A stretch of DNA of 64,000 nt. Origin: Alkalispirochaeta sp. (GTDB lineage Bacteria > Spirochaetota > Spirochaetia > DSM-27196 > Alkalispirochaetaceae). The DNA lies in contig OZ271854.1 in NCBI GenBank assembly GCA_965601925.1, forward strand, positions 4,896,001 through 4,960,000. The letters are read 5' to 3'. Shown here piece after piece: positions 1 through 64,000 of the stretch. The position numbers and the translations under genes were made by a program. The stretch's first letter is position 1. Each line of letters starts with the position of its first letter. A model generated the notes under the pieces. The model worked only from the letters and a program-made list of their open reading frames with translations. It made no database searches and was not told the origin of the DNA.

Positions 1-477
1 CTCAAAAGGGAGCACGTAGATAGTGCCGTTTTCCAATGTGACGTCGTCGAGAGGTATCCAACAGGTGAGATACGGCTTGACGTTTCGGTGGGTGATGAAC
101 CCCGCATCCTGGTGCCACGAGAACTTCATACCGCGCTCGGCAGCCTTGACCACGTATTGATCGAGAAAGAGATTCACCCACTCTCCGAGAACTCTTCGGC
201 ACACGCCGGCCATCTTCTCGCCGAGGGTCACTCGGCGGATCTCGGGGAAGGTTCGGTACACGTGAGGCACGAAGTAACGTGAGTTCTTGTGGTTGATGTC
301 CGGCACCGTCGGGTCGCCCTCGTCGATGCGGCGATCGATGTCGGCCACGGCACGATCGCAAACCTCGCGCATGAGGGCAATCTCATCGGCGTCGAAGAAG
401 TCGGGCACGATCGTATAGCCGTTTCCGAAGTACTCCTGAACGTGACCGTCTTGAAGACGCGCAGTTTGGGTCGTCAT
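1..477 (-). CDS. Phytanoyl-CoA dioxygenase (PhyH) family protein, 3' end runs off the window
   Basis: Not in the ORF track; translated by hand: MTTQTARLQDGHVQEYFGNGYTIVPDFF...KFSWHQDAGF...LTCWIPLDDVTLENGTIYVLP. It has the WHQD iron motif and the W-x-P-L-D-D...ENG motif, with an AGGAGG RBS upstream. Confidence 0.85.
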   Translation of the reverse strand, partial: MTTQTARLQDGHVQEYFGNGYTIVPDFFDADEIALMREVCDRAVADIDRRIDEGDPTVPDINHKNSRYFVPHVYRTFPEIRRVTLGEKMAGVCRRVLGEWVNLFLDQYVVKAAERGMKFSWHQDAGFITHRNVKPYLTCWIPLDDVTLENGTIYVLPFE

Positions 478-561
478 TGTTGAGCCTCCTGGTCGGAAAT
501 AGTACGCCTACCGTGTGGGACTCGCCTTGATGATTGCACCAAAGAATAGCATTTTTTCACC

Positions 562-1425
562 ATGGTTCCGTTGTATCGTCTGGCCGATTCACCGGGCTAC
601 CACGGGGCGGCCTTCTGCGTCGGACCGTACCACTTTTCGTTCCCCGCCTTTCCGATGCACCGACAGGACTTCGGCGAGCTGGTGTTCGTGCTGGAGGGAA
701 CGGGGGTCCATCGTACCGCGCGGGCGCGTTACCCGATCGGCGCGGGGGACGTCTTCTACATTCCTCCCGACGAGCCCCACGGCTTTGCCGAGGCGGCGGG
801 GATGTCGATCGTGAACGTAGCATTCGATTCGGCGCGGGCTCTCAAGATGGGCAGCGACGTACTGCAACTGGAGGGATACCACGCCCTCTTTCACCTACAG
901 CCGGCCATGCGAACCGAGGGTGGCTATCGCAACCGCCTGCGCCTCGGGGACGATGCACTGCGCTACGTGAGGGCGTTGCTCCGCCGGATCGACGAGGAGT
1001 ATCGCGCGCGGGCTGAGGCGTATGAGAGCATGCTGCGGGCGCTCCTGTCGGAACTGATCGTGTACGTGGCGCGCGTCTTCTCCGGTGTCGGCGCCGCCGA
1101 GGATCGCCGTCTATGGCGCTTGGCGCGCGTCGCCGCCCATCTCGAGACGGCGTACGGCGAGCGTATTCGCCTGGACGACCTCGCCCGGAGCGCGGGAGTC
1201 TCGCGCAACACGCTCTTGCGATCATTCGGTACGTATTACGGTGTGAGTCCGATGCAGTATCTCTTATCGGTCCGCATCCGCGAGGCGCGGCGGCTCCTCC
1301 GCGATACGGATCTGAACGTTACCGAGGTCGCCTCACGCTGCGGTTTCTCCGACGGCAACTACTTCTGCCGGCAGTTCGCAAAGCGCGTCGGCGTCTCCCC
1401 CGGGCGCTATCGCCGCGCGGGATAG
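562..1425 (+). CDS. AraC-family transcriptional regulator (RhaS/RhaR-like, cupin + HTH)
   Basis: N-terminal cupin (MHRQDFGELVFVLEGTGVH...PHGF) and C-terminal AraC HTH (VTEVASRCGFSDGNYFCRQFAKRVGVSPGRYR); divergent from the PhyH gene. Confidence 0.92.
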   Translation: MVPLYRLADSPGYHGAAFCVGPYHFSFPAFPMHRQDFGELVFVLEGTGVHRTARARYPIGAGDVFYIPPDEPHGFAEAAGMSIVNVAFDSARALKMGSDVLQLEGYHALFHLQPAMRTEGGYRNRLRLGDDALRYVRALLRRIDEEYRARAEAYESMLRALLSELIVYVARVFSGVGAAEDRRLWRLARVAAHLETAYGERIRLDDLARSAGVSRNTLLRSFGTYYGVSPMQYLLSVRIREARRLLRDTDLNVTEVASRCGFSDGNYFCRQFAKRVGVSPGRYRRAG

Positions 1426-1446
1426 GACGTTACAATTGCGCGGTCG

Positions 1447-1992
1447 TTACGTCAGATCGTCGAACCAGGTGTCGTCGAGCGACCCCGCACCGAAATAGTT
1501 GATACCGCTCACCGTATCGGCGACCGGCTCGTCGAGCTCCGCGAGGACGATACGGTGCCCCGGACAACCGAAGCGTGCGCACACCTGAATCACGTTCTCT
1601 CCACCGGGGAGCAGCAGCTCGATGGCTCGCCGGGAGTTACACCCCTCGACATCGCACCGGCGGTCGACCATGAGGCTCTCCCCCGTCTCCGGGACAAAGG
1701 CCTCGACGATCGCATCGGCGCTGGTAAGATCGGGGATAAAGCTGTACAGCTTGGCGTGGCTCCCCCAGAAGGCGTCGACGAAGATGAGTCCCTCCTCGCC
1801 ACCGATCTTGACACCGACGCGAATGGTGGGCTCGCCGTGGATGCGCACACTCTCGGAGACCAGCGGCGTACCTTTGCGGCTGTACACCTCCTCGACGACG
1901 AGAAACTCTCTCCCGTGACGGTTGACGAGCTTCATCCCCTCCGGCAGGGCCCGCAGGAACTCTACGGGAATCTCGTTGTGTACCAGTTTCAT
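1447..1992 (-). CDS. Hypothetical protein with C-terminal Cys/His cluster
   Basis: GAGGAGGCG RBS precedes MKLVHNEIPVEF; CxxxxC...CxxxxCxxH near the C-terminus. Confidence 0.7.
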   Translation of the reverse strand: MKLVHNEIPVEFLRALPEGMKLVNRHGREFLVVEEVYSRKGTPLVSESVRIHGEPTIRVGVKIGGEEGLIFVDAFWGSHAKLYSFIPDLTSADAIVEAFVPETGESLMVDRRCDVEGCNSRRAIELLLPGGENVIQVCARFGCPGHRIVLAELDEPVADTVSGINYFGAGSLDDTWFDDLT

Positions 1993-2166
1993 AATCGCCT
2001 CCTCGTCGCGGCAGTGTGTGGGAACGCGATTATTGTACACCACGGCGGCGAGCCGGACAACGCGCCGCATGCGTGCCCGGAGCGATCGCTTGAAGGGTCC
2101 GAGCTTCCGTTGTATCGTAATAGATATTTTTTACGTGCACCGCACCGCCGAGTTTGGAGTGGCCCC

Positions 2167-2658
2167 ATGAGATGTCCAAAATGTAGTTCCTTGGAAGATA
2201 AAGTCATCGAGTCGCGCGCACTCGCCGACGGACGCACGACGAGACGACGCCGAGAGTGCCTCTCCTGCGGCTACCGCTTCACCTCCTACGAGCGAATCGA
2301 GGAGAAGCAACTGATGGTCATAAAGAAGAGCTCGGGGCGACGCGAGCCCTTCGACCGCGCCAAGCTGGAGAAGGGAATCCAGCAGGCGGTGCGCAAGCGC
2401 CCGATCAGCCAAGCGCAGATCGCCATTATGATCGATGAGTTGGAGGAGCAGGCGCTCCACGAAGGGATGGAGAGCCACGAAATCACCGCCGCACGCCTGG
2501 GCGAGATGGTGCTGGACCGTCTGCACGCCACGGACACGGTCGCTTACATCCGTTTCGCCTCGGTCTACCGCAACTTTGAGGATGTGGAAGAGTTCATGCG
2601 GGAGATCGACCGCCTCCAGCGACGGCAAAAGCCGGAACACGCAGCGGACGAGACGTAG
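2167..2658 (+). CDS. nrdR: Transcriptional repressor NrdR
   Basis: MRCPKC...DKVIESR...RRRRECLSCGYRFTSYERIE zinc ribbon, ATP cone and VAYIRFASVYRNF. Confidence 0.97.
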   Translation: MRCPKCSSLEDKVIESRALADGRTTRRRRECLSCGYRFTSYERIEEKQLMVIKKSSGRREPFDRAKLEKGIQQAVRKRPISQAQIAIMIDELEEQALHEGMESHEITAARLGEMVLDRLHATDTVAYIRFASVYRNFEDVEEFMREIDRLQRRQKPEHAADET

Positions 2659-2675
2659 TCGAGCATCTCGGACAC

Positions 2676-2702
2676 AAAAAAACCGGCTACGAATAGCCGG
2701 TT
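2676..2702 (-). terminator. Intrinsic terminator downstream of tRNA-Met
   Basis: AACCGGCTA-loop-TAGCCGGTT hairpin followed by a T-run on the minus strand. Confidence 0.75.
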
Positions 2703-2709
2703 CTCCACG

Positions 2710-2782
2710 TAGTGGCGAAGGGACTTGAACCCCTGACCGAGCGGATATGAGCCGCTTGCTCTACCAACTGAGCTACGCCACC
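2710..2782 (-). tRNA. tRNA-Met(CAT), probably elongator (Ile2 not excluded); CCA not encoded
   Basis: GGTGGCGTAGCTCAGTTGGTAGAGCA-AGCGG-CTCATAT-CCGCT-CGGTCAGGGGTTCAAGTCCCTTCGCCACTA folds as a cloverleaf. Confidence 0.93.
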
Positions 2783-2798
2783 ATCAATAGTGAAGCGC

Positions 2799-2827
2799 AC
2801 TCTACCAAGGGAACGGGGCCGTGTCAA
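2799..2827 (-). promoter_or_regulatory. Sigma70 promoter of tRNA-Met
   Basis: TTGACA-17 nt-TAGAGT just upstream of the tRNA. Confidence 0.7.
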
Positions 2828-3024
2828 CACGCGGTCACGGACCGCCCGCGAATGAAGCACTTCGATAGATCCTCGGCGGAGCACCTGTTAAGCCACTATT
2901 TATTATATATTAAGTAATATTTAGAGATATATAGATTTATCGGTAAATCACCCGAAAAGGTCGTCCGATATTAATACTATACATGAGACGCGGGGCCCCA
3001 AGGCTCGGCGAGGGGAGATACCAC

Positions 3025-3885
3025 ATGGACCGAACCGCGGCACCCGGCCACCGGGACCGGCGTTACGTGGACGAGGATCGCAATGCAGGCGTACAGGGAA
3101 CGGCGATCATTGCCGCGGACCGCAACGCCGTACAGGAGGAGCTGATACACCTGATCGAGGCCGGCGGCCTTGCGCCAAGTGCCGGCGACGACACGCAGCT
3201 GCGCCGGGCGGTAGAGGCGATCGCGGTACGCGAAGCGTTGGCGATGCCCCCGATCGGTACGATCTGGATGTACGACGGCGCCGGCTGGGTCGACAACGTG
3301 ACGCTCCCGGGCTGGTACGCCTGCATTCCGGAAAACGAAGACGGCGGTGCGTCCGGCCTCTCCTTCGGCATCGTGTCGATGGTCGACCGATTTGTGATGG
3401 GTCGTGGGAACGCGGCGGTAGGCGCGGTGGGCGGGACCAACTCATATCAGCTAACGGCGGGGCAGCTCCCTTCGCATACGCACACAATCAACCACGACCA
3501 TACGGCGTTCACGTCGGGGGGCGAGAGTAGGGATCATTCTCATTCGGTGAGTGGAAGTGTTAATGGCAGTGGCTCGCACAACCACTGGGACGGCTTTCGA
3601 CATTCTTACGGAAACTCCGGTGCGTATGTGTATGCAATGTCCGGTAATCAAGGAAGTATTGGAGTTACGTACTCAAATACAAGCTCCGTGAGCTACATGG
3701 CGAGAACATCATCCACGAGCCACTCCCACACTTGGTCCGGCAGCTCAGGCGGTCGCTCCGCCGGCCACACTCACGCGATAAACGTCCCGAACTACGCCGG
3801 TAACTCAGGCGGCACCGGCGGCGGCCAGACGATCGACAACCGTCCGGCCTTCTACTCGATGGTATTCATCAGAAAGTGCGTGTAG
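3025..3885 (+). CDS. Phage tail fibre / tail-collar protein (fibre D)
   Basis: Fibre-anchor N-terminus (NAVQEELIHLIEAGGLAPSAGDDTQL), collar-like PIGTIWMY...DRFVMG, multiple HxH motifs (HTH, HSH, HNH) and the typical ending DNRPAFYSMVFIRK; AGGGGAG RBS. Confidence 0.85.
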   Translation: MDRTAAPGHRDRRYVDEDRNAGVQGTAIIAADRNAVQEELIHLIEAGGLAPSAGDDTQLRRAVEAIAVREALAMPPIGTIWMYDGAGWVDNVTLPGWYACIPENEDGGASGLSFGIVSMVDRFVMGRGNAAVGAVGGTNSYQLTAGQLPSHTHTINHDHTAFTSGGESRDHSHSVSGSVNGSGSHNHWDGFRHSYGNSGAYVYAMSGNQGSIGVTYSNTSSVSYMARTSSTSHSHTWSGSSGGRSAGHTHAINVPNYAGNSGGTGGGQTIDNRPAFYSMVFIRKCV

Positions 3886-3904
3886 CGATTAAGGAGAGTC
3901 CACG

Positions 3905-4459
3905 ATGAAGGTGATTTCGATACTGAACAACGAGATGGTGATTCGCGAGCAGCGCCGGTCGGTCGATCGCGACGCTGACATGTTGACGGTGTATCTCTCG
4001 ATAGAGGCGAAGTTCGGCACGGTGGTAAACGCCGACACACGGCGAAAGCAGCGCCAACTCACCTTTCAGGTCGAGAAGGCGCGCCATCCGGAAGTGTGGG
4101 CGGCGGTCAAGGACGCGGACAACGGCGCGTTGATGGACGCGATAGCGGACCAATTGTCGGCGGTACTCCCGGTCGTCCGGCAACACCGCATGGAAGAGGA
4201 GAATCCCGTTACCCGCGAGGCGATCCAGGAGACGGTCGACGGGGAGGTCCTCTTCCGGTACCGCGACGAGGACGAGGCGGCGTTTAGCGCAGCCCGGGAG
4301 CGCACCGGACACGCACCGACGCAGGTACCGCAACCCAACAGCCAAGAGGCGGCGTTGGAGGAGCTCAAGGCGCAGTATCCTGTGGAGGAGATAGACGATA
4401 TGGTGAGCCATTTGCTCGCCATCGGCGTCGAGGCGCCGCTCCGGGCGGTCGGCGTCTAA
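3905..4459 (+). CDS. Hypothetical protein downstream of fibre D (possible fibre-associated chaperone)
   Basis: AAGGAG RBS; coupled to the next gene by a TAATG overlap; function inferred from position only. Confidence 0.65.
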   Translation: MKVISILNNEMVIREQRRSVDRDADMLTVYLSIEAKFGTVVNADTRRKQRQLTFQVEKARHPEVWAAVKDADNGALMDAIADQLSAVLPVVRQHRMEEENPVTREAIQETVDGEVLFRYRDEDEAAFSAARERTGHAPTQVPQPNSQEAALEELKAQYPVEEIDDMVSHLLAIGVEAPLRAVGV

Positions 4460-4821
4460 TGGACCTGCGCTACGGCAAGGCGCACCGACGCCGCATAGAA
4501 CGGCTAATACGAAAACACGGCCTCCCGGCCGGCGCGGAGGCGACCTATCAGCACGACGTGGCGGAGCCGATCGTGCTGGTATCGACGCCCGGCGACGGCA
4601 GGTCGGCCGGCCAGTTCCGGATGCTGACCCGAACGATGGAGCACGTGGAGTCCTTTCTCGTCAACGGGGGCGTGGTGAAGCTCCGCGCGTATTGCCCGTT
4701 GATTCGTCGTCGCTGCAAGGGCGAGAAGTGCCAGTGGTACGTCGTGCGAGGCTCTACCGGCGACTGTTCGACGCGCTGGAGCGCCGAGGCGGCGATGGTG
4801 AGCCTGGGGAGCGGGGGGTAG
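4459..4821 (+). CDS. Hypothetical Cys-rich protein
   Basis: TAATG overlap with the previous gene; CPLxxxxCxxxxCxW...C motif. Confidence 0.6.
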   Translation: MDLRYGKAHRRRIERLIRKHGLPAGAEATYQHDVAEPIVLVSTPGDGRSAGQFRMLTRTMEHVESFLVNGGVVKLRAYCPLIRRRCKGEKCQWYVVRGSTGDCSTRWSAEAAMVSLGSGG

Positions 4822-4915
4822 GACGTACCCGATCCCGTTGTCATCAGCACAGCGTGCCCATAGGAAGGTCCCAACCATACGTATTGACAAAAGGCACACA
4901 CACTACAGTTTCAAT

Positions 4916-5197
4916 ATGACCTTCAACTGGAGCGATGAAAAAAATGCGCTCTTGAAACAAACAAGAGGCATTTCTTTCGAAGAGATTGTCATCGCGATTG
5001 AGGAAGGACATGTTGTAGATGTGGTGCGGAATACAAAACGGTATCCGGATCAGCAAGTTTATCTGGTTGCGTGGCGCAGTTATATCTATGCCGTACCGTT
5101 TGTTCGCAACTCCGAAAAAGAAGAGATATTCTTGAAGATGATCTATCCGAGTCGGAAGTACACGAAACGGTACCGTTTCCCGGAGAGAGAACGATGA
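4916..5197 (+). CDS. BrnT-family (DUF497-like) toxin
   Basis: MTFNWSDEKNALLKQTRGISFEEIV...FLKMIYPSRKYTKRY; ATGA overlap with the antitoxin. Confidence 0.85.
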   Translation: MTFNWSDEKNALLKQTRGISFEEIVIAIEEGHVVDVVRNTKRYPDQQVYLVAWRSYIYAVPFVRNSEKEEIFLKMIYPSRKYTKRYRFPERER

Positions 5198-5493
5198 GCG
5201 ACCATACCGAAGAAACCGCGTTTCATTATTTGGACGACGAAGAGCGAGACGTAATGGAAAGCCTCGAACGGGGTGAATGGGAAACCGCGGAGGATGCGAG
5301 CACGGTAAAAGACGAGGCGGTACGGTACGCAAAGGCGACGCTGAAAAAGGACAAGCGCATGAATGTGCGCATAACGGAGCGCGATCTCCGTAATCTGAAG
5401 ATCAGGGCCGCCGAAGAGGGCATTCCATATCAGACACTGGTCACAATGGTCCTGCACAAATACGTAACGGGACAGCTGACCGAAACGCATTGA
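5194..5493 (+). CDS. CopG/BrnA-like RHH antitoxin
   Basis: KKDKRMNVRITERDLRNLKIRAAEEGIPYQTLVTMVLHKYV ribbon-helix-helix with the typical GIPYQTL motif. Confidence 0.85.
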   Translation: MSDHTEETAFHYLDDEERDVMESLERGEWETAEDASTVKDEAVRYAKATLKKDKRMNVRITERDLRNLKIRAAEEGIPYQTLVTMVLHKYVTGQLTETH

Positions 5494-5540
5494 GCCCAAA
5501 GACGCCGGTCGCCGGCGCGTCCAGTCCACGTGGAGGAACC

Positions 5541-5816
5541 ATGATCGTTACCGCGGCGGCGGTAGCCGAACATATACGCGCGTACCTTGCGCATGACATC
5601 GCACTGACCGATCTCGTAGCGTGGGCGGAAGCGGCGCTCGTCGACGGCGATTTTGATGACGACAACCCGAACGATCTCGCGCGAATCGTCGGGAGACTTG
5701 GAGCGGCGGACGTGCACGAGTTTCACCTTTCGTGGGAAGACATGGAGACGATCGTCGGCGAGTTGGGGTACGAGCTCCATACGCATCCGCAGCTGGTGAA
5801 GAAGACGGCGGTGTGA
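5541..5816 (+). CDS. Small acidic hypothetical protein
   Basis: GGAGG RBS; MIVTAAAVAEHIRAYLAHDIALTDLVAWAEAAL... Confidence 0.65.
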   Translation: MIVTAAAVAEHIRAYLAHDIALTDLVAWAEAALVDGDFDDDNPNDLARIVGRLGAADVHEFHLSWEDMETIVGELGYELHTHPQLVKKTAV

Positions 5817-6009
5817 GCGTGAGGAAGTGGTATCTGGATCAGCAGACCCGCCTGGTCACTTGTCGCAGTTTGTTCATGTATACCGTTTGCTCCCATCTCT
5901 GATGTAGCGGGCGCGCGAAAGCTTTTAGCCACATACGCAAATAGAATGATGAATCAAATCACGCTTACATCCAATACAGTTGTAGAACTTGAAATGTCTG
6001 CGCGGCACT

Positions 6010-7800
6010 TTACAACATTCTCACTCTCGTACGAAAACTCTCCGAGAACACGTAAGCCGCGCCACCGGACGGTATTGTCGAAGATTCATTGCGCGCTCCA
6101 ACGATCACATAGTCACCATTGACCGCCACACCCCAGCCAAATGAGGCACTTTGTGATGCTTCTGGGGCCAGTAGCTTCACTCCGGTCCGCCACGCGTTTG
6201 AGCTGCTGCGGCGAAACACATATGCCGTGCCAGCCCCCTCATATCCGACACTCTCGCCCCACGCTCCGATTATGAGACAGTCCCCGTCAATCGCTACATC
6301 ATGACCGAAACGATCTCCCACTTGTCCGCCCTCCGGCGTAACCAGCTTTGTCCCGGCATCCCATTCGTTTACACCAGTGCGCCGAAACACGTATGCGGTA
6401 CCAGCAGGTGGGTCTCCCGAGAGCGCGTTAGGAGCTCCTACAACGGCGTAGTTCCCTTGGATTGCCACACCCTCGCCGAAATAAGCCTGCGCTTGCGCGT
6501 CTGGCGCCACCAGTTTCACTCCGGCATCCCAGGTGTTCACGTCGGTGCGCCGGAACACGTATGCCGCGCCAGCGTTTACACCTCCCGCGGATTCTTGATG
6601 AGCCCCAACGATGACGTAGTCCTCGTGGATCTCTACGTCCTCGCCGAAACGGGCATCCGCTTGCGCATCTGGAGCCACCAGCTTGACTCCGGCATCCCAA
6701 GTGTTTACGTCGGTGCGCCGGAACACGTATGCCGCGCCAGCGCTGCTACCTCCGGCGTCCTCGTTGTGCGCTCCTACGACGACATAGTCCCCGTCGATTG
6801 CTATGGACCTTCCAAAACTGTCGCCGGGCTCGCGGTCCGACGCTACCAGTTTCACTCCGGCATCCCAGGTGTTTGCACCGATGCGGTGAAATATGTACGC
6901 GGCATTCCCAGTCTGAGCTCCAATGGCAATATAGTCGCCGTCTATCGCTACACTCCAGCCAAACAAGGCGTTCGGAAAGATGTCTGGCGCTGCCAGCTTC
7001 ACTCCTGTATCCCAGGTGTTTACGTCGAGGCGCCGGAACACGTACGCCGCACCAGAGTTGCTACCTCCGGCATCCTCTTGTGGAGCTCCTACGACCGCAT
7101 AGCTCCCACCGATCGCTACACTTCGACCGAAAATGTCTCCGGGTTCTGCGTCGAACGCAACCAACTTCGTCCCATCATCCCATTGGTTGGTAACTAAGGA
7201 TAACAAGACCGCAGAGATCGACGAATCGCGACTCTCCAGCGCACTATCGACTTCCGCATCGCTGTACACATCCAGTACACCTCGCGCCTCCGCGGCGTTG
7301 GCTGCTGCCATGAGACCTCGGGCATATGACGACGTGAGACTATGCATACTCATTGCTGTACCATCGCCGACCGCAAACAGAACGCTCCCGGGAGAAAGTG
7401 TCGCCATGATACCGGCGGTGCCGTCAATGGTGACCGTGTCGGTGCCTTCGTTCACGACGAAAAGGTACCGGCCCGGCCGCCCAATCGGCCCGTTGAGAGT
7501 CAGGGTCAACGGGGTACCGTTGGCGACACTAACAAGGAGGGATGAACGGTAGGCGCCAAGATCTATTGCCTGCGAAGTAGAAATCTCTACTTGATCTGCG
7601 ATCATCCGCCCGATAGCAGATTCCAACTGCGTATTGTCCGCTCCGCTTGGTATCAACCCCGCGTTCTCGATAACGTGTATTAGCTCGTCCTGAATCGCGT
7701 TGCGATCCTCGGCGGTGATCGCGGTACCCTGTCGGCCCGAGTTACGGTCCTCGTCGACGTAGAATCCGTTGTCGCTCCCGGGGGCGTTCGTGCGTCTCAT
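6010..7800 (-). CDS. Tail fibre (fibre C) with C-terminal FG-GAP repeat beta-propeller
   Basis: Same anchor class as fibre D (NAIQDELIHVIENAGLIPSGADNTQL), followed by seven repeats of FGxSVAIxGDYxVVGA...GAAYVF. Confidence 0.85.
   Translation of the reverse strand: MRRTNAPGSDNGFYVDEDRNSGRQGTAITAEDRNAIQDELIHVIENAGLIPSGADNTQLESAIGRMIADQVEISTSQAIDLGAYRSSLLVSVANGTPLTLTLNGPIGRPGRYLFVVNEGTDTVTIDGTAGIMATLSPGSVLFAVGDGTAMSMHSLTSSYARGLMAAANAAEARGVLDVYSDAEVDSALESRDSSISAVLLSLVTNQWDDGTKLVAFDAEPGDIFGRSVAIGGSYAVVGAPQEDAGGSNSGAAYVFRRLDVNTWDTGVKLAAPDIFPNALFGWSVAIDGDYIAIGAQTGNAAYIFHRIGANTWDAGVKLVASDREPGDSFGRSIAIDGDYVVVGAHNEDAGGSSAGAAYVFRRTDVNTWDAGVKLVAPDAQADARFGEDVEIHEDYVIVGAHQESAGGVNAGAAYVFRRTDVNTWDAGVKLVAPDAQAQAYFGEGVAIQGNYAVVGAPNALSGDPPAGTAYVFRRTGVNEWDAGTKLVTPEGGQVGDRFGHDVAIDGDCLIIGAWGESVGYEGAGTAYVFRRSSSNAWRTGVKLLAPEASQSASFGWGVAVNGDYVIVGARNESSTIPSGGAAYVFSESFRTRVRML
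6040..7180 (-). repeat. Intragenic ~58-codon tandem FG-GAP repeats
   Basis: Recurrent DNA such as ccggcatcccaggtgtt...cgtcggtgcgccggaacacgtatgccgcgccagcg at about 174-bp spacing. Confidence 0.85.
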
Positions 7801-8363
7801 AGCCCGTCCTCCTGGTCGTTACCGCACCGCATGACACCGCATACGCCGACGCCGCAGCGCCCGACGGAGCTGCCGGAGAGGGCGATTACGTTGAGCGTCC
7901 GCGCTACGTGCACCGGAAAGATGCGCCCCGCGATGCCGACGAGGCGCGCGTACTGGTCGACCGTCTCGACGTCGCCGTTCAGCCGAATCGAGAGTGGCCC
8001 CGTCTCTTCGATCAACACGCGCGAAACCTCGGGATTGTCGGCACGCGGAAATTCGATGGTAAGTTGTCGCTGCAGATACTCGAGGCTTTGCCCGCCCACG
8101 GCGGCGTTGGCGGCGCGTATGCGTTGCTTCATCACCTCTCGGTTTGTGTTGGGAGCGTACGCGACACCCAGCTCCTCGGCCCACTCGGGGATCGCCTCAT
8201 CGGCTCTCCCCGGGATCGATTCGTCCACGGCACCTCTGAGATAGGCGCGGACGCGGCCGAGAGACGCGGCAAGGGCGTCCAGGAGCGCCGACCAGTTGCC
8301 CCGGGCCCTCCAGGGTAGACCTGACGGTAAGAGCAGGCGCAGTACGCGTTTCATCGATTGCAT
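7797..8363 (-). CDS. Baseplate wedge protein, Mu gp48/YmfQ (DUF2313)-like, copy 2
   Basis: LRLLLPSGLPW...LLDALAASLGRV...ESIPGRADEAIPEWAEELG...GGQSLEY; lies between gp47 and a fibre. Confidence 0.8.
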   Translation of the reverse strand: MQSMKRVLRLLLPSGLPWRARGNWSALLDALAASLGRVRAYLRGAVDESIPGRADEAIPEWAEELGVAYAPNTNREVMKQRIRAANAAVGGQSLEYLQRQLTIEFPRADNPEVSRVLIEETGPLSIRLNGDVETVDQYARLVGIAGRIFPVHVARTLNVIALSGSSVGRCGVGVCGVMRCGNDQEDGL

Positions 8364-8372
8364 CGCTCCTCC

Positions 8373-9836
8373 TTATACGCTCGCCGTCGTGAAGGCGCCG
8401 AGCTTGGCAACCTCGACGGCGAAGGTGCCGCCGAGGTCTTCGGTCTTTAACTCGTATCCGGTGATGGAGCCGGGTTGATCGACGCGCTCGATCGTAAGCG
8501 AGGCGTAGCGCGCGCCGGCGTCGAAGACGACCTTGTGGAGCTCGGCGACGCTTATTACGTCGGTGGCGCCCTGCTCGTCGTCGTACTGGCGCGGGTAGCG
8601 CGACAGAAAGTAGGTACGCAACGCCTCATCCACCGATTGCAGGGTGGCACCGCTGCGCGTGTCCAACTGAAAGGAGTCGGCGACCACGTTAAAGACGACC
8701 TCGGTCACCGCGCGCGCCTCGACGCGTGCGCCGAGTGGGCGACGTTCGGTGGCCGAGACGTACGCCTCGACCTCGTCCAGCTTCACCGTATCGGGGACGC
8801 GATCGTTCTCGCCCTCCCCCACCAGCGGATAGACGTTGACCTGCCCCGGTGCCGGGGAGTACGCGAAGGCGCGAACCACCCCGGGTACCTCGAGCGCCCA
8901 CGCGACGTAGTCGGCAGCAGCTCCGCCCTGGGGACGGTCGCGACGGCGCTGCCGTACTCGGCGGCGAAACTCCTCGACCGTTTCGGCGTCCTCGCCGACC
9001 GTGGGGCGCAGAGCCTCCGGTATCTCCCACGCCGCGACGGCGGTCGCCGCGGCATCGACACCCGCCGGCGGCGCCGTCAACGATACCGTCTCGCCGGCAG
9101 GAATCGCCTCCAAGCGTTCCGGATCGACCGGGAGGAGTACCGCGACGGCGCGCCACACCGTTACCGGGTCGGCCGGGTCGCCGGTGGGCGCGAGCGCGAC
9201 GGTCTCCTCGACGCGATACCGGTGTTCGACCGGTTGGCCGTCGATTACTTCGCTGTAGGTGAGAAGATCTCCCGCCGGAACCGTTGCCGCACCGGAGCCG
9301 GTTATGCGCGCGGCGCTGCGCACGATGACGGTCGCGTCGCGCTCGACCCCGGTCATGGGAGTGACCAGAGAGACGACCTTGCCCGATCCCAGGGTACCGG
9401 CGTCGCCCGCCTCATCGGCTACGAGGGTAATTACGGCGCTCGGCGGCGCGCCGGCAGGCTCCGCATGAGCGACCAGGGTAACGTCGGCCTCCGTGTAGTA
9501 GGTGTTGCCGCCGAATCGGTAGGGCCTGCCAGCGGGGATGGTCGTTCCTGCAGCCCCGGTAACCACGGCGAAGCCGCGCCACGCTACCGCCGGCTTTGGG
9601 GTGAGGCCGTCTTCGGCGCCGCGCTCCACCAGCGCTTCGGCGTCGCAGGTGGCGACGAAGATCTGTCGCCTGACCCACAAACCGAAGCGGTAGAGGAGCG
9701 CCACCGCGCCCGCTTGGGCGGTCGCAAGGACGCGCCACACGGCGCGTGAGAGGAGCGGTGTTTGGGTACCCGTCGCCCCTTCGATATCGGCCAGGATGGA
9801 ATCGCGAATTTCGGTCACCGTCGGTATCGTCTTCAC
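8373..9836 (-). CDS. Baseplate J / Mu gp47 family protein, copy 2 (internally expanded)
   Basis: IPTVTEIRDSILADI...QIFVATCDAEAL...GEDAETVEEFRRRV...PQGGAAADYVAWALEVPGV. Confidence 0.9.
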   Translation of the reverse strand: MKTIPTVTEIRDSILADIEGATGTQTPLLSRAVWRVLATAQAGAVALLYRFGLWVRRQIFVATCDAEALVERGAEDGLTPKPAVAWRGFAVVTGAAGTTIPAGRPYRFGGNTYYTEADVTLVAHAEPAGAPPSAVITLVADEAGDAGTLGSGKVVSLVTPMTGVERDATVIVRSAARITGSGAATVPAGDLLTYSEVIDGQPVEHRYRVEETVALAPTGDPADPVTVWRAVAVLLPVDPERLEAIPAGETVSLTAPPAGVDAAATAVAAWEIPEALRPTVGEDAETVEEFRRRVRQRRRDRPQGGAAADYVAWALEVPGVVRAFAYSPAPGQVNVYPLVGEGENDRVPDTVKLDEVEAYVSATERRPLGARVEARAVTEVVFNVVADSFQLDTRSGATLQSVDEALRTYFLSRYPRQYDDEQGATDVISVAELHKVVFDAGARYASLTIERVDQPGSITGYELKTEDLGGTFAVEVAKLGAFTTASV

Positions 9837-10231
9837 GTGAGCGCTCCTCTCAGGGCGTCCCAGTTGTGGGCGAATCGATACGTGTCGGCGCCTTGATGGA
9901 CGGTTACCGTAATCTCCAGGGCGGTCGCAGAGACGATGCGTGCCACGACGTCAATCCGATCCGCCACCTTCTCGTCGGTCATCCACGCGAGCGCCGCCTT
10001 GGCCGCCTCGATCGCGTCGAGGCGCAGTTGATTGGTAAGGGTGCCGGAGAGCAGTTTCGGCAGGCGCGAGTCGTAGCGCTCCGCAGGCGACGCGATCTCA
10101 TTTCCCCACCACGATTCGGTAAAGAGGGAGAGATAGACCGCGTTGTCCAGCCCGCCGGTAAGGCGCGGTTCGCCGTTCTCGATAACAATGTCCGCCCCGT
10201 CGGGCGTGGGATGAAGGTATAGATCTGACAT
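9833..10231 (-). CDS. Mu gp46-like baseplate protein
   Basis: GLDNAVYLSLFT...WWGN...SRL...AKAALAWM. Confidence 0.85.
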   Translation of the reverse strand: MSDLYLHPTPDGADIVIENGEPRLTGGLDNAVYLSLFTESWWGNEIASPAERYDSRLPKLLSGTLTNQLRLDAIEAAKAALAWMTDEKVADRIDVVARIVSATALEITVTVHQGADTYRFAHNWDALRGALT

Positions 10232-10234
10232 ACG

Positions 10235-10855
10235 CTAATCCGTTGTAACCTTTGACGATTCAGACCCAGAGATGTCGATCGATGTCGCGGGGGCAGCCCC
10301 GGCTCCGAAGCCGCTCGTACCGCCACCGGTGGTCACTCCGCTGTGCGCGTGACCGGTAATCGCACCGGCAATCGCGGCGTCGACCGATCTTTGAAACAAA
10401 TCGAGCGCGTTCTTCAACTCCTCGTACGTTACCAACGGCTTTCCGCTCCCGTCGCTGCCCAACTTGATCGTCTCGGCGTTCACCGTAACGTTTCCGCCGC
10501 TCACCGTTATCTCCCCGGAACCCCCGTCGGCGTCGACGGTAATCGACCCGTCGGTGCCGAAGCGCGCCGAAGCCTTTACCGCCTCCCCCGCCTCGTCGGT
10601 GGAGTAAACCACCAGCTCGCCGGGCTCGACCGGCACCTCGATCTTGTAGTTGTGCACCGCAATGACGATGCGTCCACCCTGGCCGACCGGCACCGAGAGG
10701 GCGCTGTCCCCGGGCGTGGGTGATGACGCGATCCCCGGTGGCGCGTAGAGCTCCGCGGTGCGCTCCTGACTGTCGGCGCCGGTAATCTGTACCACCACGT
10801 TGGGGGCGGTCGCGGTGCCGCGCGTGTCAATCGCGGCGCCGGTAACCTCGTTCAT
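10235..10855 (-). CDS. Baseplate spike, Mu gp45-like
   Basis: PPGIASSPTPGD...GELVVYS OB-fold/beta-helix pattern and C-terminal HAHSGV metal-binding tip; lies between gp44 and gp46. Confidence 0.8.
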   Translation of the reverse strand: MNEVTGAAIDTRGTATAPNVVVQITGADSQERTAELYAPPGIASSPTPGDSALSVPVGQGGRIVIAVHNYKIEVPVEPGELVVYSTDEAGEAVKASARFGTDGSITVDADGGSGEITVSGGNVTVNAETIKLGSDGSGKPLVTYEELKNALDLFQRSVDAAIAGAITGHAHSGVTTGGGTSGFGAGAAPATSIDISGSESSKVTTD

Positions 10856-10860
10856 GTGTC

Positions 10861-11931
10861 CTATCCCCGCCACGGCAACGCTCCCGGTTTGATATCGGCG
10901 TCGTCGTACGCCTCGGGTATCGATAGTTCCAAATCGGCCTCCTGTCCCTCCTCGGCGTCCATGCGGAGGGTGACGCGACTCACAATGAAGCGCGCCGAAC
11001 GGTAGATCATCGCCCCCGGTGAGGTAAGACGCACGATTTCGCCGGGCTCCCACAGATCGCGACCGTGGGTCCACCCCGAGACGGTGACGTAGAGTCGGAA
11101 CGAGTCGATGAGGGCGCGATTGCGCTCAAAAGTCGCCGCCGCGTTGATGTCCTGCGTCTGCTGCGTGAGACGCCGCACGCGGCGCCCCCGCACCTCGACT
11201 CCGAGCCGCTCGGGATCGCTTGCTGCGGCACTCACGATGGGGACCGAGTCGGTGTGCCCGTAGACCACGTACTCCTGAAAGCGCTTTGTCGCATCGAAGG
11301 AAGAGGAGATCATGCGCATGGGCGACAACCCCTCCTCCAGCTCCACCGTTGCGCGCCGCCGACTACTGAAGCGTACGAAGGAGAGCGACCCGTCGCGTTG
11401 CGGTGAAGCAAAGAGTCCGTGCCCGGCGGCGAGGCCCGAAAGCACTTCATAGACCGTGTCGCCCGCCTCGAACTCGACGATGGGCAGCCGCGGCGTGTCG
11501 GGGCGCGCGACGACGCGGTGCGGGTGTGCGAGCTCGCGCGCCACGGTGTTGAAGGTCACATCTTGGAACTCGTAGCCGCGCCCCGGCCCCCCGGCGCTCC
11601 AGTCCAGGAGCACGCCGCTCTTCCCGCGCCCCTCCACGGAGAGGGAGCGCTCGTCCCCCGCGACCTCCGTCGTCAAACGCTCGACGTAGCCGGTAAGCAC
11701 CACCTCGTTGTCGATGAATATCCGCACCTCCGCAGGGGAGAAAGGTACGAAGCGTGCACGATTAACGGCTGTAGGGTCCCAGTCCAGGGTGAGACGGTAC
11801 GCGTCGGCGCACGAGTCGATAGCGCGGGTGACGACGACGCTCGACCACCCCGTGACTCGCTCTCGGGTCTCCGATAGTCCGACCCAGACCTCGGGCGTCC
11901 CTTCGACCGATGCGGGAGTGCGGTCAGACAT
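10861..11931 (-). CDS. Baseplate hub, Mu gp44 (gpP)-like
   Basis: GWSSVVVTRAID...VLTGYVE...VEGRGKSGVLLD...RFQEYVVYG...TVSGW...LWEPG. Confidence 0.9.
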   Translation of the reverse strand: MSDRTPASVEGTPEVWVGLSETRERVTGWSSVVVTRAIDSCADAYRLTLDWDPTAVNRARFVPFSPAEVRIFIDNEVVLTGYVERLTTEVAGDERSLSVEGRGKSGVLLDWSAGGPGRGYEFQDVTFNTVARELAHPHRVVARPDTPRLPIVEFEAGDTVYEVLSGLAAGHGLFASPQRDGSLSFVRFSSRRRATVELEEGLSPMRMISSSFDATKRFQEYVVYGHTDSVPIVSAAASDPERLGVEVRGRRVRRLTQQTQDINAAATFERNRALIDSFRLYVTVSGWTHGRDLWEPGEIVRLTSPGAMIYRSARFIVSRVTLRMDAEEGQEADLELSIPEAYDDADIKPGALPWRG

Positions 11932-12109
11932 CGCGCTCCTCGTCCGCCGGCTTCTCCCGCGCCGCCCACCTGGCTGAGCCCGCCTCGCGGTTGCGGAGCT
12001 CCGCCGCCAATCGGTAACGTTGCAGCGTCTTTCCGAAGATCGCCTCGTCTACCTCCACGAAACGTTCGACCTCATTGGTTTCCGCGTCATAGAGTTCGAC
12101 CGTCCTCAT
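11924..12109 (-). CDS. Small hypothetical protein after fibre B (possible fibre chaperone)
   Basis: 61 aa, overlapping both neighbours (translational coupling). Confidence 0.55.
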   Translation of the reverse strand: MRTVELYDAETNEVERFVEVDEAIFGKTLQRYRLAAELRNREAGSARWAAREKPADEERDV

Positions 12110-13137
12110 ACCGTGTACCTTCCTGCGTGGAGATAGAGGTGGGTGCCTACGTCGGGACCGTGAGTATCGAGGCCTGTGCGGGGGTCACCGTTAACACCAT
12201 CCGAGAATGGATCGGTGGCTCGAACTGTATTAGCGCCGTCGCTACCGTTGGAATCGCGCAAGAGTCCGATAGCGCCGCCGGGTGTAGTATCGGCTACCGT
12301 TTTGACACGATAATCGGGCGCGCCGCTTCCGTAAGAACCGGCTTCCAACCGAGTGTGATGCCCTTGAAACCGATCCCGCCGCATCAATCCCGAAATCGTC
12401 TCCTCGGTGCCGGCGCCGACCGGTAGGCGACCGCGCCACGAGTGGACGCGCGCCGTCGCGGTACTTCCGGCGACGCGATGGGGATAGATCGTCACCTCCG
12501 TTGCGTCCGTCGCCGGAGTACCGGCGACGGTAATCGAAGGTGTCAGCGGGTCGACCGCCGTGATCTCGTAGGTCACCCCGCCGATATCGACGCTCCGCCA
12601 GTCAGTGAAGGAGTCAAAGGCGAGCTGATCCTCCGCAAGCGCGGCGATGAGGTCGTTGTTCACAGGCGTACCGGCGAGGGTGAAGGTGGCGCCGGAAACC
12701 GAACCGGCAAAGCTCGCAACCTCGCCCGCCTGTCCTTCCAGATAGACGACGCGCTGGTACCGTAGCCACGGCACCAGGTCGGGCCAGTTGGCATCATTCA
12801 CGATCTTGGAGCCGGCAAAGTCGGTGAGACAGAGGCGCGGATGGAACGCCGAGGCATCGCTCTTGTCGAAGGGTGAGGGCGGTACGACGTTACCGGCCCT
12901 GGCGATGACGTCGCCCACCTTGTGGCCATAGCGGATGACCATACCGGCGATGGCCGCCTCGACACTGTGCTCCTGCCCCGGCGCCTCGCCGAGGCCCATC
13001 GCCTCTTGGATACCGATAAGCTCGTCCTGGACGTCGTTGCCGTAGTCCGCCGTGTATACCGTACCGTTGGGGTTGGTGAGCTCGTCGTAGTCGACAAAGG
13101 CGTTGTCTACGTGCCCCGGTCCCGCGATGCGTCGCAT
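12106..13137 (-). CDS. Tail fibre-like protein (fibre B)
   Basis: Anchor GTVYTADYGNDVQDELIG; tip DRFQGH...DGVNGDPRTG; paralogue of fibre A. Confidence 0.75.
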   Translation of the reverse strand: MRRIAGPGHVDNAFVDYDELTNPNGTVYTADYGNDVQDELIGIQEAMGLGEAPGQEHSVEAAIAGMVIRYGHKVGDVIARAGNVVPPSPFDKSDASAFHPRLCLTDFAGSKIVNDANWPDLVPWLRYQRVVYLEGQAGEVASFAGSVSGATFTLAGTPVNNDLIAALAEDQLAFDSFTDWRSVDIGGVTYEITAVDPLTPSITVAGTPATDATEVTIYPHRVAGSTATARVHSWRGRLPVGAGTEETISGLMRRDRFQGHHTRLEAGSYGSGAPDYRVKTVADTTPGGAIGLLRDSNGSDGANTVRATDPFSDGVNGDPRTGLDTHGPDVGTHLYLHAGRYTV

Positions 13138-13177
13138 AGCCTACTCCCTCCCCGATCGTGCGGGCCGTGTCGCGCAA

Positions 13178-14254
13178 TTAGACATAGCGCCCCGCGTGGA
13201 TATAGATGTGTGCCGCCGCCGCCCGCGGCTCGGTGTGGGGACCTATGCGGGGGGTGCCGTTGGTGCCGTCGGTGACGGGAGCGTTCACATGTATATCGTT
13301 GATAGTGTTGACACCCACCGCATCTCCTTGTATCGGAGAACTTTGCCCGAATCCGGCTAAAAAAATTCGGTGATTATGTCCCTGAAACCGATCGCGCCGC
13401 CGGAGCCCCGCCGTCAGCGTGTCGATACCGGCGCCGACTACTGCGCGTCCCCGGAGCGAATAGAGCCGCACCGTATCGGTGGTGCTGGCGATGCGGTGGG
13501 GATAGATCTCGATCGCGGCGTCGATCGTCCCGGAGCCGGCGCCGCCGGCCGTCAGAGCGTCAATTTCGATGCGGTTATCGGCGCCGCCCGGGACGTAGTG
13601 CACGGCGGTGATACGGTAGCTGCCAAGAGGGAAAGGGCCGATCGGGGTGGGCAGCGTGACTGAACGCCACGCATCGTACGTCCCGCCGTACTCGTCGGTG
13701 TGCACGCGTGCGTCCTCCGCAAGTGCACCGATCACCGCATCCTCCGCCGGTCCGCCGGCAATCGACAGCGTCCCGGCCGTGCCGCTCTTCTCCCACGCCG
13801 TGACGCCGAACTGCGTCGTCACGCCGCCCGCGCCGTCGCGATAGACCGCACGGTAGTTGTAGAGGCGACTGAAGAGTCCCGGCGCGCCCCCGAAGTCGGG
13901 GAAGTTGGCCGCCGCAATCGTCCTCGTCGTCGCGAAATCGGTGAGGCACACCGCCGGAAAGTAGGTGTGAGGACTACCGGGGTCGAAGGGTACCGGCGGC
14001 CGGACGTCGCCCGCCGCCGCAAAGAGCTCGCCCACCGGCTTACCGTGTTCCTTTACGATGCGAATCATACCGGCAAGGACGTGGCGGTCGGTCCCCGGCG
14101 CCTCGCCGAGACCGGCGTACTCCTGGATACCGATGAGCTCGTCCTGAACGTCGTTGCCGTAGTCCGCCGTATATACCGTACCGACAGGGTTGGTTGCCGC
14201 GTCGTAGTCGACAAACCGGTTGGCGACATTTCCCGATCCCGCAATGCGTCGCAT
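13178..14254 (-). CDS. Tail fibre-like protein (fibre A)
   Basis: MRRIAGSGNVANRFVDYD...NDVQDELIG; tip DRFQGHNH...DGTNGTPRIGPHTEPR; AGGAG RBS; follows gp48 copy 1. Confidence 0.75.
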   Translation of the reverse strand: MRRIAGSGNVANRFVDYDAATNPVGTVYTADYGNDVQDELIGIQEYAGLGEAPGTDRHVLAGMIRIVKEHGKPVGELFAAAGDVRPPVPFDPGSPHTYFPAVCLTDFATTRTIAAANFPDFGGAPGLFSRLYNYRAVYRDGAGGVTTQFGVTAWEKSGTAGTLSIAGGPAEDAVIGALAEDARVHTDEYGGTYDAWRSVTLPTPIGPFPLGSYRITAVHYVPGGADNRIEIDALTAGGAGSGTIDAAIEIYPHRIASTTDTVRLYSLRGRAVVGAGIDTLTAGLRRRDRFQGHNHRIFLAGFGQSSPIQGDAVGVNTINDIHVNAPVTDGTNGTPRIGPHTEPRAAAAHIYIHAGRYV

Positions 14255-14259
14255 AGCTC

Positions 14260-14886
14260 CTACTCCCTTCCCGCTTCCATAAGTCCCGCCATACCGAGAC
14301 CCGCTTGTGCGGTCGGCTCCTGGTTCAGAATCGTGAGGCCCCCGATCACCGGCTCCATCTCCGCCGGGGCGACGCGATCCAGGAGGTTCAACAGGGCGCG
14401 CAACGCGGGGATATCCTGTACCTCCCCGGTAACGCGGTAGTACGCCACCGGATACCTCCCGTCCCTGGGGGCCCCGGGGGGATACCACACCGGATAATCT
14501 TGCGCCGCCATACGCCCCGCCATGCCGCGACCGGCCATGCGCGAGGAGGCAAACCGCACCGGCTCGATCCTCACGTTGGGAAAGGCGACCTGCACGACCT
14601 CATTGAGCGCCTCCAAGGATTGCCCCTTGCCGGCGCGAAACGCCTGAGTAACCACGGTGCGACGCGTACCGACCGGCTGCGTCGCGTCATGGGTCAGCCC
14701 CAGCTCGGCGTACCAGTCGGGCAAGGTCTCGGTCGCCGTCGAGGGTCCCGCCTCGCGGATCGAGTCGGCGAGAAAGGTCTGCGCGCGCTTCACCGAGAGC
14801 GCTATCGCATCCAACACCGCCGTCATCCCGAGGCCGAAGAGGCGCTCCGGAACGAGCCGGCGAATCATACGGGAGACTGAATCCAC
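14260..14886 (-). CDS. Baseplate wedge protein, Mu gp48/DUF2313-like, copy 1
   Basis: EAGPSTATETLPDWYAELGL...GQSLEAL...RVAPAE; follows gp47 copy 1. Confidence 0.78.
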   Translation of the reverse strand: MDSVSRMIRRLVPERLFGLGMTAVLDAIALSVKRAQTFLADSIREAGPSTATETLPDWYAELGLTHDATQPVGTRRTVVTQAFRAGKGQSLEALNEVVQVAFPNVRIEPVRFASSRMAGRGMAGRMAAQDYPVWYPPGAPRDGRYPVAYYRVTGEVQDIPALRALLNLLDRVAPAEMEPVIGGLTILNQEPTAQAGLGMAGLMEAGRE

Positions 14887-15977
14887 ACGACACCTTCCTC
14901 TTCGAGTCTTGCCAACTGGCCGACCTCCACGGTGTGGCTCGCGATCGCCACGCCGCCAGCGTTTTTGAGCGTCACCGTCGCCACCTCGGCCCCGGCGGCG
15001 ATGGCGATTGAGGTAATCTTCGCCGCCGACACGACGTCGCGCGGACCCGGCTCATCGAGATACTGCCGCGGGCGCCGGTCGTAGAGGTGGGCTTCTACCG
15101 CCGAGTCGATCGCATTCCGCACCTCTTGGGTGTTGGGCTCTAGGCCTGCGATCTCGACGCGAAAGATGAGTTCTGTGGGAGCGGCCACGGTAACTGCGGC
15201 GGCGCGAATGGGGGCCCGCCGGAGGTCGGTAACGTACGAACGCACCTCCTCGATTTTGGCCGCATTCGGTATGCGCAACGCAGGGTCCGGGTCGTCGGTG
15301 ATCGGAAAGAGGGCCAGCGACCCCGCCTCGGTGCGTACCACGTGCGCCTCGGCGATCCCCGGTACCTCGGTCGCCCACAAGACCCAGTCGGGGATAGCGC
15401 CGCCCTGGGGCGCGAGACGGCGACGGAGGCGAACCCTCGCGCGAAAGGCCTCGGTCGACTCGGCGTCCTCGCCCACGACCTCCGTCGCCAGCACCATACC
15501 CTCCGCCTCGAGCCCGGCGAGGGGCGTCACCACGGCGATCGTCGCACCGTCGGCGAGACTCGCCCCGTCGCCGCGTTCGGTCGCTTCCAACACGACGGTC
15601 GCCGAGCCCCCGGTAACGGTCACGGCATTCTGCGCGACGTACGTGCGTCCGTTACCGCGAAAAAGCCGTCCGGCGGGAACGGTCGTACCGTCGACGCCGG
15701 CCGCGCGTGCCGTGCCGCGCCACGCCACCGCCGATTTGGGTACCAGTCCCAACTCGGCGCCGCGCTCGGCGAGCGCCGCGGCATCACACGTCGCGATAAA
15801 GATCTGCCGCCGCACCCAACCGCCGAATCGATATACCAGAGCCAGGGCGCCCGCCAACGCGGTCGCCAAGATGCGCCACGTCGAGCGGGGAAGGAGCGGC
15901 GCGGCCTCGCCGGTAGCCGCCTCTATGTCGGCGAGAATCTGGTCGCGGATCTCCTGTATCGTCGGTATCCTCGTCAC
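14865..15977 (-). CDS. Baseplate J / Mu gp47 family protein, copy 1
   Basis: IPTIQEIRDQILADI...QIFIATCD...GEDAESTEAFRARV...PQGGAIPDWVLWATEVPGI. Confidence 0.9.
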   Translation of the reverse strand: MTRIPTIQEIRDQILADIEAATGEAAPLLPRSTWRILATALAGALALVYRFGGWVRRQIFIATCDAAALAERGAELGLVPKSAVAWRGTARAAGVDGTTVPAGRLFRGNGRTYVAQNAVTVTGGSATVVLEATERGDGASLADGATIAVVTPLAGLEAEGMVLATEVVGEDAESTEAFRARVRLRRRLAPQGGAIPDWVLWATEVPGIAEAHVVRTEAGSLALFPITDDPDPALRIPNAAKIEEVRSYVTDLRRAPIRAAAVTVAAPTELIFRVEIAGLEPNTQEVRNAIDSAVEAHLYDRRPRQYLDEPGPRDVVSAAKITSIAIAAGAEVATVTLKNAGGVAIASHTVEVGQLARLEEEGVVWIQSPV

Positions 15978-16034
15978 CGTACGCCCTCCGGTCTCCGGCG
16001 GTCCGCAACGATCTCCATCCCAGTCGAGATGAAA

Positions 16035-17348
16035 TCAGACATAGTAGCGGACCTCGCGTCCTCGCGGCACGAGCAAGAGCTCGTCGCCCGCGAGTTCGTT
16101 GTACTCGATGCATTCGTCCAACCGATCGAGGCTGCCGAAGAGCTCCACGGCGAGATGAATCGGCGTCGTGTCGCCCTCCAGTACTACGGTGCGCTCCGTG
16201 GGAAGCGCCAAAGCTCCATCCACGAGGGCACCGACCGCGGTAGCCATGATCGCCGCACCGTCGCGCGAGATGTCGTACGTCGGCACCCCCATGCCCTCGG
16301 CGAGGGCGTTCATCTCCCCCGCCAAAGACCGCAACTCTTCCACGGCGTTAACCGCCTCGGCGCGGGTACGAATCGGACGCTCCCCCTCGCCACCGCCGTC
16401 CAACCCCGCAACCGCCGCCTCGCTTACCGCCCCCTGGAGCGCGTAGATCTGCGCGACGGACAAGAGTCCGACCGTCCGGGCGGAGGCGATCTCATCGGCG
16501 TTCATGCGCCGGCGCTCGGCCTCCGTTGCGATATTGCGGCCGACGATCGCCGCTGCGCCGGCGGTCGGAGAGGTCAGCGCCTCGTGCAACTGGGAGAATA
16601 CCGCGCGATAGCCCGCGATCTTCTCCCGGACGTTGGTAATAGTTGTGGCGGGAATGCGATAGAGGCGCAAAAAGCTCTGGGCGAGGGCAACGGGGCTCCG
16701 GATCAGCCCCTCGATGTCGCGACTCATCGCAACGACCGCCGACTCCAACCCTCCCCGTACATCCTCGGCGAGGCCGGCGATCGCCGCAAGCTCGCGCCGC
16801 GCCGCCTCGAGTCCGCCCGCCACACTCTCGCGAAGGGCGGTCAGAGCCGACGGGTCGATGATCTCGGCGGAAGCCAAGGACGAAACGACGCTTTCGGCCA
16901 ACCTCGTGATACCGGCGGCGACCGCCTCATCGGCGGCGATGCGCGAGATAAGGTACTCGAACTTGCGCGAATCGGCGGCGACGAACTCCACCGAAAAGAG
17001 GGCACGCCCCACGCCGTTAAGAAAATGTTCGCTCTGTTGCCACGAGACCGGAAGGACTCCCTGAACGCCCCACCGCGGATGGTCGAGTACGCCCGGCCCC
17101 GCCTCATCCAACGCCGCGGCGAACCGATCCGCCTCCCGATCGTAATCGGGCCCCGAGATGTAACAGGTGACCGGATAGCGCTTGATCGCCTCTCCCAGAT
17201 CCTGGATACCGCCGGAGTTTTCGCCGACGTACTCGCTCACCACCGTGTTGCGGCCCCCGGAGCGCGTCAACTCGTCGAACTGCAGCACGAAGGTCTCGCC
17301 CGAGGCGGTGGTGTAGCGGAACGTTCGCAGGCGATCCGTGGCGCTCAC
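16035..17348 (-). CDS. Mu gpN (gp43)-like 'DNA circularization' / tube-initiator protein
   Basis: GGRNTVVSEY...IQDLG...GPDY...ALDEAGPGVLDHPRWG...FSVEFV N-domain; LysM-like C-terminus (PIHLAVELFG...N...LLVPRG). Confidence 0.88.
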   Translation of the reverse strand: MSATDRLRTFRYTTASGETFVLQFDELTRSGGRNTVVSEYVGENSGGIQDLGEAIKRYPVTCYISGPDYDREADRFAAALDEAGPGVLDHPRWGVQGVLPVSWQQSEHFLNGVGRALFSVEFVAADSRKFEYLISRIAADEAVAAGITRLAESVVSSLASAEIIDPSALTALRESVAGGLEAARRELAAIAGLAEDVRGGLESAVVAMSRDIEGLIRSPVALAQSFLRLYRIPATTITNVREKIAGYRAVFSQLHEALTSPTAGAAAIVGRNIATEAERRRMNADEIASARTVGLLSVAQIYALQGAVSEAAVAGLDGGGEGERPIRTRAEAVNAVEELRSLAGEMNALAEGMGVPTYDISRDGAAIMATAVGALVDGALALPTERTVVLEGDTTPIHLAVELFGSLDRLDECIEYNELAGDELLLVPRGREVRYYV

Positions 17349-17731
17349 GGTTTTGCCGTCCCGTAACCGGTATATATGGTGACGCCGTGGGCACTCCCCC
17401 TCCGTCGGAGGCGCGTTCCGGCGGGCAATGCCACGTTAATGTCGACGACGTGCCGCTCCTCGTTGTAGACCCGCGACTCGACGGTGCGGCCGACGCCTTC
17501 TCCATCACCGCCCGTGACTTTCGGTAGACGTACGCCGGCTGCATCGGTCGCGTCGCCCGGGGCGCCGGCGCGTCCGCTCGACGCGGGGCTCTCGTGGGAG
17601 GGCGACGGCGAGGAGGTCCCGGCCGCGTCCGACGAGGCGCTCGGCGTCGTACCGGCCCCGGACTGCTCCACGGGCGGCACCTGCCCGGCGGCGCGATCGA
17701 ATGCGTCGAAGACGGTACTTACCGCCGACAT
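17345..17731 (-). CDS. Miniature / internally deleted tape-measure-like protein (128 aa)
   Basis: Sits at the TMP position; TMP-like ends (VSTVFDAFDR...; VDINVALPAGTRL...GVTIYTGY) flank an S/A/G/P/T low-complexity linker; GTGA overlap with gpN; weak RBS. Confidence 0.5.
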   Translation of the reverse strand: MSAVSTVFDAFDRAAGQVPPVEQSGAGTTPSASSDAAGTSSPSPSHESPASSGRAGAPGDATDAAGVRLPKVTGGDGEGVGRTVESRVYNEERHVVDINVALPAGTRLRRRGSAHGVTIYTGYGTAKP

Positions 17732-17768
17732 CGAGGCGCTATCGTACGGCCCGGTATGGTACTCCGGC

Positions 17769-17954
17769 TTATTGGCGGATATTGACACGTTGCAAGACCT
17801 CCGCATCGCGACGGTAGAAGTCCATCGCGATCTCATACCACCACCTGAGATCGCGTACGCTCATCGCGGCGATCTCGGAGGGTGGAAATCCAAAACGGTC
17901 GGCGACGGTGCCCATGAGTTCACGGAGCTCTCCGTCGCCGATTAGGCGAAAAAA
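17769..17954 (-). CDS. Frameshifted C-terminal extension of the tail assembly chaperone (gpT/GpE'-like)
   Basis: -1 frame ORF ...VADRFGFPPSEIAAMSVRDLRWWY..., matching the P2 GpE'-type FxxxPSExxxMxxxxLxxW pattern. Confidence 0.7.
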   Translation of the reverse strand, partial: FFRLIGDGELRELMGTVADRFGFPPSEIAAMSVRDLRWWYEIAMDFYRRDAEVLQRVNIRQ

Positions 17955-18466
17955 CCGGTTAGCGCCCCCAAAACCCGCATGTCCCGACGATAGATGCGCT
18001 CGGCGATTCCGAGCGGCCAACTCGTATCGAGGACCGTTATGACGCGAAGGGTCAGCTCCGTCGCCTGTGCGAGCTCGACCTGCATGTCGTCCCCGCCCCC
18101 ACGGGAGACGAACATGTTGCGGCCGATCTTTCTGAGATCCGCCGCCGTTGGCTCCCGCAGAACGACCGTGTCGAAGGACGCGCCGTTGTCGAGGGTAAAG
18201 GGCCGCTGTAGACGGTAGAGGAGCGTGCCCTCACTGGCGTCGTAGTCGACCCACCCCTTGCGGATCGCCGCAAGCACGATCGGCCGCTGGCCCGCGGCGA
18301 GCAGCCCCCACTCGCGCTCCATCGACGCCAACCACTGCTCGGCAACCTCACCGGCCACGACATCGTCGGTCGAATCGTAGTCCGGGTTTCGGTGCTCTTC
18401 GTGAGCGTCGCGGGCCGCGTCCGACATTGTCCCGTTCGACCCGCGATCGATCTCCGTTCTATTCAC
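17942..18466 (-). CDS. Phage tail assembly chaperone (Mu gp41-like)
   Basis: Follows the tube; LQRPFTL...VVLREPTAADL...RDMRVL motif. Confidence 0.78.
   Translation of the reverse strand: MNRTEIDRGSNGTMSDAARDAHEEHRNPDYDSTDDVVAGEVAEQWLASMEREWGLLAAGQRPIVLAAIRKGWVDYDASEGTLLYRLQRPFTLDNGASFDTVVLREPTAADLRKIGRNMFVSRGGGDDMQVELAQATELTLRVITVLDTSWPLGIAERIYRRDMRVLGALTGFFA
17948..17954 (-). promoter_or_regulatory. Programmed -1 ribosomal frameshift heptamer T TTT TTC
   Basis: ACC GGT TTT TTC GCC TAA at the end of the chaperone gene; the -1 frame stays open to 17769. Confidence 0.75.
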
Positions 18467-18485
18467 ACGATCTCTCCGGGACGCA

Positions 18486-18869
18486 TTACACCGGTGCGAA
18501 CTGTACGCCGCGCATGGAGATTCCCAACGTTCCGTCGCGTCCGCTATAGGAGATATCGCCCTCGACCTGGAGCTCCCCCATCCACGTCTCGCCGGTGGCC
18601 AGGGTGAGGGTTACCGGCGTCGGCGCGCTATGGTCGGCGACCGCCTGGAGGGCGGCGAAGTCCTGCGTCTCCGGGTCGATGCTAATCGTCAATCCGTCGA
18701 ATCCGCCGAGTTTGCGCGTCTGCGTCGTGTGCATACCGCCGTTGCCGGTCGGTGCGTTGGTGTTGGTGAAGCCTGCGCGAATCAAGGTGACGCTCGTCTG
18801 GGGCGCCGGCGCATACTCGCGTCCGTCGATCGTAAGTTGGCGGATGTCACCGCCCCGTACCGTTGCCAT
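18486..18869 (-). CDS. Tail tube protein (Mu gpM-like)
   Basis: 127 aa, beta-rich, TAATG-coupled to the sheath; VTLTLATGETW...DGTLGISMRG; GGAGG RBS. Confidence 0.8.
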   Translation of the reverse strand: MATVRGGDIRQLTIDGREYAPAPQTSVTLIRAGFTNTNAPTGNGGMHTTQTRKLGGFDGLTISIDPETQDFAALQAVADHSAPTPVTLTLATGETWMGELQVEGDISYSGRDGTLGISMRGVQFAPV

Positions 18870-20359
18870 TAGTTCGTACCTCCAACGAGAAAAGCCCATT
18901 CCACCTTCGCCGCCAGGATGCGTAGGCCCGCCGACGGAATGTCCGGTATGAGAAGATTGACGCGTCCCGGGTTGGCGGCGTCGATCTCCGCGGTGACGCC
19001 GGCGGCCACCGTATCGCGGTCGGCGGTAAGTCCCCGTGCCGACCAGTCGTTGACGAGCGCCAAGGCGTAGGCGACGACGGTGTTGGGTCTGACCGCGTAG
19101 GTCGGAGCCGGGGGCGCCGAGTCGGCGACGATCACCGCCTGCTGAAAGGGCGCCGACGAGAAGGTGATATCCAGCGCGTTAATCTTGAACTGCAGGTTGG
19201 GAATGATCACTGCAAAGCGCCAATCGTCGGTCGGCACGCCGGTATCGGTGGTGGTGCGCGTGGTGACCGTGTCGCCGATCGTCACACCGCCGTCGGGCAG
19301 GTTATAGGTGTGCGAGCCGCCGGCCTTTACCAACTGGTCGCGCACGGCGTAGGTAAGATCGTTCGCCCCCCCGGCGAGGATGCCCGGGATGCGATTGCCG
19401 CGCACCGGTACGCCCGGTCGCGAACCGTGAGCACCGGCCCACATACCGGCAAAGGCCGGCGCGATCTCGAAGGGAGCGCTCGGCGAACCCAGAACCGGAA
19501 CGGTGACGGTAAACTCCGAATTACGCCCGCCCAAAAAGGAGGTGTACTGGTCGATCGTACCGGTGAATCCGACGATCTGAACGCACATGCGCTTGACCCC
19601 CGGTGCCTGGCGGTCACGACACGCCGTCTCCACCGCAGAAATTGTCGCCCCATCGTCGTAGGGGTTTGCGATCTCGGAGTACCACGTGTCGCCGAGGCCG
19701 GCGAGCGCCGCGGTAAGATCGGGGGCACCGGCGCCGCCGGTCATCTTGTTGGTTGCCGGTACGGTGACCGAGATATCGGTCGGCAACACATCGGTCGACC
19801 GCAGGCCCATACGCACATCGATCTGGTTACCCGAGAGTCCCGCCCACTTCGCGGCAAGGGTAACCGTACCGTCCGCGGGCGCGGCGTCGGCGGCGCTCAC
19901 CGGTAGCCTGGGGTCGGCGTTCACCGCGTTCACGAGGGAGGTTCCGATAGCCGCCGCCGTGTCACCGGAGGCGACCCCGACCGCGACGCGCCGTCCCGCG
20001 ATATAGATCGCCACCTCGCCGGCTCCGGCCGCCGTGCCGACTACGGTAACGGTCGCCGTCGCCGAGGCGGTTCCACCCGACACCGGAAGGGCCGACACGC
20101 GGTAGCCGCCACCGTAGCGAAAGACCGCCTCGGCCATGAGCGCGAGTAGCGACCCCTCGCCGTAGCGATCGCGGGCGTCGGCGACGTCGCGCAGAGCCTG
20201 CGGCACGTCGACCGTCGGCGTCAAAGCGGTGTCGAATTGACCGATCAAGAGAACATGGTGCTCGAACGCGGGAGACCCGCCCGCGCGATTGACCGCCTCC
20301 TGCTCGACAAAGGTCGCCGAAGCGGCGGCGGTGGCGGGGGTCAGCGTAAAACTAATCAT
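18869..20359 (-). CDS. Contractile tail sheath protein (Mu gpL-like)
   Basis: MISF...VLLIGQ...YGEGSLLALMA...IYIAGRRV...DPRLPVSA...VTLAAKWAGLSGNQID...GGAGAPDL...NPGRVNLLIP. Confidence 0.93.
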   Translation of the reverse strand: MISFTLTPATAAASATFVEQEAVNRAGGSPAFEHHVLLIGQFDTALTPTVDVPQALRDVADARDRYGEGSLLALMAEAVFRYGGGYRVSALPVSGGTASATATVTVVGTAAGAGEVAIYIAGRRVAVGVASGDTAAAIGTSLVNAVNADPRLPVSAADAAPADGTVTLAAKWAGLSGNQIDVRMGLRSTDVLPTDISVTVPATNKMTGGAGAPDLTAALAGLGDTWYSEIANPYDDGATISAVETACRDRQAPGVKRMCVQIVGFTGTIDQYTSFLGGRNSEFTVTVPVLGSPSAPFEIAPAFAGMWAGAHGSRPGVPVRGNRIPGILAGGANDLTYAVRDQLVKAGGSHTYNLPDGGVTIGDTVTTRTTTDTGVPTDDWRFAVIIPNLQFKINALDITFSSAPFQQAVIVADSAPPAPTYAVRPNTVVAYALALVNDWSARGLTADRDTVAAGVTAEIDAANPGRVNLLIPDIPSAGLRILAAKVEWAFLVGGTN

Positions 20360-20976
20360 ACTCTTCCCTCCAATTGATACAATCCGGACCAACGGCCCGT
20401 ATCGATGTGTATTTCATTCAGCGGAACGCCCTGGACCTCGCCCACGTCCCACACCAGTTCAACGGTCATAACGACCCGCCGCGTCCGGGAGGGGTGCACG
20501 CCGTGGCGCGGGTCGTCCCAAGAGCTCGGATCGTTCCACGAGATCGTGACCTGCGGTTGCGCAAGCCTCCCGACCACGCCGATGGGCAAGTCAAAGTCCC
20601 AACCTCCCGCGGTCCACAAAGCACGAATCACTTGGGTCACGAGGTAGCGCAGGCGCGCCCCGACCGCCGTGTCCGCCTCCGCAGGGGTGGGAAAGGTTGC
20701 GCCGGTGGGAACCGCCGAGACGCAGTCGAGGTAATAGGCCGCCTCGTAGGCCATGGCGCGCGCCGAGCTCGCCTCACCGCCCCGAAACTTCAACTCCGCG
20801 GCGTAGACGAAAACACTCGCGGGATCGTCGGAGGTGGCGCCCACGTCGGTGGTGTTGTCGGAACGCACCACGAATGCACGGCCCGGGTCCGCCGCCGCCT
20901 CGTCGGCCGCAAACGACTCCAGGCGCGCCACCACGCGATCGAACACGATATCGAAGACCTCGCGTACGTCGCTCAT
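20356..20976 (-). CDS. Putative tail terminator / completion protein
   Basis: Immediately upstream of the sheath with an ATGA overlap; alpha/beta pattern compatible; assignment by position. Confidence 0.55.
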   Translation of the reverse strand: MSDVREVFDIVFDRVVARLESFAADEAAADPGRAFVVRSDNTTDVGATSDDPASVFVYAAELKFRGGEASSARAMAYEAAYYLDCVSAVPTGATFPTPAEADTAVGARLRYLVTQVIRALWTAGGWDFDLPIGVVGRLAQPQVTISWNDPSSWDDPRHGVHPSRTRRVVMTVELVWDVGEVQGVPLNEIHIDTGRWSGLYQLEGRV

Positions 20977-21016
20977 ATCCTCACCCATCGGCGGGGGCAC
21001 TGGCGGCGCGAGGCGA

Positions 21017-21277
21017 TCATTTCGCCCCTTTCGCGGTGCGAGTCGTCCGGCGCGTATTAGGGGTCGGGCCGGCCTTTTCGGAGGTGGTGCGCTTGGCGCT
21101 CGTCTTCTTGGAAGTGCCGCGGCGCCCCGCGGGTCGCACGATCTCCTCGACTACGCCGCGCACGAGGAGCGACTCGATGTCGACGTGCCGCGCAGCCTCA
21201 TCGGAGATAACCGAACCGGGGCGCAAAACGCCTCGTCCTACCGCCACGGTATAGCCCTCTTTCACACGATACGACAT
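21017..21277 (-). CDS. Small basic phage-type protein, first gene of the tail operon
   Basis: YRVKEG...LRPGSVI...IESLLVRGVVEE, then a K/R/T-rich tail. Confidence 0.55.
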   Translation of the reverse strand: MSYRVKEGYTVAVGRGVLRPGSVISDEAARHVDIESLLVRGVVEEIVRPAGRRGTSKKTSAKRTTSEKAGPTPNTRRTTRTAKGAK

Positions 21278-21585
21278 GATTCGATATTACTCTTTCGATA
21301 TAAATATTTTCTCTGTAAAAGAAGCTCTTTGAGAAGACAGTGCTTGTCAACAGCAATATTATTTCTCTTGAAAAATAATGATTGAAACAAAGCTTGAGAA
21401 ATAATCACAACCTTACACTATCCTTAGTTTTTGACCGTGTCAAAGAGAAATCACCCCTTTTCAATGAATTCTTATTTATACAACTCGCAATATCCAACTG
21501 CTTGACAGGCCGCCCGAGTATGCCCGATTCTCGAAGCTGGTAGTCCGACGACAGCCGGCCGCAACGATGCAGCCGCGGAGGCTTT

Positions 21586-24198
21586 ATGAACCGCAGACCC
21601 GGCCAAAACCGCAATCGCCGCTCGCAACCACCGCTGTACGTAGACATCGACGTTCGTACGGAGCGCCGCTCCGCCGCCGGTGGTGGCGATGTCACGAAGA
21701 GGCGTCAAGACGCCGCAAGCCCCTCCGCGAAAACGGAAGCGGTACGTGACACATCCGCCCTCCAATACATCGTGAAACGCCATACCGGCGGAACCGTTTC
21801 GGGCTGGGTCGTGGTGCGCCACACCGACGGATCGATCGCCGTCGACCGCCTGGGCCGATACGGCGACGACATCACCGTCATCGACCGCGTTGACGGCATA
21901 ACCATGCGCTACCCCGATTCGGGAAGAGAACATCCCGCCGCCTTCGTCGCCCGTGTATTGGGAATCGACACTCGAGTCGTCGCGACCTCGCTTAAACGCG
22001 CAGGGTGGGAACGGCTCGACTACGACGGTGGGTGGTCGAATGCGCCCGACGGCGAGCCGTGGATTCTCGAAGGGTCGGATCACGAAGCGGCAGATGCGGC
22101 ATTTCGACGCATCGGCGGAGCGAGTACCTCGGGTAGGGACAACGCCCCCGACTACTCGCCCTCCGGCGAAACCGTGACGAAGCGCGGCATTCCCCTTAAC
22201 TCGCCGCCAAACACATTCGATAGTGAGGTCGCCCGCTCCCGGTCGCAATACGCCGGCCTCAAGGCGACCTATCGCACCCGCACGGGCGAGGAGCATCGTC
22301 GTTTCGGCGAGGAGATCATGGCGCGCGAGGACTCTCAACGCATCGTCGGTCGCGCCGGAAAGAGCGATCGACGCGGCACGGCCCGCACCGTGTCGGGAAC
22401 ACGAGAGCAACCGAGCGGCTCGCGGTCCGACGCGAACGGTGGGGACGATATACCGTCCTCGCCCACACAACGCCGCGATCCGGTCGACCTCGAGCGCGAA
22501 GCCTTTACAGTCGCTACCGGCTGGGTCGTCGTGCTGCGAACGAGCGGGCAGGTAATTGTCGACCGTAGAACGAGTTCCGGTAACGATGTCACGGTTGTTG
22601 ATGCGGTGCGCGGCACGACGGAGACGCATCGCTATCCAGGCAGCGGGAGTCGGACGGGGTTTATCTGTACGATTCTCGGACTTCCGTTCGATCCGACTCA
22701 CCCATTAGACAATCCCGTTAATCAAGGTTTAAGCGGAGCCGGTTGGACTTGGCATTCGGAGACCGATACGTGGACCAACTCACGGTCCGATACGGCGTGG
22801 ACATTATCCCGCATCCAACTCGATGAGATGCAGGTACAATCCTACTCCGCCGAGCAGGATGGGGGGGTAGGAGCAGAAGAGTTATCATCTTTAAAAATAG
22901 ATATCGCAATCCGGAACGCTCTCGCCGGCCTCGAAAGAGTAAGCTTCTTTAACGCAGGATCTACGGATCTTCACGAATTCGGAAGAATGCTCGCAAACGA
23001 ACCGAATCAACATACCGTTGAGCTCATTTCTGATCTGGCAAATCAACGGTCTCAGGAAGCTTCCGAGTACTTATTGTCTAGCGATACCGAGTCTGAAATC
23101 GGCGTCTGGAACTACGAGATTGCAAACTATGAATACCACCGATCACAGTTTTACCTCACCCTCGTAGCGGTCTTTCGAGGAACCATACCACCGAGTACTG
23201 CCGCGCCCGCGCGTCAAACGCTGGATATCGCATACCAGCGCCTCTCTTCGTTTCTACGGGACCGCAATCAGAACCCATTTCACGCTTCAGATGCGTCCAC
23301 GACTTTGAATACCTTGCACTATCGAGAAGCATCCTCAAGGCGAAACATCGAGACAGACTCCCCACCGGAGATTGACATTGTCATGGCGACGATCGGTGAG
23401 TTGCGAAGACTCATAACCCTGAGTGAACCCTTAGATGCGGAGTTCGAGGATCCGAACGATCCAAATGTCCAAAGACGAGTCGAAGCGGTTAACTTTCGAA
23501 TAGTCACGATGATGCTGGTACTACTCAGTACAGCGATCGTGAATCGTCACGGTGAGCTCCGACGATCATTGATAAGAGTATTTCCAGTGTCTCTCCGGTC
23601 GCACGAGCACTTGGATGCATTTCGTGAACTGGTAATACGACGAAATCCCGTAGACTACGAAAACTACCGAAGGCGCACCAACCAGAGGCTTGCGCGGATA
23701 GCACTGACCGCAGCACTAAGTTTGGCATTGGCCAAGGTGGCTATCGCGTCGAGTCTCATAAAAACTGTTAGCGTATCCGGTGCCTTGATCGGTGGAACTG
23801 TCGCATGGACGGGAACCGCATTAGGAGGAGGGTCTCGAGAGCAACGAATTCAAGCTGCCGTAATCGGGGCGATACTTGGCTCGTTCAATTTCGTACCGGC
23901 TCAAAACATGCCTGGACTAATGAGCTATCTAAGCCAAATTGGAATCGAGGCGGTGACCGGTGCCCTATCGTCTCTTTTTGGTCAAGTTTTTAGCGGAGCA
24001 GGTTCCATTGATTTTGACCATATAGGCGCGTCAGCTCTCCTTTCCGGCATAGCTAGCGCCACAAACTTTTCCAGTCTATTTCGTCATTTAGCCGATAATC
24101 GGATCATAATTTTAAATGAATTGGGAAAATTCACAGAATTAACATCGAATGTTATAGCTTCTAGAATCTTATTTCTCATGAGTGAAAGCCGAGAATGA
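21586..24198 (+). CDS. 870-aa hypothetical protein with duplicated N-terminal domain and Gly/Ala-rich hydrophobic C-terminus (candidate effector)
   Basis: GGAGG RBS; long open frame; internal repeat GWVVV..T.G...VDR....G.D.TV.D.V.G.T..RYP; several hydrophobic helices at the C-terminus. Confidence 0.75.
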   Translation: MNRRPGQNRNRRSQPPLYVDIDVRTERRSAAGGGDVTKRRQDAASPSAKTEAVRDTSALQYIVKRHTGGTVSGWVVVRHTDGSIAVDRLGRYGDDITVIDRVDGITMRYPDSGREHPAAFVARVLGIDTRVVATSLKRAGWERLDYDGGWSNAPDGEPWILEGSDHEAADAAFRRIGGASTSGRDNAPDYSPSGETVTKRGIPLNSPPNTFDSEVARSRSQYAGLKATYRTRTGEEHRRFGEEIMAREDSQRIVGRAGKSDRRGTARTVSGTREQPSGSRSDANGGDDIPSSPTQRRDPVDLEREAFTVATGWVVVLRTSGQVIVDRRTSSGNDVTVVDAVRGTTETHRYPGSGSRTGFICTILGLPFDPTHPLDNPVNQGLSGAGWTWHSETDTWTNSRSDTAWTLSRIQLDEMQVQSYSAEQDGGVGAEELSSLKIDIAIRNALAGLERVSFFNAGSTDLHEFGRMLANEPNQHTVELISDLANQRSQEASEYLLSSDTESEIGVWNYEIANYEYHRSQFYLTLVAVFRGTIPPSTAAPARQTLDIAYQRLSSFLRDRNQNPFHASDASTTLNTLHYREASSRRNIETDSPPEIDIVMATIGELRRLITLSEPLDAEFEDPNDPNVQRRVEAVNFRIVTMMLVLLSTAIVNRHGELRRSLIRVFPVSLRSHEHLDAFRELVIRRNPVDYENYRRRTNQRLARIALTAALSLALAKVAIASSLIKTVSVSGALIGGTVAWTGTALGGGSREQRIQAAVIGAILGSFNFVPAQNMPGLMSYLSQIGIEAVTGALSSLFGQVFSGAGSIDFDHIGASALLSGIASATNFSSLFRHLADNRIIILNELGKFTELTSNVIASRILFLMSESRE

Positions 24199-24340
24199 AC
24201 TTTCCTTTATTGATCCTTCATCATTTGCCCGCTATTTACTCTCAGGTAGCACGCCATTAATGGCAGCCATCGTAAAAGAGAATCGTGTCACGAAAACAAA
24301 GTCTCAAGGAGTATCGGTGACTCCCTCCCCCTTACTCCGC

Positions 24341-24458
24341 GATCCCGGCGTGCCAATCCGCGGCAACGGGATAGTACCAGTCCTCAACCGGAGCATTGAG
24401 CGTAAGAAAGAGACACCTCAAGGTGGATCGCCGCCGCGGTATTTTCGGAAACTATCTC
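24341..24458 (-). repeat. Decayed direct copy of the 3' end of the adenylate cyclase gene (24974-25093)
   Basis: gatcccggcgtgcca.tccgcgg.aacgg...ccagtcctc..ccgg...agaaagagacacc...gatcgccg aligns by eye, with substitutions and a small deletion. Confidence 0.8.
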
Positions 24459-24573
24459 CACGGCGTTGCTTGCGGATGGGGAGATGATCGACATCGCGCG
24501 CGCCTTAGATTGTCGATCGGCTAATCAATCGCGGCGTCGCAAGCTCCCGCTCCGAGCGCTACAGTGTGCGATA

Positions 24574-24867
24574 ATGAGGCTCTTATCGGCCTTGTTTGTC
24601 GCATTCCTCGTACTGACCGTCGTCTCGCACCCCCGGGCCGACGAGGGCTCCGCCGAGGACGAGTCGTCCGGATTCCGGGAGCTCGACGATGGATTGTTGC
24701 TTCGCGGTGGCGTAGGAACGGGTAATCAAACGATCTCTTTCGGTGTGCAAGATGCCGATCTGTCTCACCACGAAATCACCGTTGCGCCCAATGCATCCCT
24801 GTACGTGATCCTGGGACTTCAGTACCGTCGCATCGGCCAAGCTACGTCTCGTCACAACGGTGGGTAA
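24574..24867 (+). pseudogene. Probable truncated secreted / outer-membrane protein fragment
   Basis: Signal peptide MRLLSALFVAFLVLTVVSHPRA, then beta-strand-like APNASLYVILGLQYRRIG (reminiscent of DUF4421 N-termini), then an abrupt end. Confidence 0.4.
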
Positions 24868-24955
24868 CGTCGAGGAGACCGGCGAACGGCATCCGAGAAA
24901 TCGCATCATAGCACGGTAGTCGTCGACGTCGTATGCACGAGTGGGGCGACATCCC

Positions 24956-26425
24956 CTACCCGTCGTACCCCATGATCCCGGCGTGCCACTCCGCGGTAAC
25001 GGTACCGTTCCAGTCCTCGGCCGGCGGGTTGCGCTTGAGAAAGAGACACCGTTCCAGGTAGATCGCCGCGACGGTGTCCTCGGGAAACATCTCGATCGCG
25101 TGGCTCAGTCGATTGATCGCCGGGTCCCACTCTTTGAGCTTGTAGTACGAGATGCCCTGCAATAGGTGCGCGTGGCTCGCCTGCTTTTTGGCAAACCGCT
25201 CCTCGGGGTCGTTGTCGTAGACTTCATATATCACTTCCGGATGCGTCTTGCCTTTTACGGTAATCGAGTCGATCTCGCGGATGTGAAATCGGTCGGTATC
25301 ACGCAAGCCGTACGCGGTTGAATGGCTGATCAACAGCGGCAGGTCATAGAGTTTAGTGAGCGTCTCTATGCGCTTGGCAACCACCACGGCATCGCCGATC
25401 GCGGTGGTGTCCATGCGATCGAAGGAGCCGATCGTGCCGATGGTGACGTCTCCGGACGAGACGCCCATTCCGATCTGTATTTCCGGTTGGCCCGCCGCGG
25501 TGCGCCGAGCGTTGAACTCCCGGAGGTGCAGCTTGATATCCAGGGCGGCGAGCACCGCTCCGTCGGCCTCGGCGGCGTCGAACATCGCCATGAATCCGTC
25601 GCCGATGAACTTATCGATGACGCCTCCGTGTTTCGATATGATCGCGTTCATCTCGGCGAAGTAGCTGTTGAGAAAGCGCGATATGCCCTCGGGCTTCATA
25701 TCTTCGGCGAGAGAGGTGAAACCGCGAATATCCAAAAAGAGCACCGTCGCCGCCGCGCGCTCGGTGTATCCCAGACGTATGTTTTCTATGCCGTCCCGGG
25801 AGACGCGCTCCAAGTACTTGCGCGGCACAAAGAGCTCGAACGCCCTGAGCGTGTCGTTGACGCGTCCGAAGTTGAGGGCGTTTTCCAACGATATCGCGAT
25901 GAGGGACGAGAGAGCGCGGAGGAGCTCGACGTCGTCATCGTCGAACCGGTCCTTACCGATCTTATTGAGCACCTGGGTCACGCCGATGACGGTGCCTTCG
26001 CCGTTTCTGATCGCCATCGTCAGGAGGTTGCGCGTCTGATAGCCGGTGCGGCGGTCGATCTCGGGATTGAACCGGTCGTCGCGGTAGGCGTCGGCTATGT
26101 TGAGCGTTTCACCCGTTCGCGCCGCGACGCCGGCGATACCTTGATCGAGGGAGAAACGAATCTCCTCGACCTCGTCGCCTTTAAAGACGCGCGAGTAGAG
26201 TTCACCACGACTCCTGTCGATCAAAAAGAGCGTTGCGCGTTCGGCGTCAAGAACGTCGCTGGTCTTCTCGATCAGGAGTGTGAGCAGAGTCGTGAGGTCC
26301 ATCTCCGACATGATGGAGGTCGCCGCCTCGAGGAGGCGATTGAGCTTTTCGTTCTCTTTTTGATGATCGAGCACCTGTCGCGTCGCAGAGGCGGGCGTCT
26401 TACGGGCCGCATCGCCTTCAGCCAT
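24956..26425 (-). CDS. Class III adenylate/guanylate cyclase with GAF and TPR domains
   Basis: GAF (NIADAYRDDRFNPEIDRRTGYQTRNLL); cyclase motifs TVLFLDIRGFT, DKFIGDGFM, DTTAIGDAVVVAKRIE; GGAGG RBS. Confidence 0.93.
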   Translation of the reverse strand: MAEGDAARKTPASATRQVLDHQKENEKLNRLLEAATSIMSEMDLTTLLTLLIEKTSDVLDAERATLFLIDRSRGELYSRVFKGDEVEEIRFSLDQGIAGVAARTGETLNIADAYRDDRFNPEIDRRTGYQTRNLLTMAIRNGEGTVIGVTQVLNKIGKDRFDDDDVELLRALSSLIAISLENALNFGRVNDTLRAFELFVPRKYLERVSRDGIENIRLGYTERAAATVLFLDIRGFTSLAEDMKPEGISRFLNSYFAEMNAIISKHGGVIDKFIGDGFMAMFDAAEADGAVLAALDIKLHLREFNARRTAAGQPEIQIGMGVSSGDVTIGTIGSFDRMDTTAIGDAVVVAKRIETLTKLYDLPLLISHSTAYGLRDTDRFHIREIDSITVKGKTHPEVIYEVYDNDPEERFAKKQASHAHLLQGISYYKLKEWDPAINRLSHAIEMFPEDTVAAIYLERCLFLKRNPPAEDWNGTVTAEWHAGIMGYDG

Positions 26426-26595
26426 CTTGGTCCTCCGTGAAATCGTATTCTTACTTCTCCGGTGTGTCGCGCCGGCACGGTACGCTTTGCACTCCCTCGG
26501 TGGGAGTTGTAATTGCATCATTATATCGTATGCAGCGCATTCTTGCACGGAAGCCTTCGGAAGGAGGGGTCGAGGGGCGGGTAGTAATGGACGTT

Positions 26596-26706
26596 CTACA
26601 CCAAATTATGCCGTCGCGCCGTCTCCATGAGGCGGCGATTCCACGCGTTGTCGTTGAGAAAGCGCATCTTGTCGCGATAGTCGTCGATGCGGCTGGTGCG
26701 TTCCTG
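26596..26706 (-). repeat. Displaced 3' end (111 bp) of the 29393-32191 gene; direct repeat of 29393-29503
   Basis: Both copies encode QERTSRIDDYRDKMRFLNDNAWNRRLMETARRHNLV*; 4 mismatches, all silent. Confidence 0.93.
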
Positions 26707-26769
26707 GACTGCTCACCACGCCCAGCATATATCATGCAATATGAGGAGGTCGATTACATCACAGCAGAT

Positions 26770-28071
26770 CTAAGGGCCACCGAGGAATCTATTCGTTAGA
26801 TAAAAAATGACCTCCTCGCCTATCGGATAAAAAAACGACGTGTGGGCGTTCAGACGAATGAATCGTCTGTGAGTACCGTCGAACCTGTCAAGGACATGTA
26901 TACCGTGTCGCCATGTTGAAAGGACGACTGAATCTCCGAAGACCGCAACAGGACTCGTCACCGCCGGACGACCGAGCTGTAGGTCTACACCATAACGACT
27001 TAGGAAGTCCAACTCCAACCAGGTATCGACGGCCCATAACAGTTCGCCGTCCTCGGTTTCAAAGGCGTACACAACTCCCCCATCGTTTCCAACATACACC
27101 ACGCCATCGGCTACAGTAATCCCGGCGGAGAGAGACCCATTAGTATCACGACGCCAACGAACGTTCCCGGTTTGCGCATCAATGCTCCACACCTCGTCGT
27201 TCGGTCCGTTTGTATATATAGCTCCTTCGTCGAAGACAAAATACATCGAATGGGCGTATAGATCGCCGGTCGGATTGGGAAAAGTGATGCCCCATATCAA
27301 CTCGCCGGAAGCGCGATCGATACGCAGAAGGTTGTGCTCAAAAAAATCTACGGCATAAAGATAGCCGTCGTAATGTAGTACTTTCGGAAACATGAGAGAT
27401 GCTGAGAACCAATCATTCTCCCACCTGAGACTGAGATCATGAACATCAAACGCGAGTATTCTTGATACGTTGGCATCAGTGTCACGGTAAATCAAAAAAA
27501 TCAAATCACCCGGTATAACCAGTGAGAGATTGTGAGTAAACTCTAATGCCATAACAGCGTGTGTGAACTGTCTCGGAGCTACCTCGGTAACTCCGGTACG
27601 CAGGTCTACACTTCGGACAGTGTGGTCGGCAACGATGATCGCAGTGTCGTCGGACAATACACGAAACGTATCAATGTTTCGTACAGGTCTATCAATTCTG
27701 ACGATTTCACCGGTATCCAAATCGAGAATTCCTTGAGTATTAGTCGCAATAAGAAGAAGATGTGTATCATGATAAAATTTTTCTTCTACGTGTCCCAATG
27801 TGTTGATAGGCCACGTATGGATCAGCTCGCCGGTACGGGCGTCATATACATGGACATCGTGCGAAATGGCAAAAGAAAAAGGATTTTCCGACATCCGCTG
27901 CAGTGATAGCCTTCTCGAACTAAACGTGCCGCGCTCGACACGATATGTATTCATGTTAAGGCGATAGTGTGCTTCGACCGGTACAATCGGTTCCGCCTGC
28001 AAACCTACAAGATTAGATGCAAGCGTGATTACTGAAAATCCTATTAAAAGATTCTTCTTAAAAAAAATCAT
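26770..28071 (-). CDS. Secreted PQQ-like (BamB-like) beta-propeller repeat protein
   Basis: Signal peptide; repeats IDAQTGNVRW, VADGVVYVG..GGVVYAFETEDGELLW; AT-richer than the flanks. Confidence 0.85.
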   Translation of the reverse strand: MIFFKKNLLIGFSVITLASNLVGLQAEPIVPVEAHYRLNMNTYRVERGTFSSRRLSLQRMSENPFSFAISHDVHVYDARTGELIHTWPINTLGHVEEKFYHDTHLLLIATNTQGILDLDTGEIVRIDRPVRNIDTFRVLSDDTAIIVADHTVRSVDLRTGVTEVAPRQFTHAVMALEFTHNLSLVIPGDLIFLIYRDTDANVSRILAFDVHDLSLRWENDWFSASLMFPKVLHYDGYLYAVDFFEHNLLRIDRASGELIWGITFPNPTGDLYAHSMYFVFDEGAIYTNGPNDEVWSIDAQTGNVRWRRDTNGSLSAGITVADGVVYVGNDGGVVYAFETEDGELLWAVDTWLELDFLSRYGVDLQLGRPAVTSPVAVFGDSVVLSTWRHGIHVLDRFDGTHRRFIRLNAHTSFFYPIGEEVIFYLTNRFLGGP

Positions 28072-28144
28072 ACAATACTCTTTCTCGCAAGGCATAAGTA
28101 TATAATCATTTCAAATGTTTTTACTAAGATCTGGTAAGGTAATC

Positions 28145-29344
28145 ATGAAAACACTTTTTAAGGGAAAACATCTTATGATGTTGAACAAAAGACTACTTAC
28201 TGTCGCCATACTTGTTTTTTCCTTTTCAGAAGCACATGCTCAGCTCTTTTTCGAGGATGATGGAATGGTCGACGAGGATTTTGGTCTTGTAATCGATGAT
28301 CACGCGCCTTTGCTGTTGCGGGACGGAACGGTAGTTACACTATCACGCGCCACGATCCTCGAAGTTATTTCGGAGGGCGCCCTCGATCGCAACGGCCCGC
28401 CATGGCGCGAATACATTGTACGCCATGACGGAGCGACGGGAACGATAGACGCCTCCGCCGTTGCGCTCATGACCGATTTTGGAGATCGCTCCGCGGGTAT
28501 CGTGCGCAACATCTATGAACAAAAAGATCGATGGGGCGGAGTGATAATAATTGAGTATCACAGTATCGTCAGTTATGCAGACTCGCGTATTCTTATTAGA
28601 CCCGACTTTTTTTCAAACGAGTCTTATGGCCGCACGGCGTTGTATCGTTCTTTTGTTGAACAGGACGTAAACAATGATAGTATGCCGGAGATCGTGGCAC
28701 AATTTGATGAGTACGGTGCCTATTGGCAAAGCAGCTTGCAAGTCACCGCCGGCGAAGCTTGGTTTGCGTGGCGCGACGGCCTAAGTCGCATCTTTTCGCA
28801 CGATAGAAGCTCGGTGGGCACAATCGATACAACCACGATTCTTAGAGGCAGCGCATATGTCCTTCAAGATGCAGACAGCGATGGCTTCTACGAGATGGTC
28901 GTCGAACGCGAGGCTCGTCAAAGGCACAGCGAATACTCGCCTGACGCCCAAGATCACTACTACTACTTTACGATTTATAACGTGTGGAATGGCACGACAT
29001 ATGAGAGGGCAGATGCGTATCCGGCCTTTGGACAGACAACCGCGCCGGGATTACGATTGCGCGAACAGCCCTCACTCGACTCACCTATCGTCGCCACTAT
29101 GAGGCAAGCAACACCCCTTGTACTTTGGGATAGAGGGACCAGTCGAGAGAGCATTGCCGGTCATTCCGAGTACTGGTACTTGGTCGGTCTACGCTCAGAG
29201 CAAACGGGATGGGCCTTTGGTGGCTTCATCGAAGACACGGCAGAGGTAGATTACTCGAACGTGGATGATTTGAGATTGTACGGTACGCCAAAAAGACCGT
29301 CCGAGGATGTCTCCAGACAGGGCCTTTCTTCTTTCGCTTGGTAA
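28145..29344 (+). CDS. Secreted protein with C-terminal bacterial SH3 domain
   Basis: Signal peptide ending AHA-Q; DVNNDSMPE and DADSDGFYE Ca-binding-like loops; GLRLREQPSLDSPIV...YWY...GWAFGGFI SH3b motif. Confidence 0.8.
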   Translation: MKTLFKGKHLMMLNKRLLTVAILVFSFSEAHAQLFFEDDGMVDEDFGLVIDDHAPLLLRDGTVVTLSRATILEVISEGALDRNGPPWREYIVRHDGATGTIDASAVALMTDFGDRSAGIVRNIYEQKDRWGGVIIIEYHSIVSYADSRILIRPDFFSNESYGRTALYRSFVEQDVNNDSMPEIVAQFDEYGAYWQSSLQVTAGEAWFAWRDGLSRIFSHDRSSVGTIDTTTILRGSAYVLQDADSDGFYEMVVEREARQRHSEYSPDAQDHYYYFTIYNVWNGTTYERADAYPAFGQTTAPGLRLREQPSLDSPIVATMRQATPLVLWDRGTSRESIAGHSEYWYLVGLRSEQTGWAFGGFIEDTAEVDYSNVDDLRLYGTPKRPSEDVSRQGLSSFAW

Positions 29345-29392
29345 CGCAACACGTCGATATAGCCGGATGATACAGCCTACTTCAGTTTAGCC

Positions 29393-32191
29393 TCACACTA
29401 AATTATGCCGTCGCGCCGTCTCCATGAGGCGGCGATTCCACGCGTTGTCGTTAAGAAAGCGCATCTTGTCGCGATAGTCGTCGATGCGGCTGGTGCGTTC
29501 CTGTACGAGCTTCACCGATTTGCCCAAGACGGTTATCCGGTCGTCGCGGTCCGCCGATCGCTCGGTCGGTAGAACGCTCGAATAGAGGTAGTTGTACCAT
29601 CCGGTGTACGGGTCGATATGCACTCCCTCGTCGCCGCGAGTCAGGCCGTAGAAGATCGGTACGGCCTCGTCCTGGCGACCCGTCTGAGCCAAGGCCCACG
29701 CACGATAGGCGCTTATGATCCGTGCCAGCTCGCTATTGCCCGGCTTGTCGGCAATAACGAGGTCCTCCATCGAGGCGAATCCGTTATCCCAGCACACGCC
29801 CAAGCGGGGCCAACGATCGGTGCTGGACTCCAGGTACTCGGCCTCCTCCAACAGCTCGATTGCGGGGTCGAACTGTCCTTCACGGCCGTGTGATTCGGCG
29901 ACAAACAGCAACATCTCGGCGGTTCTGGGAAGTTCGGAGAGCGCCGCGCGCACGATGTGCACGTCCTCGTCGGCGTGCATGAGGGCGCGATGGCGCCACG
30001 CCGAGCCGGTCTGTGCGGGTTGATCCATGCCGCAGGCGGCGGCCCATCGTTCCATGAGGGCGAACTTCCCCGCCGCAATGCGATATTCGCCGAGTTCGAA
30101 GGCCACGCGTCCCTGGGCGAACCAGGCGAGCATCAGCCATTCGGAAAAGCCGTTGCGGAGGAGCGGTTCGGCGAGCTCGGAGAACATCGTCGCGGCGCGA
30201 CTCAAGTTGCCGACCAGGAAAAGCCGAATCGCCTCCAGCGAGCGGGCGATCAAGTCGGTCGCCGGATCGCCTCCCGCCTCCTCACGGGCAAAGGTCAGGT
30301 AGTGGCCGGAGTCGCCCATCCGTCGTTGAGCCAACAGTATGCGCGCCATTAACAGGTGGCTCGCCCCCGGTTCGTCTATTGCCGCTTGCTGCTGCAACAT
30401 CGTAGCGCGCTTGGCGTACGTTAACGCACCCTCATAGTCGCGTTCGGCGAGAAGGTATTCCCCCATGCTCAAAGACAGATCGATGCGCACGGAAGCGGGA
30501 ATACCGGCGGCCTCGATCGTGTCCACGATCCGATCGAAGTCATCCCGACACATCGCCGGGCCGCGGCTGTCGCGCAGAAAGAGACGGATACGCGCGCTCG
30601 CCTCGCTCGTTCGCCAGATACGGTTGTCCGTGCCGTCCTCTTCTACGGCGCGGTCGAACGCGGCGAACGCGGCGCCGCCAGCGAGGTTGTGAATCAGGCG
30701 ATGCCACGTTTCGTGGCGCCGCTCGCCGTCCAAGTCGGGTTGAATGAGGTCCCAAATCGCCGGTGTGAGGTGTATCTCACCGGACGCAAGGCGATCGATG
30801 AGAAACCGCGCAAGCGCTCTGTCTATCGTTTCGCGCTGATCGCGACCCAGAAGCCCGTCCAGAATCATCGGCGCGGCGGGATGCACATCGACTCCGTCTT
30901 CGACCGAAAGCAGCCCGACGTGCCACAACTCTCTGAAGATCCGTCCCCGCTCCGCTCGTGAGATGCCGATGAGGGGGAAGAGCTCCTCGAGGACGCTCTC
31001 GTCGAACGCCCCGTCGAGCCGGCACAGGAGGTACAACGCCTTTCGTTCTCGCGTTCGCAAGCGTTCAATGTCCGGATCTTGGCGGGACCAGTATCGATAC
31101 GCTGCAGCGTAGCGCTGCGCTCCGGCCTCCATTCCATCCTCGGCCGTCACGTGCACTTCGAACCACGGAGTATCCTCGTCCGTCGCCGGTACCGGAGCGC
31201 CGGCCGCGGCGCGAGCGGTTACGACGATACGACAGAGCGGCCCCGACTCATCGGATAGATGCGTCAGTGCGTCGATCCTCGTCTCCTCGTCGCACAGATC
31301 GAAGTCTCGCAACTCGATAACGGTATCGCGGCCGGCGACGCGCAGCGCATGCAACCAACGCCCGAGAAGGAGTGAGAGCTCGCCGACGCGCCACCCCTCC
31401 GAAAGATAGATCCCGCCGGCGTGGGCGATCCGGTCCCGTAGGGAAGAGAGCGATTTTTCCCACTCTTGAGCCATCGCGTCGTCGACGGCTTCTCCCTCTT
31501 TCGGCTTACGATTCGGGAGTTCCTGCACGATTTTCTGGAGTAACGCGACGACGGGCATGGACGAGCGACACTGGACGACGATCCGGTCCGTTAATGCCGC
31601 GGTACCGGCGGCGAGGCCCTCGGCCAAGACGGTGGTGTCGTCGCCTCGCACCCATACGGCGCGCGCATCGCGTGCGAGCGCGTCGGAGACTCGTTCGGTC
31701 ACACGCTCGTCGGAGACGTACGAGTGATACGATTCTCCCCGTCGTCCCCCGTCGCCGTCGAACGAGACGATGCGATACAGAGATCTCTCCGGTTCGCTCC
31801 GCACGAACGGCCCCACCGCCGCGTGAGCCCCGTGGCTCAGATACGCGGCGTTCTGTTCTCTCGCGAAGCGCAGCGCCCTCCGCATGAGCTCGGCCGCCGC
31901 GGGCATGTCGTCGGTGTCGCGGTAGTCAAGCAACACGACATAGTCCAACAGCTCCTCGGCCCGCGTGCTCAGCACCTGAAGCGTTTCCCGCACCGCCGCC
32001 ACGATCTGCTCGGGCTCGATATGGACGTCCTCGCGCTGGCGAAAGAGGTACAGATCACCGTCTCTCTGGGCCGGAATGCAGCCCGCCTCGGCGAGCGACT
32101 CGGTGAGTTCGTCGTCGAACCGGCGAAATCGTTCGGGATGAATGCGGGCGATCTGGCGCACCCCCGCGGCTTCTACGAGCAGGTAGTACAT
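29393..32191 (-). CDS. Large helical/TPR-repeat hypothetical protein
   Basis: 932-aa ORF with host-like codon usage and TPR-like helices in the C-terminal half. Confidence 0.8.
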   Translation of the reverse strand: MYYLLVEAAGVRQIARIHPERFRRFDDELTESLAEAGCIPAQRDGDLYLFRQREDVHIEPEQIVAAVRETLQVLSTRAEELLDYVVLLDYRDTDDMPAAAELMRRALRFAREQNAAYLSHGAHAAVGPFVRSEPERSLYRIVSFDGDGGRRGESYHSYVSDERVTERVSDALARDARAVWVRGDDTTVLAEGLAAGTAALTDRIVVQCRSSMPVVALLQKIVQELPNRKPKEGEAVDDAMAQEWEKSLSSLRDRIAHAGGIYLSEGWRVGELSLLLGRWLHALRVAGRDTVIELRDFDLCDEETRIDALTHLSDESGPLCRIVVTARAAAGAPVPATDEDTPWFEVHVTAEDGMEAGAQRYAAAYRYWSRQDPDIERLRTRERKALYLLCRLDGAFDESVLEELFPLIGISRAERGRIFRELWHVGLLSVEDGVDVHPAAPMILDGLLGRDQRETIDRALARFLIDRLASGEIHLTPAIWDLIQPDLDGERRHETWHRLIHNLAGGAAFAAFDRAVEEDGTDNRIWRTSEASARIRLFLRDSRGPAMCRDDFDRIVDTIEAAGIPASVRIDLSLSMGEYLLAERDYEGALTYAKRATMLQQQAAIDEPGASHLLMARILLAQRRMGDSGHYLTFAREEAGGDPATDLIARSLEAIRLFLVGNLSRAATMFSELAEPLLRNGFSEWLMLAWFAQGRVAFELGEYRIAAGKFALMERWAAACGMDQPAQTGSAWRHRALMHADEDVHIVRAALSELPRTAEMLLFVAESHGREGQFDPAIELLEEAEYLESSTDRWPRLGVCWDNGFASMEDLVIADKPGNSELARIISAYRAWALAQTGRQDEAVPIFYGLTRGDEGVHIDPYTGWYNYLYSSVLPTERSADRDDRITVLGKSVKLVQERTSRIDDYRDKMRFLNDNAWNRRLMETARRHNLV

Positions 32192-32229
32192 CGTTTAAGA
32201 ATATCGGCGAAAGAGCGAAGCCGGTTGAT

Positions 32230-32949
32230 TCACTCGACGGGCGATATCTCGATGTCGAGGATCTCGCCCTCCTCTACGTAAAAGCGCAGGATGAGCGACG
32301 CCTCGGTGGAGAACAGTAGTATGTACTCGCGCACCGCCGCGCGCTCTCGATCGGGCGAGTCGCCGTCGACGATGCGGTAGACCGCCTCCGCGGATCCCCG
32401 CGACGCAATCTCGGCGACCACCGCATCCATCACGAAGGACGGCACCGTGTCGGTTATCGGTGTTGCGGCACCCGACTCCTCCGTCGATTCGTTCCCCTGG
32501 GCGATACGAACGGCCTCCTCGTCGATCGGCCCCGTCCCCGCCAGGGTCTCGCCGTCCAAGAGTAGGATTAGTACCGCCGAGTCGTCGGGGGCGGACCGCG
32601 CAAAATGGGAGACCGTCCCGTTGAGGTCCATTGCCCACCGTTCGACGGCACCGGCCGCGGGCCCGGTGATCGGCACCAAACGCGTAGACTCGTCCCGGTC
32701 CACGGCGGGGTCGTCGCCTCCGTCCTCGATTTCGGTCGGGGTATCTACCATCCGTATAGCCCGCGCGTCGCCGCCCTCCGATGTTCGTATTCCCCCGTCG
32801 GCCGCCTCTCCGCCGCCCCGCTCCTCGGCCGGCGAGGCTCCTTCGGCGCGTCTCTCCAGCTGTGCAACGATGAAGAGACCGGCGAGAAACACCGCGATGG
32901 TCAGGAGAATGATACCGAGGGATCGCAGGCGGTCTTTACCAAGAGTCAC
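32230..32949 (-). CDS. Membrane-anchored hypothetical protein
   Basis: Single TM (LGIILLTIAVFLAGLFIVA) followed by an acidic domain; GTG start is uncertain. Confidence 0.65.
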   Translation of the reverse strand: MTLGKDRLRSLGIILLTIAVFLAGLFIVAQLERRAEGASPAEERGGGEAADGGIRTSEGGDARAIRMVDTPTEIEDGGDDPAVDRDESTRLVPITGPAAGAVERWAMDLNGTVSHFARSAPDDSAVLILLLDGETLAGTGPIDEEAVRIAQGNESTEESGAATPITDTVPSFVMDAVVAEIASRGSAEAVYRIVDGDSPDRERAAVREYILLFSTEASLILRFYVEEGEILDIEISPVE

Positions 32950-33002
32950 CGGCCAATGGTAGTATAGCGGCCGGACATAGTTCAAGAAATCGGAGATTCC
33001 CC

Positions 33003-34271
33003 ATGCAAAACGGCCAGACGATCTGGCATCATATCGAGACGGAGTACACCGCGCCGGTGCGTGATCCCCTATGGAGTCATATTTACCTGTCACCGGCGAT
33101 GATGCGCCTCGTCGATACGAGTGAGTTCCAACAGTTGAGTCGCATCAAGCAACTGGGCCCTACCTACCTCGTCTATCCGGGAGCGACTCACACGCGCCTC
33201 AACCACAGTTTGGGGGTGTTTCATATCGCCAAGCGCATCGTCATGCGCTTGGTACACCACCCGGACGCGCCGGAGCTCACCCTGGAGGGCGTAAAGGCCT
33301 TCTTGGCGGCCGCACTTCTCCACGATGTCGGGCATTTTCCCTACACTCACAGCTTCAAGAGTCTGCCGTTGGTTGAACACGAACAACTCACCGCGCGCAT
33401 CGTCACCGAGGGGACGTTGGCGCGACGGATCCGCGACGAGCTCAACGTCAATCCGCGAGACGTCGCGGCGATCGTCGACGAATCGTTGGATACCGGCGGT
33501 AACCCCGAGATCGTCCTCTATCGGAATCTTCTCTCCGGAAGCCTCGACCCGGACAAGTTGGACTATCTCAACCGCGACGCCTATTTCTGCGGTGTTCCCT
33601 ACGGCCTGCAGGACATCGACTTCGCTTTGAGTCGCGTGGTACCGGTCGGATACGACGGGATCGGTCTGGAAGCGTCGGGCGTATCGGCGGTGGAGAATAT
33701 TCTCTTCTCAAAATATCTCATGTACCGCGCAGTGTATTGGCACCGGACGGTTCGGGTTGCGACCGCGATGATCAAAAAGGCCGTTCATATGGGGCTGCAA
33801 CACGGCGCGATTCAACCGAACGATCTTTACGGGCTCGACGACGAGCTGTTCATTACCCGTTTTACCGACCATACCTTTCCCGCCTTTACATTGATTGCGC
33901 ACGTAGGGACGCGCCGCCTGCTCAAGCCGGCCGCCGACATCCCCTTCGATCCCGCCGATCCCCGCCATCACCGACTCGCCGACATGGCGACGCGGCGCGC
34001 CATGGAAGCGAGCTTGGCGTCAGAGCTCGGCATTCCCGAACACCAGGTCATCATCGACCTGCCGGACCCGATCTCCTTCGAGGCGCACTTTCCGATCTTT
34101 GAGGAGGGGCACGCCCACGAGTTTGCCGAGAAGAGCGTCTTCTCCGCCGACGTGGTGCACCGATTTACCGAGACCATACGGCGCATCCGCCTGATCATTC
34201 CCCACGAGACGGCCGACCGACTCGGCGAGGCGCGAGGTCACCTGGAAGCGATACTCGACGATGTGGTCTGA
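33003..34271 (+). CDS. HD-domain phosphohydrolase (SAMHD1/YdhJ-like dNTPase family)
   Basis: RIKQLG...YPGATHTRLNHSLGV...LLHDVGHFPYTH...DKLDYLNRD...MYRAVYWH. Confidence 0.93.
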   Translation: MQNGQTIWHHIETEYTAPVRDPLWSHIYLSPAMMRLVDTSEFQQLSRIKQLGPTYLVYPGATHTRLNHSLGVFHIAKRIVMRLVHHPDAPELTLEGVKAFLAAALLHDVGHFPYTHSFKSLPLVEHEQLTARIVTEGTLARRIRDELNVNPRDVAAIVDESLDTGGNPEIVLYRNLLSGSLDPDKLDYLNRDAYFCGVPYGLQDIDFALSRVVPVGYDGIGLEASGVSAVENILFSKYLMYRAVYWHRTVRVATAMIKKAVHMGLQHGAIQPNDLYGLDDELFITRFTDHTFPAFTLIAHVGTRRLLKPAADIPFDPADPRHHRLADMATRRAMEASLASELGIPEHQVIIDLPDPISFEAHFPIFEEGHAHEFAEKSVFSADVVHRFTETIRRIRLIIPHETADRLGEARGHLEAILDDVV

Positions 34272-35034
34272 TCTCCTGACCGCGCAACCGCCGCCGGTGG
34301 TGATGCGATTTCTCAAGCGCCTCGGACGTGGTATTAATCGGTACGCGATGATCGGCGACGGAGACCGCGTGCTGGTATCGGTCTCGGGCGGCAAAGATTC
34401 CCTCGCCCTCGCCTACGGCCTCAAGCTCCGTCTCCGGTTTCTACCCATCAGCTACGAGCTCTATCCGGTTATGATCAACTGGCGCGAGCACCCCCATACG
34501 AGCGAGCGTGTCGCTTCAATTCGCGCCTTCTTCGACGCGCTGGAACTGCCGCTCCATATCATCGAGGCCGATATGAAACCCGAATCCTTCGGCGGCCGCT
34601 TCGATTGTTATCGGTGCGGGCGCAATCGACGACGCATACTCTTCGATTTGGTACGGGAGTGGGAGGGCCGTCCCCTCATCGCCACCGGTCACCATCTCGA
34701 CGACATCGTACAGACCACGCTCATGAATATGTGTTTTCGCGGCTCGTTTTCGACGATGAATCCCGTTCAACCGTTTTTTGACGACGCGCTGCGGGTCGTG
34801 CGACCGCTCTGCGAGGTGCGGGAACGGATGATCATCGAGGTGGCCGAGGCCGTAGCGCTTCCGGTGGGTTCGATCGATTGCCCGTTCCGGGAGCGCAACA
34901 TCCGCACGCGCGTCGCACCGGTGATAGATGAGCTGGAGCGCATCAATCCCGGTGTGCGTGAGAACATCTATCGCTCCCTCCACCGCGTCGACCGTGAGTA
35001 TCTTCCCACCGCCGTCGACGGCCGCAGGCTGTGA
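34261..35034 (+). CDS. ttcA: tRNA 2-thiocytidine biosynthesis TtcA-family protein
   Basis: PP-loop SGGKDS, CYRC, ATGHHLDD, VVRPL and CP motifs. Confidence 0.85.
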   Translation: MWSDLLTAQPPPVVMRFLKRLGRGINRYAMIGDGDRVLVSVSGGKDSLALAYGLKLRLRFLPISYELYPVMINWREHPHTSERVASIRAFFDALELPLHIIEADMKPESFGGRFDCYRCGRNRRRILFDLVREWEGRPLIATGHHLDDIVQTTLMNMCFRGSFSTMNPVQPFFDDALRVVRPLCEVRERMIIEVAEAVALPVGSIDCPFRERNIRTRVAPVIDELERINPGVRENIYRSLHRVDREYLPTAVDGRRL

Positions 35035-35448
35035 CGGGGCGCAGCGTACGAAGGCGCGTGTGCGAACCATAAACGCGGACGGAAAACGTCGTCGATCGCT
35101 CAGCAGACGAAGACGTCTGAAGCCGCGCTCGCCACCGTTCTCCACCCTCAAGTGATATCTCCCGCGCCCCGGGGAAGGGGCACACCTCCCCGGCTTCGCC
35201 CGCAGTAAGCTCCCACACCACTTACGAAGCTTACCCGTCACAGTCTGATGCGCGAGGGATCGAAAGGGACCCGTAGGGCGTCTTGCGCAGCAAGACCGGA
35301 GCGGCAGGCGGGCGCACGGCGTTCACGTACCGCAGCCTTCGGCAAGGGACGTGGACAGAGTAGCTCGCCGTAGAGCCGCGGAGCCCTGCAGAGCCCGGTC
35401 TCCCCGCCATGCCCATTGAGGACGAGACACCCCGGTGGAACTACGCTG

Positions 35449-35523
35449 GGAGTGGGGGACGGTGGCGGGCGCGACTTCTGGCGTCTGCGCCTGCATGAGT
35501 GACCGACGCCGTCCCCCACTCCC
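35449..35523. repeat. Long GC-rich hairpin within a 570-bp structured intergenic region
   Basis: GGGAGTGGGGGACGG ... CCGTCCCCCACTCCC, a perfect 15-bp inverted repeat with an inner stem. Confidence 0.7.
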
Positions 35524-35607
35524 TTCTCCGAGTCACCGGGGAGACGCGCCCGGTTACCGGCGAGTTGTGACGGCGCGTGTGATGATATACACTCTCAGAG
35601 CAGCGCT

Positions 35608-36066
35608 ATGAAGCAAAATCGTTTAATGCAGGAACGCATTCGTCGCACCACCATCCTCCTTCGTGAGCTCGGCTACGAGATTCAGGAGGGCGAGGTCGCC
35701 GACGACAGCTACAGCGCCGGGTTCGTCACGCCCGACGGGTTTCAAGCGGGATTCTTCATCGATGCCGACTCCAAGTTCCTGGAACTGGTCTTCACCTTCA
35801 CCTTCGGTAAGGGCATGGCCGACTTTGTCCGGGAGCGAATCGAGGAGGTGATGCACACCCTCTACGAGTACGGCTGTTACTTCACGCTACAAATCGATCA
35901 AGAGGAGATCAGCTACACCATCTTTTCCAAGATCTATTTCGCGGGGCTCAACTACTTTGCGCTCAAGGAGACGATTCGCGATTTTCGAGACGCGGTCGAT
36001 GCAAATCAGGAAATTTTTGAAATTCAATTAGAAAATGAACAAGGAGCGTCCTATGGCGATTCATAA
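35608..36066 (+). CDS. Hypothetical protein (possibly YbjN/T3SS-chaperone-like fold)
   Basis: Acidic 152 aa, overlaps the next gene; fold is a guess from the secondary-structure pattern. Confidence 0.7.
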   Translation: MKQNRLMQERIRRTTILLRELGYEIQEGEVADDSYSAGFVTPDGFQAGFFIDADSKFLELVFTFTFGKGMADFVRERIEEVMHTLYEYGCYFTLQIDQEEISYTIFSKIYFAGLNYFALKETIRDFRDAVDANQEIFEIQLENEQGASYGDS

Positions 36067-36733
36067 CCTTATGGAAGAGCTCGCCGCTTCGGTGCTCGAC
36101 GAGGTATGCAAGGATGACCAGGCCGGAAGCCGACGATACTGCGCGAGCGAACAGTGCCGTACCGATGCGCTGTGCTACATACTCAACCGCATCCCACCGC
36201 GATACATCAGCTCCGGTCGCGGATTCGCCCACCTGACCGAAGAGTTACAGGACGATCAACAACTGATGATCGATGTCGTGCGCCTCGTCCATGAGGGGCT
36301 TCAACGGGTGAGCGCCGTCAGACGCACGTTCTACGATGTGGAATCGAAAGATGCACTTCAGGGGGCGTGTTTCAACTTCCCGACCATCAAGGGGCGCCTT
36401 TTGGACGGCGCCGGATTTCTGCCCGTTTCCGAGGTCGACGTCCAGCTCTTCCTCGACGGCGCATTGGTCGACATGTTCGATCAACGGTGGTCCAATCCGT
36501 ACCACGTGTCGGCGCAGACGCCCGGCACCTTCATCTTCTGGCCCGCCCCGATCAGCGTAACCGAGACCGGCAGCGACCGTAAGTTCGAGTTCGAACTACG
36601 CGTCGAGGAGCCCGGCTTCGATCCCCTTACCCACCTCTTTACGCTGGAGCTGACGAGCGAAAGCGGGGCGGAAGAGGTGTTCAACCTGGAGCGCGACCAC
36701 AAACTACCCGACTTGTACCTCTTTCGCCGGTAG
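36053..36733 (+). CDS. Late competence development ComFB-family protein
   Basis: IHNLMEE...C...CRTDALCYILNRIPPRYISS; AAGGAG RBS. Confidence 0.85.
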   Translation: MAIHNLMEELAASVLDEVCKDDQAGSRRYCASEQCRTDALCYILNRIPPRYISSGRGFAHLTEELQDDQQLMIDVVRLVHEGLQRVSAVRRTFYDVESKDALQGACFNFPTIKGRLLDGAGFLPVSEVDVQLFLDGALVDMFDQRWSNPYHVSAQTPGTFIFWPAPISVTETGSDRKFEFELRVEEPGFDPLTHLFTLELTSESGAEEVFNLERDHKLPDLYLFRR

Positions 36734-36766
36734 CGGCAGGGGTGCGGCCCGTCCCCGTCGCGCCGG

Positions 36767-37057
36767 TCAGTCGTAGATCTCGGTGTGGGTCTGGACGTCT
36801 TGAAGGCGCCCCGGCAGGTTGTGCTCGACGAAGGCGAGTACCTTCTGCATGACCCGCTCCCCGTGCTGCTTGTCGTTACTCACCAGCGCGACGCCGATCT
36901 GGGCAAAGGTGAGGCTCTCGTGCAGATCGACCTCCGCGGCGCTCACGTGAAACTTACGAATAACCCGGTCCCTCAGTCCGTGGACGATGCGTCGCTTGTC
37001 CTTCAGCGACTCCATGTCCGGAAGCTCGAGAACCATCATGAGCATGGACACGGTCAT
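36767..37057 (-). CDS. DUF503 (YlxP) family protein
   Basis: SLKDKRRIV...KFHVSAAEVD...IGVALVSND. Confidence 0.9.
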   Translation of the reverse strand: MTVSMLMMVLELPDMESLKDKRRIVHGLRDRVIRKFHVSAAEVDLHESLTFAQIGVALVSNDKQHGERVMQKVLAFVEHNLPGRLQDVQTHTEIYD

Positions 37058-37058
37058 C

Positions 37059-38186
37059 TCAGTCGAATAGGTCCTTGATATCGCCGAGACTCAAACTACT
37101 TCCCGCTTCGCCGTCCTCGGCGGCATTCTCCCGATCCTTCATCGGGAGGAAGGTGCGGTTATACTCCCGCGCCAAGCGGTACACGTCGTCGTCACGGTAC
37201 AAATCGGGGACGCGCACCTCGAGATTGTAGCTCTTTTCGGTCATACCGCGGCGCATGACGTGAATCGGGTCGGTCACGGTGAGGGCGAACTGCGGACTGT
37301 AGACGAACACCAACACGAGCACGAGCGCGAATATAACGGCGAAATATCGCAAATTCTCCGCCGCCTGCTCTTGATTGAGGGGCTTCAAGTCGACGAAGAC
37401 GGCAACATCGCCGGTCTCGAGGAGACCGTAGTCCGACGCTTGATAGTATCGATCGAGGTACGCTTGGCTGTGCCTGCTGTAACGGACCTCACCTCGGTGC
37501 TCGACGGTGAGTACCGTCGGTTCGGTGTCGGCAAATCGGCCGAGCGCCTCCTCGTTGCCTTCATCGGCTAAGCCCTCTTGGGCGATGTAGTGTAGCGCCG
37601 CCACGGCCTGCTCCTGGTAGGTCTGTTCCAACGACGGGAGCGTCACGGCGGTACCGGCGACCGCGAGCACGAGCAGCACGAAGACGAATACCGATACCCC
37701 CATGGCGGTGATTGTCGCGACGTGGCGCTGCGCCATGACCGAATCGGCGTTCTTGATACGGCGAAAGATCTTGAGCACGCGCAACAGTCTGAGCACACGA
37801 GCGATACGAATCGCCTTGACGACCTTGAGCACGTTGAGCATCCCGGCGACCCCGACGATCGACACGCCGCCCACGTACAAGGCCAGGACCGACGGGCCGC
37901 TATTGAACAGCAGAAGCGGTACGCTGGCGAGAAAGTCGATCCATCCGCGATCGAACCACAGATAGCGCCCGAGTCGACGATAGCGAAAGGCGTCGTAACT
38001 GCGCGTAAGAAACTCTACGGTAAAAAAGAGATCGAAAAAGAACCCCATCAACAAGAGTATGCGTTGCGCGGCGGCGCTCCACGCCAGGAGCGTCGCGACG
38101 TCTTCGAGAAAGGTCTGGACCAACACGAGGATGATAGCCAAAAGGACGACGTTTTCTAACCATGAACGTGTTCTGCTCATATCCAT
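37059..38186 (-). CDS. Ion-transport (voltage-sensor-like) domain membrane protein with HAMP-like C-terminus
   Basis: FTVEFL...WIDFLASVP...KAIRIARVLRLLRVLKIFR (S4-like), periplasmic loop, TM and TDPIHVM. Confidence 0.75.
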   Translation of the reverse strand: MDMSRTRSWLENVVLLAIILVLVQTFLEDVATLLAWSAAAQRILLLMGFFFDLFFTVEFLTRSYDAFRYRRLGRYLWFDRGWIDFLASVPLLLFNSGPSVLALYVGGVSIVGVAGMLNVLKVVKAIRIARVLRLLRVLKIFRRIKNADSVMAQRHVATITAMGVSVFVFVLLVLAVAGTAVTLPSLEQTYQEQAVAALHYIAQEGLADEGNEEALGRFADTEPTVLTVEHRGEVRYSRHSQAYLDRYYQASDYGLLETGDVAVFVDLKPLNQEQAAENLRYFAVIFALVLVLVFVYSPQFALTVTDPIHVMRRGMTEKSYNLEVRVPDLYRDDDVYRLAREYNRTFLPMKDRENAAEDGEAGSSLSLGDIKDLFD

Positions 38187-38189
38187 TAC

Positions 38190-39116
38190 CTACCACGCGT
38201 TCTCGGCGGCGATTTTGTACAACTCGTCGAGCATCTTGATATCGAAGCCGTAGAACTTGTAATTGCGCCGCGCGGTGTTAAACCAACTCTTATCCGGGCT
38301 GTCCGCCCCCCTATCAACCTTGATGTTGGACTGATAATTGCGGCTCCGGGTGCTCAACACCGCGGTCAGACGCGCGGTCGCCTCGATGAATCGGTTGTCG
38401 TTGAACGAGACACTGGCGTGCACCGCGCTCTTGAGAATCGACTCGGGAATCGGCCGCATCTCCTTCTTGAGCGTTCCCAGCACCTTCTCGGCGAACTGAT
38501 TCTGAACCATGCCCGTAGCGCGATCCTGCGGCGCCTGGGCGGTCGAGCCCACCAAGAAAACCGTCGGCTTTAGCAAGAGATTGACCTCTATGAAGTTGCG
38601 AATCTCCTCGGGGCCCAGACGCAGCCGTTGTACCTTCGTGAGCTCGAAGTGAATGTAGGACTTACGAGCGAAGATCTCATCGAGATACCGGTTGACCAGA
38701 CCGAAGTGCAACGCCGTATACGCTCCCGTAAAGGCGCGGCGCGCCTCCGGCTTCTCGAGCAACTTCTTCGTCATGCCGATAAGCTGACGCGCGATCGCCG
38801 CGTCGTCTCCCTGTTGCTGCTTGAGCAGCTGAATGAACGTGAAATCGATCTTCTCGGTTACGACGGCGTCGATATCGGCAAAGAGCTCTTGATTGGAAAT
38901 TTGGTACAGAGCGCTGATAAGCAAGGAGAAGATCTGATTCCAATTCTTTCCGGGAAAAAACTGGGCCGAACTGAGGGTAGGGGCGAGCTGGGCGGCGTTA
39001 ACGTGGAGGAACTGAATGATCTGCTCTTCCTTCTGCAGGACCGAAAATCCTTTGAGGGTCGGGTTCTGCAGCAACCGGCCGATGAAGGCTTGCGCTTTCT
39101 CACTCTCGCTGTTCAT
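38190..39116 (-). CDS. Conserved hypothetical protein
   Basis: 308-aa ORF with strong host codon bias, in an operon with its neighbours. Confidence 0.8.
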   Translation of the reverse strand: MNSESEKAQAFIGRLLQNPTLKGFSVLQKEEQIIQFLHVNAAQLAPTLSSAQFFPGKNWNQIFSLLISALYQISNQELFADIDAVVTEKIDFTFIQLLKQQQGDDAAIARQLIGMTKKLLEKPEARRAFTGAYTALHFGLVNRYLDEIFARKSYIHFELTKVQRLRLGPEEIRNFIEVNLLLKPTVFLVGSTAQAPQDRATGMVQNQFAEKVLGTLKKEMRPIPESILKSAVHASVSFNDNRFIEATARLTAVLSTRSRNYQSNIKVDRGADSPDKSWFNTARRNYKFYGFDIKMLDELYKIAAENAW

Positions 39117-39304
39117 ACTGTTGTCACCTGCGCCATAATACTATGGTAATGTGCGAGGACTCAAGCCGCACGATTCCGACAAAAAGAAGAGATTTCGTCG
39201 TTTTGTTGAGTAGTACCGGGAGACATCGCTCCGTGCTGCGACCCTCATGCACCTCCCGCGACCGCTCGCTCGCCGTAAAACGCGCTCGGCACCGGACGCG
39301 TGCG

Positions 39305-42300
39305 GTGTGGCGACGATTCATCACGATACTCGTAGTGCTTGCGGCCGCTCGATCGGCGGCCGATGCGCAGGAGGCGCCGGCTCCCGGCCGGCAACCGGTC
39401 AATCCGTTTCTGGAGGATGAGGCGCCGCCCGCACTCTTCAATCTCGAGTCGGGGAGCACGGACGTCGATCTGTATGTGCTGGGGTCGTGGACCGCCTCCT
39501 CGCACATCGCGACGGGGTTTGCATTTCATCCGCCCCTGGAAGAGAACGGGCGGCGCGTCACTGTACCGTACGAGTATCCCGGCTTCGAGACGGTGTTATT
39601 CGCGCAAACGGTCGATCTGACGCTCTCACTTTGGTTGTACGAGCGCTTTTTTTTCGAGGCGAGCTTTGCCGACGAGTCCAATCTCAATACCATCGCCGCC
39701 GGATATTACGGACGAGAGGGCGAACTTGTGCGCGAACTCGTCGTCGGAAACGTTCCTCTCGCGGTGCAACAGTATCCCTACCAGTACGCGGGAAGCCCGG
39801 AGGCTCGCTCGGGACGGCGTCCGACCCCCGGTACCGTGCTACGCCTGGAGACCGAACGCACCTATCACGAACTCCTCGTTCAGTTGGAGAACTCGCGACA
39901 GGAACGCGTACGCTTCTCCGGCGGCGGAGTGGTAGAAGAGGTGAGAATCGCGCCGGAAAGCTACCTTCGGGAGCGCTTGTTCGTGCTACCCGACCGCGGG
40001 ATCCGCAATCTCGAGGTCTACCTCGAGGACGAGGAGGGCTCCGTCTTAGGCGGCGTCGGCGCCGCGCAACGGCGATTTCGCGCCCTGAATGAGGCGGACG
40101 GCGAGTATGTGGCCGACCTCGACGAGGGAACGCTCCGCCTCGGCGATGCGGTCGCCGGCGTCGGTACGGTTGCGGTCTATTACGAGACATCCCAAGGGGA
40201 GGTCGGAGACGCCGCCAACGGGACGTCCGCTCTGGTGCCGTTGGACGGCGAGACGCTCGCCCCCACGAGCGGATCACGCGTGGACTTTTCCTTTTCGAAC
40301 GCCGATCTCTACGATCTGTTGACCGGCGGCACGGGCATCGACGGGCCGGCGCTCGACGACTACGAACTGCCGTTGGCCGACGGTCGGTCGGCGCTCATCG
40401 TAGCGCGACCGGGACTCTGGTCACCCTTCGAGGCGGCGGGTCTCTACGCGTTGCCGCAGGAGATCGCCGACGACGAGGGGGCGTCCGACTCGATACGGAT
40501 CGCTCTCGTCTCGCGCGGTACGCGCACACCGATAGATGACGAGGCGCGCTACCAACCTGAGCGCATCGGCGACTCGGCGCTCCTGCTGCTGACGGCGACC
40601 GGAACGTCCACCGGAGAGTTGGAGTGGCGCTACCCTTTCGCCGGCCGTTCGCCACGGGAGGCCAACGCATCGATATACGGTCCCCTTGCCGCATCGGGAA
40701 TCGCGGCGTCGAACGTAGAGCTCCTCGTCTCGTACCGGAGCGACCGGGACAGCCTCTTTTTGGACGGCGACATCGTGCCCGGTACGGTCGTAATCACGGA
40801 GAACGGCCGTCCGTTGGACGGTGCGGAGATCGACTCCGCGACCGGCGAGATCACCCTCCCGCCGGGCCTTAGCGAAAACGCCACGATCGACGTGAGCTAC
40901 CGCGTCTATAGTCCGGGCGACGGCCCCGGCGATCTGGTGCTGATCGCCGGTAACCGCTGGCGGGCCGCTCCGGCGCTCTCATTGAGCCTCGCCTCCGGAT
41001 TACGATGGACCATATCGGACCAGGGTTTTTCCGAACAGATCGACCAAAACCCCGGCCAACTCACCGTCTCCGCCGGTGCGGAGTATACCGGCAAGCGGCT
41101 GTCGGTGGACGGTGCGATCGCACTTCAGGTCTCGCAAGCCGACACGACCGGATTCTTTCGCATCTTCGGAGGAAGTCCGGCGCAGACGCGCATCACTCCG
41201 GATATCGGTACGCTCTTCCCGGCAAGCGCGCCGACAGATCCGGTGCCGGCGGAGCCCACTCTCGATCTGACGGAGGCCAATCGTCGCTATCCGCGATATC
41301 GCGACTATTGGGAAACCGACGCACTGGGAGGCACCACCCTCGCGGCATATACCGCTTCACGCGCCGTCGACGCAGAGGAGTCCGGAGCGCGGATCGGTCC
41401 CTATCTCGCAAGCAGCCTCGACGATGATTTCACCGGGACCGTCGCGGTACTCGAGTGGGACGATCTGGGCGCCGGCGAGTGGCTCGGCGCGCAGATTCGC
41501 GTCTCCGCGGGCGAAATCGACCTGCGCGACGCCACCTCCGTTACCGTTTGGTACCGCTACGTCGCGACCGACTCGACGATCCCGACCGGTGCCGATCCCG
41601 CCCTTACGATACAGCTCGGGAGCGCGGCCGAGGACCTCGACGGCGACGGCGTCCTCGACGAGGGCCGAAGCGCGGTCGATCCGCTCCTCGACTTTGACGG
41701 AGCCGCGGGTCTGCGGCGGGCCGGTCAGGACGCGCCGATACGTACCGCGGCCCTTACCGAGGACGGCAACGCCAACGGGTTACTCGATATCGAGACGCCG
41801 ACGGCGATTTACTCGGGGACGGTAAGTGATCCGCTCGACTCCACCGTATGGCGCGAAGTGCGCCTCGATCTCGACTCCGACGACCGGAGCAATCTGGCGG
41901 CGGTACGTGCCGCGCGCATTATTCTCACCAACGGGAGCAGCGCCACGGACGACCTCGCCGCAGGACGAATCCTCGTCGGACGGATCGAAATCGAACGGAC
42001 GGAAGCGGCCTACATCGTGTCGAGAGGGGGCGGAAGCGCAACGGTGGCGATTCGAGACGATCCGGCGGGGAACGACGCAGCGGACGGCGTGCGTAGCCGA
42101 TTCGATCTGGTGGGAGAGCGTTTTGCCCCCGATGAGGAGGACCAGCGCGTTTTGGAACTCGACTGGTCGGGCGCTACCGCCGATGTCGAGGCGGAAATCG
42201 TCATACCGGAGTTTGCGCCCAACCGTTACGGCACGCTGCGCACCTTTATGTGGCTCTTTGACGACTCGGCGGTCGTAGGCGGCGACGACGAGCTGGTAGA

Positions 42301-44266
42301 GATCGAGCTCGCCCCCTCTCGCGGCGCCGCCGATGACGAGATCGTACGTTTTGCGTTACCGGCGCGGGAGATCATCGGACGTTGGCGACAGGTAGATTTC
42401 GATCTCAACGACGGAACGGTACTCGTCGACGGTGTTACGGTCTCGTCGTTCGATGTACGAACCGCCCCGGAGGACGCCGATTTTCTGCGCCTCGCTACGT
42501 TACGCGTCGGCGGCCTTGCAAACGGCACACTCTATCTCGACGAGCTTCACGCAGCGGACCCTCTCACTCAGTTTGCCACCGCCGCGCGCGTAGACGCGCG
42601 CTGGACCCATCTCATCGAGGAGGGCCGGCTGACGGGGGGCACTGTCACCGTCGAGCAGAGCGTGGACGCCCAGAGCGACGGGTTCCAGTCGGCGCAAACG
42701 CTGTCCGAGAGCGGATCGGCGAGTCCGGCGACGGTATCGAATCGCGCCCTGTCCAGCCGCACGGTCGCACGCTTCCGGCGGGAAGAGCTCGCGGCGGAGG
42801 TGCAAACGTCCGTGCGCGTCCTCGACTCCGGGAGTGACGGCGCATTCGGTCACCGGCTGGCGGTTCCCGTGCTCCCCCGCTCGATCCTCACTGTCGAGGA
42901 GCGCTTTCTGCGCGACTACTCGGTCGCCTCTCCCGTCGCGGACCGCAATGTGGCGATCAGTAGCCGCGGCTCGTGGGGCTCCTATCGCCTATCGGCCGCC
43001 AACCTCGCCGACAGCCGCGAGATCGAGCAGTCGTGGGCCGCCGTCGCAACGCCGCCGACGATCGGGCCGGTGGCGATCTCGCTCGCCCTCGATCTGGCGG
43101 TACGCTCCCTCGACAGAGAGATCGCATTGGAAGACTACGCCTCCTCGTGGGTGAGAAGTACCGAACACTTCGTGCCCCTGTCGGAGTCCGGACGGCGACA
43201 GGAACGACGCGCCGACGGCTCGGTCGATCTCGACCTCCTGCGGTGGTCGACCGGCCTCTCCGGGGGATGGACCAACCGCAGCTCGATATCGAGCGACCAG
43301 GATCACCGCGTGGATCTGCATTCCGAGCTTCCGATCGAATTCGACGCTCCCGGGAGGCGCCCGTGGCGCCTTGTCCCCTCCTACCGTCGTGATTACTTCT
43401 TTCAGGAGGAATTTGCGAGCGACACGTTTGCCGGCGACGCCGACGGCTGGGCCGAGCGGATCGCATCGGAGCCGCAGGTCTTCTCGACCGTGCCGATTGT
43501 GGAGCTCTTTCAGAGGAGCGATCGCATAGGCCTTACCTCGCTACCCACGGAGGGACTCACGCGAAGATACGACACAGAGGCGCGTGTGGCCGCGAGCCGC
43601 GCCTTCGCCTCCCGCCCCCGCGATCTGTGGGTACCTTCGGACGTAGAGGCGCTCGTTCGCCGAGAGCGGTCGTGGGAGGCGGACAGTAGCGAGGAGGTTC
43701 GATTGTGGCAGATGAGCCTGACCGCCGTCGCAATCAACCTGTACGGGACGGAGGGTAGCCGTCGGCGCTTCAATTGGTATCGGAGCGACGAGTTTCGAAA
43801 CGGTGTCGTCCTCGGCCTGGAGGAGGCGATCGACGGATCATCGCCGGCGTGGTCGATTTCGCTCGAGCAACAGACGGCGATCTTCGGCCATTCGGACAAC
43901 GAGTTGGAGGTTGTCTCGCGCGCCTCGATCGGGCGTGGCGAGACCACCGCGACCGACCTCTTCTCGGAGACGACGTACGCGTGGCGCCGGAATCGATATC
44001 CCCGTATTGCCGTGTTTGATCGCATGGAGGTGGAACCGTACTACCGTCACGAAGAACGCCTGAGCGCCGAGCTATCGTTCGAGGACGCTGGGTTTGTCGG
44101 AAGCGAGGTCCTCATCGGCCATCGTACCGTCCTGGTCGTCGGTACGCAAGGCGAGCTGAGTCTCTACGGGGACATCGGATGGCTCACCGATCCGGGAGAA
44201 TACGAGAGCGGAATGCTCCACGTCATCGGTTTTCAGGCGGGAATCGAGGCCAAGCTTACCTACTGA
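39305..44266 (+). CDS. Giant outer-membrane protein, SprA-like motifs (start uncertain)
   Basis: Signal-like VWRRFITILVVLAAARSAADAQ; EDLDGDGVLD and TEDGNANGLLD; IVPGTVVITENG...IDSATGEI...IDVSY; amphipathic strands; ends GIEAKLTY. Confidence 0.75.
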   Translation: MWRRFITILVVLAAARSAADAQEAPAPGRQPVNPFLEDEAPPALFNLESGSTDVDLYVLGSWTASSHIATGFAFHPPLEENGRRVTVPYEYPGFETVLFAQTVDLTLSLWLYERFFFEASFADESNLNTIAAGYYGREGELVRELVVGNVPLAVQQYPYQYAGSPEARSGRRPTPGTVLRLETERTYHELLVQLENSRQERVRFSGGGVVEEVRIAPESYLRERLFVLPDRGIRNLEVYLEDEEGSVLGGVGAAQRRFRALNEADGEYVADLDEGTLRLGDAVAGVGTVAVYYETSQGEVGDAANGTSALVPLDGETLAPTSGSRVDFSFSNADLYDLLTGGTGIDGPALDDYELPLADGRSALIVARPGLWSPFEAAGLYALPQEIADDEGASDSIRIALVSRGTRTPIDDEARYQPERIGDSALLLLTATGTSTGELEWRYPFAGRSPREANASIYGPLAASGIAASNVELLVSYRSDRDSLFLDGDIVPGTVVITENGRPLDGAEIDSATGEITLPPGLSENATIDVSYRVYSPGDGPGDLVLIAGNRWRAAPALSLSLASGLRWTISDQGFSEQIDQNPGQLTVSAGAEYTGKRLSVDGAIALQVSQADTTGFFRIFGGSPAQTRITPDIGTLFPASAPTDPVPAEPTLDLTEANRRYPRYRDYWETDALGGTTLAAYTASRAVDAEESGARIGPYLASSLDDDFTGTVAVLEWDDLGAGEWLGAQIRVSAGEIDLRDATSVTVWYRYVATDSTIPTGADPALTIQLGSAAEDLDGDGVLDEGRSAVDPLLDFDGAAGLRRAGQDAPIRTAALTEDGNANGLLDIETPTAIYSGTVSDPLDSTVWREVRLDLDSDDRSNLAAVRAARIILTNGSSATDDLAAGRILVGRIEIERTEAAYIVSRGGGSATVAIRDDPAGNDAADGVRSRFDLVGERFAPDEEDQRVLELDWSGATADVEAEIVIPEFAPNRYGTLRTFMWLFDDSAVVGGDDELVEIELAPSRGAADDEIVRFALPAREIIGRWRQVDFDLNDGTVLVDGVTVSSFDVRTAPEDADFLRLATLRVGGLANGTLYLDELHAADPLTQFATAARVDARWTHLIEEGRLTGGTVTVEQSVDAQSDGFQSAQTLSESGSASPATVSNRALSSRTVARFRREELAAEVQTSVRVLDSGSDGAFGHRLAVPVLPRSILTVEERFLRDYSVASPVADRNVAISSRGSWGSYRLSAANLADSREIEQSWAAVATPPTIGPVAISLALDLAVRSLDREIALEDYASSWVRSTEHFVPLSESGRRQERRADGSVDLDLLRWSTGLSGGWTNRSSISSDQDHRVDLHSELPIEFDAPGRRPWRLVPSYRRDYFFQEEFASDTFAGDADGWAERIASEPQVFSTVPIVELFQRSDRIGLTSLPTEGLTRRYDTEARVAASRAFASRPRDLWVPSDVEALVRRERSWEADSSEEVRLWQMSLTAVAINLYGTEGSRRRFNWYRSDEFRNGVVLGLEEAIDGSSPAWSISLEQQTAIFGHSDNELEVVSRASIGRGETTATDLFSETTYAWRRNRYPRIAVFDRMEVEPYYRHEERLSAELSFEDAGFVGSEVLIGHRTVLVVGTQGELSLYGDIGWLTDPGEYESGMLHVIGFQAGIEAKLTY

Positions 44267-44360
44267 CGACACGCGCGGCCGGTGCGCCGACCGACTGAAG
44301 ACTCGATATCGTTATGCCGAAGGGATATACTTTGTGAGTAGTCACAGGAAGGAGCAAACC

Positions 44361-45824
44361 ATGAAAAAATGTGTTGTTCTCCCGCTAGCAATCTCTATAA
44401 TGCTGGCGTCTCCGCTCTCCCTGGTAGCCCAAGAGGACCAATCGGAGGGGGAAATAACATCAGAAGCGCAATCCGACGCACCGGAATCGGCCGACGAAGA
44501 GCGCGGGCGACCGAGTAGCGCGTCACCCGGCGGCGACGGACCGTTCGGTTTCGGGATGGGTATCGCCTTCGGCGTCAACTCGTTCGAGGACGATCAAACC
44601 GGCGCGGTGGAAACATACCAATTCATCGGTCTTCGACCCGATTTCTCCTTTGGGCGGTTCGGTGTCGGCCTCGACCTTACGGTGAACTACCGCTTTACCG
44701 GTGGGGACGACGGCGATGAGTTCGAAATACGGGAGGAAGATTGGGAGCCCGACGACGAGACGTCGTTTCTCGAGTTGTATCTTCCGAAGTTTCGTTATAT
44801 CCGCTACGGACAAAAAGGTGACGACCTGTTCGCTCGCTTCGGAGGCTTTTCCGACTCGACGCTCGGAAACGGCTTTATCGTCGGTAACTACTCCAATGAG
44901 CTGTTCCTTCCCGAGCGACGCATCTTCGGCGGTAACTTCGATCTTGACGGACAACTGTTCGGCGTGCCCTACTTCGGATTCGAGACGCTGGTATCAAACG
45001 TTGCTGCGTGGGATCTCATGGCGGGTCGCCTCTATGTGCGTCCCCTCGCCTCCTTAGAGGCGCCGCTCTTGCCGGCCCTACAAATCGGATCGACTATCGC
45101 GGTAGACCGCGACCCCTTCTACTTCGAAGAGCGCGATCCCGCGAGTGTGTTCTACACGGAGGCCGATCCGCGCGTGGACGCTCCGGACGAGCAGATCCTC
45201 GTATGGGGACTCGACGTACGCCAGCCGATTCTCGCCACCGATCTTATCAGCCTTGCAGCGTTCTCCGACGTCGCCAACCAGGACGGCCGGTGGGGCGGTA
45301 TGGTCGGTGTCGGTGGGCGCATTTCGGGCTTTCTCCTCTACGGTGCGCAGATCCACCTTCTCGAGGACAACTTCGTCGCGTCGTTTTTCGACTCGACCTA
45401 CGATCTGAGGCGGCCCGAGCGGTACGCAATCTACGAAGAGGAGACCGAGACCGACGGCGGCGCGGCGTGGCTCGCACGTATCGGCTTCGCCTTTCTCGCC
45501 GATTCGCTCGTCTTCGACACGACGGTCAGCGGGCCCTTCGACGCCTCCTCGGGACGCTATCCCGAGCTGCGATCGAGTCTGCTGTTGGCGGAGGGCGTCG
45601 TACCGGGCTTCTCGGGTCTCAGCTTTCAAGCGAGCTACGACAAATTCAACCTGCGGGATTACGACGATTTGTGGGACGCCAAGGATTCGATCATCGGCGC
45701 ACGGTTCAACATCCGTTCCGGCCCGGTCATGATCTCCTTGTTGTATAACCTTACCTACGATCCCAACGCCGACGGCGACCCCTGGACGGTCACCTCCGGG
45801 TTGGAAAGTACGATTTCGTTCTAA
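44361..45824 (+). CDS. Putative outer-membrane beta-barrel protein
   Basis: Signal peptide, amphipathic strands, C-terminal STISF beta-signal; paralogue of the barrel part of the next gene. Confidence 0.8.
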   Translation: MKKCVVLPLAISIMLASPLSLVAQEDQSEGEITSEAQSDAPESADEERGRPSSASPGGDGPFGFGMGIAFGVNSFEDDQTGAVETYQFIGLRPDFSFGRFGVGLDLTVNYRFTGGDDGDEFEIREEDWEPDDETSFLELYLPKFRYIRYGQKGDDLFARFGGFSDSTLGNGFIVGNYSNELFLPERRIFGGNFDLDGQLFGVPYFGFETLVSNVAAWDLMAGRLYVRPLASLEAPLLPALQIGSTIAVDRDPFYFEERDPASVFYTEADPRVDAPDEQILVWGLDVRQPILATDLISLAAFSDVANQDGRWGGMVGVGGRISGFLLYGAQIHLLEDNFVASFFDSTYDLRRPERYAIYEEETETDGGAAWLARIGFAFLADSLVFDTTVSGPFDASSGRYPELRSSLLLAEGVVPGFSGLSFQASYDKFNLRDYDDLWDAKDSIIGARFNIRSGPVMISLLYNLTYDPNADGDPWTVTSGLESTISF

Positions 45825-45837
45825 AGGGGGCGGCACG

Positions 45838-48051
45838 ATGAAACGAATAATTGTTACGGCCGTCGCGCTGATTATGATCTCGGCGACTGCGGCTGCGCAA
45901 CAGTCGCCGATTGCGATCCTCGAGTTTTACGACGATGAGTTCGAACTGGTCATCACCGACGCCAACGGTTTCGATGTGAGCTTCTATATCGGCATGGGCC
46001 TCTCACCGGGCGACCAGGTGGTAACCGGCGACACGTCGGCGGAACTGCGTCTGGACCCGAACGGGAGTATCATTCGGATCGCCCCGGAGACGACCTTTAC
46101 CGTAGGCTCGTTTCAAGGTCGCGACAACGCGCCCGAGACGTCGTTCGCGGTGGACCGTGGACGTATGAGGATGGTCGCGGCCCGCATTACCGGACGCGAC
46201 TCGCGCTATAGCATCGTGACGCCCACGGCGGTCGCCGGGGTGCGCGGCACCGACTTCGGCGTATCGGTCGTCGGGGAGGGCGCCGGCGTTCTTCCGTCGG
46301 AGGAGCTGTTCGTCTTCGAGGGCGAGGTCGTTTTTTCGTCCTTCGTCTCCGGCGAGGAGATTTCGGTCACGGCCGGACAGTTCGCCGATGCGTTCGCCGA
46401 GACGTTTCTCCCGCAGGTGATGACCCCCGAGCAACTACAACTCCGCCGGGAGGGGCTCGATTTTCAAGCCCTCGATCCGGCCGATGTGCCCGGTGCTCCG
46501 GAACCGGTCGAAGAGGAGCCGATACAGGACGTGGAACCGGCTGTTGTCGATCCCGTTCCGTCGCCGGGAGCCGCCGAACCGGGGGCCGGTGACGAACTAT
46601 TTGGACGAATCGCTTCGTTTACGGGGCTGCAGGTGGGCTCGGTGACGATCAACGAGGAGACGTGGGCGAAAGTGGTCTTTCAACCACGTCTTTCCATCGG
46701 ACGTCTGGCACTCGAACTCTACCTTCCGATTACCTACCGAGAAAACCTGTTCGATACCGGCGACTGGTACCGCCCGGAGGACAACGACGAGTGGTCGTTC
46801 GGTACCGACCAAGACTGGTCGGAGGAGCCGGAAGAGGGGCTGCGCGACTTGGGAACCGACCTCGCGCTCAAGATTCGGTCCATCGAGTACGGAGAGCATG
46901 GGGATCGTTTCTTCTTCAAGGTTGGCAATCTTTCCAACTTCACCGTCGGGCAAGGGTTGTTGATGCGTAACTACGCCAACGACATCGACTTTCCGGCCGT
47001 GCGAAACGTCGGTTTTAACCTCGGCGCGGATTTCGGCGGTGTCGGAATCGAGGCGGTCGTCAACGACCTTACGGAGCCCGAGATTTACGGCGGGCGACTC
47101 TTTTTCCGCCCCGACGGCTCCCGGACCCCGGTCGCGGTCGGCCTCTCCGGAATCGCGGACGTCAACCCCACCGGCGAGATATCGGCTACGGGAGGTGCGG
47201 AGCTCGGAGTCGGCGTCGATGAGATATATACGGCCGCCGAGGATAGCGATCTGTACTTCCTCAATGTAGGAGCGGACATCGAGTTTACGGTGATCGATCG
47301 CGAGCGGCTCGGCATCATCGGTTTCGCCGAGATAGGAAGTATGCTTCCCTACGTGCGCGAGGGCACGACGTTATTCGGAGAGGAGATCGATTCGGGACTG
47401 CGCGACGACGCGGTGTTCGACTCGTGGGCGCTGAACAACTACGGTTGGAACACGGGCGTGCGGGGACGCGTGGCGCTCCTCGACTATCGCCTCGAGTTTC
47501 GCAGCTTCGACGGCATATTCCGACCGGGCTTCTACGGTCCGACTTATGATCGGATTCGCGGACAGCGAGCGGCGGAGGTCATTACGTATCTGTCGGACCC
47601 CGAGAACGAAGAGTTCGATGTGCTGACGATGGGCGTCGCCGGAGAGGCGGGCGCCAGTCTCTTTGAGGTGCTCTACCTTTCCGCCGGCTACTTCTGGCCG
47701 TGGGAGGTGGACGACGGATCGTGGCGCGGCAGCAATGAGGACGAGTTTCTCTTTTCGGTGACGGCGCAAGAGGGGTTGATTCCCTTCGGCATCCAGGCGG
47801 GGTTTGAATATCGTCGCACTCACTTCGCGGCTACGATCGCCGGTTGGGGAGAGTACTCCGAGGCGACGCTCTTTGACGCCAATACGACCCTCGACGCATT
47901 CGTCGCCTATCCGTTCAATGAGTTCGTGAGCCTCGTGGCACGCGTCTCCACCGCGGCGCAGAGAGACTCCGAGGGAGAGATCATCTACGACTCCGACGGA
48001 AATCCGCGTATGGCGCCGACGGTTGTCATACAAACCCAGATCGGGTTTTAG
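45838..48051 (+). CDS. FecR-domain protein fused to a putative beta-barrel
   Basis: GDQVVTG...GSIIRIAPET...TPTAVAGVRGTDFGV...VFEGEV FecR motif; ends TQIGF. Confidence 0.83.
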   Translation: MKRIIVTAVALIMISATAAAQQSPIAILEFYDDEFELVITDANGFDVSFYIGMGLSPGDQVVTGDTSAELRLDPNGSIIRIAPETTFTVGSFQGRDNAPETSFAVDRGRMRMVAARITGRDSRYSIVTPTAVAGVRGTDFGVSVVGEGAGVLPSEELFVFEGEVVFSSFVSGEEISVTAGQFADAFAETFLPQVMTPEQLQLRREGLDFQALDPADVPGAPEPVEEEPIQDVEPAVVDPVPSPGAAEPGAGDELFGRIASFTGLQVGSVTINEETWAKVVFQPRLSIGRLALELYLPITYRENLFDTGDWYRPEDNDEWSFGTDQDWSEEPEEGLRDLGTDLALKIRSIEYGEHGDRFFFKVGNLSNFTVGQGLLMRNYANDIDFPAVRNVGFNLGADFGGVGIEAVVNDLTEPEIYGGRLFFRPDGSRTPVAVGLSGIADVNPTGEISATGGAELGVGVDEIYTAAEDSDLYFLNVGADIEFTVIDRERLGIIGFAEIGSMLPYVREGTTLFGEEIDSGLRDDAVFDSWALNNYGWNTGVRGRVALLDYRLEFRSFDGIFRPGFYGPTYDRIRGQRAAEVITYLSDPENEEFDVLTMGVAGEAGASLFEVLYLSAGYFWPWEVDDGSWRGSNEDEFLFSVTAQEGLIPFGIQAGFEYRRTHFAATIAGWGEYSEATLFDANTTLDAFVAYPFNEFVSLVARVSTAAQRDSEGEIIYDSDGNPRMAPTVVIQTQIGF

Positions 48052-48059
48052 TATGTGAC

Positions 48060-49850
48060 ATGAACGCTTCGCACCCGGTGGCGGTCCTGCCGCCGGAAGT
48101 CTCGCGGCGTATCGCCGCGGGAGAGGTTATCGAGCGTCCCGCGTCGGTCGTCCGTGAGCTGTTGGACAACAGCCTGGACGCCGGCTCGAGGGCGATCGAT
48201 CTATTGTGGACCGCCGGCGGGCGCGAGGAGATCCGCATCGCCGACGACGGGCGCGGTATGAGCCGCGCCGACTTAGAGCTGTGCTGGCTCCCCCACGCGA
48301 CCAGCAAAATCAAAACCATAGAAGATTTGGAACGCACCGATAGTCTCGGGTTTCGCGGAGAGGCGCTGTCGAGTGTCGCCGCGGTAAGCGAGCTGGAGAT
48401 CGCGACGTCGATCGAGGGTGCCGAAACGGGCCATCGCTTGCGCGTCCGAGAGGCCGAACTCGTCTCGCTGGACGCCGCGCCGCCCGGACGGGGCACCACG
48501 GTCGTCGTACGACGACTCTTTGCCAACCTACCGGCGCGACGACGCTTCCTCGCGCGCTCACAAGCCGAGACGCATGCGATTCGCAACGTCATCATGGATA
48601 AGGCGCTCCCCTTTCCCGACGTTCGCTTCACCCATCGCTCCGATGCCGCCTCGGTACGCGTACTTCCTCCCCAGTCGTTGATAGAGCGATGTGCGGAGGT
48701 CTTCGGCGCCGCGGCTCCGCCTCAGAGTCTGAAACGGATAGAGGGCGGCGGCGACGGGTTCACGGTGACGCTCATCGCCGCCGAGCCGGCGATCGTCAGG
48801 CGCGACCGACGACTGATCCAGGTGTTCGTGAATCGGCGCCGCGTGTGGGAGTACAAACTGATCCAGGCGGTGGAATACGCGTATCGCGACGTGCAGCACG
48901 GCGGTCTGTTTCCCGTCGCGGCGGTACTCGTCGATATCGACCCGGCATTGGTCGACTTCAACATCCACCCGGCAAAACGCGAGGCTCGCTTGAGAGTCGG
49001 CGGCGAGATCCACCATCGCATCGTCGGGCTCCTCCGTTCGTTCCTACGCGCCTACGCGGTACGAGCCGTTCAGCTCGGACCCGACCTACCGTCCCTATAC
49101 GGCGATCGCGATAGGGAGGCCGCACGCGCACCGGAGGGCGTTGCCGAGCGCCCTTCGCCGAGTACCGCGGGGCGTGCGGAGACCGTGCCGCAACGGCCCG
49201 CCCACGGATCGGTACGGCACTCCGTCGCGGCGCGGGCGATACACGGTAAGACCCCGACAACCGGCACGCGTGCACCGGCCTTCGATTCCGCCACCCGTGC
49301 GGTGCCCGACGATGAGGATCTGGTATACCGGGGGACACTCTTCGGTACGTTCATCATCGTGGAACGACGGGATCGGGCGTGGATTATCGACCAGCACGCG
49401 GCCCACGAGCGCATCCTCTACGACCGCTTTGCCGCCGACAGGACGTCCCAACCCCTACTGGTACCCGCGGAGTTCGAGACGAGTGAGGATCAGGACCGGC
49501 TGCTCTCCCGTCACGCAGACGAATATCGCGAGATCGGTATGGTGCTCGAGCGCGTCGCCGATTCGCGATGGCGTCTTTCGGCGGCGCCGACCGAGTACCG
49601 CGCCAATGTCGAGGACCTCATCGATACGATCTTGGAACTGGGCGGCCTCAATGAGGCGCTCGACCGAACCTTCATCGCCGAGATGGCGTGCAAAGCCGCG
49701 CTCAAAGCGGGCGACTATCTCGACGATATGACCGCCGTCGAGCTTGCTCGCCGGACGCTTGCGCTCCCCGAGCCGCGCTGCCCTCACGGTCGTCCGCTGT
49801 GGATCGAACTGACCCGCGCGGACCTCGAAAAACTGATCGGACGGCGATAA
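48060..49850 (+). CDS. mutL: DNA mismatch repair endonuclease MutL
   Basis: IAAGEVIERPASVVRELLDNSLDAG, HATSKI, GFRGEAL, DQHAAHER, ACK and CPHGRP. Confidence 0.97.
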   Translation: MNASHPVAVLPPEVSRRIAAGEVIERPASVVRELLDNSLDAGSRAIDLLWTAGGREEIRIADDGRGMSRADLELCWLPHATSKIKTIEDLERTDSLGFRGEALSSVAAVSELEIATSIEGAETGHRLRVREAELVSLDAAPPGRGTTVVVRRLFANLPARRRFLARSQAETHAIRNVIMDKALPFPDVRFTHRSDAASVRVLPPQSLIERCAEVFGAAAPPQSLKRIEGGGDGFTVTLIAAEPAIVRRDRRLIQVFVNRRRVWEYKLIQAVEYAYRDVQHGGLFPVAAVLVDIDPALVDFNIHPAKREARLRVGGEIHHRIVGLLRSFLRAYAVRAVQLGPDLPSLYGDRDREAARAPEGVAERPSPSTAGRAETVPQRPAHGSVRHSVAARAIHGKTPTTGTRAPAFDSATRAVPDDEDLVYRGTLFGTFIIVERRDRAWIIDQHAAHERILYDRFAADRTSQPLLVPAEFETSEDQDRLLSRHADEYREIGMVLERVADSRWRLSAAPTEYRANVEDLIDTILELGGLNEALDRTFIAEMACKAALKAGDYLDDMTAVELARRTLALPEPRCPHGRPLWIELTRADLEKLIGRR

Positions 49851-49880
49851 AAAAAAGCCACCGACGTGACGTCGGTGGCT
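49849..49880 (-). terminator. Intrinsic terminator for glpFK, between convergent genes
   Basis: AGCCACCGAC-loop-GTCGGTGGCT with a T-run on the minus strand. Confidence 0.8.
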
Positions 49881-49904
49881 CCCAATCCAAACGGACGGTG
49901 AAGT

Positions 49905-51410
<1,506 letters not shown>

Positions 51411-51516
51411 TTAACCTCCGTCTTTTGATTTCCAACCAACGTTGTGTAAAAAGGGGTCGCCTCGAAGACGCGCGCTCGGTCGCGCCTCGAAACGTCCCCT
51501 TATGATCCTAACCCGA

Positions 51517-52260
51517 TTACGTGAGACCCGCTACGAAAACCCACAAGAGGCAGCCGAGAATACCGCCGACGATGGGGCCGATAATCGGAACGGTGAGGCC
51601 GTAGCCCCAGTCGTTGTCGCCCTTGCCCTTGATGGGCAGGATCGCGTGGGCGATACGAGGTCCGAGGTCGCGGGCGGGATTGATCGCGTAGCCGGTCGGT
51701 CCACCGAGAGAGAGACCGATCGAGAAGATCAGAAAACCGACGACGAACGGATTCATAGCGCCGGTTCCGGCGTTGAGCCCGAAGGTGTGGCCGATACCGA
51801 GGATACCGAAGAGAAGCATCGCCGTACCGATGATCTCGGTCACGAGGTTCCAACCGGTGTTGCGTACCGCCGGGCCGGTAGAGAAGGTCGCCAGCTTGAG
51901 CGCCGCATCGTCGGTCTCGTCGAAGTGCTGCTTGTAGCTGAGATACACGAGTACCGCACCGAGGAAGGCGCCGATGAGCTGCGCCACGATGTAACCGGGG
52001 ACGAGCGCCCACGGGAAGGCGCCGATGACCGCGAGGCCGATCGTTACCGCGGGGTTGATGTGAGCGCCGGAGACCCAGCCGGTTACATATACGGCGAATG
52101 CGACCGCGAGTCCCCATCCGGTAGCGATGACGATCCAGCCGCTCGAGTTACCCTTTGTCTTGCCGAGAACCACGTTCGCAACGACGCCGTCACCGAGTAG
52201 GATCAGGATCATCGTTCCCACGACTTCCGCGAGATACATTGCCATCGGGGAAAAATTCAT
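51517..52260 (-). CDS. glpF: Glycerol uptake facilitator (MIP aquaglyceroporin)
   Basis: SGAHINPAVT and GYAINPARDLGPR; upstream of glpK. Confidence 0.96.
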   Translation of the reverse strand: MNFSPMAMYLAEVVGTMILILLGDGVVANVVLGKTKGNSSGWIVIATGWGLAVAFAVYVTGWVSGAHINPAVTIGLAVIGAFPWALVPGYIVAQLIGAFLGAVLVYLSYKQHFDETDDAALKLATFSTGPAVRNTGWNLVTEIIGTAMLLFGILGIGHTFGLNAGTGAMNPFVVGFLIFSIGLSLGGPTGYAINPARDLGPRIAHAILPIKGKGDNDWGYGLTVPIIGPIVGGILGCLLWVFVAGLT

Positions 52261-52338
52261 GCGCGCCTCCAAACTAAATTAGGATTTTTTGTTACGGTGT
52301 TACATCGTCTCGTGACATTTGTAACCCCGGCTGAAAAA

Positions 52339-52367
52339 ATGCTACACCCACTGTGAACGTACGTCAA
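52339..52367 (-). promoter_or_regulatory. Sigma70 promoter of glpFK
   Basis: TTGACG-17 nt-TAGCAT. Confidence 0.6.
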
Positions 52368-52486
52368 CAAAAACTTTCTTTTCTTTGGCCGAATATTCTC
52401 ATTCGGTCTTAATACATTATAACATAAGACATTACGTCGCCGCCGCCACCTTTCTCAGAGGATGATGAAACTTTGTAACTTCTTCG

Positions 52487-52515
52487 TTGACATACGTTCA
52501 TTCATGGTCTACCCT
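52487..52515 (+). promoter_or_regulatory. Sigma70 promoter of the G3P dehydrogenase operon
   Basis: TTGACA-17 nt-TACCCT. Confidence 0.6.
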
Positions 52516-52548
52516 GAATTCTGATACCAATAATTCCCAATATTCGAG

Positions 52549-54033
52549 GTGAACAGCGTGGAGCAGCGAAGGTACGATGTGGTGATCATCGGCGCCGGTA
52601 TCGTCGGTTCGATGGTCGCCAGAGAGCTATCGAAGTACCGCCTTTCGATAGCGGTCGTAGAAAAAGAGGCGGACGTCGGTATGGGACAGAGCACGTCCAA
52701 CAGCGCAATTATCCATTCCGGCCACGATCCGGAGCCGGGAACGCAGAAGGCGCGGTTGAACGTCCGGGGAAACGAACTGTGGTATGACATCGCCTCCGAG
52801 CTCGACGTACCGCTATCGAGGACGGGTGCGCTCATCGTCGCCGTCGGTGCGGAGGAACAGCAAGCGTTGTACCCTTTGTTGGAACGCGGCAGGTCGAACG
52901 GCGTCAAAGGCTTGGAAATCCTTACGCGGGAGCAACTACTCGAGAGAGAGCCGCAACTGAGTTCCGACGTATCCGGAGCGCTCTCGACCCCCACCGCGGG
53001 CGTGGTAGATGCCTTTCAGGGCGTGTTGGGTGCGGCCGAGAACGCCGCGACGAACGGCGTCGAGTTTCTCCTCGACACCGAGGTACGCGGCACGATCGTC
53101 GAGGACGGAACGCTGAAGGCGCTCACCACGACACAGGGAACGATTCACGCCGACTGGTTCGTCAACGCTGCGGGAGTGCATTCCGACGATATCATGCATA
53201 TGGCCGGAGACCATCCCGAGTTCGAGATCACCGTGCGCCGCGGGGAGTATTTCGTCTTCGATGAGTCGCGGCTCAACGTCGCACAAGTGCTCTTTCCGAT
53301 GCCCGGGGCAAAGGGCAAGGGTATCCTCGTCACGACCACCACGCACGGGAACACGATGGTCGGACCCAACAGCGATTATATCGAAGACAAGCACGACAGC
53401 TCGGTAACCGAGAAGGGTATGCACGAAATCCTCACCGGTGCGACCAAGTTGATACCCGGCGTCTCTCCTCGAGACGTGATCGCTACCTTTGCCGGCCTGC
53501 GCGCGACGGGAAATTACGCGCCCGAGGGACACGGAAAGGACTTCTTGATCGAGGTTTCGGGGAAAGTGCGCGGGCTGATTAGTCTCGCCGGTATCGAGTC
53601 GCCGGGGTATGCGTCGGCGCCGGCGATCGGCGAGTACGTAGCGGAGTTGCTCCGCGGCGAGGGTGTAGCCCTCGCGGAGAAGGCCGACTGGAATCCGCGC
53701 AGACGGGGTATTCCGCGTTTCAGGGATCTCGATCACGCAGCGCGTTCGGCGCTGATAAAAGAGAAGCCGGCGTACGGTCGCATCGTCTGCCGCTGCGAGG
53801 AGGTCACCGAAGGCGAGATCGTCGAGGCGATCCACTCCCCGATCCCCGCCACCACCTACGACGCGATTAAGCGACGCACGTGGCTCGGCACCGGTCGGTG
53901 TCAGGGCAGCTTCGACTATCCCCGTACCTTGGAGATCCTCTCGCGAGAGCTCGGAATCTCCATGACCGAGATCACCAAAAAGGGTCCCGGATCGGTGTTT
54001 TTGTATCGCAGGACAAAAGAGGAAGTGGTCTAA
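52549..54033 (+). CDS. FAD-dependent glycerol-3-phosphate dehydrogenase subunit with BFD-like [2Fe-2S] domain (GlpA-like)
   Basis: GAGIVG, NSAIIHSG, CRCEEVT...GRCQG; divergent from glpFK; the start may be 52558. Confidence 0.85.
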   Translation: MNSVEQRRYDVVIIGAGIVGSMVARELSKYRLSIAVVEKEADVGMGQSTSNSAIIHSGHDPEPGTQKARLNVRGNELWYDIASELDVPLSRTGALIVAVGAEEQQALYPLLERGRSNGVKGLEILTREQLLEREPQLSSDVSGALSTPTAGVVDAFQGVLGAAENAATNGVEFLLDTEVRGTIVEDGTLKALTTTQGTIHADWFVNAAGVHSDDIMHMAGDHPEFEITVRRGEYFVFDESRLNVAQVLFPMPGAKGKGILVTTTTHGNTMVGPNSDYIEDKHDSSVTEKGMHEILTGATKLIPGVSPRDVIATFAGLRATGNYAPEGHGKDFLIEVSGKVRGLISLAGIESPGYASAPAIGEYVAELLRGEGVALAEKADWNPRRRGIPRFRDLDHAARSALIKEKPAYGRIVCRCEEVTEGEIVEAIHSPIPATTYDAIKRRTWLGTGRCQGSFDYPRTLEILSRELGISMTEITKKGPGSVFLYRRTKEEVV

Positions 54034-55319
54034 TGGACGTGAACACCAACTACGACGTAATCGTCATCGGCGGAGGTCCCGCCGGTATCTCGGCGGCGAT
54101 CGAAGCGTATAAGGAAAATAAGGCGCGCGTACTGGTCATAGAGCGCAACGACAGTCTCGGCGGTATTCTTCCGCAGTGCATACACAACGGATTCGGCGCG
54201 GTCAACTTCGGCAACGATCTTCCCGGCCCGGAGTACGCTCACCGATACGAGACGGAGCTGCGGGGACTGCCCATCGATGTGATGCTGGATACGATGGTCG
54301 TCGATCTCACCTCGAATCTCGATATCTACGCGATGAACAGCGACGAAGGATATCTCCACTTTCGTCCCCGCTCGATCGTTTTGGCGATGGGGTGTCGCGA
54401 ACGTACGCGTTCACAGATACAGCTCCCGGGCACGAGAGCCGCAGGCATCTACACGGCCGGCACCGCGCAACGACTGGTCAACATCGAAGGCTATATGCCG
54501 GGGAACCGTATCGTTATTCTCGGCAGCGGCGACATCGGAATGATCATGGCGCGTCGCCTCACGATCGAAGGAGCCGAGGTGTTGGGCGTGATGGAACTGC
54601 TTCCGTTCCTTACCGGGCTGCGGCGTAACTACGTACAGTGCCTGCAGGACTACGGGGTTCCCCTCCACCTGAGTACGACGGTCAACCGCATCGTGGGAGA
54701 GCGGCGCGTCCAAGGAATCGAGACGGTCAAAGTGGACGATAGTCTCAAGCACGTTCCGGGAACCGAGGAGTTCATCCCGTGCGATACGTTGGTGCTTTCG
54801 GTCGGGTTGATTCCCGAGAACGAGCTCTCGCGCAAAGCGGGCGTGGAGCTCGACGTCAGAACCAACGGGCCGACGGTCGACTCCGACATGGCGACCAACG
54901 TCCCGGGTATCTTTGCCGCCGGCAACGTCACCGCGATCTACGACCTGGTCGACTACGTGAGCAAGGCCGGCGAGGTAGCGGGACGCGGCGCGGCGCAGTA
55001 CGCATCTATGCGCCGTCGTGAGAAACACTTTGGAGAAGCGGCGATTCGTATCAAACCGGGGGCCAACGTCGGGAGCGTCATTCCCCAACAGATCTACCTC
55101 GACGATCTGGATGATCGCGACGTCTACCTCAACATGCGGCCCAACGCGTTGTTGGAGCGCAATGTTACGGTGACGATCGGCGGCGAGGACGGTGAGGTGC
55201 TCCATTTTCGGGAGCAGTACGCCCGACCGGCGGAGATGATTATCCACAAACTCAAGGCCCGGGACGTCGCACGACTGAGAGAGAGCGGCGAGACCGAGGT
55301 GGTCGCCACCATTTCATAG
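54033..55319 (+). CDS. NAD(P)/FAD-dependent oxidoreductase, partner subunit of the G3P dehydrogenase
   Basis: GGGPAG, GGILPQCIHNGFG, GCRERTR, GSGDIG; TAATG coupling. Confidence 0.88.
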   Translation: MDVNTNYDVIVIGGGPAGISAAIEAYKENKARVLVIERNDSLGGILPQCIHNGFGAVNFGNDLPGPEYAHRYETELRGLPIDVMLDTMVVDLTSNLDIYAMNSDEGYLHFRPRSIVLAMGCRERTRSQIQLPGTRAAGIYTAGTAQRLVNIEGYMPGNRIVILGSGDIGMIMARRLTIEGAEVLGVMELLPFLTGLRRNYVQCLQDYGVPLHLSTTVNRIVGERRVQGIETVKVDDSLKHVPGTEEFIPCDTLVLSVGLIPENELSRKAGVELDVRTNGPTVDSDMATNVPGIFAAGNVTAIYDLVDYVSKAGEVAGRGAAQYASMRRREKHFGEAAIRIKPGANVGSVIPQQIYLDDLDDRDVYLNMRPNALLERNVTVTIGGEDGEVLHFREQYARPAEMIIHKLKARDVARLRESGETEVVATIS

Positions 55320-55332
55320 AGGATATGAGACG

Positions 55333-55728
55333 ATGAACGAGAGCAAACAAGGCGATTATCGCACGCGGATGGACATATGCCTTCGCTGCCCGAGAGGCTG
55401 TGAAGTCGAAACGATACTGAGCCCCGCCGACGAGATTCTTAATATCACCGGCAACAAGTGCAAACTGGGACGCGAATACGTGGAACAGGAGATCAACGAT
55501 CCGCGGCGCGTACTGCCGACAAGTGTGCGTGTTCGCGGCGGCACACGTCCCCTCGTTTCGGTGTGGACTCCCGAGCCGATGCCGAAGGGGCTTCTCATCG
55601 ATCTCGCCAAGGAGTCGCGCTCGATCGAGGTCGACGCGCCGGTACACGTCGGGGATGTAGTACTCGACGACTGGCGCGGTCTGGGCGTGCGCTTGGTGGC
55701 AAGCGCCGAAGTTCCCAAGAAGGCGTAA
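55333..55728 (+). CDS. DUF1667 family protein (small subunit)
   Basis: CLRCPRGC...GNKCKLG..Y..QE...PRRVLPTSV. Confidence 0.88.
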   Translation: MNESKQGDYRTRMDICLRCPRGCEVETILSPADEILNITGNKCKLGREYVEQEINDPRRVLPTSVRVRGGTRPLVSVWTPEPMPKGLLIDLAKESRSIEVDAPVHVGDVVLDDWRGLGVRLVASAEVPKKA

Positions 55729-55879
55729 CCGACGGGTCGCTCGGCGGTGAGGCCGAGTACGGAAGCGGCGACTGAGCGCGTCGGCGTCGCTCGGCCGACC
55801 GTCTCCCGGCGCAGTGGAAATCGTACCGGACGGCGAGGGCCCTGTTTACGCCGTCCTCTTTTGTGGCATGGTATGCGCC

Positions 55880-56434
55880 ATGCCGCACCTCTACGGACAA
55901 CGAGTTATCCTCAGGGAGTATCGTGAATCGGACTTCGAGCACGTCCGGCGATGGGTGAACGACCGCGAGGCGACCGCCAACCTCAGTCCGATATTCGACC
56001 GCGTTCAGACTGAGCCGATGACGCGATCCTTTTTCGACAAGCCGCTCAACAATGAGCTGCCCGGCCACTACTTCGTCATCGCCGATCGCGAGAGTGAACA
56101 ATACCTCGGACAGATCGACATTCGAACCCAAGACGATCCGAGTCGCCAGGCGAGCCTCGGCCTCATCGTCCCCGATCTCGCGAATCGAGGCCGCGGATAC
56201 GGGCGCGAGGCGACGGCCCTCATGCTCACCTTCGCCTTCGACACGCTCAATCTCCACAAGGTGTGGCTCCACGTTTTCGTGCGCAATGAAGGAGCGATCG
56301 GATTGTATCGCTCCTTAGGGTTCGTCACCGACGGCGTGTTACGGGACGACGTGTACCGCGGCGGCGCCTACCTGGACGTGATGATCATGTCGATACTCGC
56401 CGATGAATGGCGGTCGCGCGCCGGAGAGCGTTAG
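55880..56434 (+). CDS. GNAT/RimJ-RimL family N-acetyltransferase
   Basis: RGRGYGREA...AFDTLNLHKVWL...NEGAIGLYRSLGF. Confidence 0.92.
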   Translation: MPHLYGQRVILREYRESDFEHVRRWVNDREATANLSPIFDRVQTEPMTRSFFDKPLNNELPGHYFVIADRESEQYLGQIDIRTQDDPSRQASLGLIVPDLANRGRGYGREATALMLTFAFDTLNLHKVWLHVFVRNEGAIGLYRSLGFVTDGVLRDDVYRGGAYLDVMIMSILADEWRSRAGER

Positions 56435-57429
56435 TGCACCAATGTGCGATACCGCTTCACGAACTGTCCTCGGTCGTATGCAGTCGGGTCGGCGACGCGC
56501 GGCCGGCTGAGCATTCCTCGGAACTCCTCTATCGCGCCGTAGCCCTTCTCGCCCATCCACGCACGAAGGCGCTCGTTCATCTCTGCGACTACGTCGATTC
56601 CGCCGCGATAGAGTGCCGAGGCTACCTGCACGGTGTCTGCGCCGGCGAGAATCTGTTTGATTACCGCATTCCCGTCGTGGACGCCGGTTGAAGCGGCCAG
56701 ATCGCACGCCACATATCCACGCATGATCGCAATCCATCGCAACGACATATGCAATAACTCCGGCGTACTCAGCACGTTCGTCGGTACGATCTCGAGCGTA
56801 TCGACGTCGAAATCGGGGTTGAAAAACCGATTAAAGAGAACCAACCCGTCTATCCCGGAGTCCGAAAGCCGCTTGAGGGTGCGAGCCAAGAGGGTGAAAT
56901 GATACCCGACCTTAACGGCCACGGGAATCTTGACGTGCTTTCTCACCTCATCGACGATATTGAAATAAGTCTGCTCGAACGCCGCACCGTCCGCGATGGT
57001 CGGGTCGGAGGGCATGAGAAAGACGTTGAGCTCCAGCGCGTGAGCGCCGGCACGTTCGATCATATCGGCATAGGTCGGCCACCTCTCGGCGGTTATACAG
57101 TTTACCGAAGCGATGATGGGAATATCGACGGCGTCGCGCGCCTCAGAGATGAGCTTTATATAAGCGGTCATTCCGCTCTCGTCGTCGATAATATCGTCCA
57201 TATCGGCGGTCTCCGGAAAGACGTATCCGGGTCGTTCCATCGCCCGACGCGTCCGATCCATTTCGGCTATAATCTCCTCTTCAAAGAGAGACTTCAGCAC
57301 GACCGCACCGGCCCCCGCATCCTCTAATCTGCGCACATTGTCGACGTTGTCGGTGATACCGGAACTACCGGCGACCACCGGCGAAGACAATGTAAGTCCC
57401 ATGTAACTCGTTGTGATGTCCACTCGCAT
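56431..57429 (-). CDS. Dihydroorotate dehydrogenase-like protein
   Basis: GAGAVVLKSLFEE, IPIIASVNC, GLVLFNRF, ASTGVH...AGADTVQ. Confidence 0.9.
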   Translation of the reverse strand: MRVDITTSYMGLTLSSPVVAGSSGITDNVDNVRRLEDAGAGAVVLKSLFEEEIIAEMDRTRRAMERPGYVFPETADMDDIIDDESGMTAYIKLISEARDAVDIPIIASVNCITAERWPTYADMIERAGAHALELNVFLMPSDPTIADGAAFEQTYFNIVDEVRKHVKIPVAVKVGYHFTLLARTLKRLSDSGIDGLVLFNRFFNPDFDVDTLEIVPTNVLSTPELLHMSLRWIAIMRGYVACDLAASTGVHDGNAVIKQILAGADTVQVASALYRGGIDVVAEMNERLRAWMGEKGYGAIEEFRGMLSRPRVADPTAYDRGQFVKRYRTLVH

Positions 57430-57605
57430 ACCACTAAGCTACGCCCACAGGGACGGTAACGCAAGCGAAAAATCACACGCCATCTCGTCCCGATGAGCCG
57501 GTGTACCTCGAACAGACACGGCTCGCGGGAACCGCTCGCCGCGCATGGGCGTCCGGACCGTCGTTGACAGTGCACTCAATCCCGTGCTACGGTTCGCACT
57601 CAATT

Positions 57606-57679
57606 CGGGCTGTAGCGCAGGGGTTTAGCGTACTTGTCTGGGGGACAAGGGGTCGGCGGTTCAAATCCGCCCAGCCCGA
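57606..57679 (+). tRNA. tRNA-Pro(GGG); CCA not encoded
   Basis: CGGGCTG acceptor, CTTGT-CTGGGGG-ACAAG anticodon arm, GGCGG-TTCAAAT-CCGCC T arm; TTGACA at 57564. Confidence 0.93.
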
Positions 57680-58221
57680 GGCAAAAAGGGTGATCGGTAC
57701 CAACCGGTCGCCCTTTTTGTTTGGCCTTGGGGCGGATTTGAAACGGAGTTGCGGCGCGAATACCTGGAGCGCACATCGGCACGACGCCGATGTAGCAACG
57801 GAGGCGGGTCGAAGGGAGCCGGCAGGACGCCGGCGACCGCAGACCACATCCGCCCAGCCCGATAGAAACAGCATTCGGCCGTGGATGCGACGCATTCACG
57901 GTTTTTTTGTGCTCTCGGTCGAAGAAAGCGGATTTGAACCGAGGGAGCGCCGAGCGATAGCGAGGAACAGCGGCCACGGACGGCCGCGACAGCGACCAAG
58001 GCGGCCCGGATAGAGTCGGCAGGATGCCGGCGATAGGAGGACAAATCCGCCCAGCCCGAGGCAAAAAGGGTGATCGGTACCAACCGGTCGCCCTTTTTGT
58101 TTGGCCTTGGGGTGGATTTGAAACGGAGTTGCGGCGCGAATACCTGGAGCGCACATCGGCACGACGCCGATGTAGCAACGGAGGCGGGCCGGCGACCGCA
58201 AACCACATACCGCCCGACCCG
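57662..58221 (+). repeat. Tandem tRNA-3'-end-containing repeat units
   Basis: 57662-57808 equals 58042-58188 (147 bp, 1 mismatch); ATCCGCCCAGCCCGA recurs near 57848 and a degenerate copy lies near 58208. Confidence 0.9.
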
Positions 58222-58347
58222 GTTATAAAATTCTGTAACGCAGAAACTTACAACGCATCTTCGGGGTTTCGAGCCTCACAATGTGTGAGCAGATTGTGGG
58301 CAATTCTTCCTCTGTGATCGTTCCTCGAGAAACCGGACACCCACACC

Positions 58348-59391
58348 TCACGCATCGGCGCGGGGCGGGCCGACGCTGTCACGAACGATCAGCTTCGTTC
58401 CAATGCGTAATACCACTCGTTCAGGCGGATCCGTTTCGATTCGCTCCACCAGACGGCGCACGGCGAGCAGCGCCATACGTTCCTTGAAGACGCGTACCGT
58501 GGTCAATCGTGGGTTTAGATGATCTACATAAGGAAGGTCGTCGAACCCGACGATCGAAATATCTCGCGGCACGGAAAACCCGGTCTCGTTGAGTGCGCGC
58601 ATCGCACCGACGGCAATAATGTCGTTCGTTGCAAAAAACGCCGTTGGAAGTTGCGTTGCCTCGCCGATAAGCCTTCTTGCGTCTTCATACGCGTCGTTTT
58701 GCCTGGGGCGGACTCGTGTCGTATATCGGTCGTCGTACTCCAGACCCTCGGTCTGCATCGCGGCGATGCACGTCCGCTCGCGCTCCTCGAAATTACGATT
58801 TGATATGTTTGAGGAGAGCAGTCCTATCTTTTGGTGTCCGAGGGCAATGAGGTGTGAAACGGCTGAACGAGCCCCCCCGACGTTATCGATCAAAACCGTG
58901 TCGACCTCGAACTCGGGGAACTGCTGGTCGATCACCACTATCGGCAGCGTTGGAGAGATAAAACGGCGTAACTCGGCTGCCGGCATCACCGAAGCGTCGA
59001 GTATGATCCCATCGGTCTCATACTTCATAAGTTTATGAAGCACGCTCTCGATATCGTCACCCTCGGAGACGTACGTAACGCGTAGCCCATACCCTTGACG
59101 TTGCGCCTCCTTTTCAATCCCACGCTGTATTTCAGCAAAAAACGGATTGTGCGATGCCTCTATATCGGTGCGATCATAGACGATAAAGGCCAGCGTTCCC
59201 GATTTGCTCGCTGCCGGCCGTCCTCGTGCACTGCGCTCGTAACCGAGTCGTCTCAAAAGCTCTTTTAGCTCCGCCCGCTTCCGTTCGCCGACGCCGGGGC
59301 GATCGTTGAGCACGAGTGAGAGCGTTGAGGCCGAAACGTTCGCCTCACGTGCAATCTCCGTCAATGTCAAACGTCTACCATGTTCCTGCAT
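58348..59391 (-). CDS. LacI-family transcriptional regulator
   Basis: TLTEIAREANVSASTLSLVLN; PTAFFATNDIIAVG; VPRDISIVGFDD. Confidence 0.95.
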   Translation of the reverse strand: MQEHGRRLTLTEIAREANVSASTLSLVLNDRPGVGERKRAELKELLRRLGYERSARGRPAASKSGTLAFIVYDRTDIEASHNPFFAEIQRGIEKEAQRQGYGLRVTYVSEGDDIESVLHKLMKYETDGIILDASVMPAAELRRFISPTLPIVVIDQQFPEFEVDTVLIDNVGGARSAVSHLIALGHQKIGLLSSNISNRNFEERERTCIAAMQTEGLEYDDRYTTRVRPRQNDAYEDARRLIGEATQLPTAFFATNDIIAVGAMRALNETGFSVPRDISIVGFDDLPYVDHLNPRLTTVRVFKERMALLAVRRLVERIETDPPERVVLRIGTKLIVRDSVGPPRADA

Positions 59392-59443
59392 CGATTCTCT
59401 TCTCTCACCATCCAAGGATAGCTGCAACCGCAAAAAGTTTCAG

Positions 59444-59501
59444 TTGACAGCGTAGCACACCGCCCATAGAATATTCAATAGAAAAAACATATTTTTTACT
59501 A
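59444..59501 (+). promoter_or_regulatory. Sigma70 promoter plus candidate LacI-type operator
   Basis: TTGACA-17 nt-TAGAAT, then the imperfect palindrome TAGAAAAAACATATTTTTTACTA (59479-59501). Confidence 0.7.
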
Positions 59502-59522
59502 AATAATATGCGGGAGGCACTC

Positions 59523-60857
59523 ATGAATATGGGAAAATGTGCATTGCTGATTCTGTGCGTGACAGCTCTCTCCACAACGCCGATGTATGCCCGAGGAGCG
59601 AACGAAGCGCAGTCCGAGGACGGCGGAACGATCGTGCTGGAAGTGTGGGATCAGTTCACCGACGAGGCGGGCGGGCCCGCGGCGGAACAGTTAGCTCGAA
59701 TGTTCGAGGAGCGGTATCCCAATGTCGTTGTTGAACGCACCGCATTCGGTGACGCGGGGGAGCTCTCGGATATCCTACGCCCCGCACTTACCTCCGGCAC
59801 CGGTCCGGACGTGATTTACTCGGAGATGGGTATCGGTTTTCTCGGCAACCTGGCCCGCGCCGGTGCGATCATGGATCTCACCGACGTATGGAGGGAGCGT
59901 GGCTGGGACGAGATACTGTATCCGCTCTCCAAAGACGTCCCGACGTTCGGTGGAAGAACATTCGGTGTCGGGAGTCAGCTCGAGTTCGTTCCGATCTACT
60001 ACAACGCTGCGCTTTTGGAGGATCTCGGCTTGGCACCGCCCCAGACGATCGCGGAGTTGGAAGCGCTCGCAGAAGCGGCAAAGGCCGCCGGACTCTATCC
60101 CTTTGCGTGGGGTGGGCGCGATTGGTGGGCACAATCGAACCTCATTAATGCGATCCTCTGGGCATATGTAGGGGAGGAAATCGCCGAGAGCGGCATGTTC
60201 GATGGGGGAAGCTGGGATCGCCGCGAGGTGGTTGAAGCGATTGAGGCGTTCCTGCGGTGGCACGGGGCGGGCTACTTCTTGCCCAATGCCGAGGCGATCG
60301 GCTACGACGAAATGCACGTGGAGTTCTACCAACAGGACGCGGTGATGCATCCCGTCGGAAACTGGATGATCGGACAGTATTCACAGAATATCGGCGACCG
60401 CTTTCCGATCCGATCGATGGTATGGCCCGTGCCGGCGGGCAGAACACCGACGGCGATCTCCTTTGTCGGATCGGGCTACATCATCAGCGCCGACACATCG
60501 CATCCCCAAGCCGCAATCGACTATGTCGACTTTCTCATGACCGATCCGGAAGCCGCACGCGTCTGGTATGAGGTCGCGGAGTTCATCCCCCCACTCCGAG
60601 ACGGACTCCCCGACGATCTGAACATCAATCCGCTCCTGCAAGAGACGCTCGACGCATTGGGCGGGAGCGAGGTGGATGTCGTAGCAGGTCTCGCTATGGC
60701 GGCGCCGCCGGAGGTGATGACCTTCCTGCAAAGCTCCGCAGCACGTCTGATGACCGATCAGCTTACCGCTCGAGAGTGGGTCGATGAGTTCGAGCGACTG
60801 TGGCAGGAGAGTCGTGAGCAAGGACTCACGAAGGACACGTTCACGCTATCACCGTAG
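59523..60857 (+). CDS. Carbohydrate ABC transporter substrate-binding protein
   Basis: Signal ending YARGANE; FEERYPNVVV, GPDV, IYYNAALLEDLG; GGGAGG RBS. Confidence 0.92.
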   Translation: MNMGKCALLILCVTALSTTPMYARGANEAQSEDGGTIVLEVWDQFTDEAGGPAAEQLARMFEERYPNVVVERTAFGDAGELSDILRPALTSGTGPDVIYSEMGIGFLGNLARAGAIMDLTDVWRERGWDEILYPLSKDVPTFGGRTFGVGSQLEFVPIYYNAALLEDLGLAPPQTIAELEALAEAAKAAGLYPFAWGGRDWWAQSNLINAILWAYVGEEIAESGMFDGGSWDRREVVEAIEAFLRWHGAGYFLPNAEAIGYDEMHVEFYQQDAVMHPVGNWMIGQYSQNIGDRFPIRSMVWPVPAGRTPTAISFVGSGYIISADTSHPQAAIDYVDFLMTDPEAARVWYEVAEFIPPLRDGLPDDLNINPLLQETLDALGGSEVDVVAGLAMAAPPEVMTFLQSSAARLMTDQLTAREWVDEFERLWQESREQGLTKDTFTLSP

Positions 60858-60914
60858 TGCCGGACCGTGTGGACGACGTGCAGAGCATCCGGCGCGAGGA
60901 GGTACGACAAACCC

Positions 60915-61832
60915 ATGACGACGGTAGAACGGAAACGAAGAAGAGCGGCGCATAGGATCTACGGCCGTCCGCTCGTCGCGTTTGCACTCATTGCGCCGAC
61001 CGTCGCGTACCTCGGACTACTGATCTTCTATCCCATCGCATCATCGATCAACCTGAGCTTCTTTCGGTGGCCGGGGATCGGTCGGCGCGAGTTTGTCGGC
61101 TTCGGCAACTATATCGAGGCGTTCTCGGACACCACGGTGCATCGCGCGTTTCTGAACAACGTTCTCTATACGATCGGCATACTCGCTGTTGCGGTGATTC
61201 CGGGATTACTGCTGGCCGCAGCCCTTGCCGGCGGTATAAAGGGGCGGACGGTGTATCAGACCGTCTTCTTCTTTCCCCGCCTCCTCTCCCAGGTCATCGT
61301 TTCGGTACTGTGGAGCTGGATCTACAATCCGAACTTCGGATTGCTGAATACTCTCCTTCGACACCTGGGGTTGAATCGGCTTGCGCTGGGTTGGCTCGGA
61401 CATCCGACGTGGGCGCTCCCTTCCGTGGTAGTCGCCGCCGGATGGACGTACTTCGGCTTTTGCATGGTAATCTTTCTTGCGGCTCTCCAGAGTACAAGCC
61501 AAGATCTCAATGATGCGGCGATAATCGATGGTGCCGGCGCCGTACAAACCTTTTTTAACGTTACCGTTCCGCAGATAAGAACGGTCATAACGATGGTCAT
61601 TATGTACACTATAATCGACTCATTCAAAGTATTTGACATTATTTATATGATGACTCGCGGCGGCCCCGGAGATAGGACACAGATAATGGCGACCTATCTC
61701 TACCGCGAGTCCTTTCGACACAGTCGGTTCGGCTACGGAGCGACGATCGCCGTCTTGCTCACTGTATTTGTGGTCACCGTCGCCGTGCTCTTTCAGCGTA
61801 TACGCGAACGGGAGGATCGTCGATGGCGGTAG
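60915..61832 (+). CDS. Carbohydrate ABC transporter permease (UgpA/MalF-like)
   Basis: FVGFGNY, DAAIIDGA, SFKVFDIIYMMTRGGPG. Confidence 0.94.
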   Translation: MTTVERKRRRAAHRIYGRPLVAFALIAPTVAYLGLLIFYPIASSINLSFFRWPGIGRREFVGFGNYIEAFSDTTVHRAFLNNVLYTIGILAVAVIPGLLLAAALAGGIKGRTVYQTVFFFPRLLSQVIVSVLWSWIYNPNFGLLNTLLRHLGLNRLALGWLGHPTWALPSVVVAAGWTYFGFCMVIFLAALQSTSQDLNDAAIIDGAGAVQTFFNVTVPQIRTVITMVIMYTIIDSFKVFDIIYMMTRGGPGDRTQIMATYLYRESFRHSRFGYGATIAVLLTVFVVTVAVLFQRIREREDRRWR

Positions 61833-62659
61833 TCGGTTATCGTTCGTCGAGGATCATGCTCTACGTCACCCTGACGGTGGTCGCGGCCTACACGCTCATT
61901 CCGCTGGTGACACTGGTGATGACCGCGATACGCGCCTCGGGAAACCTCGCCCTCGGCCCCTTCACGCTCCCCCAACGTCTCGCCCCGATCGGCAACGTTC
62001 GCGCGGCGTGGATCGGCGGTCGCTTCAACGAGTATACCCTCAACAGCGTCCTGATTACGGTACCGAGCGTCGCAATCGTCCTGTTCTTGGCGACGCTCGC
62101 AGGCTACGCCTTCGGCAAGATGCGCTTTCCCTTTCGCGACGTTCTGTTCTATCTCGTACTTGTGGGCATGATGGTTCCCTTCCAAGCGGTGATGATACCG
62201 CAGTACTTCTTAATGAATCGGTTACGACTCCTGAACAACCACTGGGCCGCCATTCTCTCGATCAGCGCCTTGGGTGTCCCGTTCGGCATTTTCATGATGC
62301 GTTCGTTCTTCATGGGCTTACCAAACGAACTCATCGAGTCTGCCAAACTGGATGGGGCCACCGACATACAGACGTTCCGGCTCGTTATGCTGCCGCTGAC
62401 CTATCCCGCATGGGCCTCTCTATTGGTGTTTCAGACGATGTGGTCGTGGAACAACTTCCTCGTACCGCTGCTTTTCATCTACGACGACTCGCTGCGACCA
62501 ATTCCTCTGGGGCTCATGCAGTTCCAAGGCCGGTACACCATGGACTATACCCTCGTCGCCGCTGCGGTGCTGATTGCGCTGCTTCCGCTCGTCGTGCTCT
62601 ATGCGATCCTTCAGCGAACATTTGTAGGAGGTATCACTATGGGGGCTCTCAAGGGATGA
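61823..62659 (+). CDS. Carbohydrate ABC transporter permease (UgpE/MalG-like)
   Basis: ELIESAKLDGA, WNNFLVP, GITMGALKG. Confidence 0.94.
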   Translation: MAVVGYRSSRIMLYVTLTVVAAYTLIPLVTLVMTAIRASGNLALGPFTLPQRLAPIGNVRAAWIGGRFNEYTLNSVLITVPSVAIVLFLATLAGYAFGKMRFPFRDVLFYLVLVGMMVPFQAVMIPQYFLMNRLRLLNNHWAAILSISALGVPFGIFMMRSFFMGLPNELIESAKLDGATDIQTFRLVMLPLTYPAWASLLVFQTMWSWNNFLVPLLFIYDDSLRPIPLGLMQFQGRYTMDYTLVAAAVLIALLPLVVLYAILQRTFVGGITMGALKG

Positions 62660-62770
62660 CTCGATCAATGCAGTGCACGTCGGCGCCGCCGGCTCACCAT
62701 ACACCGTGATAATCCTGGCATTTCCAAAAAACGCTGTTTTTGGGAGGTGTCTGAACGAAAAGGAAGGGCG

Positions 62771-63865
62771 ATGGACAACGGATTGTACGACAAGATCTAC
62801 GGCAGTTTGATCGGCGCCGGCATCGGCGACGCGTTGGGAGCCCCGGTCGAGGGGTGGTACTGGAAGGAAATTCGGGAGAAGTACGGCCGTATCGAGGAGT
62901 TTTTGCCCTTCGAGACCGGCTACTCCGACGGTTCTCCGGGTACCTTCACCGACGATTCCGTACTCCGCCACTATCTTGCCGTGGCGATTATCGAACGGGG
63001 CGGCCGCATACTTCCCGACGATTGGGGACGCTTTTGGGCGGAACGGGTCAACACCGATCGGCTGTGGGTCAATGAGTCGCTGGCCGCCATTAAGCTTAAA
63101 CAGGGGATGAACCCGTGGTTCACCGGTGAAGGCTCGATTCCGTGCGGGTGCGGCGCGATGATGATCTCCCCGATCGGCATCGTCAACGCCGCCGATCCGA
63201 CACAAGCGTTTCAAGACGGCATGAACATCGCCGGTGTCAACGTGCACGGCCGCGATCAGGAGGCCGCGGCGAGCGTTGCCGCGGCAACTGCGGCTGCATT
63301 TGCGCCCGGCGCGACGGTCGACTCGATCATTCAAGCGATGTACGAGCACAGCTCCTGGTTCATGCGACGAGCGTACGACTTCACCATGGAGCTGGCGCGT
63401 AGCAGCGGCTCCGTCGACGCTTTTACAGAGCGATACTACACGGCGATGCTCGATTGGTCGTGGCCACAACCGGACTGGAACAAGGATCACTTCTTCAGCG
63501 GCAACAGCCACGAGTTTGTGCCCGTTGTCATGGCGCTGCTGTTTCTCTGCCGCGGGAACCCCGACCGGTGCATCATCGAAGGAGCGAGCTTCGGCCGTGA
63601 CTGCGATACGATCGCCTCCATTCTCGGAGGCATCGTCGGCGCCCTACACGGGGCGTCTTCTATACGACAAACGTGGATCGAACAGTGCGAGCGGGCAAAT
63701 CGCCCCTTCTACAACGAGGTGGAGGGGAGTCCGGATGCAACGCTCAGCCGCGTCGCCGAGCGTCTTGTCACCGTCCTGCGCAACGAGCAGGCTCATGCAA
63801 ACGCGAGAGGCGCCCAACTCGAACAGTTACTGTCGGGGCGGAATGTCGCTCATCGGCCGCATTGA
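62771..63865 (+). CDS. ADP-ribosylglycohydrolase family protein
   Basis: GDALGAPVE, TDDS, GAMMISPIG, GRDCDTIASILG. Confidence 0.93.
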   Translation: MDNGLYDKIYGSLIGAGIGDALGAPVEGWYWKEIREKYGRIEEFLPFETGYSDGSPGTFTDDSVLRHYLAVAIIERGGRILPDDWGRFWAERVNTDRLWVNESLAAIKLKQGMNPWFTGEGSIPCGCGAMMISPIGIVNAADPTQAFQDGMNIAGVNVHGRDQEAAASVAAATAAAFAPGATVDSIIQAMYEHSSWFMRRAYDFTMELARSSGSVDAFTERYYTAMLDWSWPQPDWNKDHFFSGNSHEFVPVVMALLFLCRGNPDRCIIEGASFGRDCDTIASILGGIVGALHGASSIRQTWIEQCERANRPFYNEVEGSPDATLSRVAERLVTVLRNEQAHANARGAQLEQLLSGRNVAHRPH

Positions 63866-64000
63866 TAGGAGAGCGCAGCTACGAACTAAAAATGAAAAGG
63901 CTGTAAATAAGGACGCCGCGAAGCTTGCCCCGACCCATTTTCCTGCGACGGTGTACGAGATCGACCCCTTCATGTCTCCGGGATATGGTGCCGCTTTTAC

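Follow-up and report, generated by a model that had tools for sequence, protein, structure and literature searches.

A Mu-like tail was independently co-opted in Pseudomonas syringae as syringacin, which lost its replication, capsid and packaging genes; it is conserved at trpE-trpG and carries chitinase/spanin and regulatory genes (Hockett et al. 2015, PMC4542187). The part of that report considered here mentions neither a shrunken tape measure nor a doubled J nor cargo. In phage Mu (Zhou et al. 2025, PMC11915804) and the spirochaete phages L004-L025 the tail comes with a head, an adaptor and a C39 peptidase, and there is a single J, in the order gp43-44-45-46-47-48-fibre; the tape measures of the spirochaete phages have 421-624 aa. 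The extracellular contractile injection systems (eCIS) Afp, PVC, MAC and AlgoCIS are headless, with two J-type proteins in several subtypes, a T4-type tube, a fused VgrG-like spike, the Afp15 ATPase, the Afp16 cap and toxin cargo that bears an N-terminal loading region (Chen et al. 2019, PMC6899500). Polymorphic toxins join a conserved N-terminal/pre-toxin part to recombined C-terminal toxin domains (Zhang et al. 2012, PMC3482391).

We analysed a window of 64,000 nucleotides from Alkalispirochaeta sp., in which an insert (2783-29392) carries a Mu-type tail cluster. The head, packaging, adaptor and lysis genes have been lost, and two J/gp48/fibre modules are present. Syringacin thus offers a likeness, although its phage donor and phylum are different. 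The locus has the same gp37 and gp39-gp49 equivalents as Mu and L004-L025 (sheath 38-56% identical to the latter), but not their gene order. Unlike eCIS, it has a Mu-type tube, separate gp44 and gp45 and no ATPase. An adjacent orphan gene resembles polymorphic toxins, although it has no PVC-metallopeptidase and its proposed carrier is a Mu-type tail. The locus, known from its genes alone, probably encodes a captured weapon whose design is so far undescribed.

The tail operon and its surroundings

The insert lies between tRNA-Met and a TPR gene (Table 1). The initial annotation placed host genes on both sides. This was right on the left, at tRNA-Met, but the cyclase, PQQ-repeat and SH3 genes on the right are not core host genes; a 112-bp, 97% identical copy of the TPR gene 3′ end flanks their block. 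The insert has accumulated unrelated passengers. A 19,920-bp Logan contig, probably from the source sample, spans 6713-25500 with every letter identical and at even depth, which makes an assembly artefact unlikely. The spirochaete host that had been proposed is probably correct, since a MAG with the label Spirochaetales encodes orthologues that are 89-96% identical. The proposed host-GC adaptation is no distinguishing mark: GC3 is similar in the intact HK97-type prophage that this genome also carries.

Table 1. Features of the insert and its boundaries (window coordinates).
Feature	Position	Strand	Remarks
tRNA-Met	2709..2782	-	Left host boundary; insert starts at its 5′ side
Fibre A	3025..3885	+	PHROG tail fibre, E 7e-11; separate unit; shares 65% N-terminal identity with fibre D
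Two ORFs, 184 and 120 aa	3905..4821	+	Coupled to fibre A; no convincing family
Toxin-antitoxin pair, BrnT-like/CopG-like	4838..5493	+	Pfam E 0.012 and 9e-7; low GC3; passenger
Fibre D	6010..7800	-	Phage-fibre N-terminus; FG-GAP repeats resembling host lipoprotein repeats
gp48-like wedge protein b	7797..8363	-	PHROG 203; orthologues 89-93% identical
Baseplate J/gp47 paralogue b, 487 aa	8373..9836	-	PF04865; internal insertion; sister of P0144
gp46 wedge protein	9833..10231	-	PF07409, E 1e-12
gp45 spike	10235..10855	-	HxH motif at apex
gp44 hub	10861..11931	-	PHROG 177, E 9e-58
61-aa ORF	11924..12109	-	Fills the gap and couples fibre C to gp44
Fibre C	12106..13137	-	PHROG 9777
Fibre B	13178..14254	-	PHROG profile search; 41% identity to fibre C
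gp48-like wedge protein a	14260..14886	-	PF10076, E 6e-9
Baseplate J/gp47 paralogue a, 370 aa	14865..15977	-	PF04865; sister of P0090
gpN/gp43 tube initiator	16035..17348	-	PF07157, PHROG 184
Mini tape measure	17345..17788	-	147 aa from 17788, 128 aa from 17731
Tail assembly chaperone	17769..18427	-	PF10109; -1 slippery site GGTTTTTTC and GT-type extension
Tube	18486..18869	-	PHROG 4699, Mu-type; 98-99% identity in close relatives
Mu-type contractile sheath	18869..20359	-	PHROG 165, E 7e-91
Tail terminator	20356..20979	-	By position and homology
o86, small post-capsid gene	21017..21277	-	First operon gene; E 1e-4 with an HMM of 9 phage counterparts
Divergent AT-rich spacer	21278..21585		Former head-gene position
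Orphan, 870-aa candidate cargo	21586..24198	+	Divergent; at head-gene position
Insertion scar	24333..24417		80% copy of neighbouring cyclase gene 3′ end
GAF-cyclase, PQQ-repeat and SH3 proteins	24956..29344		Low GC; additional inserted genes
TPR gene	29393..32191	-	Right host boundary

The tail cluster is compact, about 18 kb. As initially annotated, the minus-strand operon from 21277 to 6010 is intact, with every listed gene present and undamaged on its strand, and it is mostly coupled: most junctions overlap or are at most 60 nt apart, and the 17 coupled genes contain no stop or frameshift. Pfam and PHROG profile searches revealed a complete contractile tail gene set, as expected of an R-type tailocin, and the sheath, tube, gpN/gp43, gp44-gp46, J and gp48-like genes bore out its Mu type. 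The nearest solved chain to the sheath was 9KHY (E 5e-68), which we take to be Mu gp39. The fourth fibre does have a unit of its own. The two ORFs coupled to it had no homologue in the fetched loci; we can only guess at a role in fibre assembly. The tube-initiator role of gpN/gp43 is taken from work on the Mu tail (PMC11915804).

The initial annotation had listed a terminator-like gene first. The terminator is assigned from its position and from 23-31% identity to the gene that phage relatives carry at that place, with no match in Pfam, PHROG or NCBIfam; the first gene is o86. This was the best match in the genome for an HMM built from 9 phage post-capsid genes; it was retained, and the preceding capsid gene and the following 111-aa head-tail gene were both lost. 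Both of the genome's headless tails (see below) have held on to an o86-type gene, which may cap the open tail end. The spacer carries the only copy in the genome of a TTTGAC-N3-GTCAAA palindrome and might drive both the operon and the orphan. When the spacer was compared with the leader of fibre A and with the second tail for a common regulatory motif, nothing emerged beyond short AT-rich words.

The locus ORFs scanned included no gene for a head protein, terminase, integrase, lysis function or AAA+ protein. Genes for capsid, packaging and replication are absent, a further trait of R-type tailocins. The genome searched is a single contig, 96.7% complete, and in all of it we found neither a gpT capsid nor a terminase, whether GpA or another (PF05876, PF03237, PF04466), and no lambda portal or Mu F gene, with controls matched; a PF06074 search was run without a positive control. 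When 401 ORFs from phage relatives were compared with the genome, the only phage-like match outside the window was a methylase of the HK97-type prophage. The headless state first claimed for the window was borne out. A split prophage was rejected: no matching head or terminase gene lies elsewhere, and the lone portal sits in the HK97-type prophage, which is intact and self-contained, with its own tail and a 773-aa tape measure. The same genome also carries a second headless tail, unrelated to the operon, with an amidase. VipB/TssC sheaths of T6SS (PF05943) were absent from the genome (control matched). By eCIS standards, the locus ORFs gave no Pfam match to the Afp15 AAA+ ATPase or the Afp16 cap, and they encode neither a T4-gp19-type tube (Afp1/5) nor a fused Afp8 spike, the tube being PHROG 4699.

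The insert contains no linked lysis or regulatory genes of the R-type tailocin kind. The description of the locus as lysis-free therefore stands for the insert, but it does not make the locus unique, as the Mu-type syringacin was reported without a recognisable holin and lysis in trans was suggested (PMC4542187). A search of the rest of the genome revealed three phage-type amidases outside the insert and no linked lysis gene. Particles might similarly be released in trans, by the amidase of the second headless tail or by the HK97-type prophage.

Tape measure and doubled baseplate modules

The tape measure had been missing from the parts list. It is in fact present as a mini gene (128/147 aa), with an N-terminal motif, a linker of ~50 aa and a C-terminal domain. 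HMMs from 18 phage tape measures matched it at the N motif (iE 1e-3) and the C domain (iE 2e-10). Comparatively, the tape-measure ORF was 421-624 aa in all 19 measurable loci of phage relatives. Short tape measures of 118-147 aa that keep both ends were found in four clusters, 67-77% identical (including P0077-79). Between our gene and the three other clusters, identity was 93% in the N motif, 77-81% in the C part and 37-65% in the linker, with in-frame indels; the tube was 98-99% identical across the same close clade, and the linker about 40%. A pattern-based search found neither the mini tape measure nor the orphan N-terminus in IMG/VR viral contigs. As read from these alignments, the tape measure was shown to have shrunk in frame.

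The AlgoCIS tape measure has 526 aa for 120 nm, or 0.229 nm per residue (bioRxiv 10.64898/2026.05.27.728243), and Mu has 30 rings per 690 aa (PMC11915804). If the mini tape measure sets the length, the predicted particle would be ~30 nm long with about 6 sheath rings, which may be too short for crossing an envelope.

Phage relatives have one J after gp44 in 17 of 17 loci reaching the fibre. Two J paralogues were also found on a 345,583-bp contig, and their orthology to ours had tree support of 100/100 (quick IQ-TREE version). Gp43, gp44, gp45, gp46 and the wedges would assemble as in Mu, and with two wedge/fibre sets the baseplate might be mixed, or two kinds of particle might form that differ in their targets.

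The missing lysis gene and very short predicted length would also suit a device that works inside the producing cell or against it (cell death, anti-phage interference), like the producer-killing cytoplasmic CIS reported from Streptomyces, or a tail made available to, or taken over by, the heads of other elements, for which the HK97-type prophage is at hand. We consider this quite improbable: the tips of the four fibres vary, which points to targets outside the cell, the head-tail adaptor is lost, the resident prophage has a tail and tape measure of its own, and no membrane-anchor gene was recognised.

The orphan gene as candidate cargo

The orphan had been thought to lack relatives, but full-length homologues exist. 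The three full-length members of the family share a conserved N-terminus and have swapped C-termini, as in polymorphic toxins; one homologue ends in an M23 peptidase (E 1e-25) and another in a GxSxG domain resembling the T6SS lipase effector 7UBZ (E 1e-4). This polymorphic-toxin nature and the conserved mini tape measure were the two strongest clues, and the initial annotation missed both. The orphan has two copies of a ~100-aa domain common to spirochaete polymorphic toxins, which precedes the variable C-terminus in spirochaete proteins of ~3,000 aa; giant-toxin loci in this genome hold spare C-terminal cassettes. TIGR04388, presumably the family label of the giant toxins, gave no match in NCBIfam. 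The repeat-domain model was confident (pLDDT 85), but its best structural match (Z 3.3, winged-helix-like) was not clear, and neither Foldseek (E≤0.001) nor Pfam or NCBIfam models matched it. The C-terminal half is helical and hydrophobic with foreign GC, and GC3 drops along the gene from ~0.7 to 0.24-0.58. Residues 508-581 resemble an Rhs C-terminus; the half had no family match and a poor model (pLDDT 35). The whole-orphan model resembled generic helical bundles only, and an Atlas search gave leads below 0.9 to DUF637/PT-TG and none for the repeat domain. Displacement of a tape-measure piece to the orphan N-terminus was rejected (hhalign probability 0.3%). A C39-like motif that visual inspection suggested at the P0081 end was supported by neither BLAST nor Pfam.

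The orphan has a strong RBS of its own but no visible signal peptide, and it lacks the N-terminal body, ~2,500 aa long, that the host giant toxins possess, so it needs another exit from the cell. What follows it is scarred DNA and an ORF of 97 aa with a signal peptide; no immunity gene is obvious, and polymorphic toxins delivered by PVC are often without immunity genes (PMC3482391). If the machine is functional, it is reasonably likely that the orphan is its cargo. The N-terminal region, by its putative likeness to eCIS cargo, would load it without an AAA+ ATPase, none being found among the locus ORFs, and contraction would put it into the target envelope.

Since the insert holds unrelated passengers, the orphan could be another one. 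The tail would then form a short particle, adhesive or resembling an R-type tailocin, that acts mechanically, beside an independent polymorphic-toxin cassette. All evidence of selection on the tail fits this reading, and R-type tailocins work without cargo. Multi-fibre or two-particle clusters with one common lysis cassette are known (PMC12090994), and AlgoCIS cargo requires the AAA+ loader that is missing here (10.64898/2026.05.27.728243). We nevertheless regard a cargo-free particle as somewhat unlikely: a diverged orphan homologue (41%, N-terminus) is on a contig of the same size as that of diverged tail genes, and the orphan, as described above, needs an export route.

Relatives, distribution and origin

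The relatives of the operon are ordinary whole spirochaete phages: all 27 loci whose sequence extends ≥2 kb upstream have a capsid gene. Our tallies used 66 of 84 loci, some of them duplicates, and excluded L026-L043 (25-34% identity); 21 more distant phylum-level sheath matches lie outside them. The close sheaths (76-80% identity) form one long-branch clade with support 100. Sheath P0002, the two J orthologues and orphan homologue P0082 are all placed on the 345,583-bp contig, their co-location being deduced from identical contig sizes and accession order; no mini tape measure was found from it. Scans of IMG/VR, JGI and GTDB found no close-clade DNA. From protein comparisons, the short tape measure, the two J genes and the head-position orphan were shown to recur in a small diverged clade. 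The architecture called unusual at the outset does differ from that of phage relatives and is kept in these diverged ones.

The sheath was found in none of 16 congeners; among 98 further genomes of the order, 97 gave no match and one gave a 28% relative. The site beside tRNA-Met, where a synteny check had been proposed, is empty in 9 of the 10 congeners fetched, where tRNA-Met adjoins the TPR gene. The element is therefore lineage-restricted or mobile and not a genus trait, yet a conserved clade exists among MAG and Logan proteins. Absence from close relatives together with no expression had been named as a sign of a recent remnant; of these two, the first was seen in that the sheath was not found in the congeners.

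A decaying prophage, or the remnant of an odd phage with two wedge sets, would have inherited these deletions neutrally. The patchy presence among congeners and in the order, the insertion hot spot beside a tRNA, the lack of both regulator and lysis gene, a GC3 in the range of the intact prophage, and a headless state established for this genome alone would all fit. However, three separate losses or more (of the head, the adaptor and the middle of the tape measure) spared the reading frames of 17 coupled genes and both tape-measure ends, the tube stayed at 98% while the linker diverged, and the mini tape measure and orphan N-terminus were not found in the viral contigs searched by pattern. A remnant is thus clearly unlikely, and it is likely that the predicted machine is functional and selected.

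We tentatively favour a domesticated, headless, short Mu-type particle derived from a spirochaete phage, probably delivering the orphan to other bacteria. A bolder form of this reading is possible but doubtful: a cargo-injecting contractile system that arose independently from a Mu-type tail, with a two-ended mini tape measure, a doubled J/gp48/fibre baseplate and ATPase-free loading through a giant-toxin domain. Our literature search found no spirochaete tailocin or CIS, and no natural tailocin with a shrunken tape measure or double baseplate. If the particles exist, they would be a natural test of the minimum length of a contractile machine and of cargo loading without an ATPase, and would inform how phage tails repeatedly become effector syringes.

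The tail operon and its phage relatives

Inspection of ORFs and junctions confirmed that the minus-strand operon proposed in the initial annotation is genuine, running unbroken from 21277 to 6010 with closely coupled genes. Its order is o86 (a small post-capsid gene), a terminator assigned by position, sheath, tube, chaperone with a slippery site, mini tape measure, gp43/gpN, the baseplate protein Ja, the wedge protein gp48a, fibres B and C, a 61-aa ORF, gp44, gp45, gp46, Jb (a paralogue of Ja), gp48b and fibre D, which has FG-GAP repeats. The closest solved chain to the sheath was 9KHY (E 5e-68), which we take to be Mu gp39. One Logan contig, probably from the source sample itself, covered 6713-25500 without differences.

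An alignment of 53 sheath relatives led us to loci in Spirochaetaceae MAGs, IMG/VR and JGI. They were ordinary phages with a GpA terminase, lambda-type portal, C39 peptidase, Clp protease and gpT capsid. Our tally took in 66 loci, including some duplicates, and left out 18 distant ones. The capsid gene was present in 27 of the 27 loci with ≥2 kb of upstream sequence, a single J followed gp44 in all loci that extend to the fibre (17/17), and the tape-measure ORF had 421-624 aa wherever it could be measured (19 of 19 loci). At least four events thus separate the window from its phage relatives. The head block was lost; a 111-aa head-tail gene was lost and o86 kept; the tape measure was internally deleted; and an additional J/gp48/fibre module was inserted before gp44.

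Head genes, insertion site and a second tail

The source genome, 96.7% complete, is a single contig of 5.05 Mb. Genome-wide, there was no match to Mu gpT capsid, GpA ATPase, Terminase_3, Terminase_6N, lambda portal or Mu F in searches whose controls responded, nor to Portal_Mu in a search without a positive control. The sole portal sits in an HK97-type prophage that is self-contained, having a 773-aa tape measure and an amidase of its own. When 401 ORFs of 22 related phage loci were compared with the genome, only host ClpP genes, a prophage methylase, an SSB-like gene and one membrane protein matched outside the window. The tail is thus headless, as first proposed, with no matching head elsewhere in the genome.

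Features of the window and of the source genome (G000:C1, its single contig; L074, the fetched locus of the second tail)
Feature	Location	Strand	Remark
Fourth fibre (fibre A)	window 3025-3885	+	
BrnT/CopG-like toxin-antitoxin pair and small ORF	window 4838-5816		between fibre A unit and operon end
3'-end copies of neighbouring genes, 80%	window 24333-24417 and 24966-25050		flank low-GC inserted genes
3'-end copies of neighbouring genes, 97%	window 26598-26709 and 29395-29506		flank low-GC inserted genes
Second headless contractile tail, DUF3383/E217 type	G000:C1:153,048-165,366 (L074:3048-15366)	minus	
Three ~3,100-aa polymorphic-toxin-like genes	G000:C1:1325000-1348400, 4143000-4161700, 4314000-4324700		
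HK97-type siphoprophage	G000:C1:3695656-3731000		apparently complete: integrase-like gene, terminase, portal, tape measure, amidase
Stand-alone phage-type amidase	G000:C1:4262089-4262763		60% identical to second tail's; among host genes

The genes nrdR, tRNA-Met and the TPR gene were adjacent in 9 of 10 congeners fetched, the tenth having three unrelated genes between them; therefore, 2783-29392 is an insert. The synteny comparison suggested initially beside nrdR-tRNA-Met thus found an empty site in those 9. Duplicated gene ends inside the insert mark additional insertions, and the sequence suggests repeated insertion at gene ends. Absence from close relatives, combined with no expression, had been taken to point to a recent prophage remnant. 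On the absence part, the window sheath was found in none of 16 congeners (78-97% complete); of 98 further genomes in the order, 97 gave no sheath either and one gave a 28% match. The proposed host-like GC was found (operon GC3 0.73-0.81, fibre D 0.61, genome median 0.73), but it does not discriminate, as GC3 of the intact prophage is host-like too. We consider it unlikely that the locus is a remnant.

The second tail lies just past the host's Fpg and topoisomerase genes. Its tape measure has 463 aa, and an amidase is encoded inside the cluster, between spike and wedge genes. A search of the 98 other genomes of the order did not find the sheath of this tail. It retains the post-capsid small gene, and the neck genes placed after that gene in its phage relatives are lost. 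Because two independent headless tails share the same retention pattern, selection is favoured over chance decay. Fibre D (window 6010-7800) and the second tail's fibre (G000:C1:153048-154943) share a segment that is 39% identical over 115 aa, and the FG-GAP tip of fibre D resembles host lipoproteins, which suggests that fibre tips were recruited out of the host genome.

Conservation of the derived state

HMMs built on 18 phage tape measures show that the mini tape measure retains both ends, the N-terminal motif as well as the C-terminal domain (iE 2e-10 for the latter); no further copy of the C domain was found in the source genome. Equally short tape measures (118-147 aa) occur in three other clusters; compared with the window, the N motif is 93%, the C part 77-81% and the linker 37-65% with in-frame indels. 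One of them, P0077, is MI724_15285 of a Spirochaetales MAG, three tags past the sheath MI724_15270. Another, P0079, and a 98%-identical tube are on contigs of equal size (4,595). Sheaths at 76-80% form one long-branch clade with the window sheath. The sheath P0002, the J proteins P0090 and P0144 and the orphan homologue P0082 are each listed on two contigs from the same sources, the longest 345,583 bp; no mini tape measure was recovered from that contig. Ja groups with P0090 and Jb with P0144 (support 100 each, quick tree). From equal contig sizes and accession order, tail and orphan would be co-located in relatives. The derived state is apparently old and common to diverged relatives.

The orphan gene and the possible particle

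The divergent orphan has a cargo-like architecture. Among 1.84 billion representatives it had two full-length homologues, one of 890 aa at 56% and the other of 884 aa at 41% across the N-terminus; the three share the N-terminus and diverge beyond it. P0081 has an M23 peptidase (E 1e-25), and P0082 a GxSxG segment similar to the T6SS lipase effector 7UBZ (E 1e-4); the orphan itself has hydrophobic helices and a helical stretch that resembles an Rhs C-terminus (E 2e-12). GC3 declines along the gene from ~0.7 to 0.24-0.58. Its N-terminal ~100-aa domain, in two copies, is the one that giant proteins of spirochaetes have ahead of their variable C-terminus; the model is confident (pLDDT 85), and structural comparison gave no clear match. 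Three loci of the giant type (~3,100 aa) occur in the source genome, two of them accompanied by extra C-terminal cassettes and genes for immunity-like lipoproteins; one cassette matches the domain HMM (iE 4e-6). Neither Pfam nor NCBIfam had a family for their relatives in two other genomes (G626, G681). The layout agrees with the polymorphic-toxin template, as far as the available part of Zhang 2012 describes it. A particle without cargo is somewhat unlikely in our view.

The tail had been said to fit neither known class. It is not an eCIS as defined in the available part of Chen 2019 (PMC6899500), differing in tube clade, Afp8, Afp15 and Afp16, and a T6SS is not supported either, as no T6SS-type sheath (PF05943) was found in the genome. 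Like tailocins, it is a tail without a head; linked lysis genes and regulators are missing, and a Mu-type syringacin likewise lacks a recognisable holin in the accessible text of PMC4542187. An effector related to a tape measure is described, in a source seen in part, from Streptomyces davawensis, although the arrangement differs. Mostly open-access texts without supplements yielded no spirochaete tailocin, the single co-mention being a reservation about distant taxa, and no tailocin with a short tape measure or a double baseplate; survey tables on eCIS or tailocins could include this locus. The initial interpretation was partly supported and sharpened, and its underlying observation stands.

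Judged from its genes, the tail would work like an R-type tailocin or eCIS. A cargo-carrying contractile particle is our leading but tentative reading, at somewhat below an even chance. Operon and orphan would be expressed divergently from the spacer, where a TTTGAC-N3-GTCAAA palindrome (21430-21444), the only copy in the genome, is a candidate operator. The baseplate would assemble as in Mu, whose wedge has gp46, two gp47 and gp48 (PMC11915804, in part), with Ja and Jb mixed or in two particle types. Scaling from Mu (690-aa tape measure, 30 rings; same partial source) and AlgoCIS (0.229 nm per residue; bioRxiv 10.64898/2026.05.27.728243, in part) predicts ~6 rings, 29-34 nm. An inward or helper role seems quite unlikely. 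The cargo-carrying particle would load the orphan without an ATPase, be released through lysis in trans, and may inject into the bacterial envelope, where the targets of the domains in the homologues, peptidoglycan and lipid, lie.

Follow-up and report, generated by a model that had tools for sequence, protein, structure and literature searches.

A contractile phage tail of the Mu type, encoded in the genome of an Alkalispirochaeta species, carries in the slot of its tape-measure protein (TMP) a miniature of 128 to 147 residues which, from comparison of its carboxy-terminal end with that of long TMPs, is a remnant of such a protein. By the same kind of comparison, made with the proteins of other carriers, the short form is conserved and is not the lesion of one strain. 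We take it that the locus specifies a domesticated tailocin-like tail, where this minimal TMP would plug the hub and meter some 5-6 rings (~20-25 nm), and we give this reading a probability of about 0.55. The window, as we name the whole stretch of DNA that was analysed, is 64,000 nucleotides long (contig OZ271854.1, positions 4,896,001 to 4,960,000).

The miniature gene and its relatives

On the minus strand the chaperone extension stops at 17769 and gpN starts with GTG 17348, leaving 420 bp between them, the gap of about 420 bp that the initial annotation had noted. The open reading frame located there (17731-17345, 128 aa) begins with MSAVSTVFDAFDR and ends with ...VDINVALPAGTRL...GVTIYTGYGTAKP, and its coupling to gpN by a GTGA overlap, also proposed at the outset, is borne out in the sequence. 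The frame stays open upstream of ATG 17731, a codon that lacks a Shine-Dalgarno site, and GTG 17788 is likely to be the favoured start, giving a protein of 147 aa. Database gene calls differ on this point: for the miniature gene and two homologues (P0007, P0011, P0009) they place the start upstream, and for two homologues (P0008, P0010) downstream; in a distant homologue, P0018, the amino-terminal motif lies 23 residues from the start, exactly as in the 147-aa form. The poor ribosome-binding site that had been held as a caveat probably disappears with GTG 17788, since a good GGAGGT stands 8 nt upstream of it; as this site is situated inside the coding sequence of the chaperone extension, it may have arisen there by chance. 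Residues 15-82 comprise 71% S/A/G/P/T and 9% bulky hydrophobic residues, and an AlphaFold model of low confidence (pLDDT 45) renders the linker as coil. The GC3 of the gene, 0.79, is similar to that of neighbouring and core genes. An assembly artefact was rejected: two Logan contigs, spanning 6713-22400 and 16900-19000 and probably coming from the source sample, show 0 differences over these spans.

Tape-measure ancestry was explored with profile HMMs of the ends of long TMPs (last 55-65 residues of 9 proteins, first 60 of 12), the short gene being left out. Among the 46,591 six-frame ORFs of the genome both profiles placed the miniature first, with E 1.3e-8 for the C-end (next best 0.29) and E 0.12 for the N-end (next best 0.81), a value that is not significant alone. 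Of the TMP-like termini read from the sequence at first sight the C-end is upheld in this way and the N-end probably so; the absence of a helical or hydrophobic body is upheld too, the bulky-hydrophobic fraction being 0.09 versus a minimum of 0.19 across 110 long members. The miniature has no match among the TMP families of Pfam and PHROG. Relatives of gpN and of the sheath were drawn from GTDB genomes, IMG/VR and JGI metagenomes, several of the loci being duplicates: in every headed relative that is readable whole, the slot before gpN is filled by a 445-722-aa protein, and these long slot proteins match TMP PHROGs in the five cases tested out of five. Across 400 class-level genomes there were six clear matches, all within frames of 471-600 aa.

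In many of the long TMPs a spacer rich in G/P/S/A/T, a few dozen residues long, comes directly before the C motif, and 80 residues of the L033 protein can be aligned with the miniature (E 4.5e-7, database of 13 proteins). The linker is therefore probably a native spacer. Where the initial annotation saw the body replaced by a disordered linker, the body is indeed gone, but what stands in its place is not wholly new and is probably in part this G/P/S-rich segment. We can thus understand the present gene as probably resulting from one large in-frame deletion, which would have fused the spacer of a long TMP, then or later extended, to the N motif.

Three homologues of 118-144 aa are 64-76% identical to the miniature. 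The accessions of P0008 and of the gpN homologue P0003 (85% identical) follow one another, on a 3,980-bp contig of a Spirochaetales metagenome-assembled genome; P0010 and the gpN homologue P0002 (86%) are each on a 4,595-bp contig, and the gpN homologue P0004 (60%) is on a 345-kb contig. When the four short sequences are aligned, 48 of 60 columns are invariant at the ends versus 16 of 68 in the middle, the linker indels are all in frame, and close homologues differ by ~10 aa in linker length. When 1.84 billion protein representatives were searched with a profile, 172 matches came out; among the best 150 of these, 110 are 401-837 aa long (median 507), of which 97 have the N motif, and 15 are 90-150 aa long. 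Twelve of these 15 short matches (94-144 aa) keep a hydrophobic body and were for that reason set aside as fragments of long TMPs; P0008, P0018 and P0062 are without it. P0018, whose N motif is at the same offset as in the miniature, and P0062, whose N motif is degenerate, come from contigs of 955 and 550 bp and may be cut. The signature RVY.EERH is found in six of the 153 sequences compared, all of them 118-147 aa long and 42-77% identical overall, and over the last 43 residues its carriers match at 31-37 versus at most 25 in all other compared sequences. The alignment of the short forms found nothing in JGI metagenomes and IMG/VR, and a search, itself weak, for a longer homologue of the miniature found nothing either. 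In a second study, represented by 151-nt contig pieces at a depth of 2-4, 19 of 26 tail-gene differences are synonymous (7 of 33 rows, outside tail genes, were dropped) and none of the 26 sites is within the miniature gene.

Whether orthologous loci keep a short in-frame TMP was a natural check on the gene, and the closest relatives do. A lethal deletion in this strain, one of the outcomes envisaged at first, is therefore unlikely, and a strain-specific lesion was rejected on account of the short in-frame form present in relatives at 42-77% identity.

A tail without its head

One tail operon of the Mu-like contractile type runs on the minus strand from 21277 to 6010 (Table 1), in the order 86-aa gene, completion, sheath, tube, chaperone with its intact extension, miniature TMP, gpN, wedge set a, two fibres, 61-aa gene, hub, spike, gp46, wedge set b and FG-GAP fibre. 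The contractile tail gene set is complete, spike and completion being assigned from position and similarity. Every tail gene has an open frame of full length; their GC3 is host-like (0.73-0.81), only the FG-GAP fibre standing apart with 0.61. An additional cassette of wedge and fibre genes (12106-15977) separates gpN from gpP, which directly adjoin each other in the headed relatives read. Before the operon, an A+T-rich intergenic region (21280-21500) harbours near 21430-21445 the inverted repeat TTTGAC-ACG-GTCAAA, possibly an operator; scans for promoters and terminators stayed at chance level.

Table 1. Features of the tail locus and of the island that holds it, in window coordinates
Feature	Position	Strand	Remarks
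Island (26.6 kb) between tRNA-Met and core 932-aa gene	2783..29394		empty site in same-genus loci
86-aa first gene of operon	21017..21277	-	no family match; not matched by HMM of 3 small post-capsid genes
Tail completion/terminator, by position	20356..21000	-	24-33% to same-slot genes of headed relatives
Mu gpL-type tail sheath	18869..20392	-	phrog_165 E 7e-91; Mu gpL 28%
Tail tube	18486..18899	-	phrog_4699
Tail assembly chaperone	17942..18466	-	PF10109 E 2.5e-7
Chaperone -1 frameshift extension	17769..17954	-	slippery T TTT TTC 17954-17948; phrog_6416; same-slot homologues in headed relatives
Shine-Dalgarno-like GGAGGT (17802-17797)	17791..17802	-	8 nt before GTG 17788
Miniature tape-measure protein	17345..17788	-	147 aa from GTG 17788; 128 aa from ATG 17731
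N-terminal TMP motif STVFDAFDR	17690..17731	-	long relatives: STVFxAVD; 13/14 columns invariant, 4 homologues
Low-complexity S/A/G/P/T linker	17486..17689	-	variable, in-frame indels; 16/68 columns invariant
Conserved C-terminal TMP motif ESRV...VDINV.LP.GT....GV....GY	17348..17485	-	predicted hub plug; 35/46 columns invariant
gpN (Mu gp43) tube initiator	16035..17348	-	PF07157, phrog_184
Baseplate J, copy a	14865..15977	-	PF04865
gp48-like wedge, copy a	14260..14886	-	PF10076 E 5.9e-9
Two tandem tail fibres (about 357, 343 aa)	12106..14251	-	phrog_9777; mutual identity 41%
gpP (Mu gp44) hub	10861..11931	-	PF21683, PF22255, PF21929
Spike, by position	10235..10894	-	28-43% to same-slot genes; no Pfam match
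gp46 wedge	9833..10231	-	PF07409
Second baseplate J and second gp48-like wedge	7797..9836	-	family matches
Fibre with FG-GAP propeller	6010..7800	-	PF14312 E 6e-89; N-end matches fibre PHROGs
Fourth fibre gene	2983..3885	+	phrog_2097 and others; N-end 63-65% like FG-GAP fibre

No head, packaging or replication gene is present at the tail locus, nor was the set of an intact prophage found there (terminase, portal, capsid, head closure, integrase with the tail). In headed relatives a gene of 110-131 aa is placed directly before the completion gene, in 11/11 and 4/4 loci examined, and one such gene matches a head-closure PHROG (E 6e-5). Here a gap of 16 bp precedes the completion gene, and no match to the head-closure gene was obtained anywhere in the genome. 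A search of this single-contig, 96.7%-complete genome for a cognate portal, terminase or capsid found none. That the genome as a whole is devoid of head genes was rejected, an unrelated prophage holding terminase and portal; this sole head module found belongs to a separate element, which lies at a distance of 1.2 Mb and has tail genes of its own.

The operon is part of an island that is absent from 6/6 same-genus loci, where tRNA-Met and the core 932-aa gene are ~70-100 bp apart, and the tail module is present in 0/21 same-family genomes, all but one of which are fragmented. Among the island ORFs scanned, several of them small and without family, none could be recognised as an integrase, a lysis gene or a regulator. 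A 112-nt direct repeat (97%; 26598-26709 and 29395-29506) duplicates the 3' end of the core 932-aa gene and flanks two low-GC3 genes (PQQ propeller, SH3), in a way that resembles an integration scar; segments 24333-24417 and 24966-25050 are an 80% duplicate of the 3' end of a GAF-adenylate cyclase gene. On the plus strand, 4838-5816 encodes a toxin-antitoxin-like pair (CopG antitoxin PF12441) with three ORFs without family. Divergent from the tail operon, an orphan ORF of 870 aa (21586-24198, plus strand; GC3 0.58, no family) contains a pair of beta-rich stretches that resemble each other, and its C-end is hydrophobic and helical, its AlphaFold model (pLDDT 35) being unusable; its Atlas leads, to PT-TG and DUF637 clusters, are all below 0.9, and no lead of at least 0.9 with a family was found in the Atlas.

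Ruler, plug and predicted length

A scenario can be proposed from these gene contents. Once the head was lost, with no DNA left to deliver, the channel-forming, membrane-interacting body of the TMP would have become dispensable. Its C-end would have been retained because it is needed by the hub and the spike, as in Mu, and its N-end in order to meet the terminator; both anchors, together with the chaperones and the terminator, would have stayed under selection after head loss, the stretched linker setting tail length. With two wedge sets and four fibres the particle would reach a wider range of targets, and its release would rely on lysis genes located elsewhere.

An extended chain spans ~0.35 nm per residue, and at this pitch the 68-residue linker would cover ~24 nm. 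Estimates can also be drawn from other systems. In Mu a TMP of 690 residues gives 30 rings (PMC11915804), and the rings of Pam3 rise by 37.2 A (PMC9942802): at the 23 residues per ring of Mu, 128-147 aa would produce 5.6-6.4 rings, ~21-24 nm. With the 0.229 nm per residue of AlgoCIS, the whole particle would measure 29-34 nm (10.64898/2026.05.27.728243). Against this, the relation between TMP and tail length in TP901-1, when extrapolated, leaves no tail at 127 residues (PMC5099701), so that the tube could be near nil. Taken together these estimates set a predicted range of 0-35 nm, with 20-25 nm as our best guess, and an ultra-short tail is what we would best infer from the miniature. We also infer, by analogy with Mu, where according to the same structural account the C-end of the TMP, the hub and the spike seal the tail and the spike binds weakly without the TMP (PMC11915804), that the C-end would dock in the hub as a plug. 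A broader view, tentative and somewhat short of an even chance, would see here a lineage of spirochaete tailocin-like machines in which a disordered string with two anchors builds the shortest known contractile injection particle, of ~5-6 rings, the helical body of TMPs being needed only for DNA delivery.

The protein could also be a plug and not a ruler, stabilizing hub and spike only, with tube length set otherwise or near zero, and the outcome would be either long variable polymers or a particle made of baseplate and fibres. The C-end is far better conserved and matched than the N-end, linker length differs by ~10 aa among close homologues, and both the zero-tail intercept of TP901-1 at 127 aa (PMC5099701) and the weak binding of the Mu spike without the TMP (PMC11915804) would fit. 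This is unlikely, however, when one considers that the N motif is invariant at 13 of 14 columns and is found again in P0018 with an identical offset, that the chaperone, the slippery site and the completion gene are retained with sheath and tube intact, and that proteins 42-77% identical all keep a total length of 118-147 aa. We find it improbable that the short TMP derives from headed phages with stubby tails, this copy being the partly deleted prophage of one of them: every headed relative with a readable slot has a long TMP, the short-form alignment matched nothing in IMG/VR, the head-closure gene has gone cleanly from between two genes that remain, and the hydrophobic body is gone, even if the island is patchy, the end of a core gene is duplicated nearby over 112 nt, and the module is absent from 21 same-family genomes. 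The locus might be a dead remnant, its operon decaying after a deletion that killed tail assembly, as the absence of a recognised lysis gene at the locus, the rearranged gene order and the stray fibre on the other strand could suggest; yet the short form is kept in frame across 42-77% identity with conservation biased towards the ends, no tail gene is broken, and 19/26 differences in the second study are synonymous, which makes this quite improbable. Finally, the idea that the emptied lumen would carry an effector, such as the product of the divergent 870-aa ORF, foreign-looking by its GC3, with its hydrophobic helical C-end and its sub-0.9 leads to PT-TG and DUF637 clusters, is very improbable, for the lumen left free for cargo that the initial annotation had evoked finds no support in an operon where no loading ATPase or recognised effector is seen, the ORF has neither a family match nor a usable model, a lumen of 5-6 rings has little room, and in AlgoCIS the cargo load falls when the TMP is shorter (10.64898/2026.05.27.728243).

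Known contractile systems and other tails of the genome

If the domesticated tail with a short ruler is retained as the preferred reading, its closest parallel is the R-type syringacin of Pseudomonas syringae: both keep a Mu-like contractile tail without head, packaging or replication genes (PMC4542187, PMC4684702). This tailocin, derived from Mu/SfV, has predicted lysis and regulator genes at a fixed locus (PMC4542187), whereas none were recognised here; the present locus differs further by two wedge sets and four fibres, another host phylum and an independent origin. Classic tailocins are fixed in a clade, whereas no same-family genome among 21 has this module. The TMPs of Pseudomonas R-tailocins, 354-963 aa and shorter than those of prophages, all remain more than twice as long as the miniature, which at 128-147 aa is less than half their minimum of 354 aa (PMC4684702). 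The locus resembles a Mu-derived R-tailocin and is a candidate member of that class, lysis being unaccounted for and the module not fixed in the host clade.

With Mu itself, sheath, tube, chaperone, TMP, gp43/gpN, gp44 hub, gp45 spike and gp46-48 wedge are common (gp39-gp48; PMC11915804), and in both the TMP gene is directly before gpN; Mu differs in having a head, a 690-aa TMP and 30 rings, and sheath identity is only 28%. Headed spirochaete-associated phages (L030-L033, L047, L073-L077, L079-L088) share the same tail set and the same N and C motifs of the TMP, with 35-53% identity to this operon for the sheath and 29-38% for gpN, while keeping portal, protease, capsid, head closure, a single wedge set and a TMP of 445-600 aa. 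The engineered short TMP of AlgoCIS, an extracellular contractile injection system (eCIS), offers a further parallel: its ends are structured, and the helical segment between them, which can be taken out, determines how long the particle is. It belongs to a lineage with an AAA+ loader and cargo, and the shortened particle is still ~89 nm (10.64898/2026.05.27.728243). Neither an AAA+ loader nor an eCIS-type baseplate is in the present operon, whose genes are Mu-type with no ATPase among them, and an eCIS identity was rejected on this gene content; a Pvc16-type cap and the eCIS core domain gave no match, the controls being silent too. As single queries against IMG/VR, gpN and the sheath found nothing. 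The literature searched, most subscription papers being outside its scope, provided no natural TMP of a contractile system this short and no spirochaete tailocin, and the locus is likely to be a variant of Mu-derived R-tailocins, with a miniature TMP, not met in that literature.

We may see in the miniature TMP a natural experiment on the minimal requirements of a tape measure. If particles form, the roles of ruler and plug would be separable from that of membrane channel, whether a disordered linker can meter a tube would be put to the test, a lower bound would be set on the length of a working contractile sheath, and phage-tail weapons would be indicated in spirochaetes. A ruler of 147 aa with a free linker would also be a simple handle for tuning particle length.

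The miniature is not the only TMP of the genome, as could have been supposed: there are two others, of 463 and 773 aa. The latter belongs to a complete-looking prophage at ~3,695,600-3,731,000 of the contig (L093), with terminase, portal, protease and major tail protein; it also encodes a tail protein of 1,660 aa, and no sheath was noticed. A lone membrane-protein gene (~9,900-10,600 of the contig; L089 5886-6599), 37-46% like a head-region gene of related phages, would at a guess be holin-like. A second head-less contractile operon, of another family, is on the minus strand of the same contig at ~153,000-165,400 (L090, L091), next to topoisomerase genes, and was not found in the 21 same-family genomes. 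It comprises a sheath (phrog_205), a chaperone, the 463-aa TMP, a hub, an amidase endolysin between spike and wedge, J and a fibre, and the N-end of that fibre resembles that of the FG-GAP fibre at 6010..7800.

Follow-up and report, generated by a model that had tools for sequence, protein, structure and literature searches.

What does the long open reading frame beside a headless contractile tail in this Alkalispirochaeta genome encode, and might its product leave the cell with that tail? In the window, by which we mean the whole 64,000-nucleotide stretch analysed, the frame occupies positions 21586-24198 of the + strand, is open over 870 codons, and encodes an 870-aa protein, P0001, which its frame and homologues mark as a candidate modular toxin-like protein. 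A ribosome-binding site, GGAGG (21577..21581, +), lies four bases ahead of the ATG, and the homologue P0002 shows the same start. The 5.05-Mb one-contig genome has a single copy of the gene, which runs on the other strand from the tail operon; the two diverge from a common AT-rich spacer (21278..21585), where matches to consensus promoters are near chance level (4 versus 2.3 +/- 1.6 by chance). Contigs from two runs of one sample, which may be the source sample itself, cover 16000-26632 without a break, and this speaks against an assembly chimera. Whole P0001 gave 0 matches in Pfam, PHROGs, NCBIfam and PADLOC and no match to phages or plasmids by tblastn, and it was absent from the 60 relatives searched. 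As a separate observation, no family or fold match marks P0001 as toxic, a point that counts against reading it as a toxin.

The most informative evidence on the nature of P0001 came from a phmmer search over 1.84 billion representatives, which returned 5 matches including the query. P0002 (890 aa, metagenome) is 65% identical to P0001 over aa 1-405, but identity collapses past aa ~400-405, where P0002 continues with an M23 peptidase and a third copy of a domain, D, that is present twice in P0001; at its C-terminal end lies a Cys/His pattern that we take to be C39-like, that is, cysteine-peptidase-like, and that Pfam does not confirm. P0003 (884 aa, metagenome) has the leader and one D in common with P0001 at 42%, followed by a GxSxG motif that is presumably lipase-like; for this region Pfam gave only E 0.017, and the precomputed assignment is PF26363. 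Both full-length homologues (2/2) keep the leader and D, change the C-terminal domain, and are without hydrophobic helices of the P0001 type. The other matches were P0004, which clusters with a longer Rhs protein, P0006 (TIGR03696 above cut-off), and P0005, a giant-toxin-type fragment with one D. Pattern searches for the chassis of leader and D domains in viral, metagenome and genome contigs found none, and a search with an 884-column profile (0/281), which had no positive control, carries little weight.

The conserved front of the protein begins with a basic, hydrophilic leader (aa 1-57; 21586..21756, +), defined by hydropathy and by its conservation in P0002, where 31 of the first 40 residues are identical, and in P0003, where conservation is weak. 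The Kyte-Doolittle sum of its first 35 residues is -55.3, within the lowest 0.5% of the 924 host ORFs that have a clear ribosome-binding site. The initial annotation had described an Arg-rich N-terminus with no signal peptide, and on the Kyte-Doolittle profile of these 35 residues, Arg-rich and without a hydrophobic stretch, that description holds. Judged from composition only, the leader is hydrophilic and disordered like the leaders of eCIS cargo; excerpts of two sources describe eCIS loading sequences in these terms (PMC11297309; bioRxiv 10.64898/2026.05.27.728243).

Domain D follows as copy 1 (aa 58-177; 21757..22116, +), a polar linker that alignment shows to be common to P0002 (aa 178-297; 22117..22476, +), and copy 2, or D2 (aa 298-410; 22477..22815, +), delimited by the repeat alignment, by P0002, and by a compositional step in or near it. 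Aligned over 109 aa, the two copies show 33% identity (pairwise E 3e-14), which confirms the duplication noted initially, but the domain is about 110 rather than ~95 aa long and is modelled as alpha+beta rather than as a beta-domain. AlphaFold modelling with Foldseek, suggested at the outset, succeeded in part: D gave a confident alpha+beta model from a 26-row alignment (pLDDT 81) but 0 matches at E<=0.001 in the PDB and BFVD, and the single-sequence model of whole P0001 (pLDDT 34) was unusable for fold search. D belongs to no Pfam, NCBIfam or PHROG family scanned, no Pfam family is common to more than one of its 26 members, and the ESM Atlas gave no match to it. A winged-helix-like fold was considered and not accepted as a match (best VIA-align Z 3.1), and PDB sequence matches to D were unconvincing.

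Beyond D2, a helical domain (aa ~442-582; 22909..23331, +), found by profile and alignment, is homologous to the C-terminal domain of the Rhs protein P0006. The core of the match, aa 508-581, is 32% identical and scores 37 bits versus at most 5 in 500 local shuffles; in P0003 the same domain is marginal (7.4 bits versus 5.2 for the best of 500 shuffles). A word search with its profile recovered only P0001 and is weak evidence because it also missed P0006. The C-terminal region proper (23368..24198, +) is helical and Gly/Ala-rich, with hydrophobic segments at aa 632-653 and 701-737 whose most hydrophobic 19-mers lie in the transmembrane range (aa 634-652, 1.96; aa 707-725, 1.89). The initial annotation was right about hydrophobic segments, but most of the Gly/Ala motifs it quoted score below 1.35. 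Neither a homologue nor a family was found for aa 595-870, and no known toxin family was recognised in the C-terminal half. For aa 425-870, the ESM Atlas returned unnamed clusters (0.93), with DUF637 (0.86) and PT-TG (0.85) as leads only; PMC3482391 counts DUF637 among the pre-toxin domains. A search for pore-forming domains gave, as the best Pfam match, a glycine zipper at E 0.29. The likeness to pore-formers proposed earlier is one of hydrophobicity only, the nearest named leads being pre-toxin helical domains. The helices may form a pore or assist translocation, and the data favour neither.

Two segments of transmembrane-range hydrophobicity, in a C-terminal half where no catalytic motif was recognised, would also suit a non-toxin, namely a membrane-anchored accessory made of toxin-derived parts, such as an envelope-binding or anti-phage membrane protein, and the lack of an immunity gene (see below) fits this as well. 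However, the homologues end in hydrolase tips without helices of this kind, the middle domain corresponds to an Rhs tip, and PADLOC finds no defence-type match in P0001; we regard such an accessory role as improbable.

The composition of the gene locates the boundary between its two parts. A steady fall in GC towards the 3' end had been reported, but GC3 is 0.71 up to codon ~358 (315-429 within two log units) and 0.48 beyond it, a single step with a gain of 23.3 log units versus a maximum of 11.0 in 2000 permutations. Past the step GC3 stays near 0.5, with a second, weakly supported dip only after codon ~795 (gain 6.5). Codon adaptation lies at the 58th percentile of 2491 host ORFs for aa 1-350 and at the 0th for aa 351-870. 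P0001 is thus a chimera of a conserved chassis (leader and two D) and a compositionally foreign C-terminal half, and the position of the step in or near D2, close to the end of P0002 homology, points to a tip swap. It could be argued that a resident chassis was recently joined in frame to foreign DNA and that the fusion is non-functional, given that the codon use of the C-terminal half is the most foreign, that this half is mostly without homologues, and that debris lies downstream; a 460-codon frame kept open at ~50% GC, a good ribosome-binding site, and an Rhs-tip homologue in register make this very improbable. Since a front half common to two relatives with other enzyme domains is joined to a foreign back half, P0001 is likely an exchangeable-tip toxin, and we hold its identity as a toxin-like protein with a swapped tip to be probable. 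The modular effector with swapped C-termini first proposed is therefore upheld by both homologues with other tips, by the Rhs match of the middle domain, and by the pre-toxin position of D elsewhere.

That position emerged from profile searches, which initially found D in 3 of 401 genomes of the phylum and, with later profiles, in 8 of 99 genomes of the order and in 23 of 401 genomes of another family. We read 38 D loci, 37 of which matched at >=12 bits: 31 giant polymorphic-toxin-type frames, 5 stand-alone genes combining D with a C39 domain, and 1 false HTH match. In the giant frames D stands directly before the variable end. Among 16 regions scanned downstream of D, three were above the M23 cut-off, one each gave a weak M23, a weak NlpC/P60 and a DUF261 match, and 10 were without an informative match. 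A search of genomes with the repeated domain had been proposed at the outset. D was found with diverse C-termini, no second genome with both this tail and the gene turned up, and 0 of 24 tail relatives (6 from genomes, 18 from IMG/VR) carry D or the candidate. The genome of P0001 itself encodes a giant toxin of 3150 aa with orphan cassettes, one of them with D. P0001 belongs to a genuine toxin-like family, so far undescribed, that has a new domain. Should the link to the tail not hold, D, foldable and undescribed, still connects three toxin chassis in the phylum and is usable as a marker for collecting new envelope-acting toxin tips. From gene content (e.g., weak Lsa33, LipL45 and TDE1717 matches), the D-bearing relatives are likely spirochetes. 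An HExxH-like motif before D in the giant toxins was rejected as eCIS_core (HHalign probability 1%).

In the stand-alone genes, D lies directly before the effector domain, Peptidase_C39_2, and no Sec-type leader was seen. Each is followed by a gene with a NADase_transloc domain, likely the immunity gene for these toxins by its position. An eCIS_core gene is directly upstream in 3 of 4 genomes (G212, G534, G680), and in G680 the neighbourhood also includes a weak hub match and an AAA ATPase. In G823 stand-alone D + C39 genes sit among housekeeping genes, which counts against export of P0001 with the tail. In a tree of 31 D domains, with a weak backbone, the six leader-class copies group together (99/98), separately from the five eCIS/C39 copies. 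This separation of the two clades is a further observation that we count against export with the tail.

The DNA downstream of P0001 contains no clear immunity gene, as had been noted. In its place lies a broken copy (~80%) of a cyclase gene's 3' end (24333..24470, -; the source gene is at 24956-26548), together with a gene fragment, and an overlapping 101-aa ORF has no Pfam match. A 109-bp, 98% copy (26598..26706) of the 3' end of a TPR gene (29395-29503) indicates that the island is composite. Together the tail and P0001 fill a 26.5-kb gap between nrdR/tRNA-Met and TPR; the nrdR-TPR distance is 150-230 bp in four of five congeners, and in the fifth the two genes lie at two contig ends. The tRNA-Met (2709..2782, -) was placed as the left boundary by tRNA match and congener comparison, next to a fourth, inverted tail-fibre gene identified by family scan (2983..3885, +) and two further ORFs (3905-4459, 4459-4821) without an assignment in Pfam or PHROGs. 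The island also holds cyclase, PQQ-propeller, SH3 and toxin-antitoxin genes, a content that argues against export with the tail, and no AAA ATPase was found among the island ORFs scanned.

The tail itself is encoded by a headless Mu-type contractile operon (6010..21277, -) delimited by family scans, with 0 internal stops. Its order is a small ORF, a gene in terminator position, sheath, tube, chaperone, mini tape measure (TMP) and gp43, then J, gp48, two fibres, gp44, gp45 and gp46, and finally a second J, gp48 and an FG-GAP fibre. The sheath (18869..20359, -) is the sole one in the genome by profile search. In the one-contig genome, which is 96.7% complete, we found no terminase (two families), PhageMin_Tail, VipB or Rhs core, and head proteins of three related prophages gave no terminase, portal or capsid match there. 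The neighbouring tail is therefore a complete contractile set without head or terminase genes. In contrast, the six closest sheaths among 301 genomes of the class (41-53% identity) sit in prophages with terminase, portal, protease and capsid, labels that PHROGs confirmed for two to three of the six. Head genes are likewise present in 16 of 18 IMG/VR tail relatives, the other 2 ending too early and one record likely repeating G941, and none of the 24 relatives is visibly headless. P0001 occupies the position of the head genes of related phages, on the other strand.

The TMP (17345..17731, -; start codon inferred, identified by TMP profile) is ~128 aa long versus 461-596 aa in the six related prophages and 445-623 aa in the 11 complete TMPs of the IMG/VR relatives. 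Its C-terminal end is clear (17.7 bits), its N-terminal motif is weak, and a short polar linker replaces the middle. The initial annotation had raised the possibility that P0001 is a functional substitute for the missing TMP body, which would make it the ruler or membrane channel of the tail; the shortened TMP and the hydrophobic Gly/Ala-rich helices of P0001, a frequent feature of TMPs, would fit this. The comparison was negative: against a profile of the six related TMPs P0001 scores -2.5 bits, below shuffled controls, both TMP ends are still encoded by the mini gene, and homologues on the same chassis carry enzyme tips, leaving a TMP role for P0001 extremely doubtful.

Whether P0001 is exported with the tail is a harder question. 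The loss of most of the TMP, together with the lack of a recognised lysis cassette or regulator in the island (Pfam, PHROGs), suggests that the tail may belong to a decaying prophage, and P0001, while still a modular toxin, might be a mere passenger beside it, released by lysis or otherwise, or served by a delivery system absent here. The opposite strand of its gene, the composite island with its duplication and broken cyclase copy, the ordinary phage-like appearance of all 24 tail relatives, the missing loader ATPase, the orphan D + C39 genes in G823, and the D-bearing orphan cassettes of the giant toxin locus all agree with a passenger. On the other hand, 18 of 18 tail genes checked are open, 13 of them at or above the 75th codon-adaptation percentile, the mini TMP has kept its frame and ends, both baseplate-fibre modules are retained, three proteins have the leader in conserved form, and the searches revealed no T6SS, Rhs or second sheath. 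We give the passenger explanation rather less than an even chance. Our preferred reading, that P0001 is an antibacterial polymorphic-toxin-type effector exported with the island's headless tail, is itself tentative and falls somewhat short of an even chance; the tail link, based on one genome, is possibly real. Loading of P0001 into the tail lumen we consider unlikely.

The tip was likely exchanged through recombination within D2 or close to it. If the preferred reading of export with the tail is correct, the leader, lacking a Sec-type signal, would direct P0001 to the particle, either loaded into it or riding on it. D would hold the tip against the envelope of the target cell, a role proposed because the named partners of D are peptidoglycan-hydrolase-type and lipase-like domains, and the hydrophobic helices would enter the inner membrane of that cell, either forming a pore or helping the helical domain across. 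Action solely from outside would explain the missing immunity gene.

Known systems resemble the locus only in part. In polymorphic toxins, recombination exchanges the variable C-terminal domains behind a conserved N-terminal part (Zhang et al. 2012, PMC3482391, excerpts). P0001 is similar in its conserved N-terminal part and swapped C-termini, one of its domains is common to an Rhs tip, and D takes the pre-toxin place in giant toxins that have orphan cassettes; unlike polymorphic toxins, P0001 has no adjacent immunity gene, orphan cassettes beside it, or known trafficking domain. With the cargo of eCIS such as PVC, Afp and AlgoCIS it shares a disordered hydrophilic leader, a variable C-terminal domain and a gene beside a headless contractile tail, and D also occurs in toxins adjoining eCIS_core genes. 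However, the tail here is Mu-type, derived from temperate phages with lambda-like heads, and has a mini TMP, and the locus has neither an AAA ATPase nor eCIS_core (DUF4157), which was detected neither in P0001 nor in the genome, in a genome search in which control genomes were blank too. The stand-alone D + C39 toxins at eCIS_core loci resemble P0001 in the placement of D before an effector domain and in having no visible Sec-type leader, but they differ in their D clade, in the NADase_transloc-domain gene that follows, and in the upstream eCIS_core. P0001 is thus polymorphic-toxin-like without an immunity gene and eCIS-cargo-like without a loader, and its neighbouring tail is tailocin-like without a full-length TMP.

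A middle course of export with the tail has a precedent in the cargo bacteriocins of Pseudomonas tailocins. Rp4 clusters may include genes for bacteriocins that co-purify with the particles, in which LlpA was found, and TMPs of this tailocin family are 354-963 aa long (both from excerpts of PMC4684702). The island is like these Mu-type R-tailocins in its headless Mu-like tail, several fibres and internal toxin-like gene, but it differs in having no recognised lysis or regulator genes, a TMP of ~128 aa, a multi-domain polymorphic cargo, and a spirochete host. In the literature consulted, partly as excerpts, we found no paper on the P0001 family or on spirochete tailocins. The cargo-delivering eCIS and the cargo-free tailocins are treated as separate classes, and a headless tail with intact-phage relatives, if paired with a tip-swapping toxin, would be a step from prophage to effector injector. 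Such a pairing, if true, would test the need for an AAA ATPase in loading and whether a 128-aa TMP still builds a tail. Taken furthest, a spirochete lineage would have turned a Mu-tailed temperate phage into an ultra-short injector, headless, with the two ends of a TMP and two baseplate-fibre modules, that needs no AAA ATPase to load leader-tagged polymorphic effectors of a new family (leader, D and swappable tip). A cargo-delivering eCIS would then have arisen independently, which we judge unlikely. In favour of delivery by the tail, it is the only injection-type machine that we found in the genome.

Temperate phages that combine lambda-like heads with Mu-like tails form a widespread family in the host's class (loci L065-L070, L082-L092 and L103-L120), and it is likely that the headless tail of the window derives from this family. 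The related phages carry a single module of baseplate J, gp48 and fibre genes, whereas the window's tail carries two (6010-15977, minus strand), one of them lying between gp43 and gp44. One tail fibre displays FG-GAP repeats and foreign codon use; its gene contains a repeat region at about 6330-7110, distinct from the ~168-bp-spaced repeats described below.

Also on the minus strand, a tail chaperone precedes a mini tape measure of ~128 aa that retains both ends (17345-18020 for the pair). The end of the chaperone carries a GGTTTTTT run and an overlapping short frame, an arrangement like that of programmed-frameshift chaperone pairs.

At the left of the island, an inverted fibre gene (2983-3885, plus strand) is followed 3' by two unassigned plus-strand ORFs (3905-4821) with strongly host-like codon use; in the G969 prophage, a 182-aa gene after the fibre is similar to these by position. 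A type II toxin-antitoxin pair, BrnT-like with a CopG antitoxin (4838-5493, plus strand), is surrounded by imperfect repeats with ~168-bp spacing.

The island also holds a GAF and class III cyclase gene (24956-26548, minus strand). Its PADLOC PycC matches stem from the common cyclase domain; a Pycsar effector was not found. The island's right edge bears a second insertion, marked by a 109-bp duplication (98%) of the 3' end of the TPR gene, the copies of which (26598-26706 and 29395-29503) bracket two low-GC genes encoding a PQQ-type propeller and an SH3 protein.

Elsewhere, eCIS-like loci of G680 (L058:1121-13319), G534 (L060) and G212 (L009), whose hosts are likely Treponema relatives, comprise a hub-like gene, radical SAM and AAA ATPase, and then repeated cassettes of eCIS_core, as its own gene, toxin and immunity-like gene. 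The window's own genome, G000, encodes a polymorphic-toxin-type giant of 3150 aa (G000:C1:1324600-1348417; L010, L006). The start of this protein resembles a signal peptide, and behind its gene come orphan C-terminal cassettes together with immunity-like genes of low GC. Pfam and NCBIfam gave no match for this locus. A second cassette of this orphan/giant-toxin kind lies near G000:C1:4146000 (L053).
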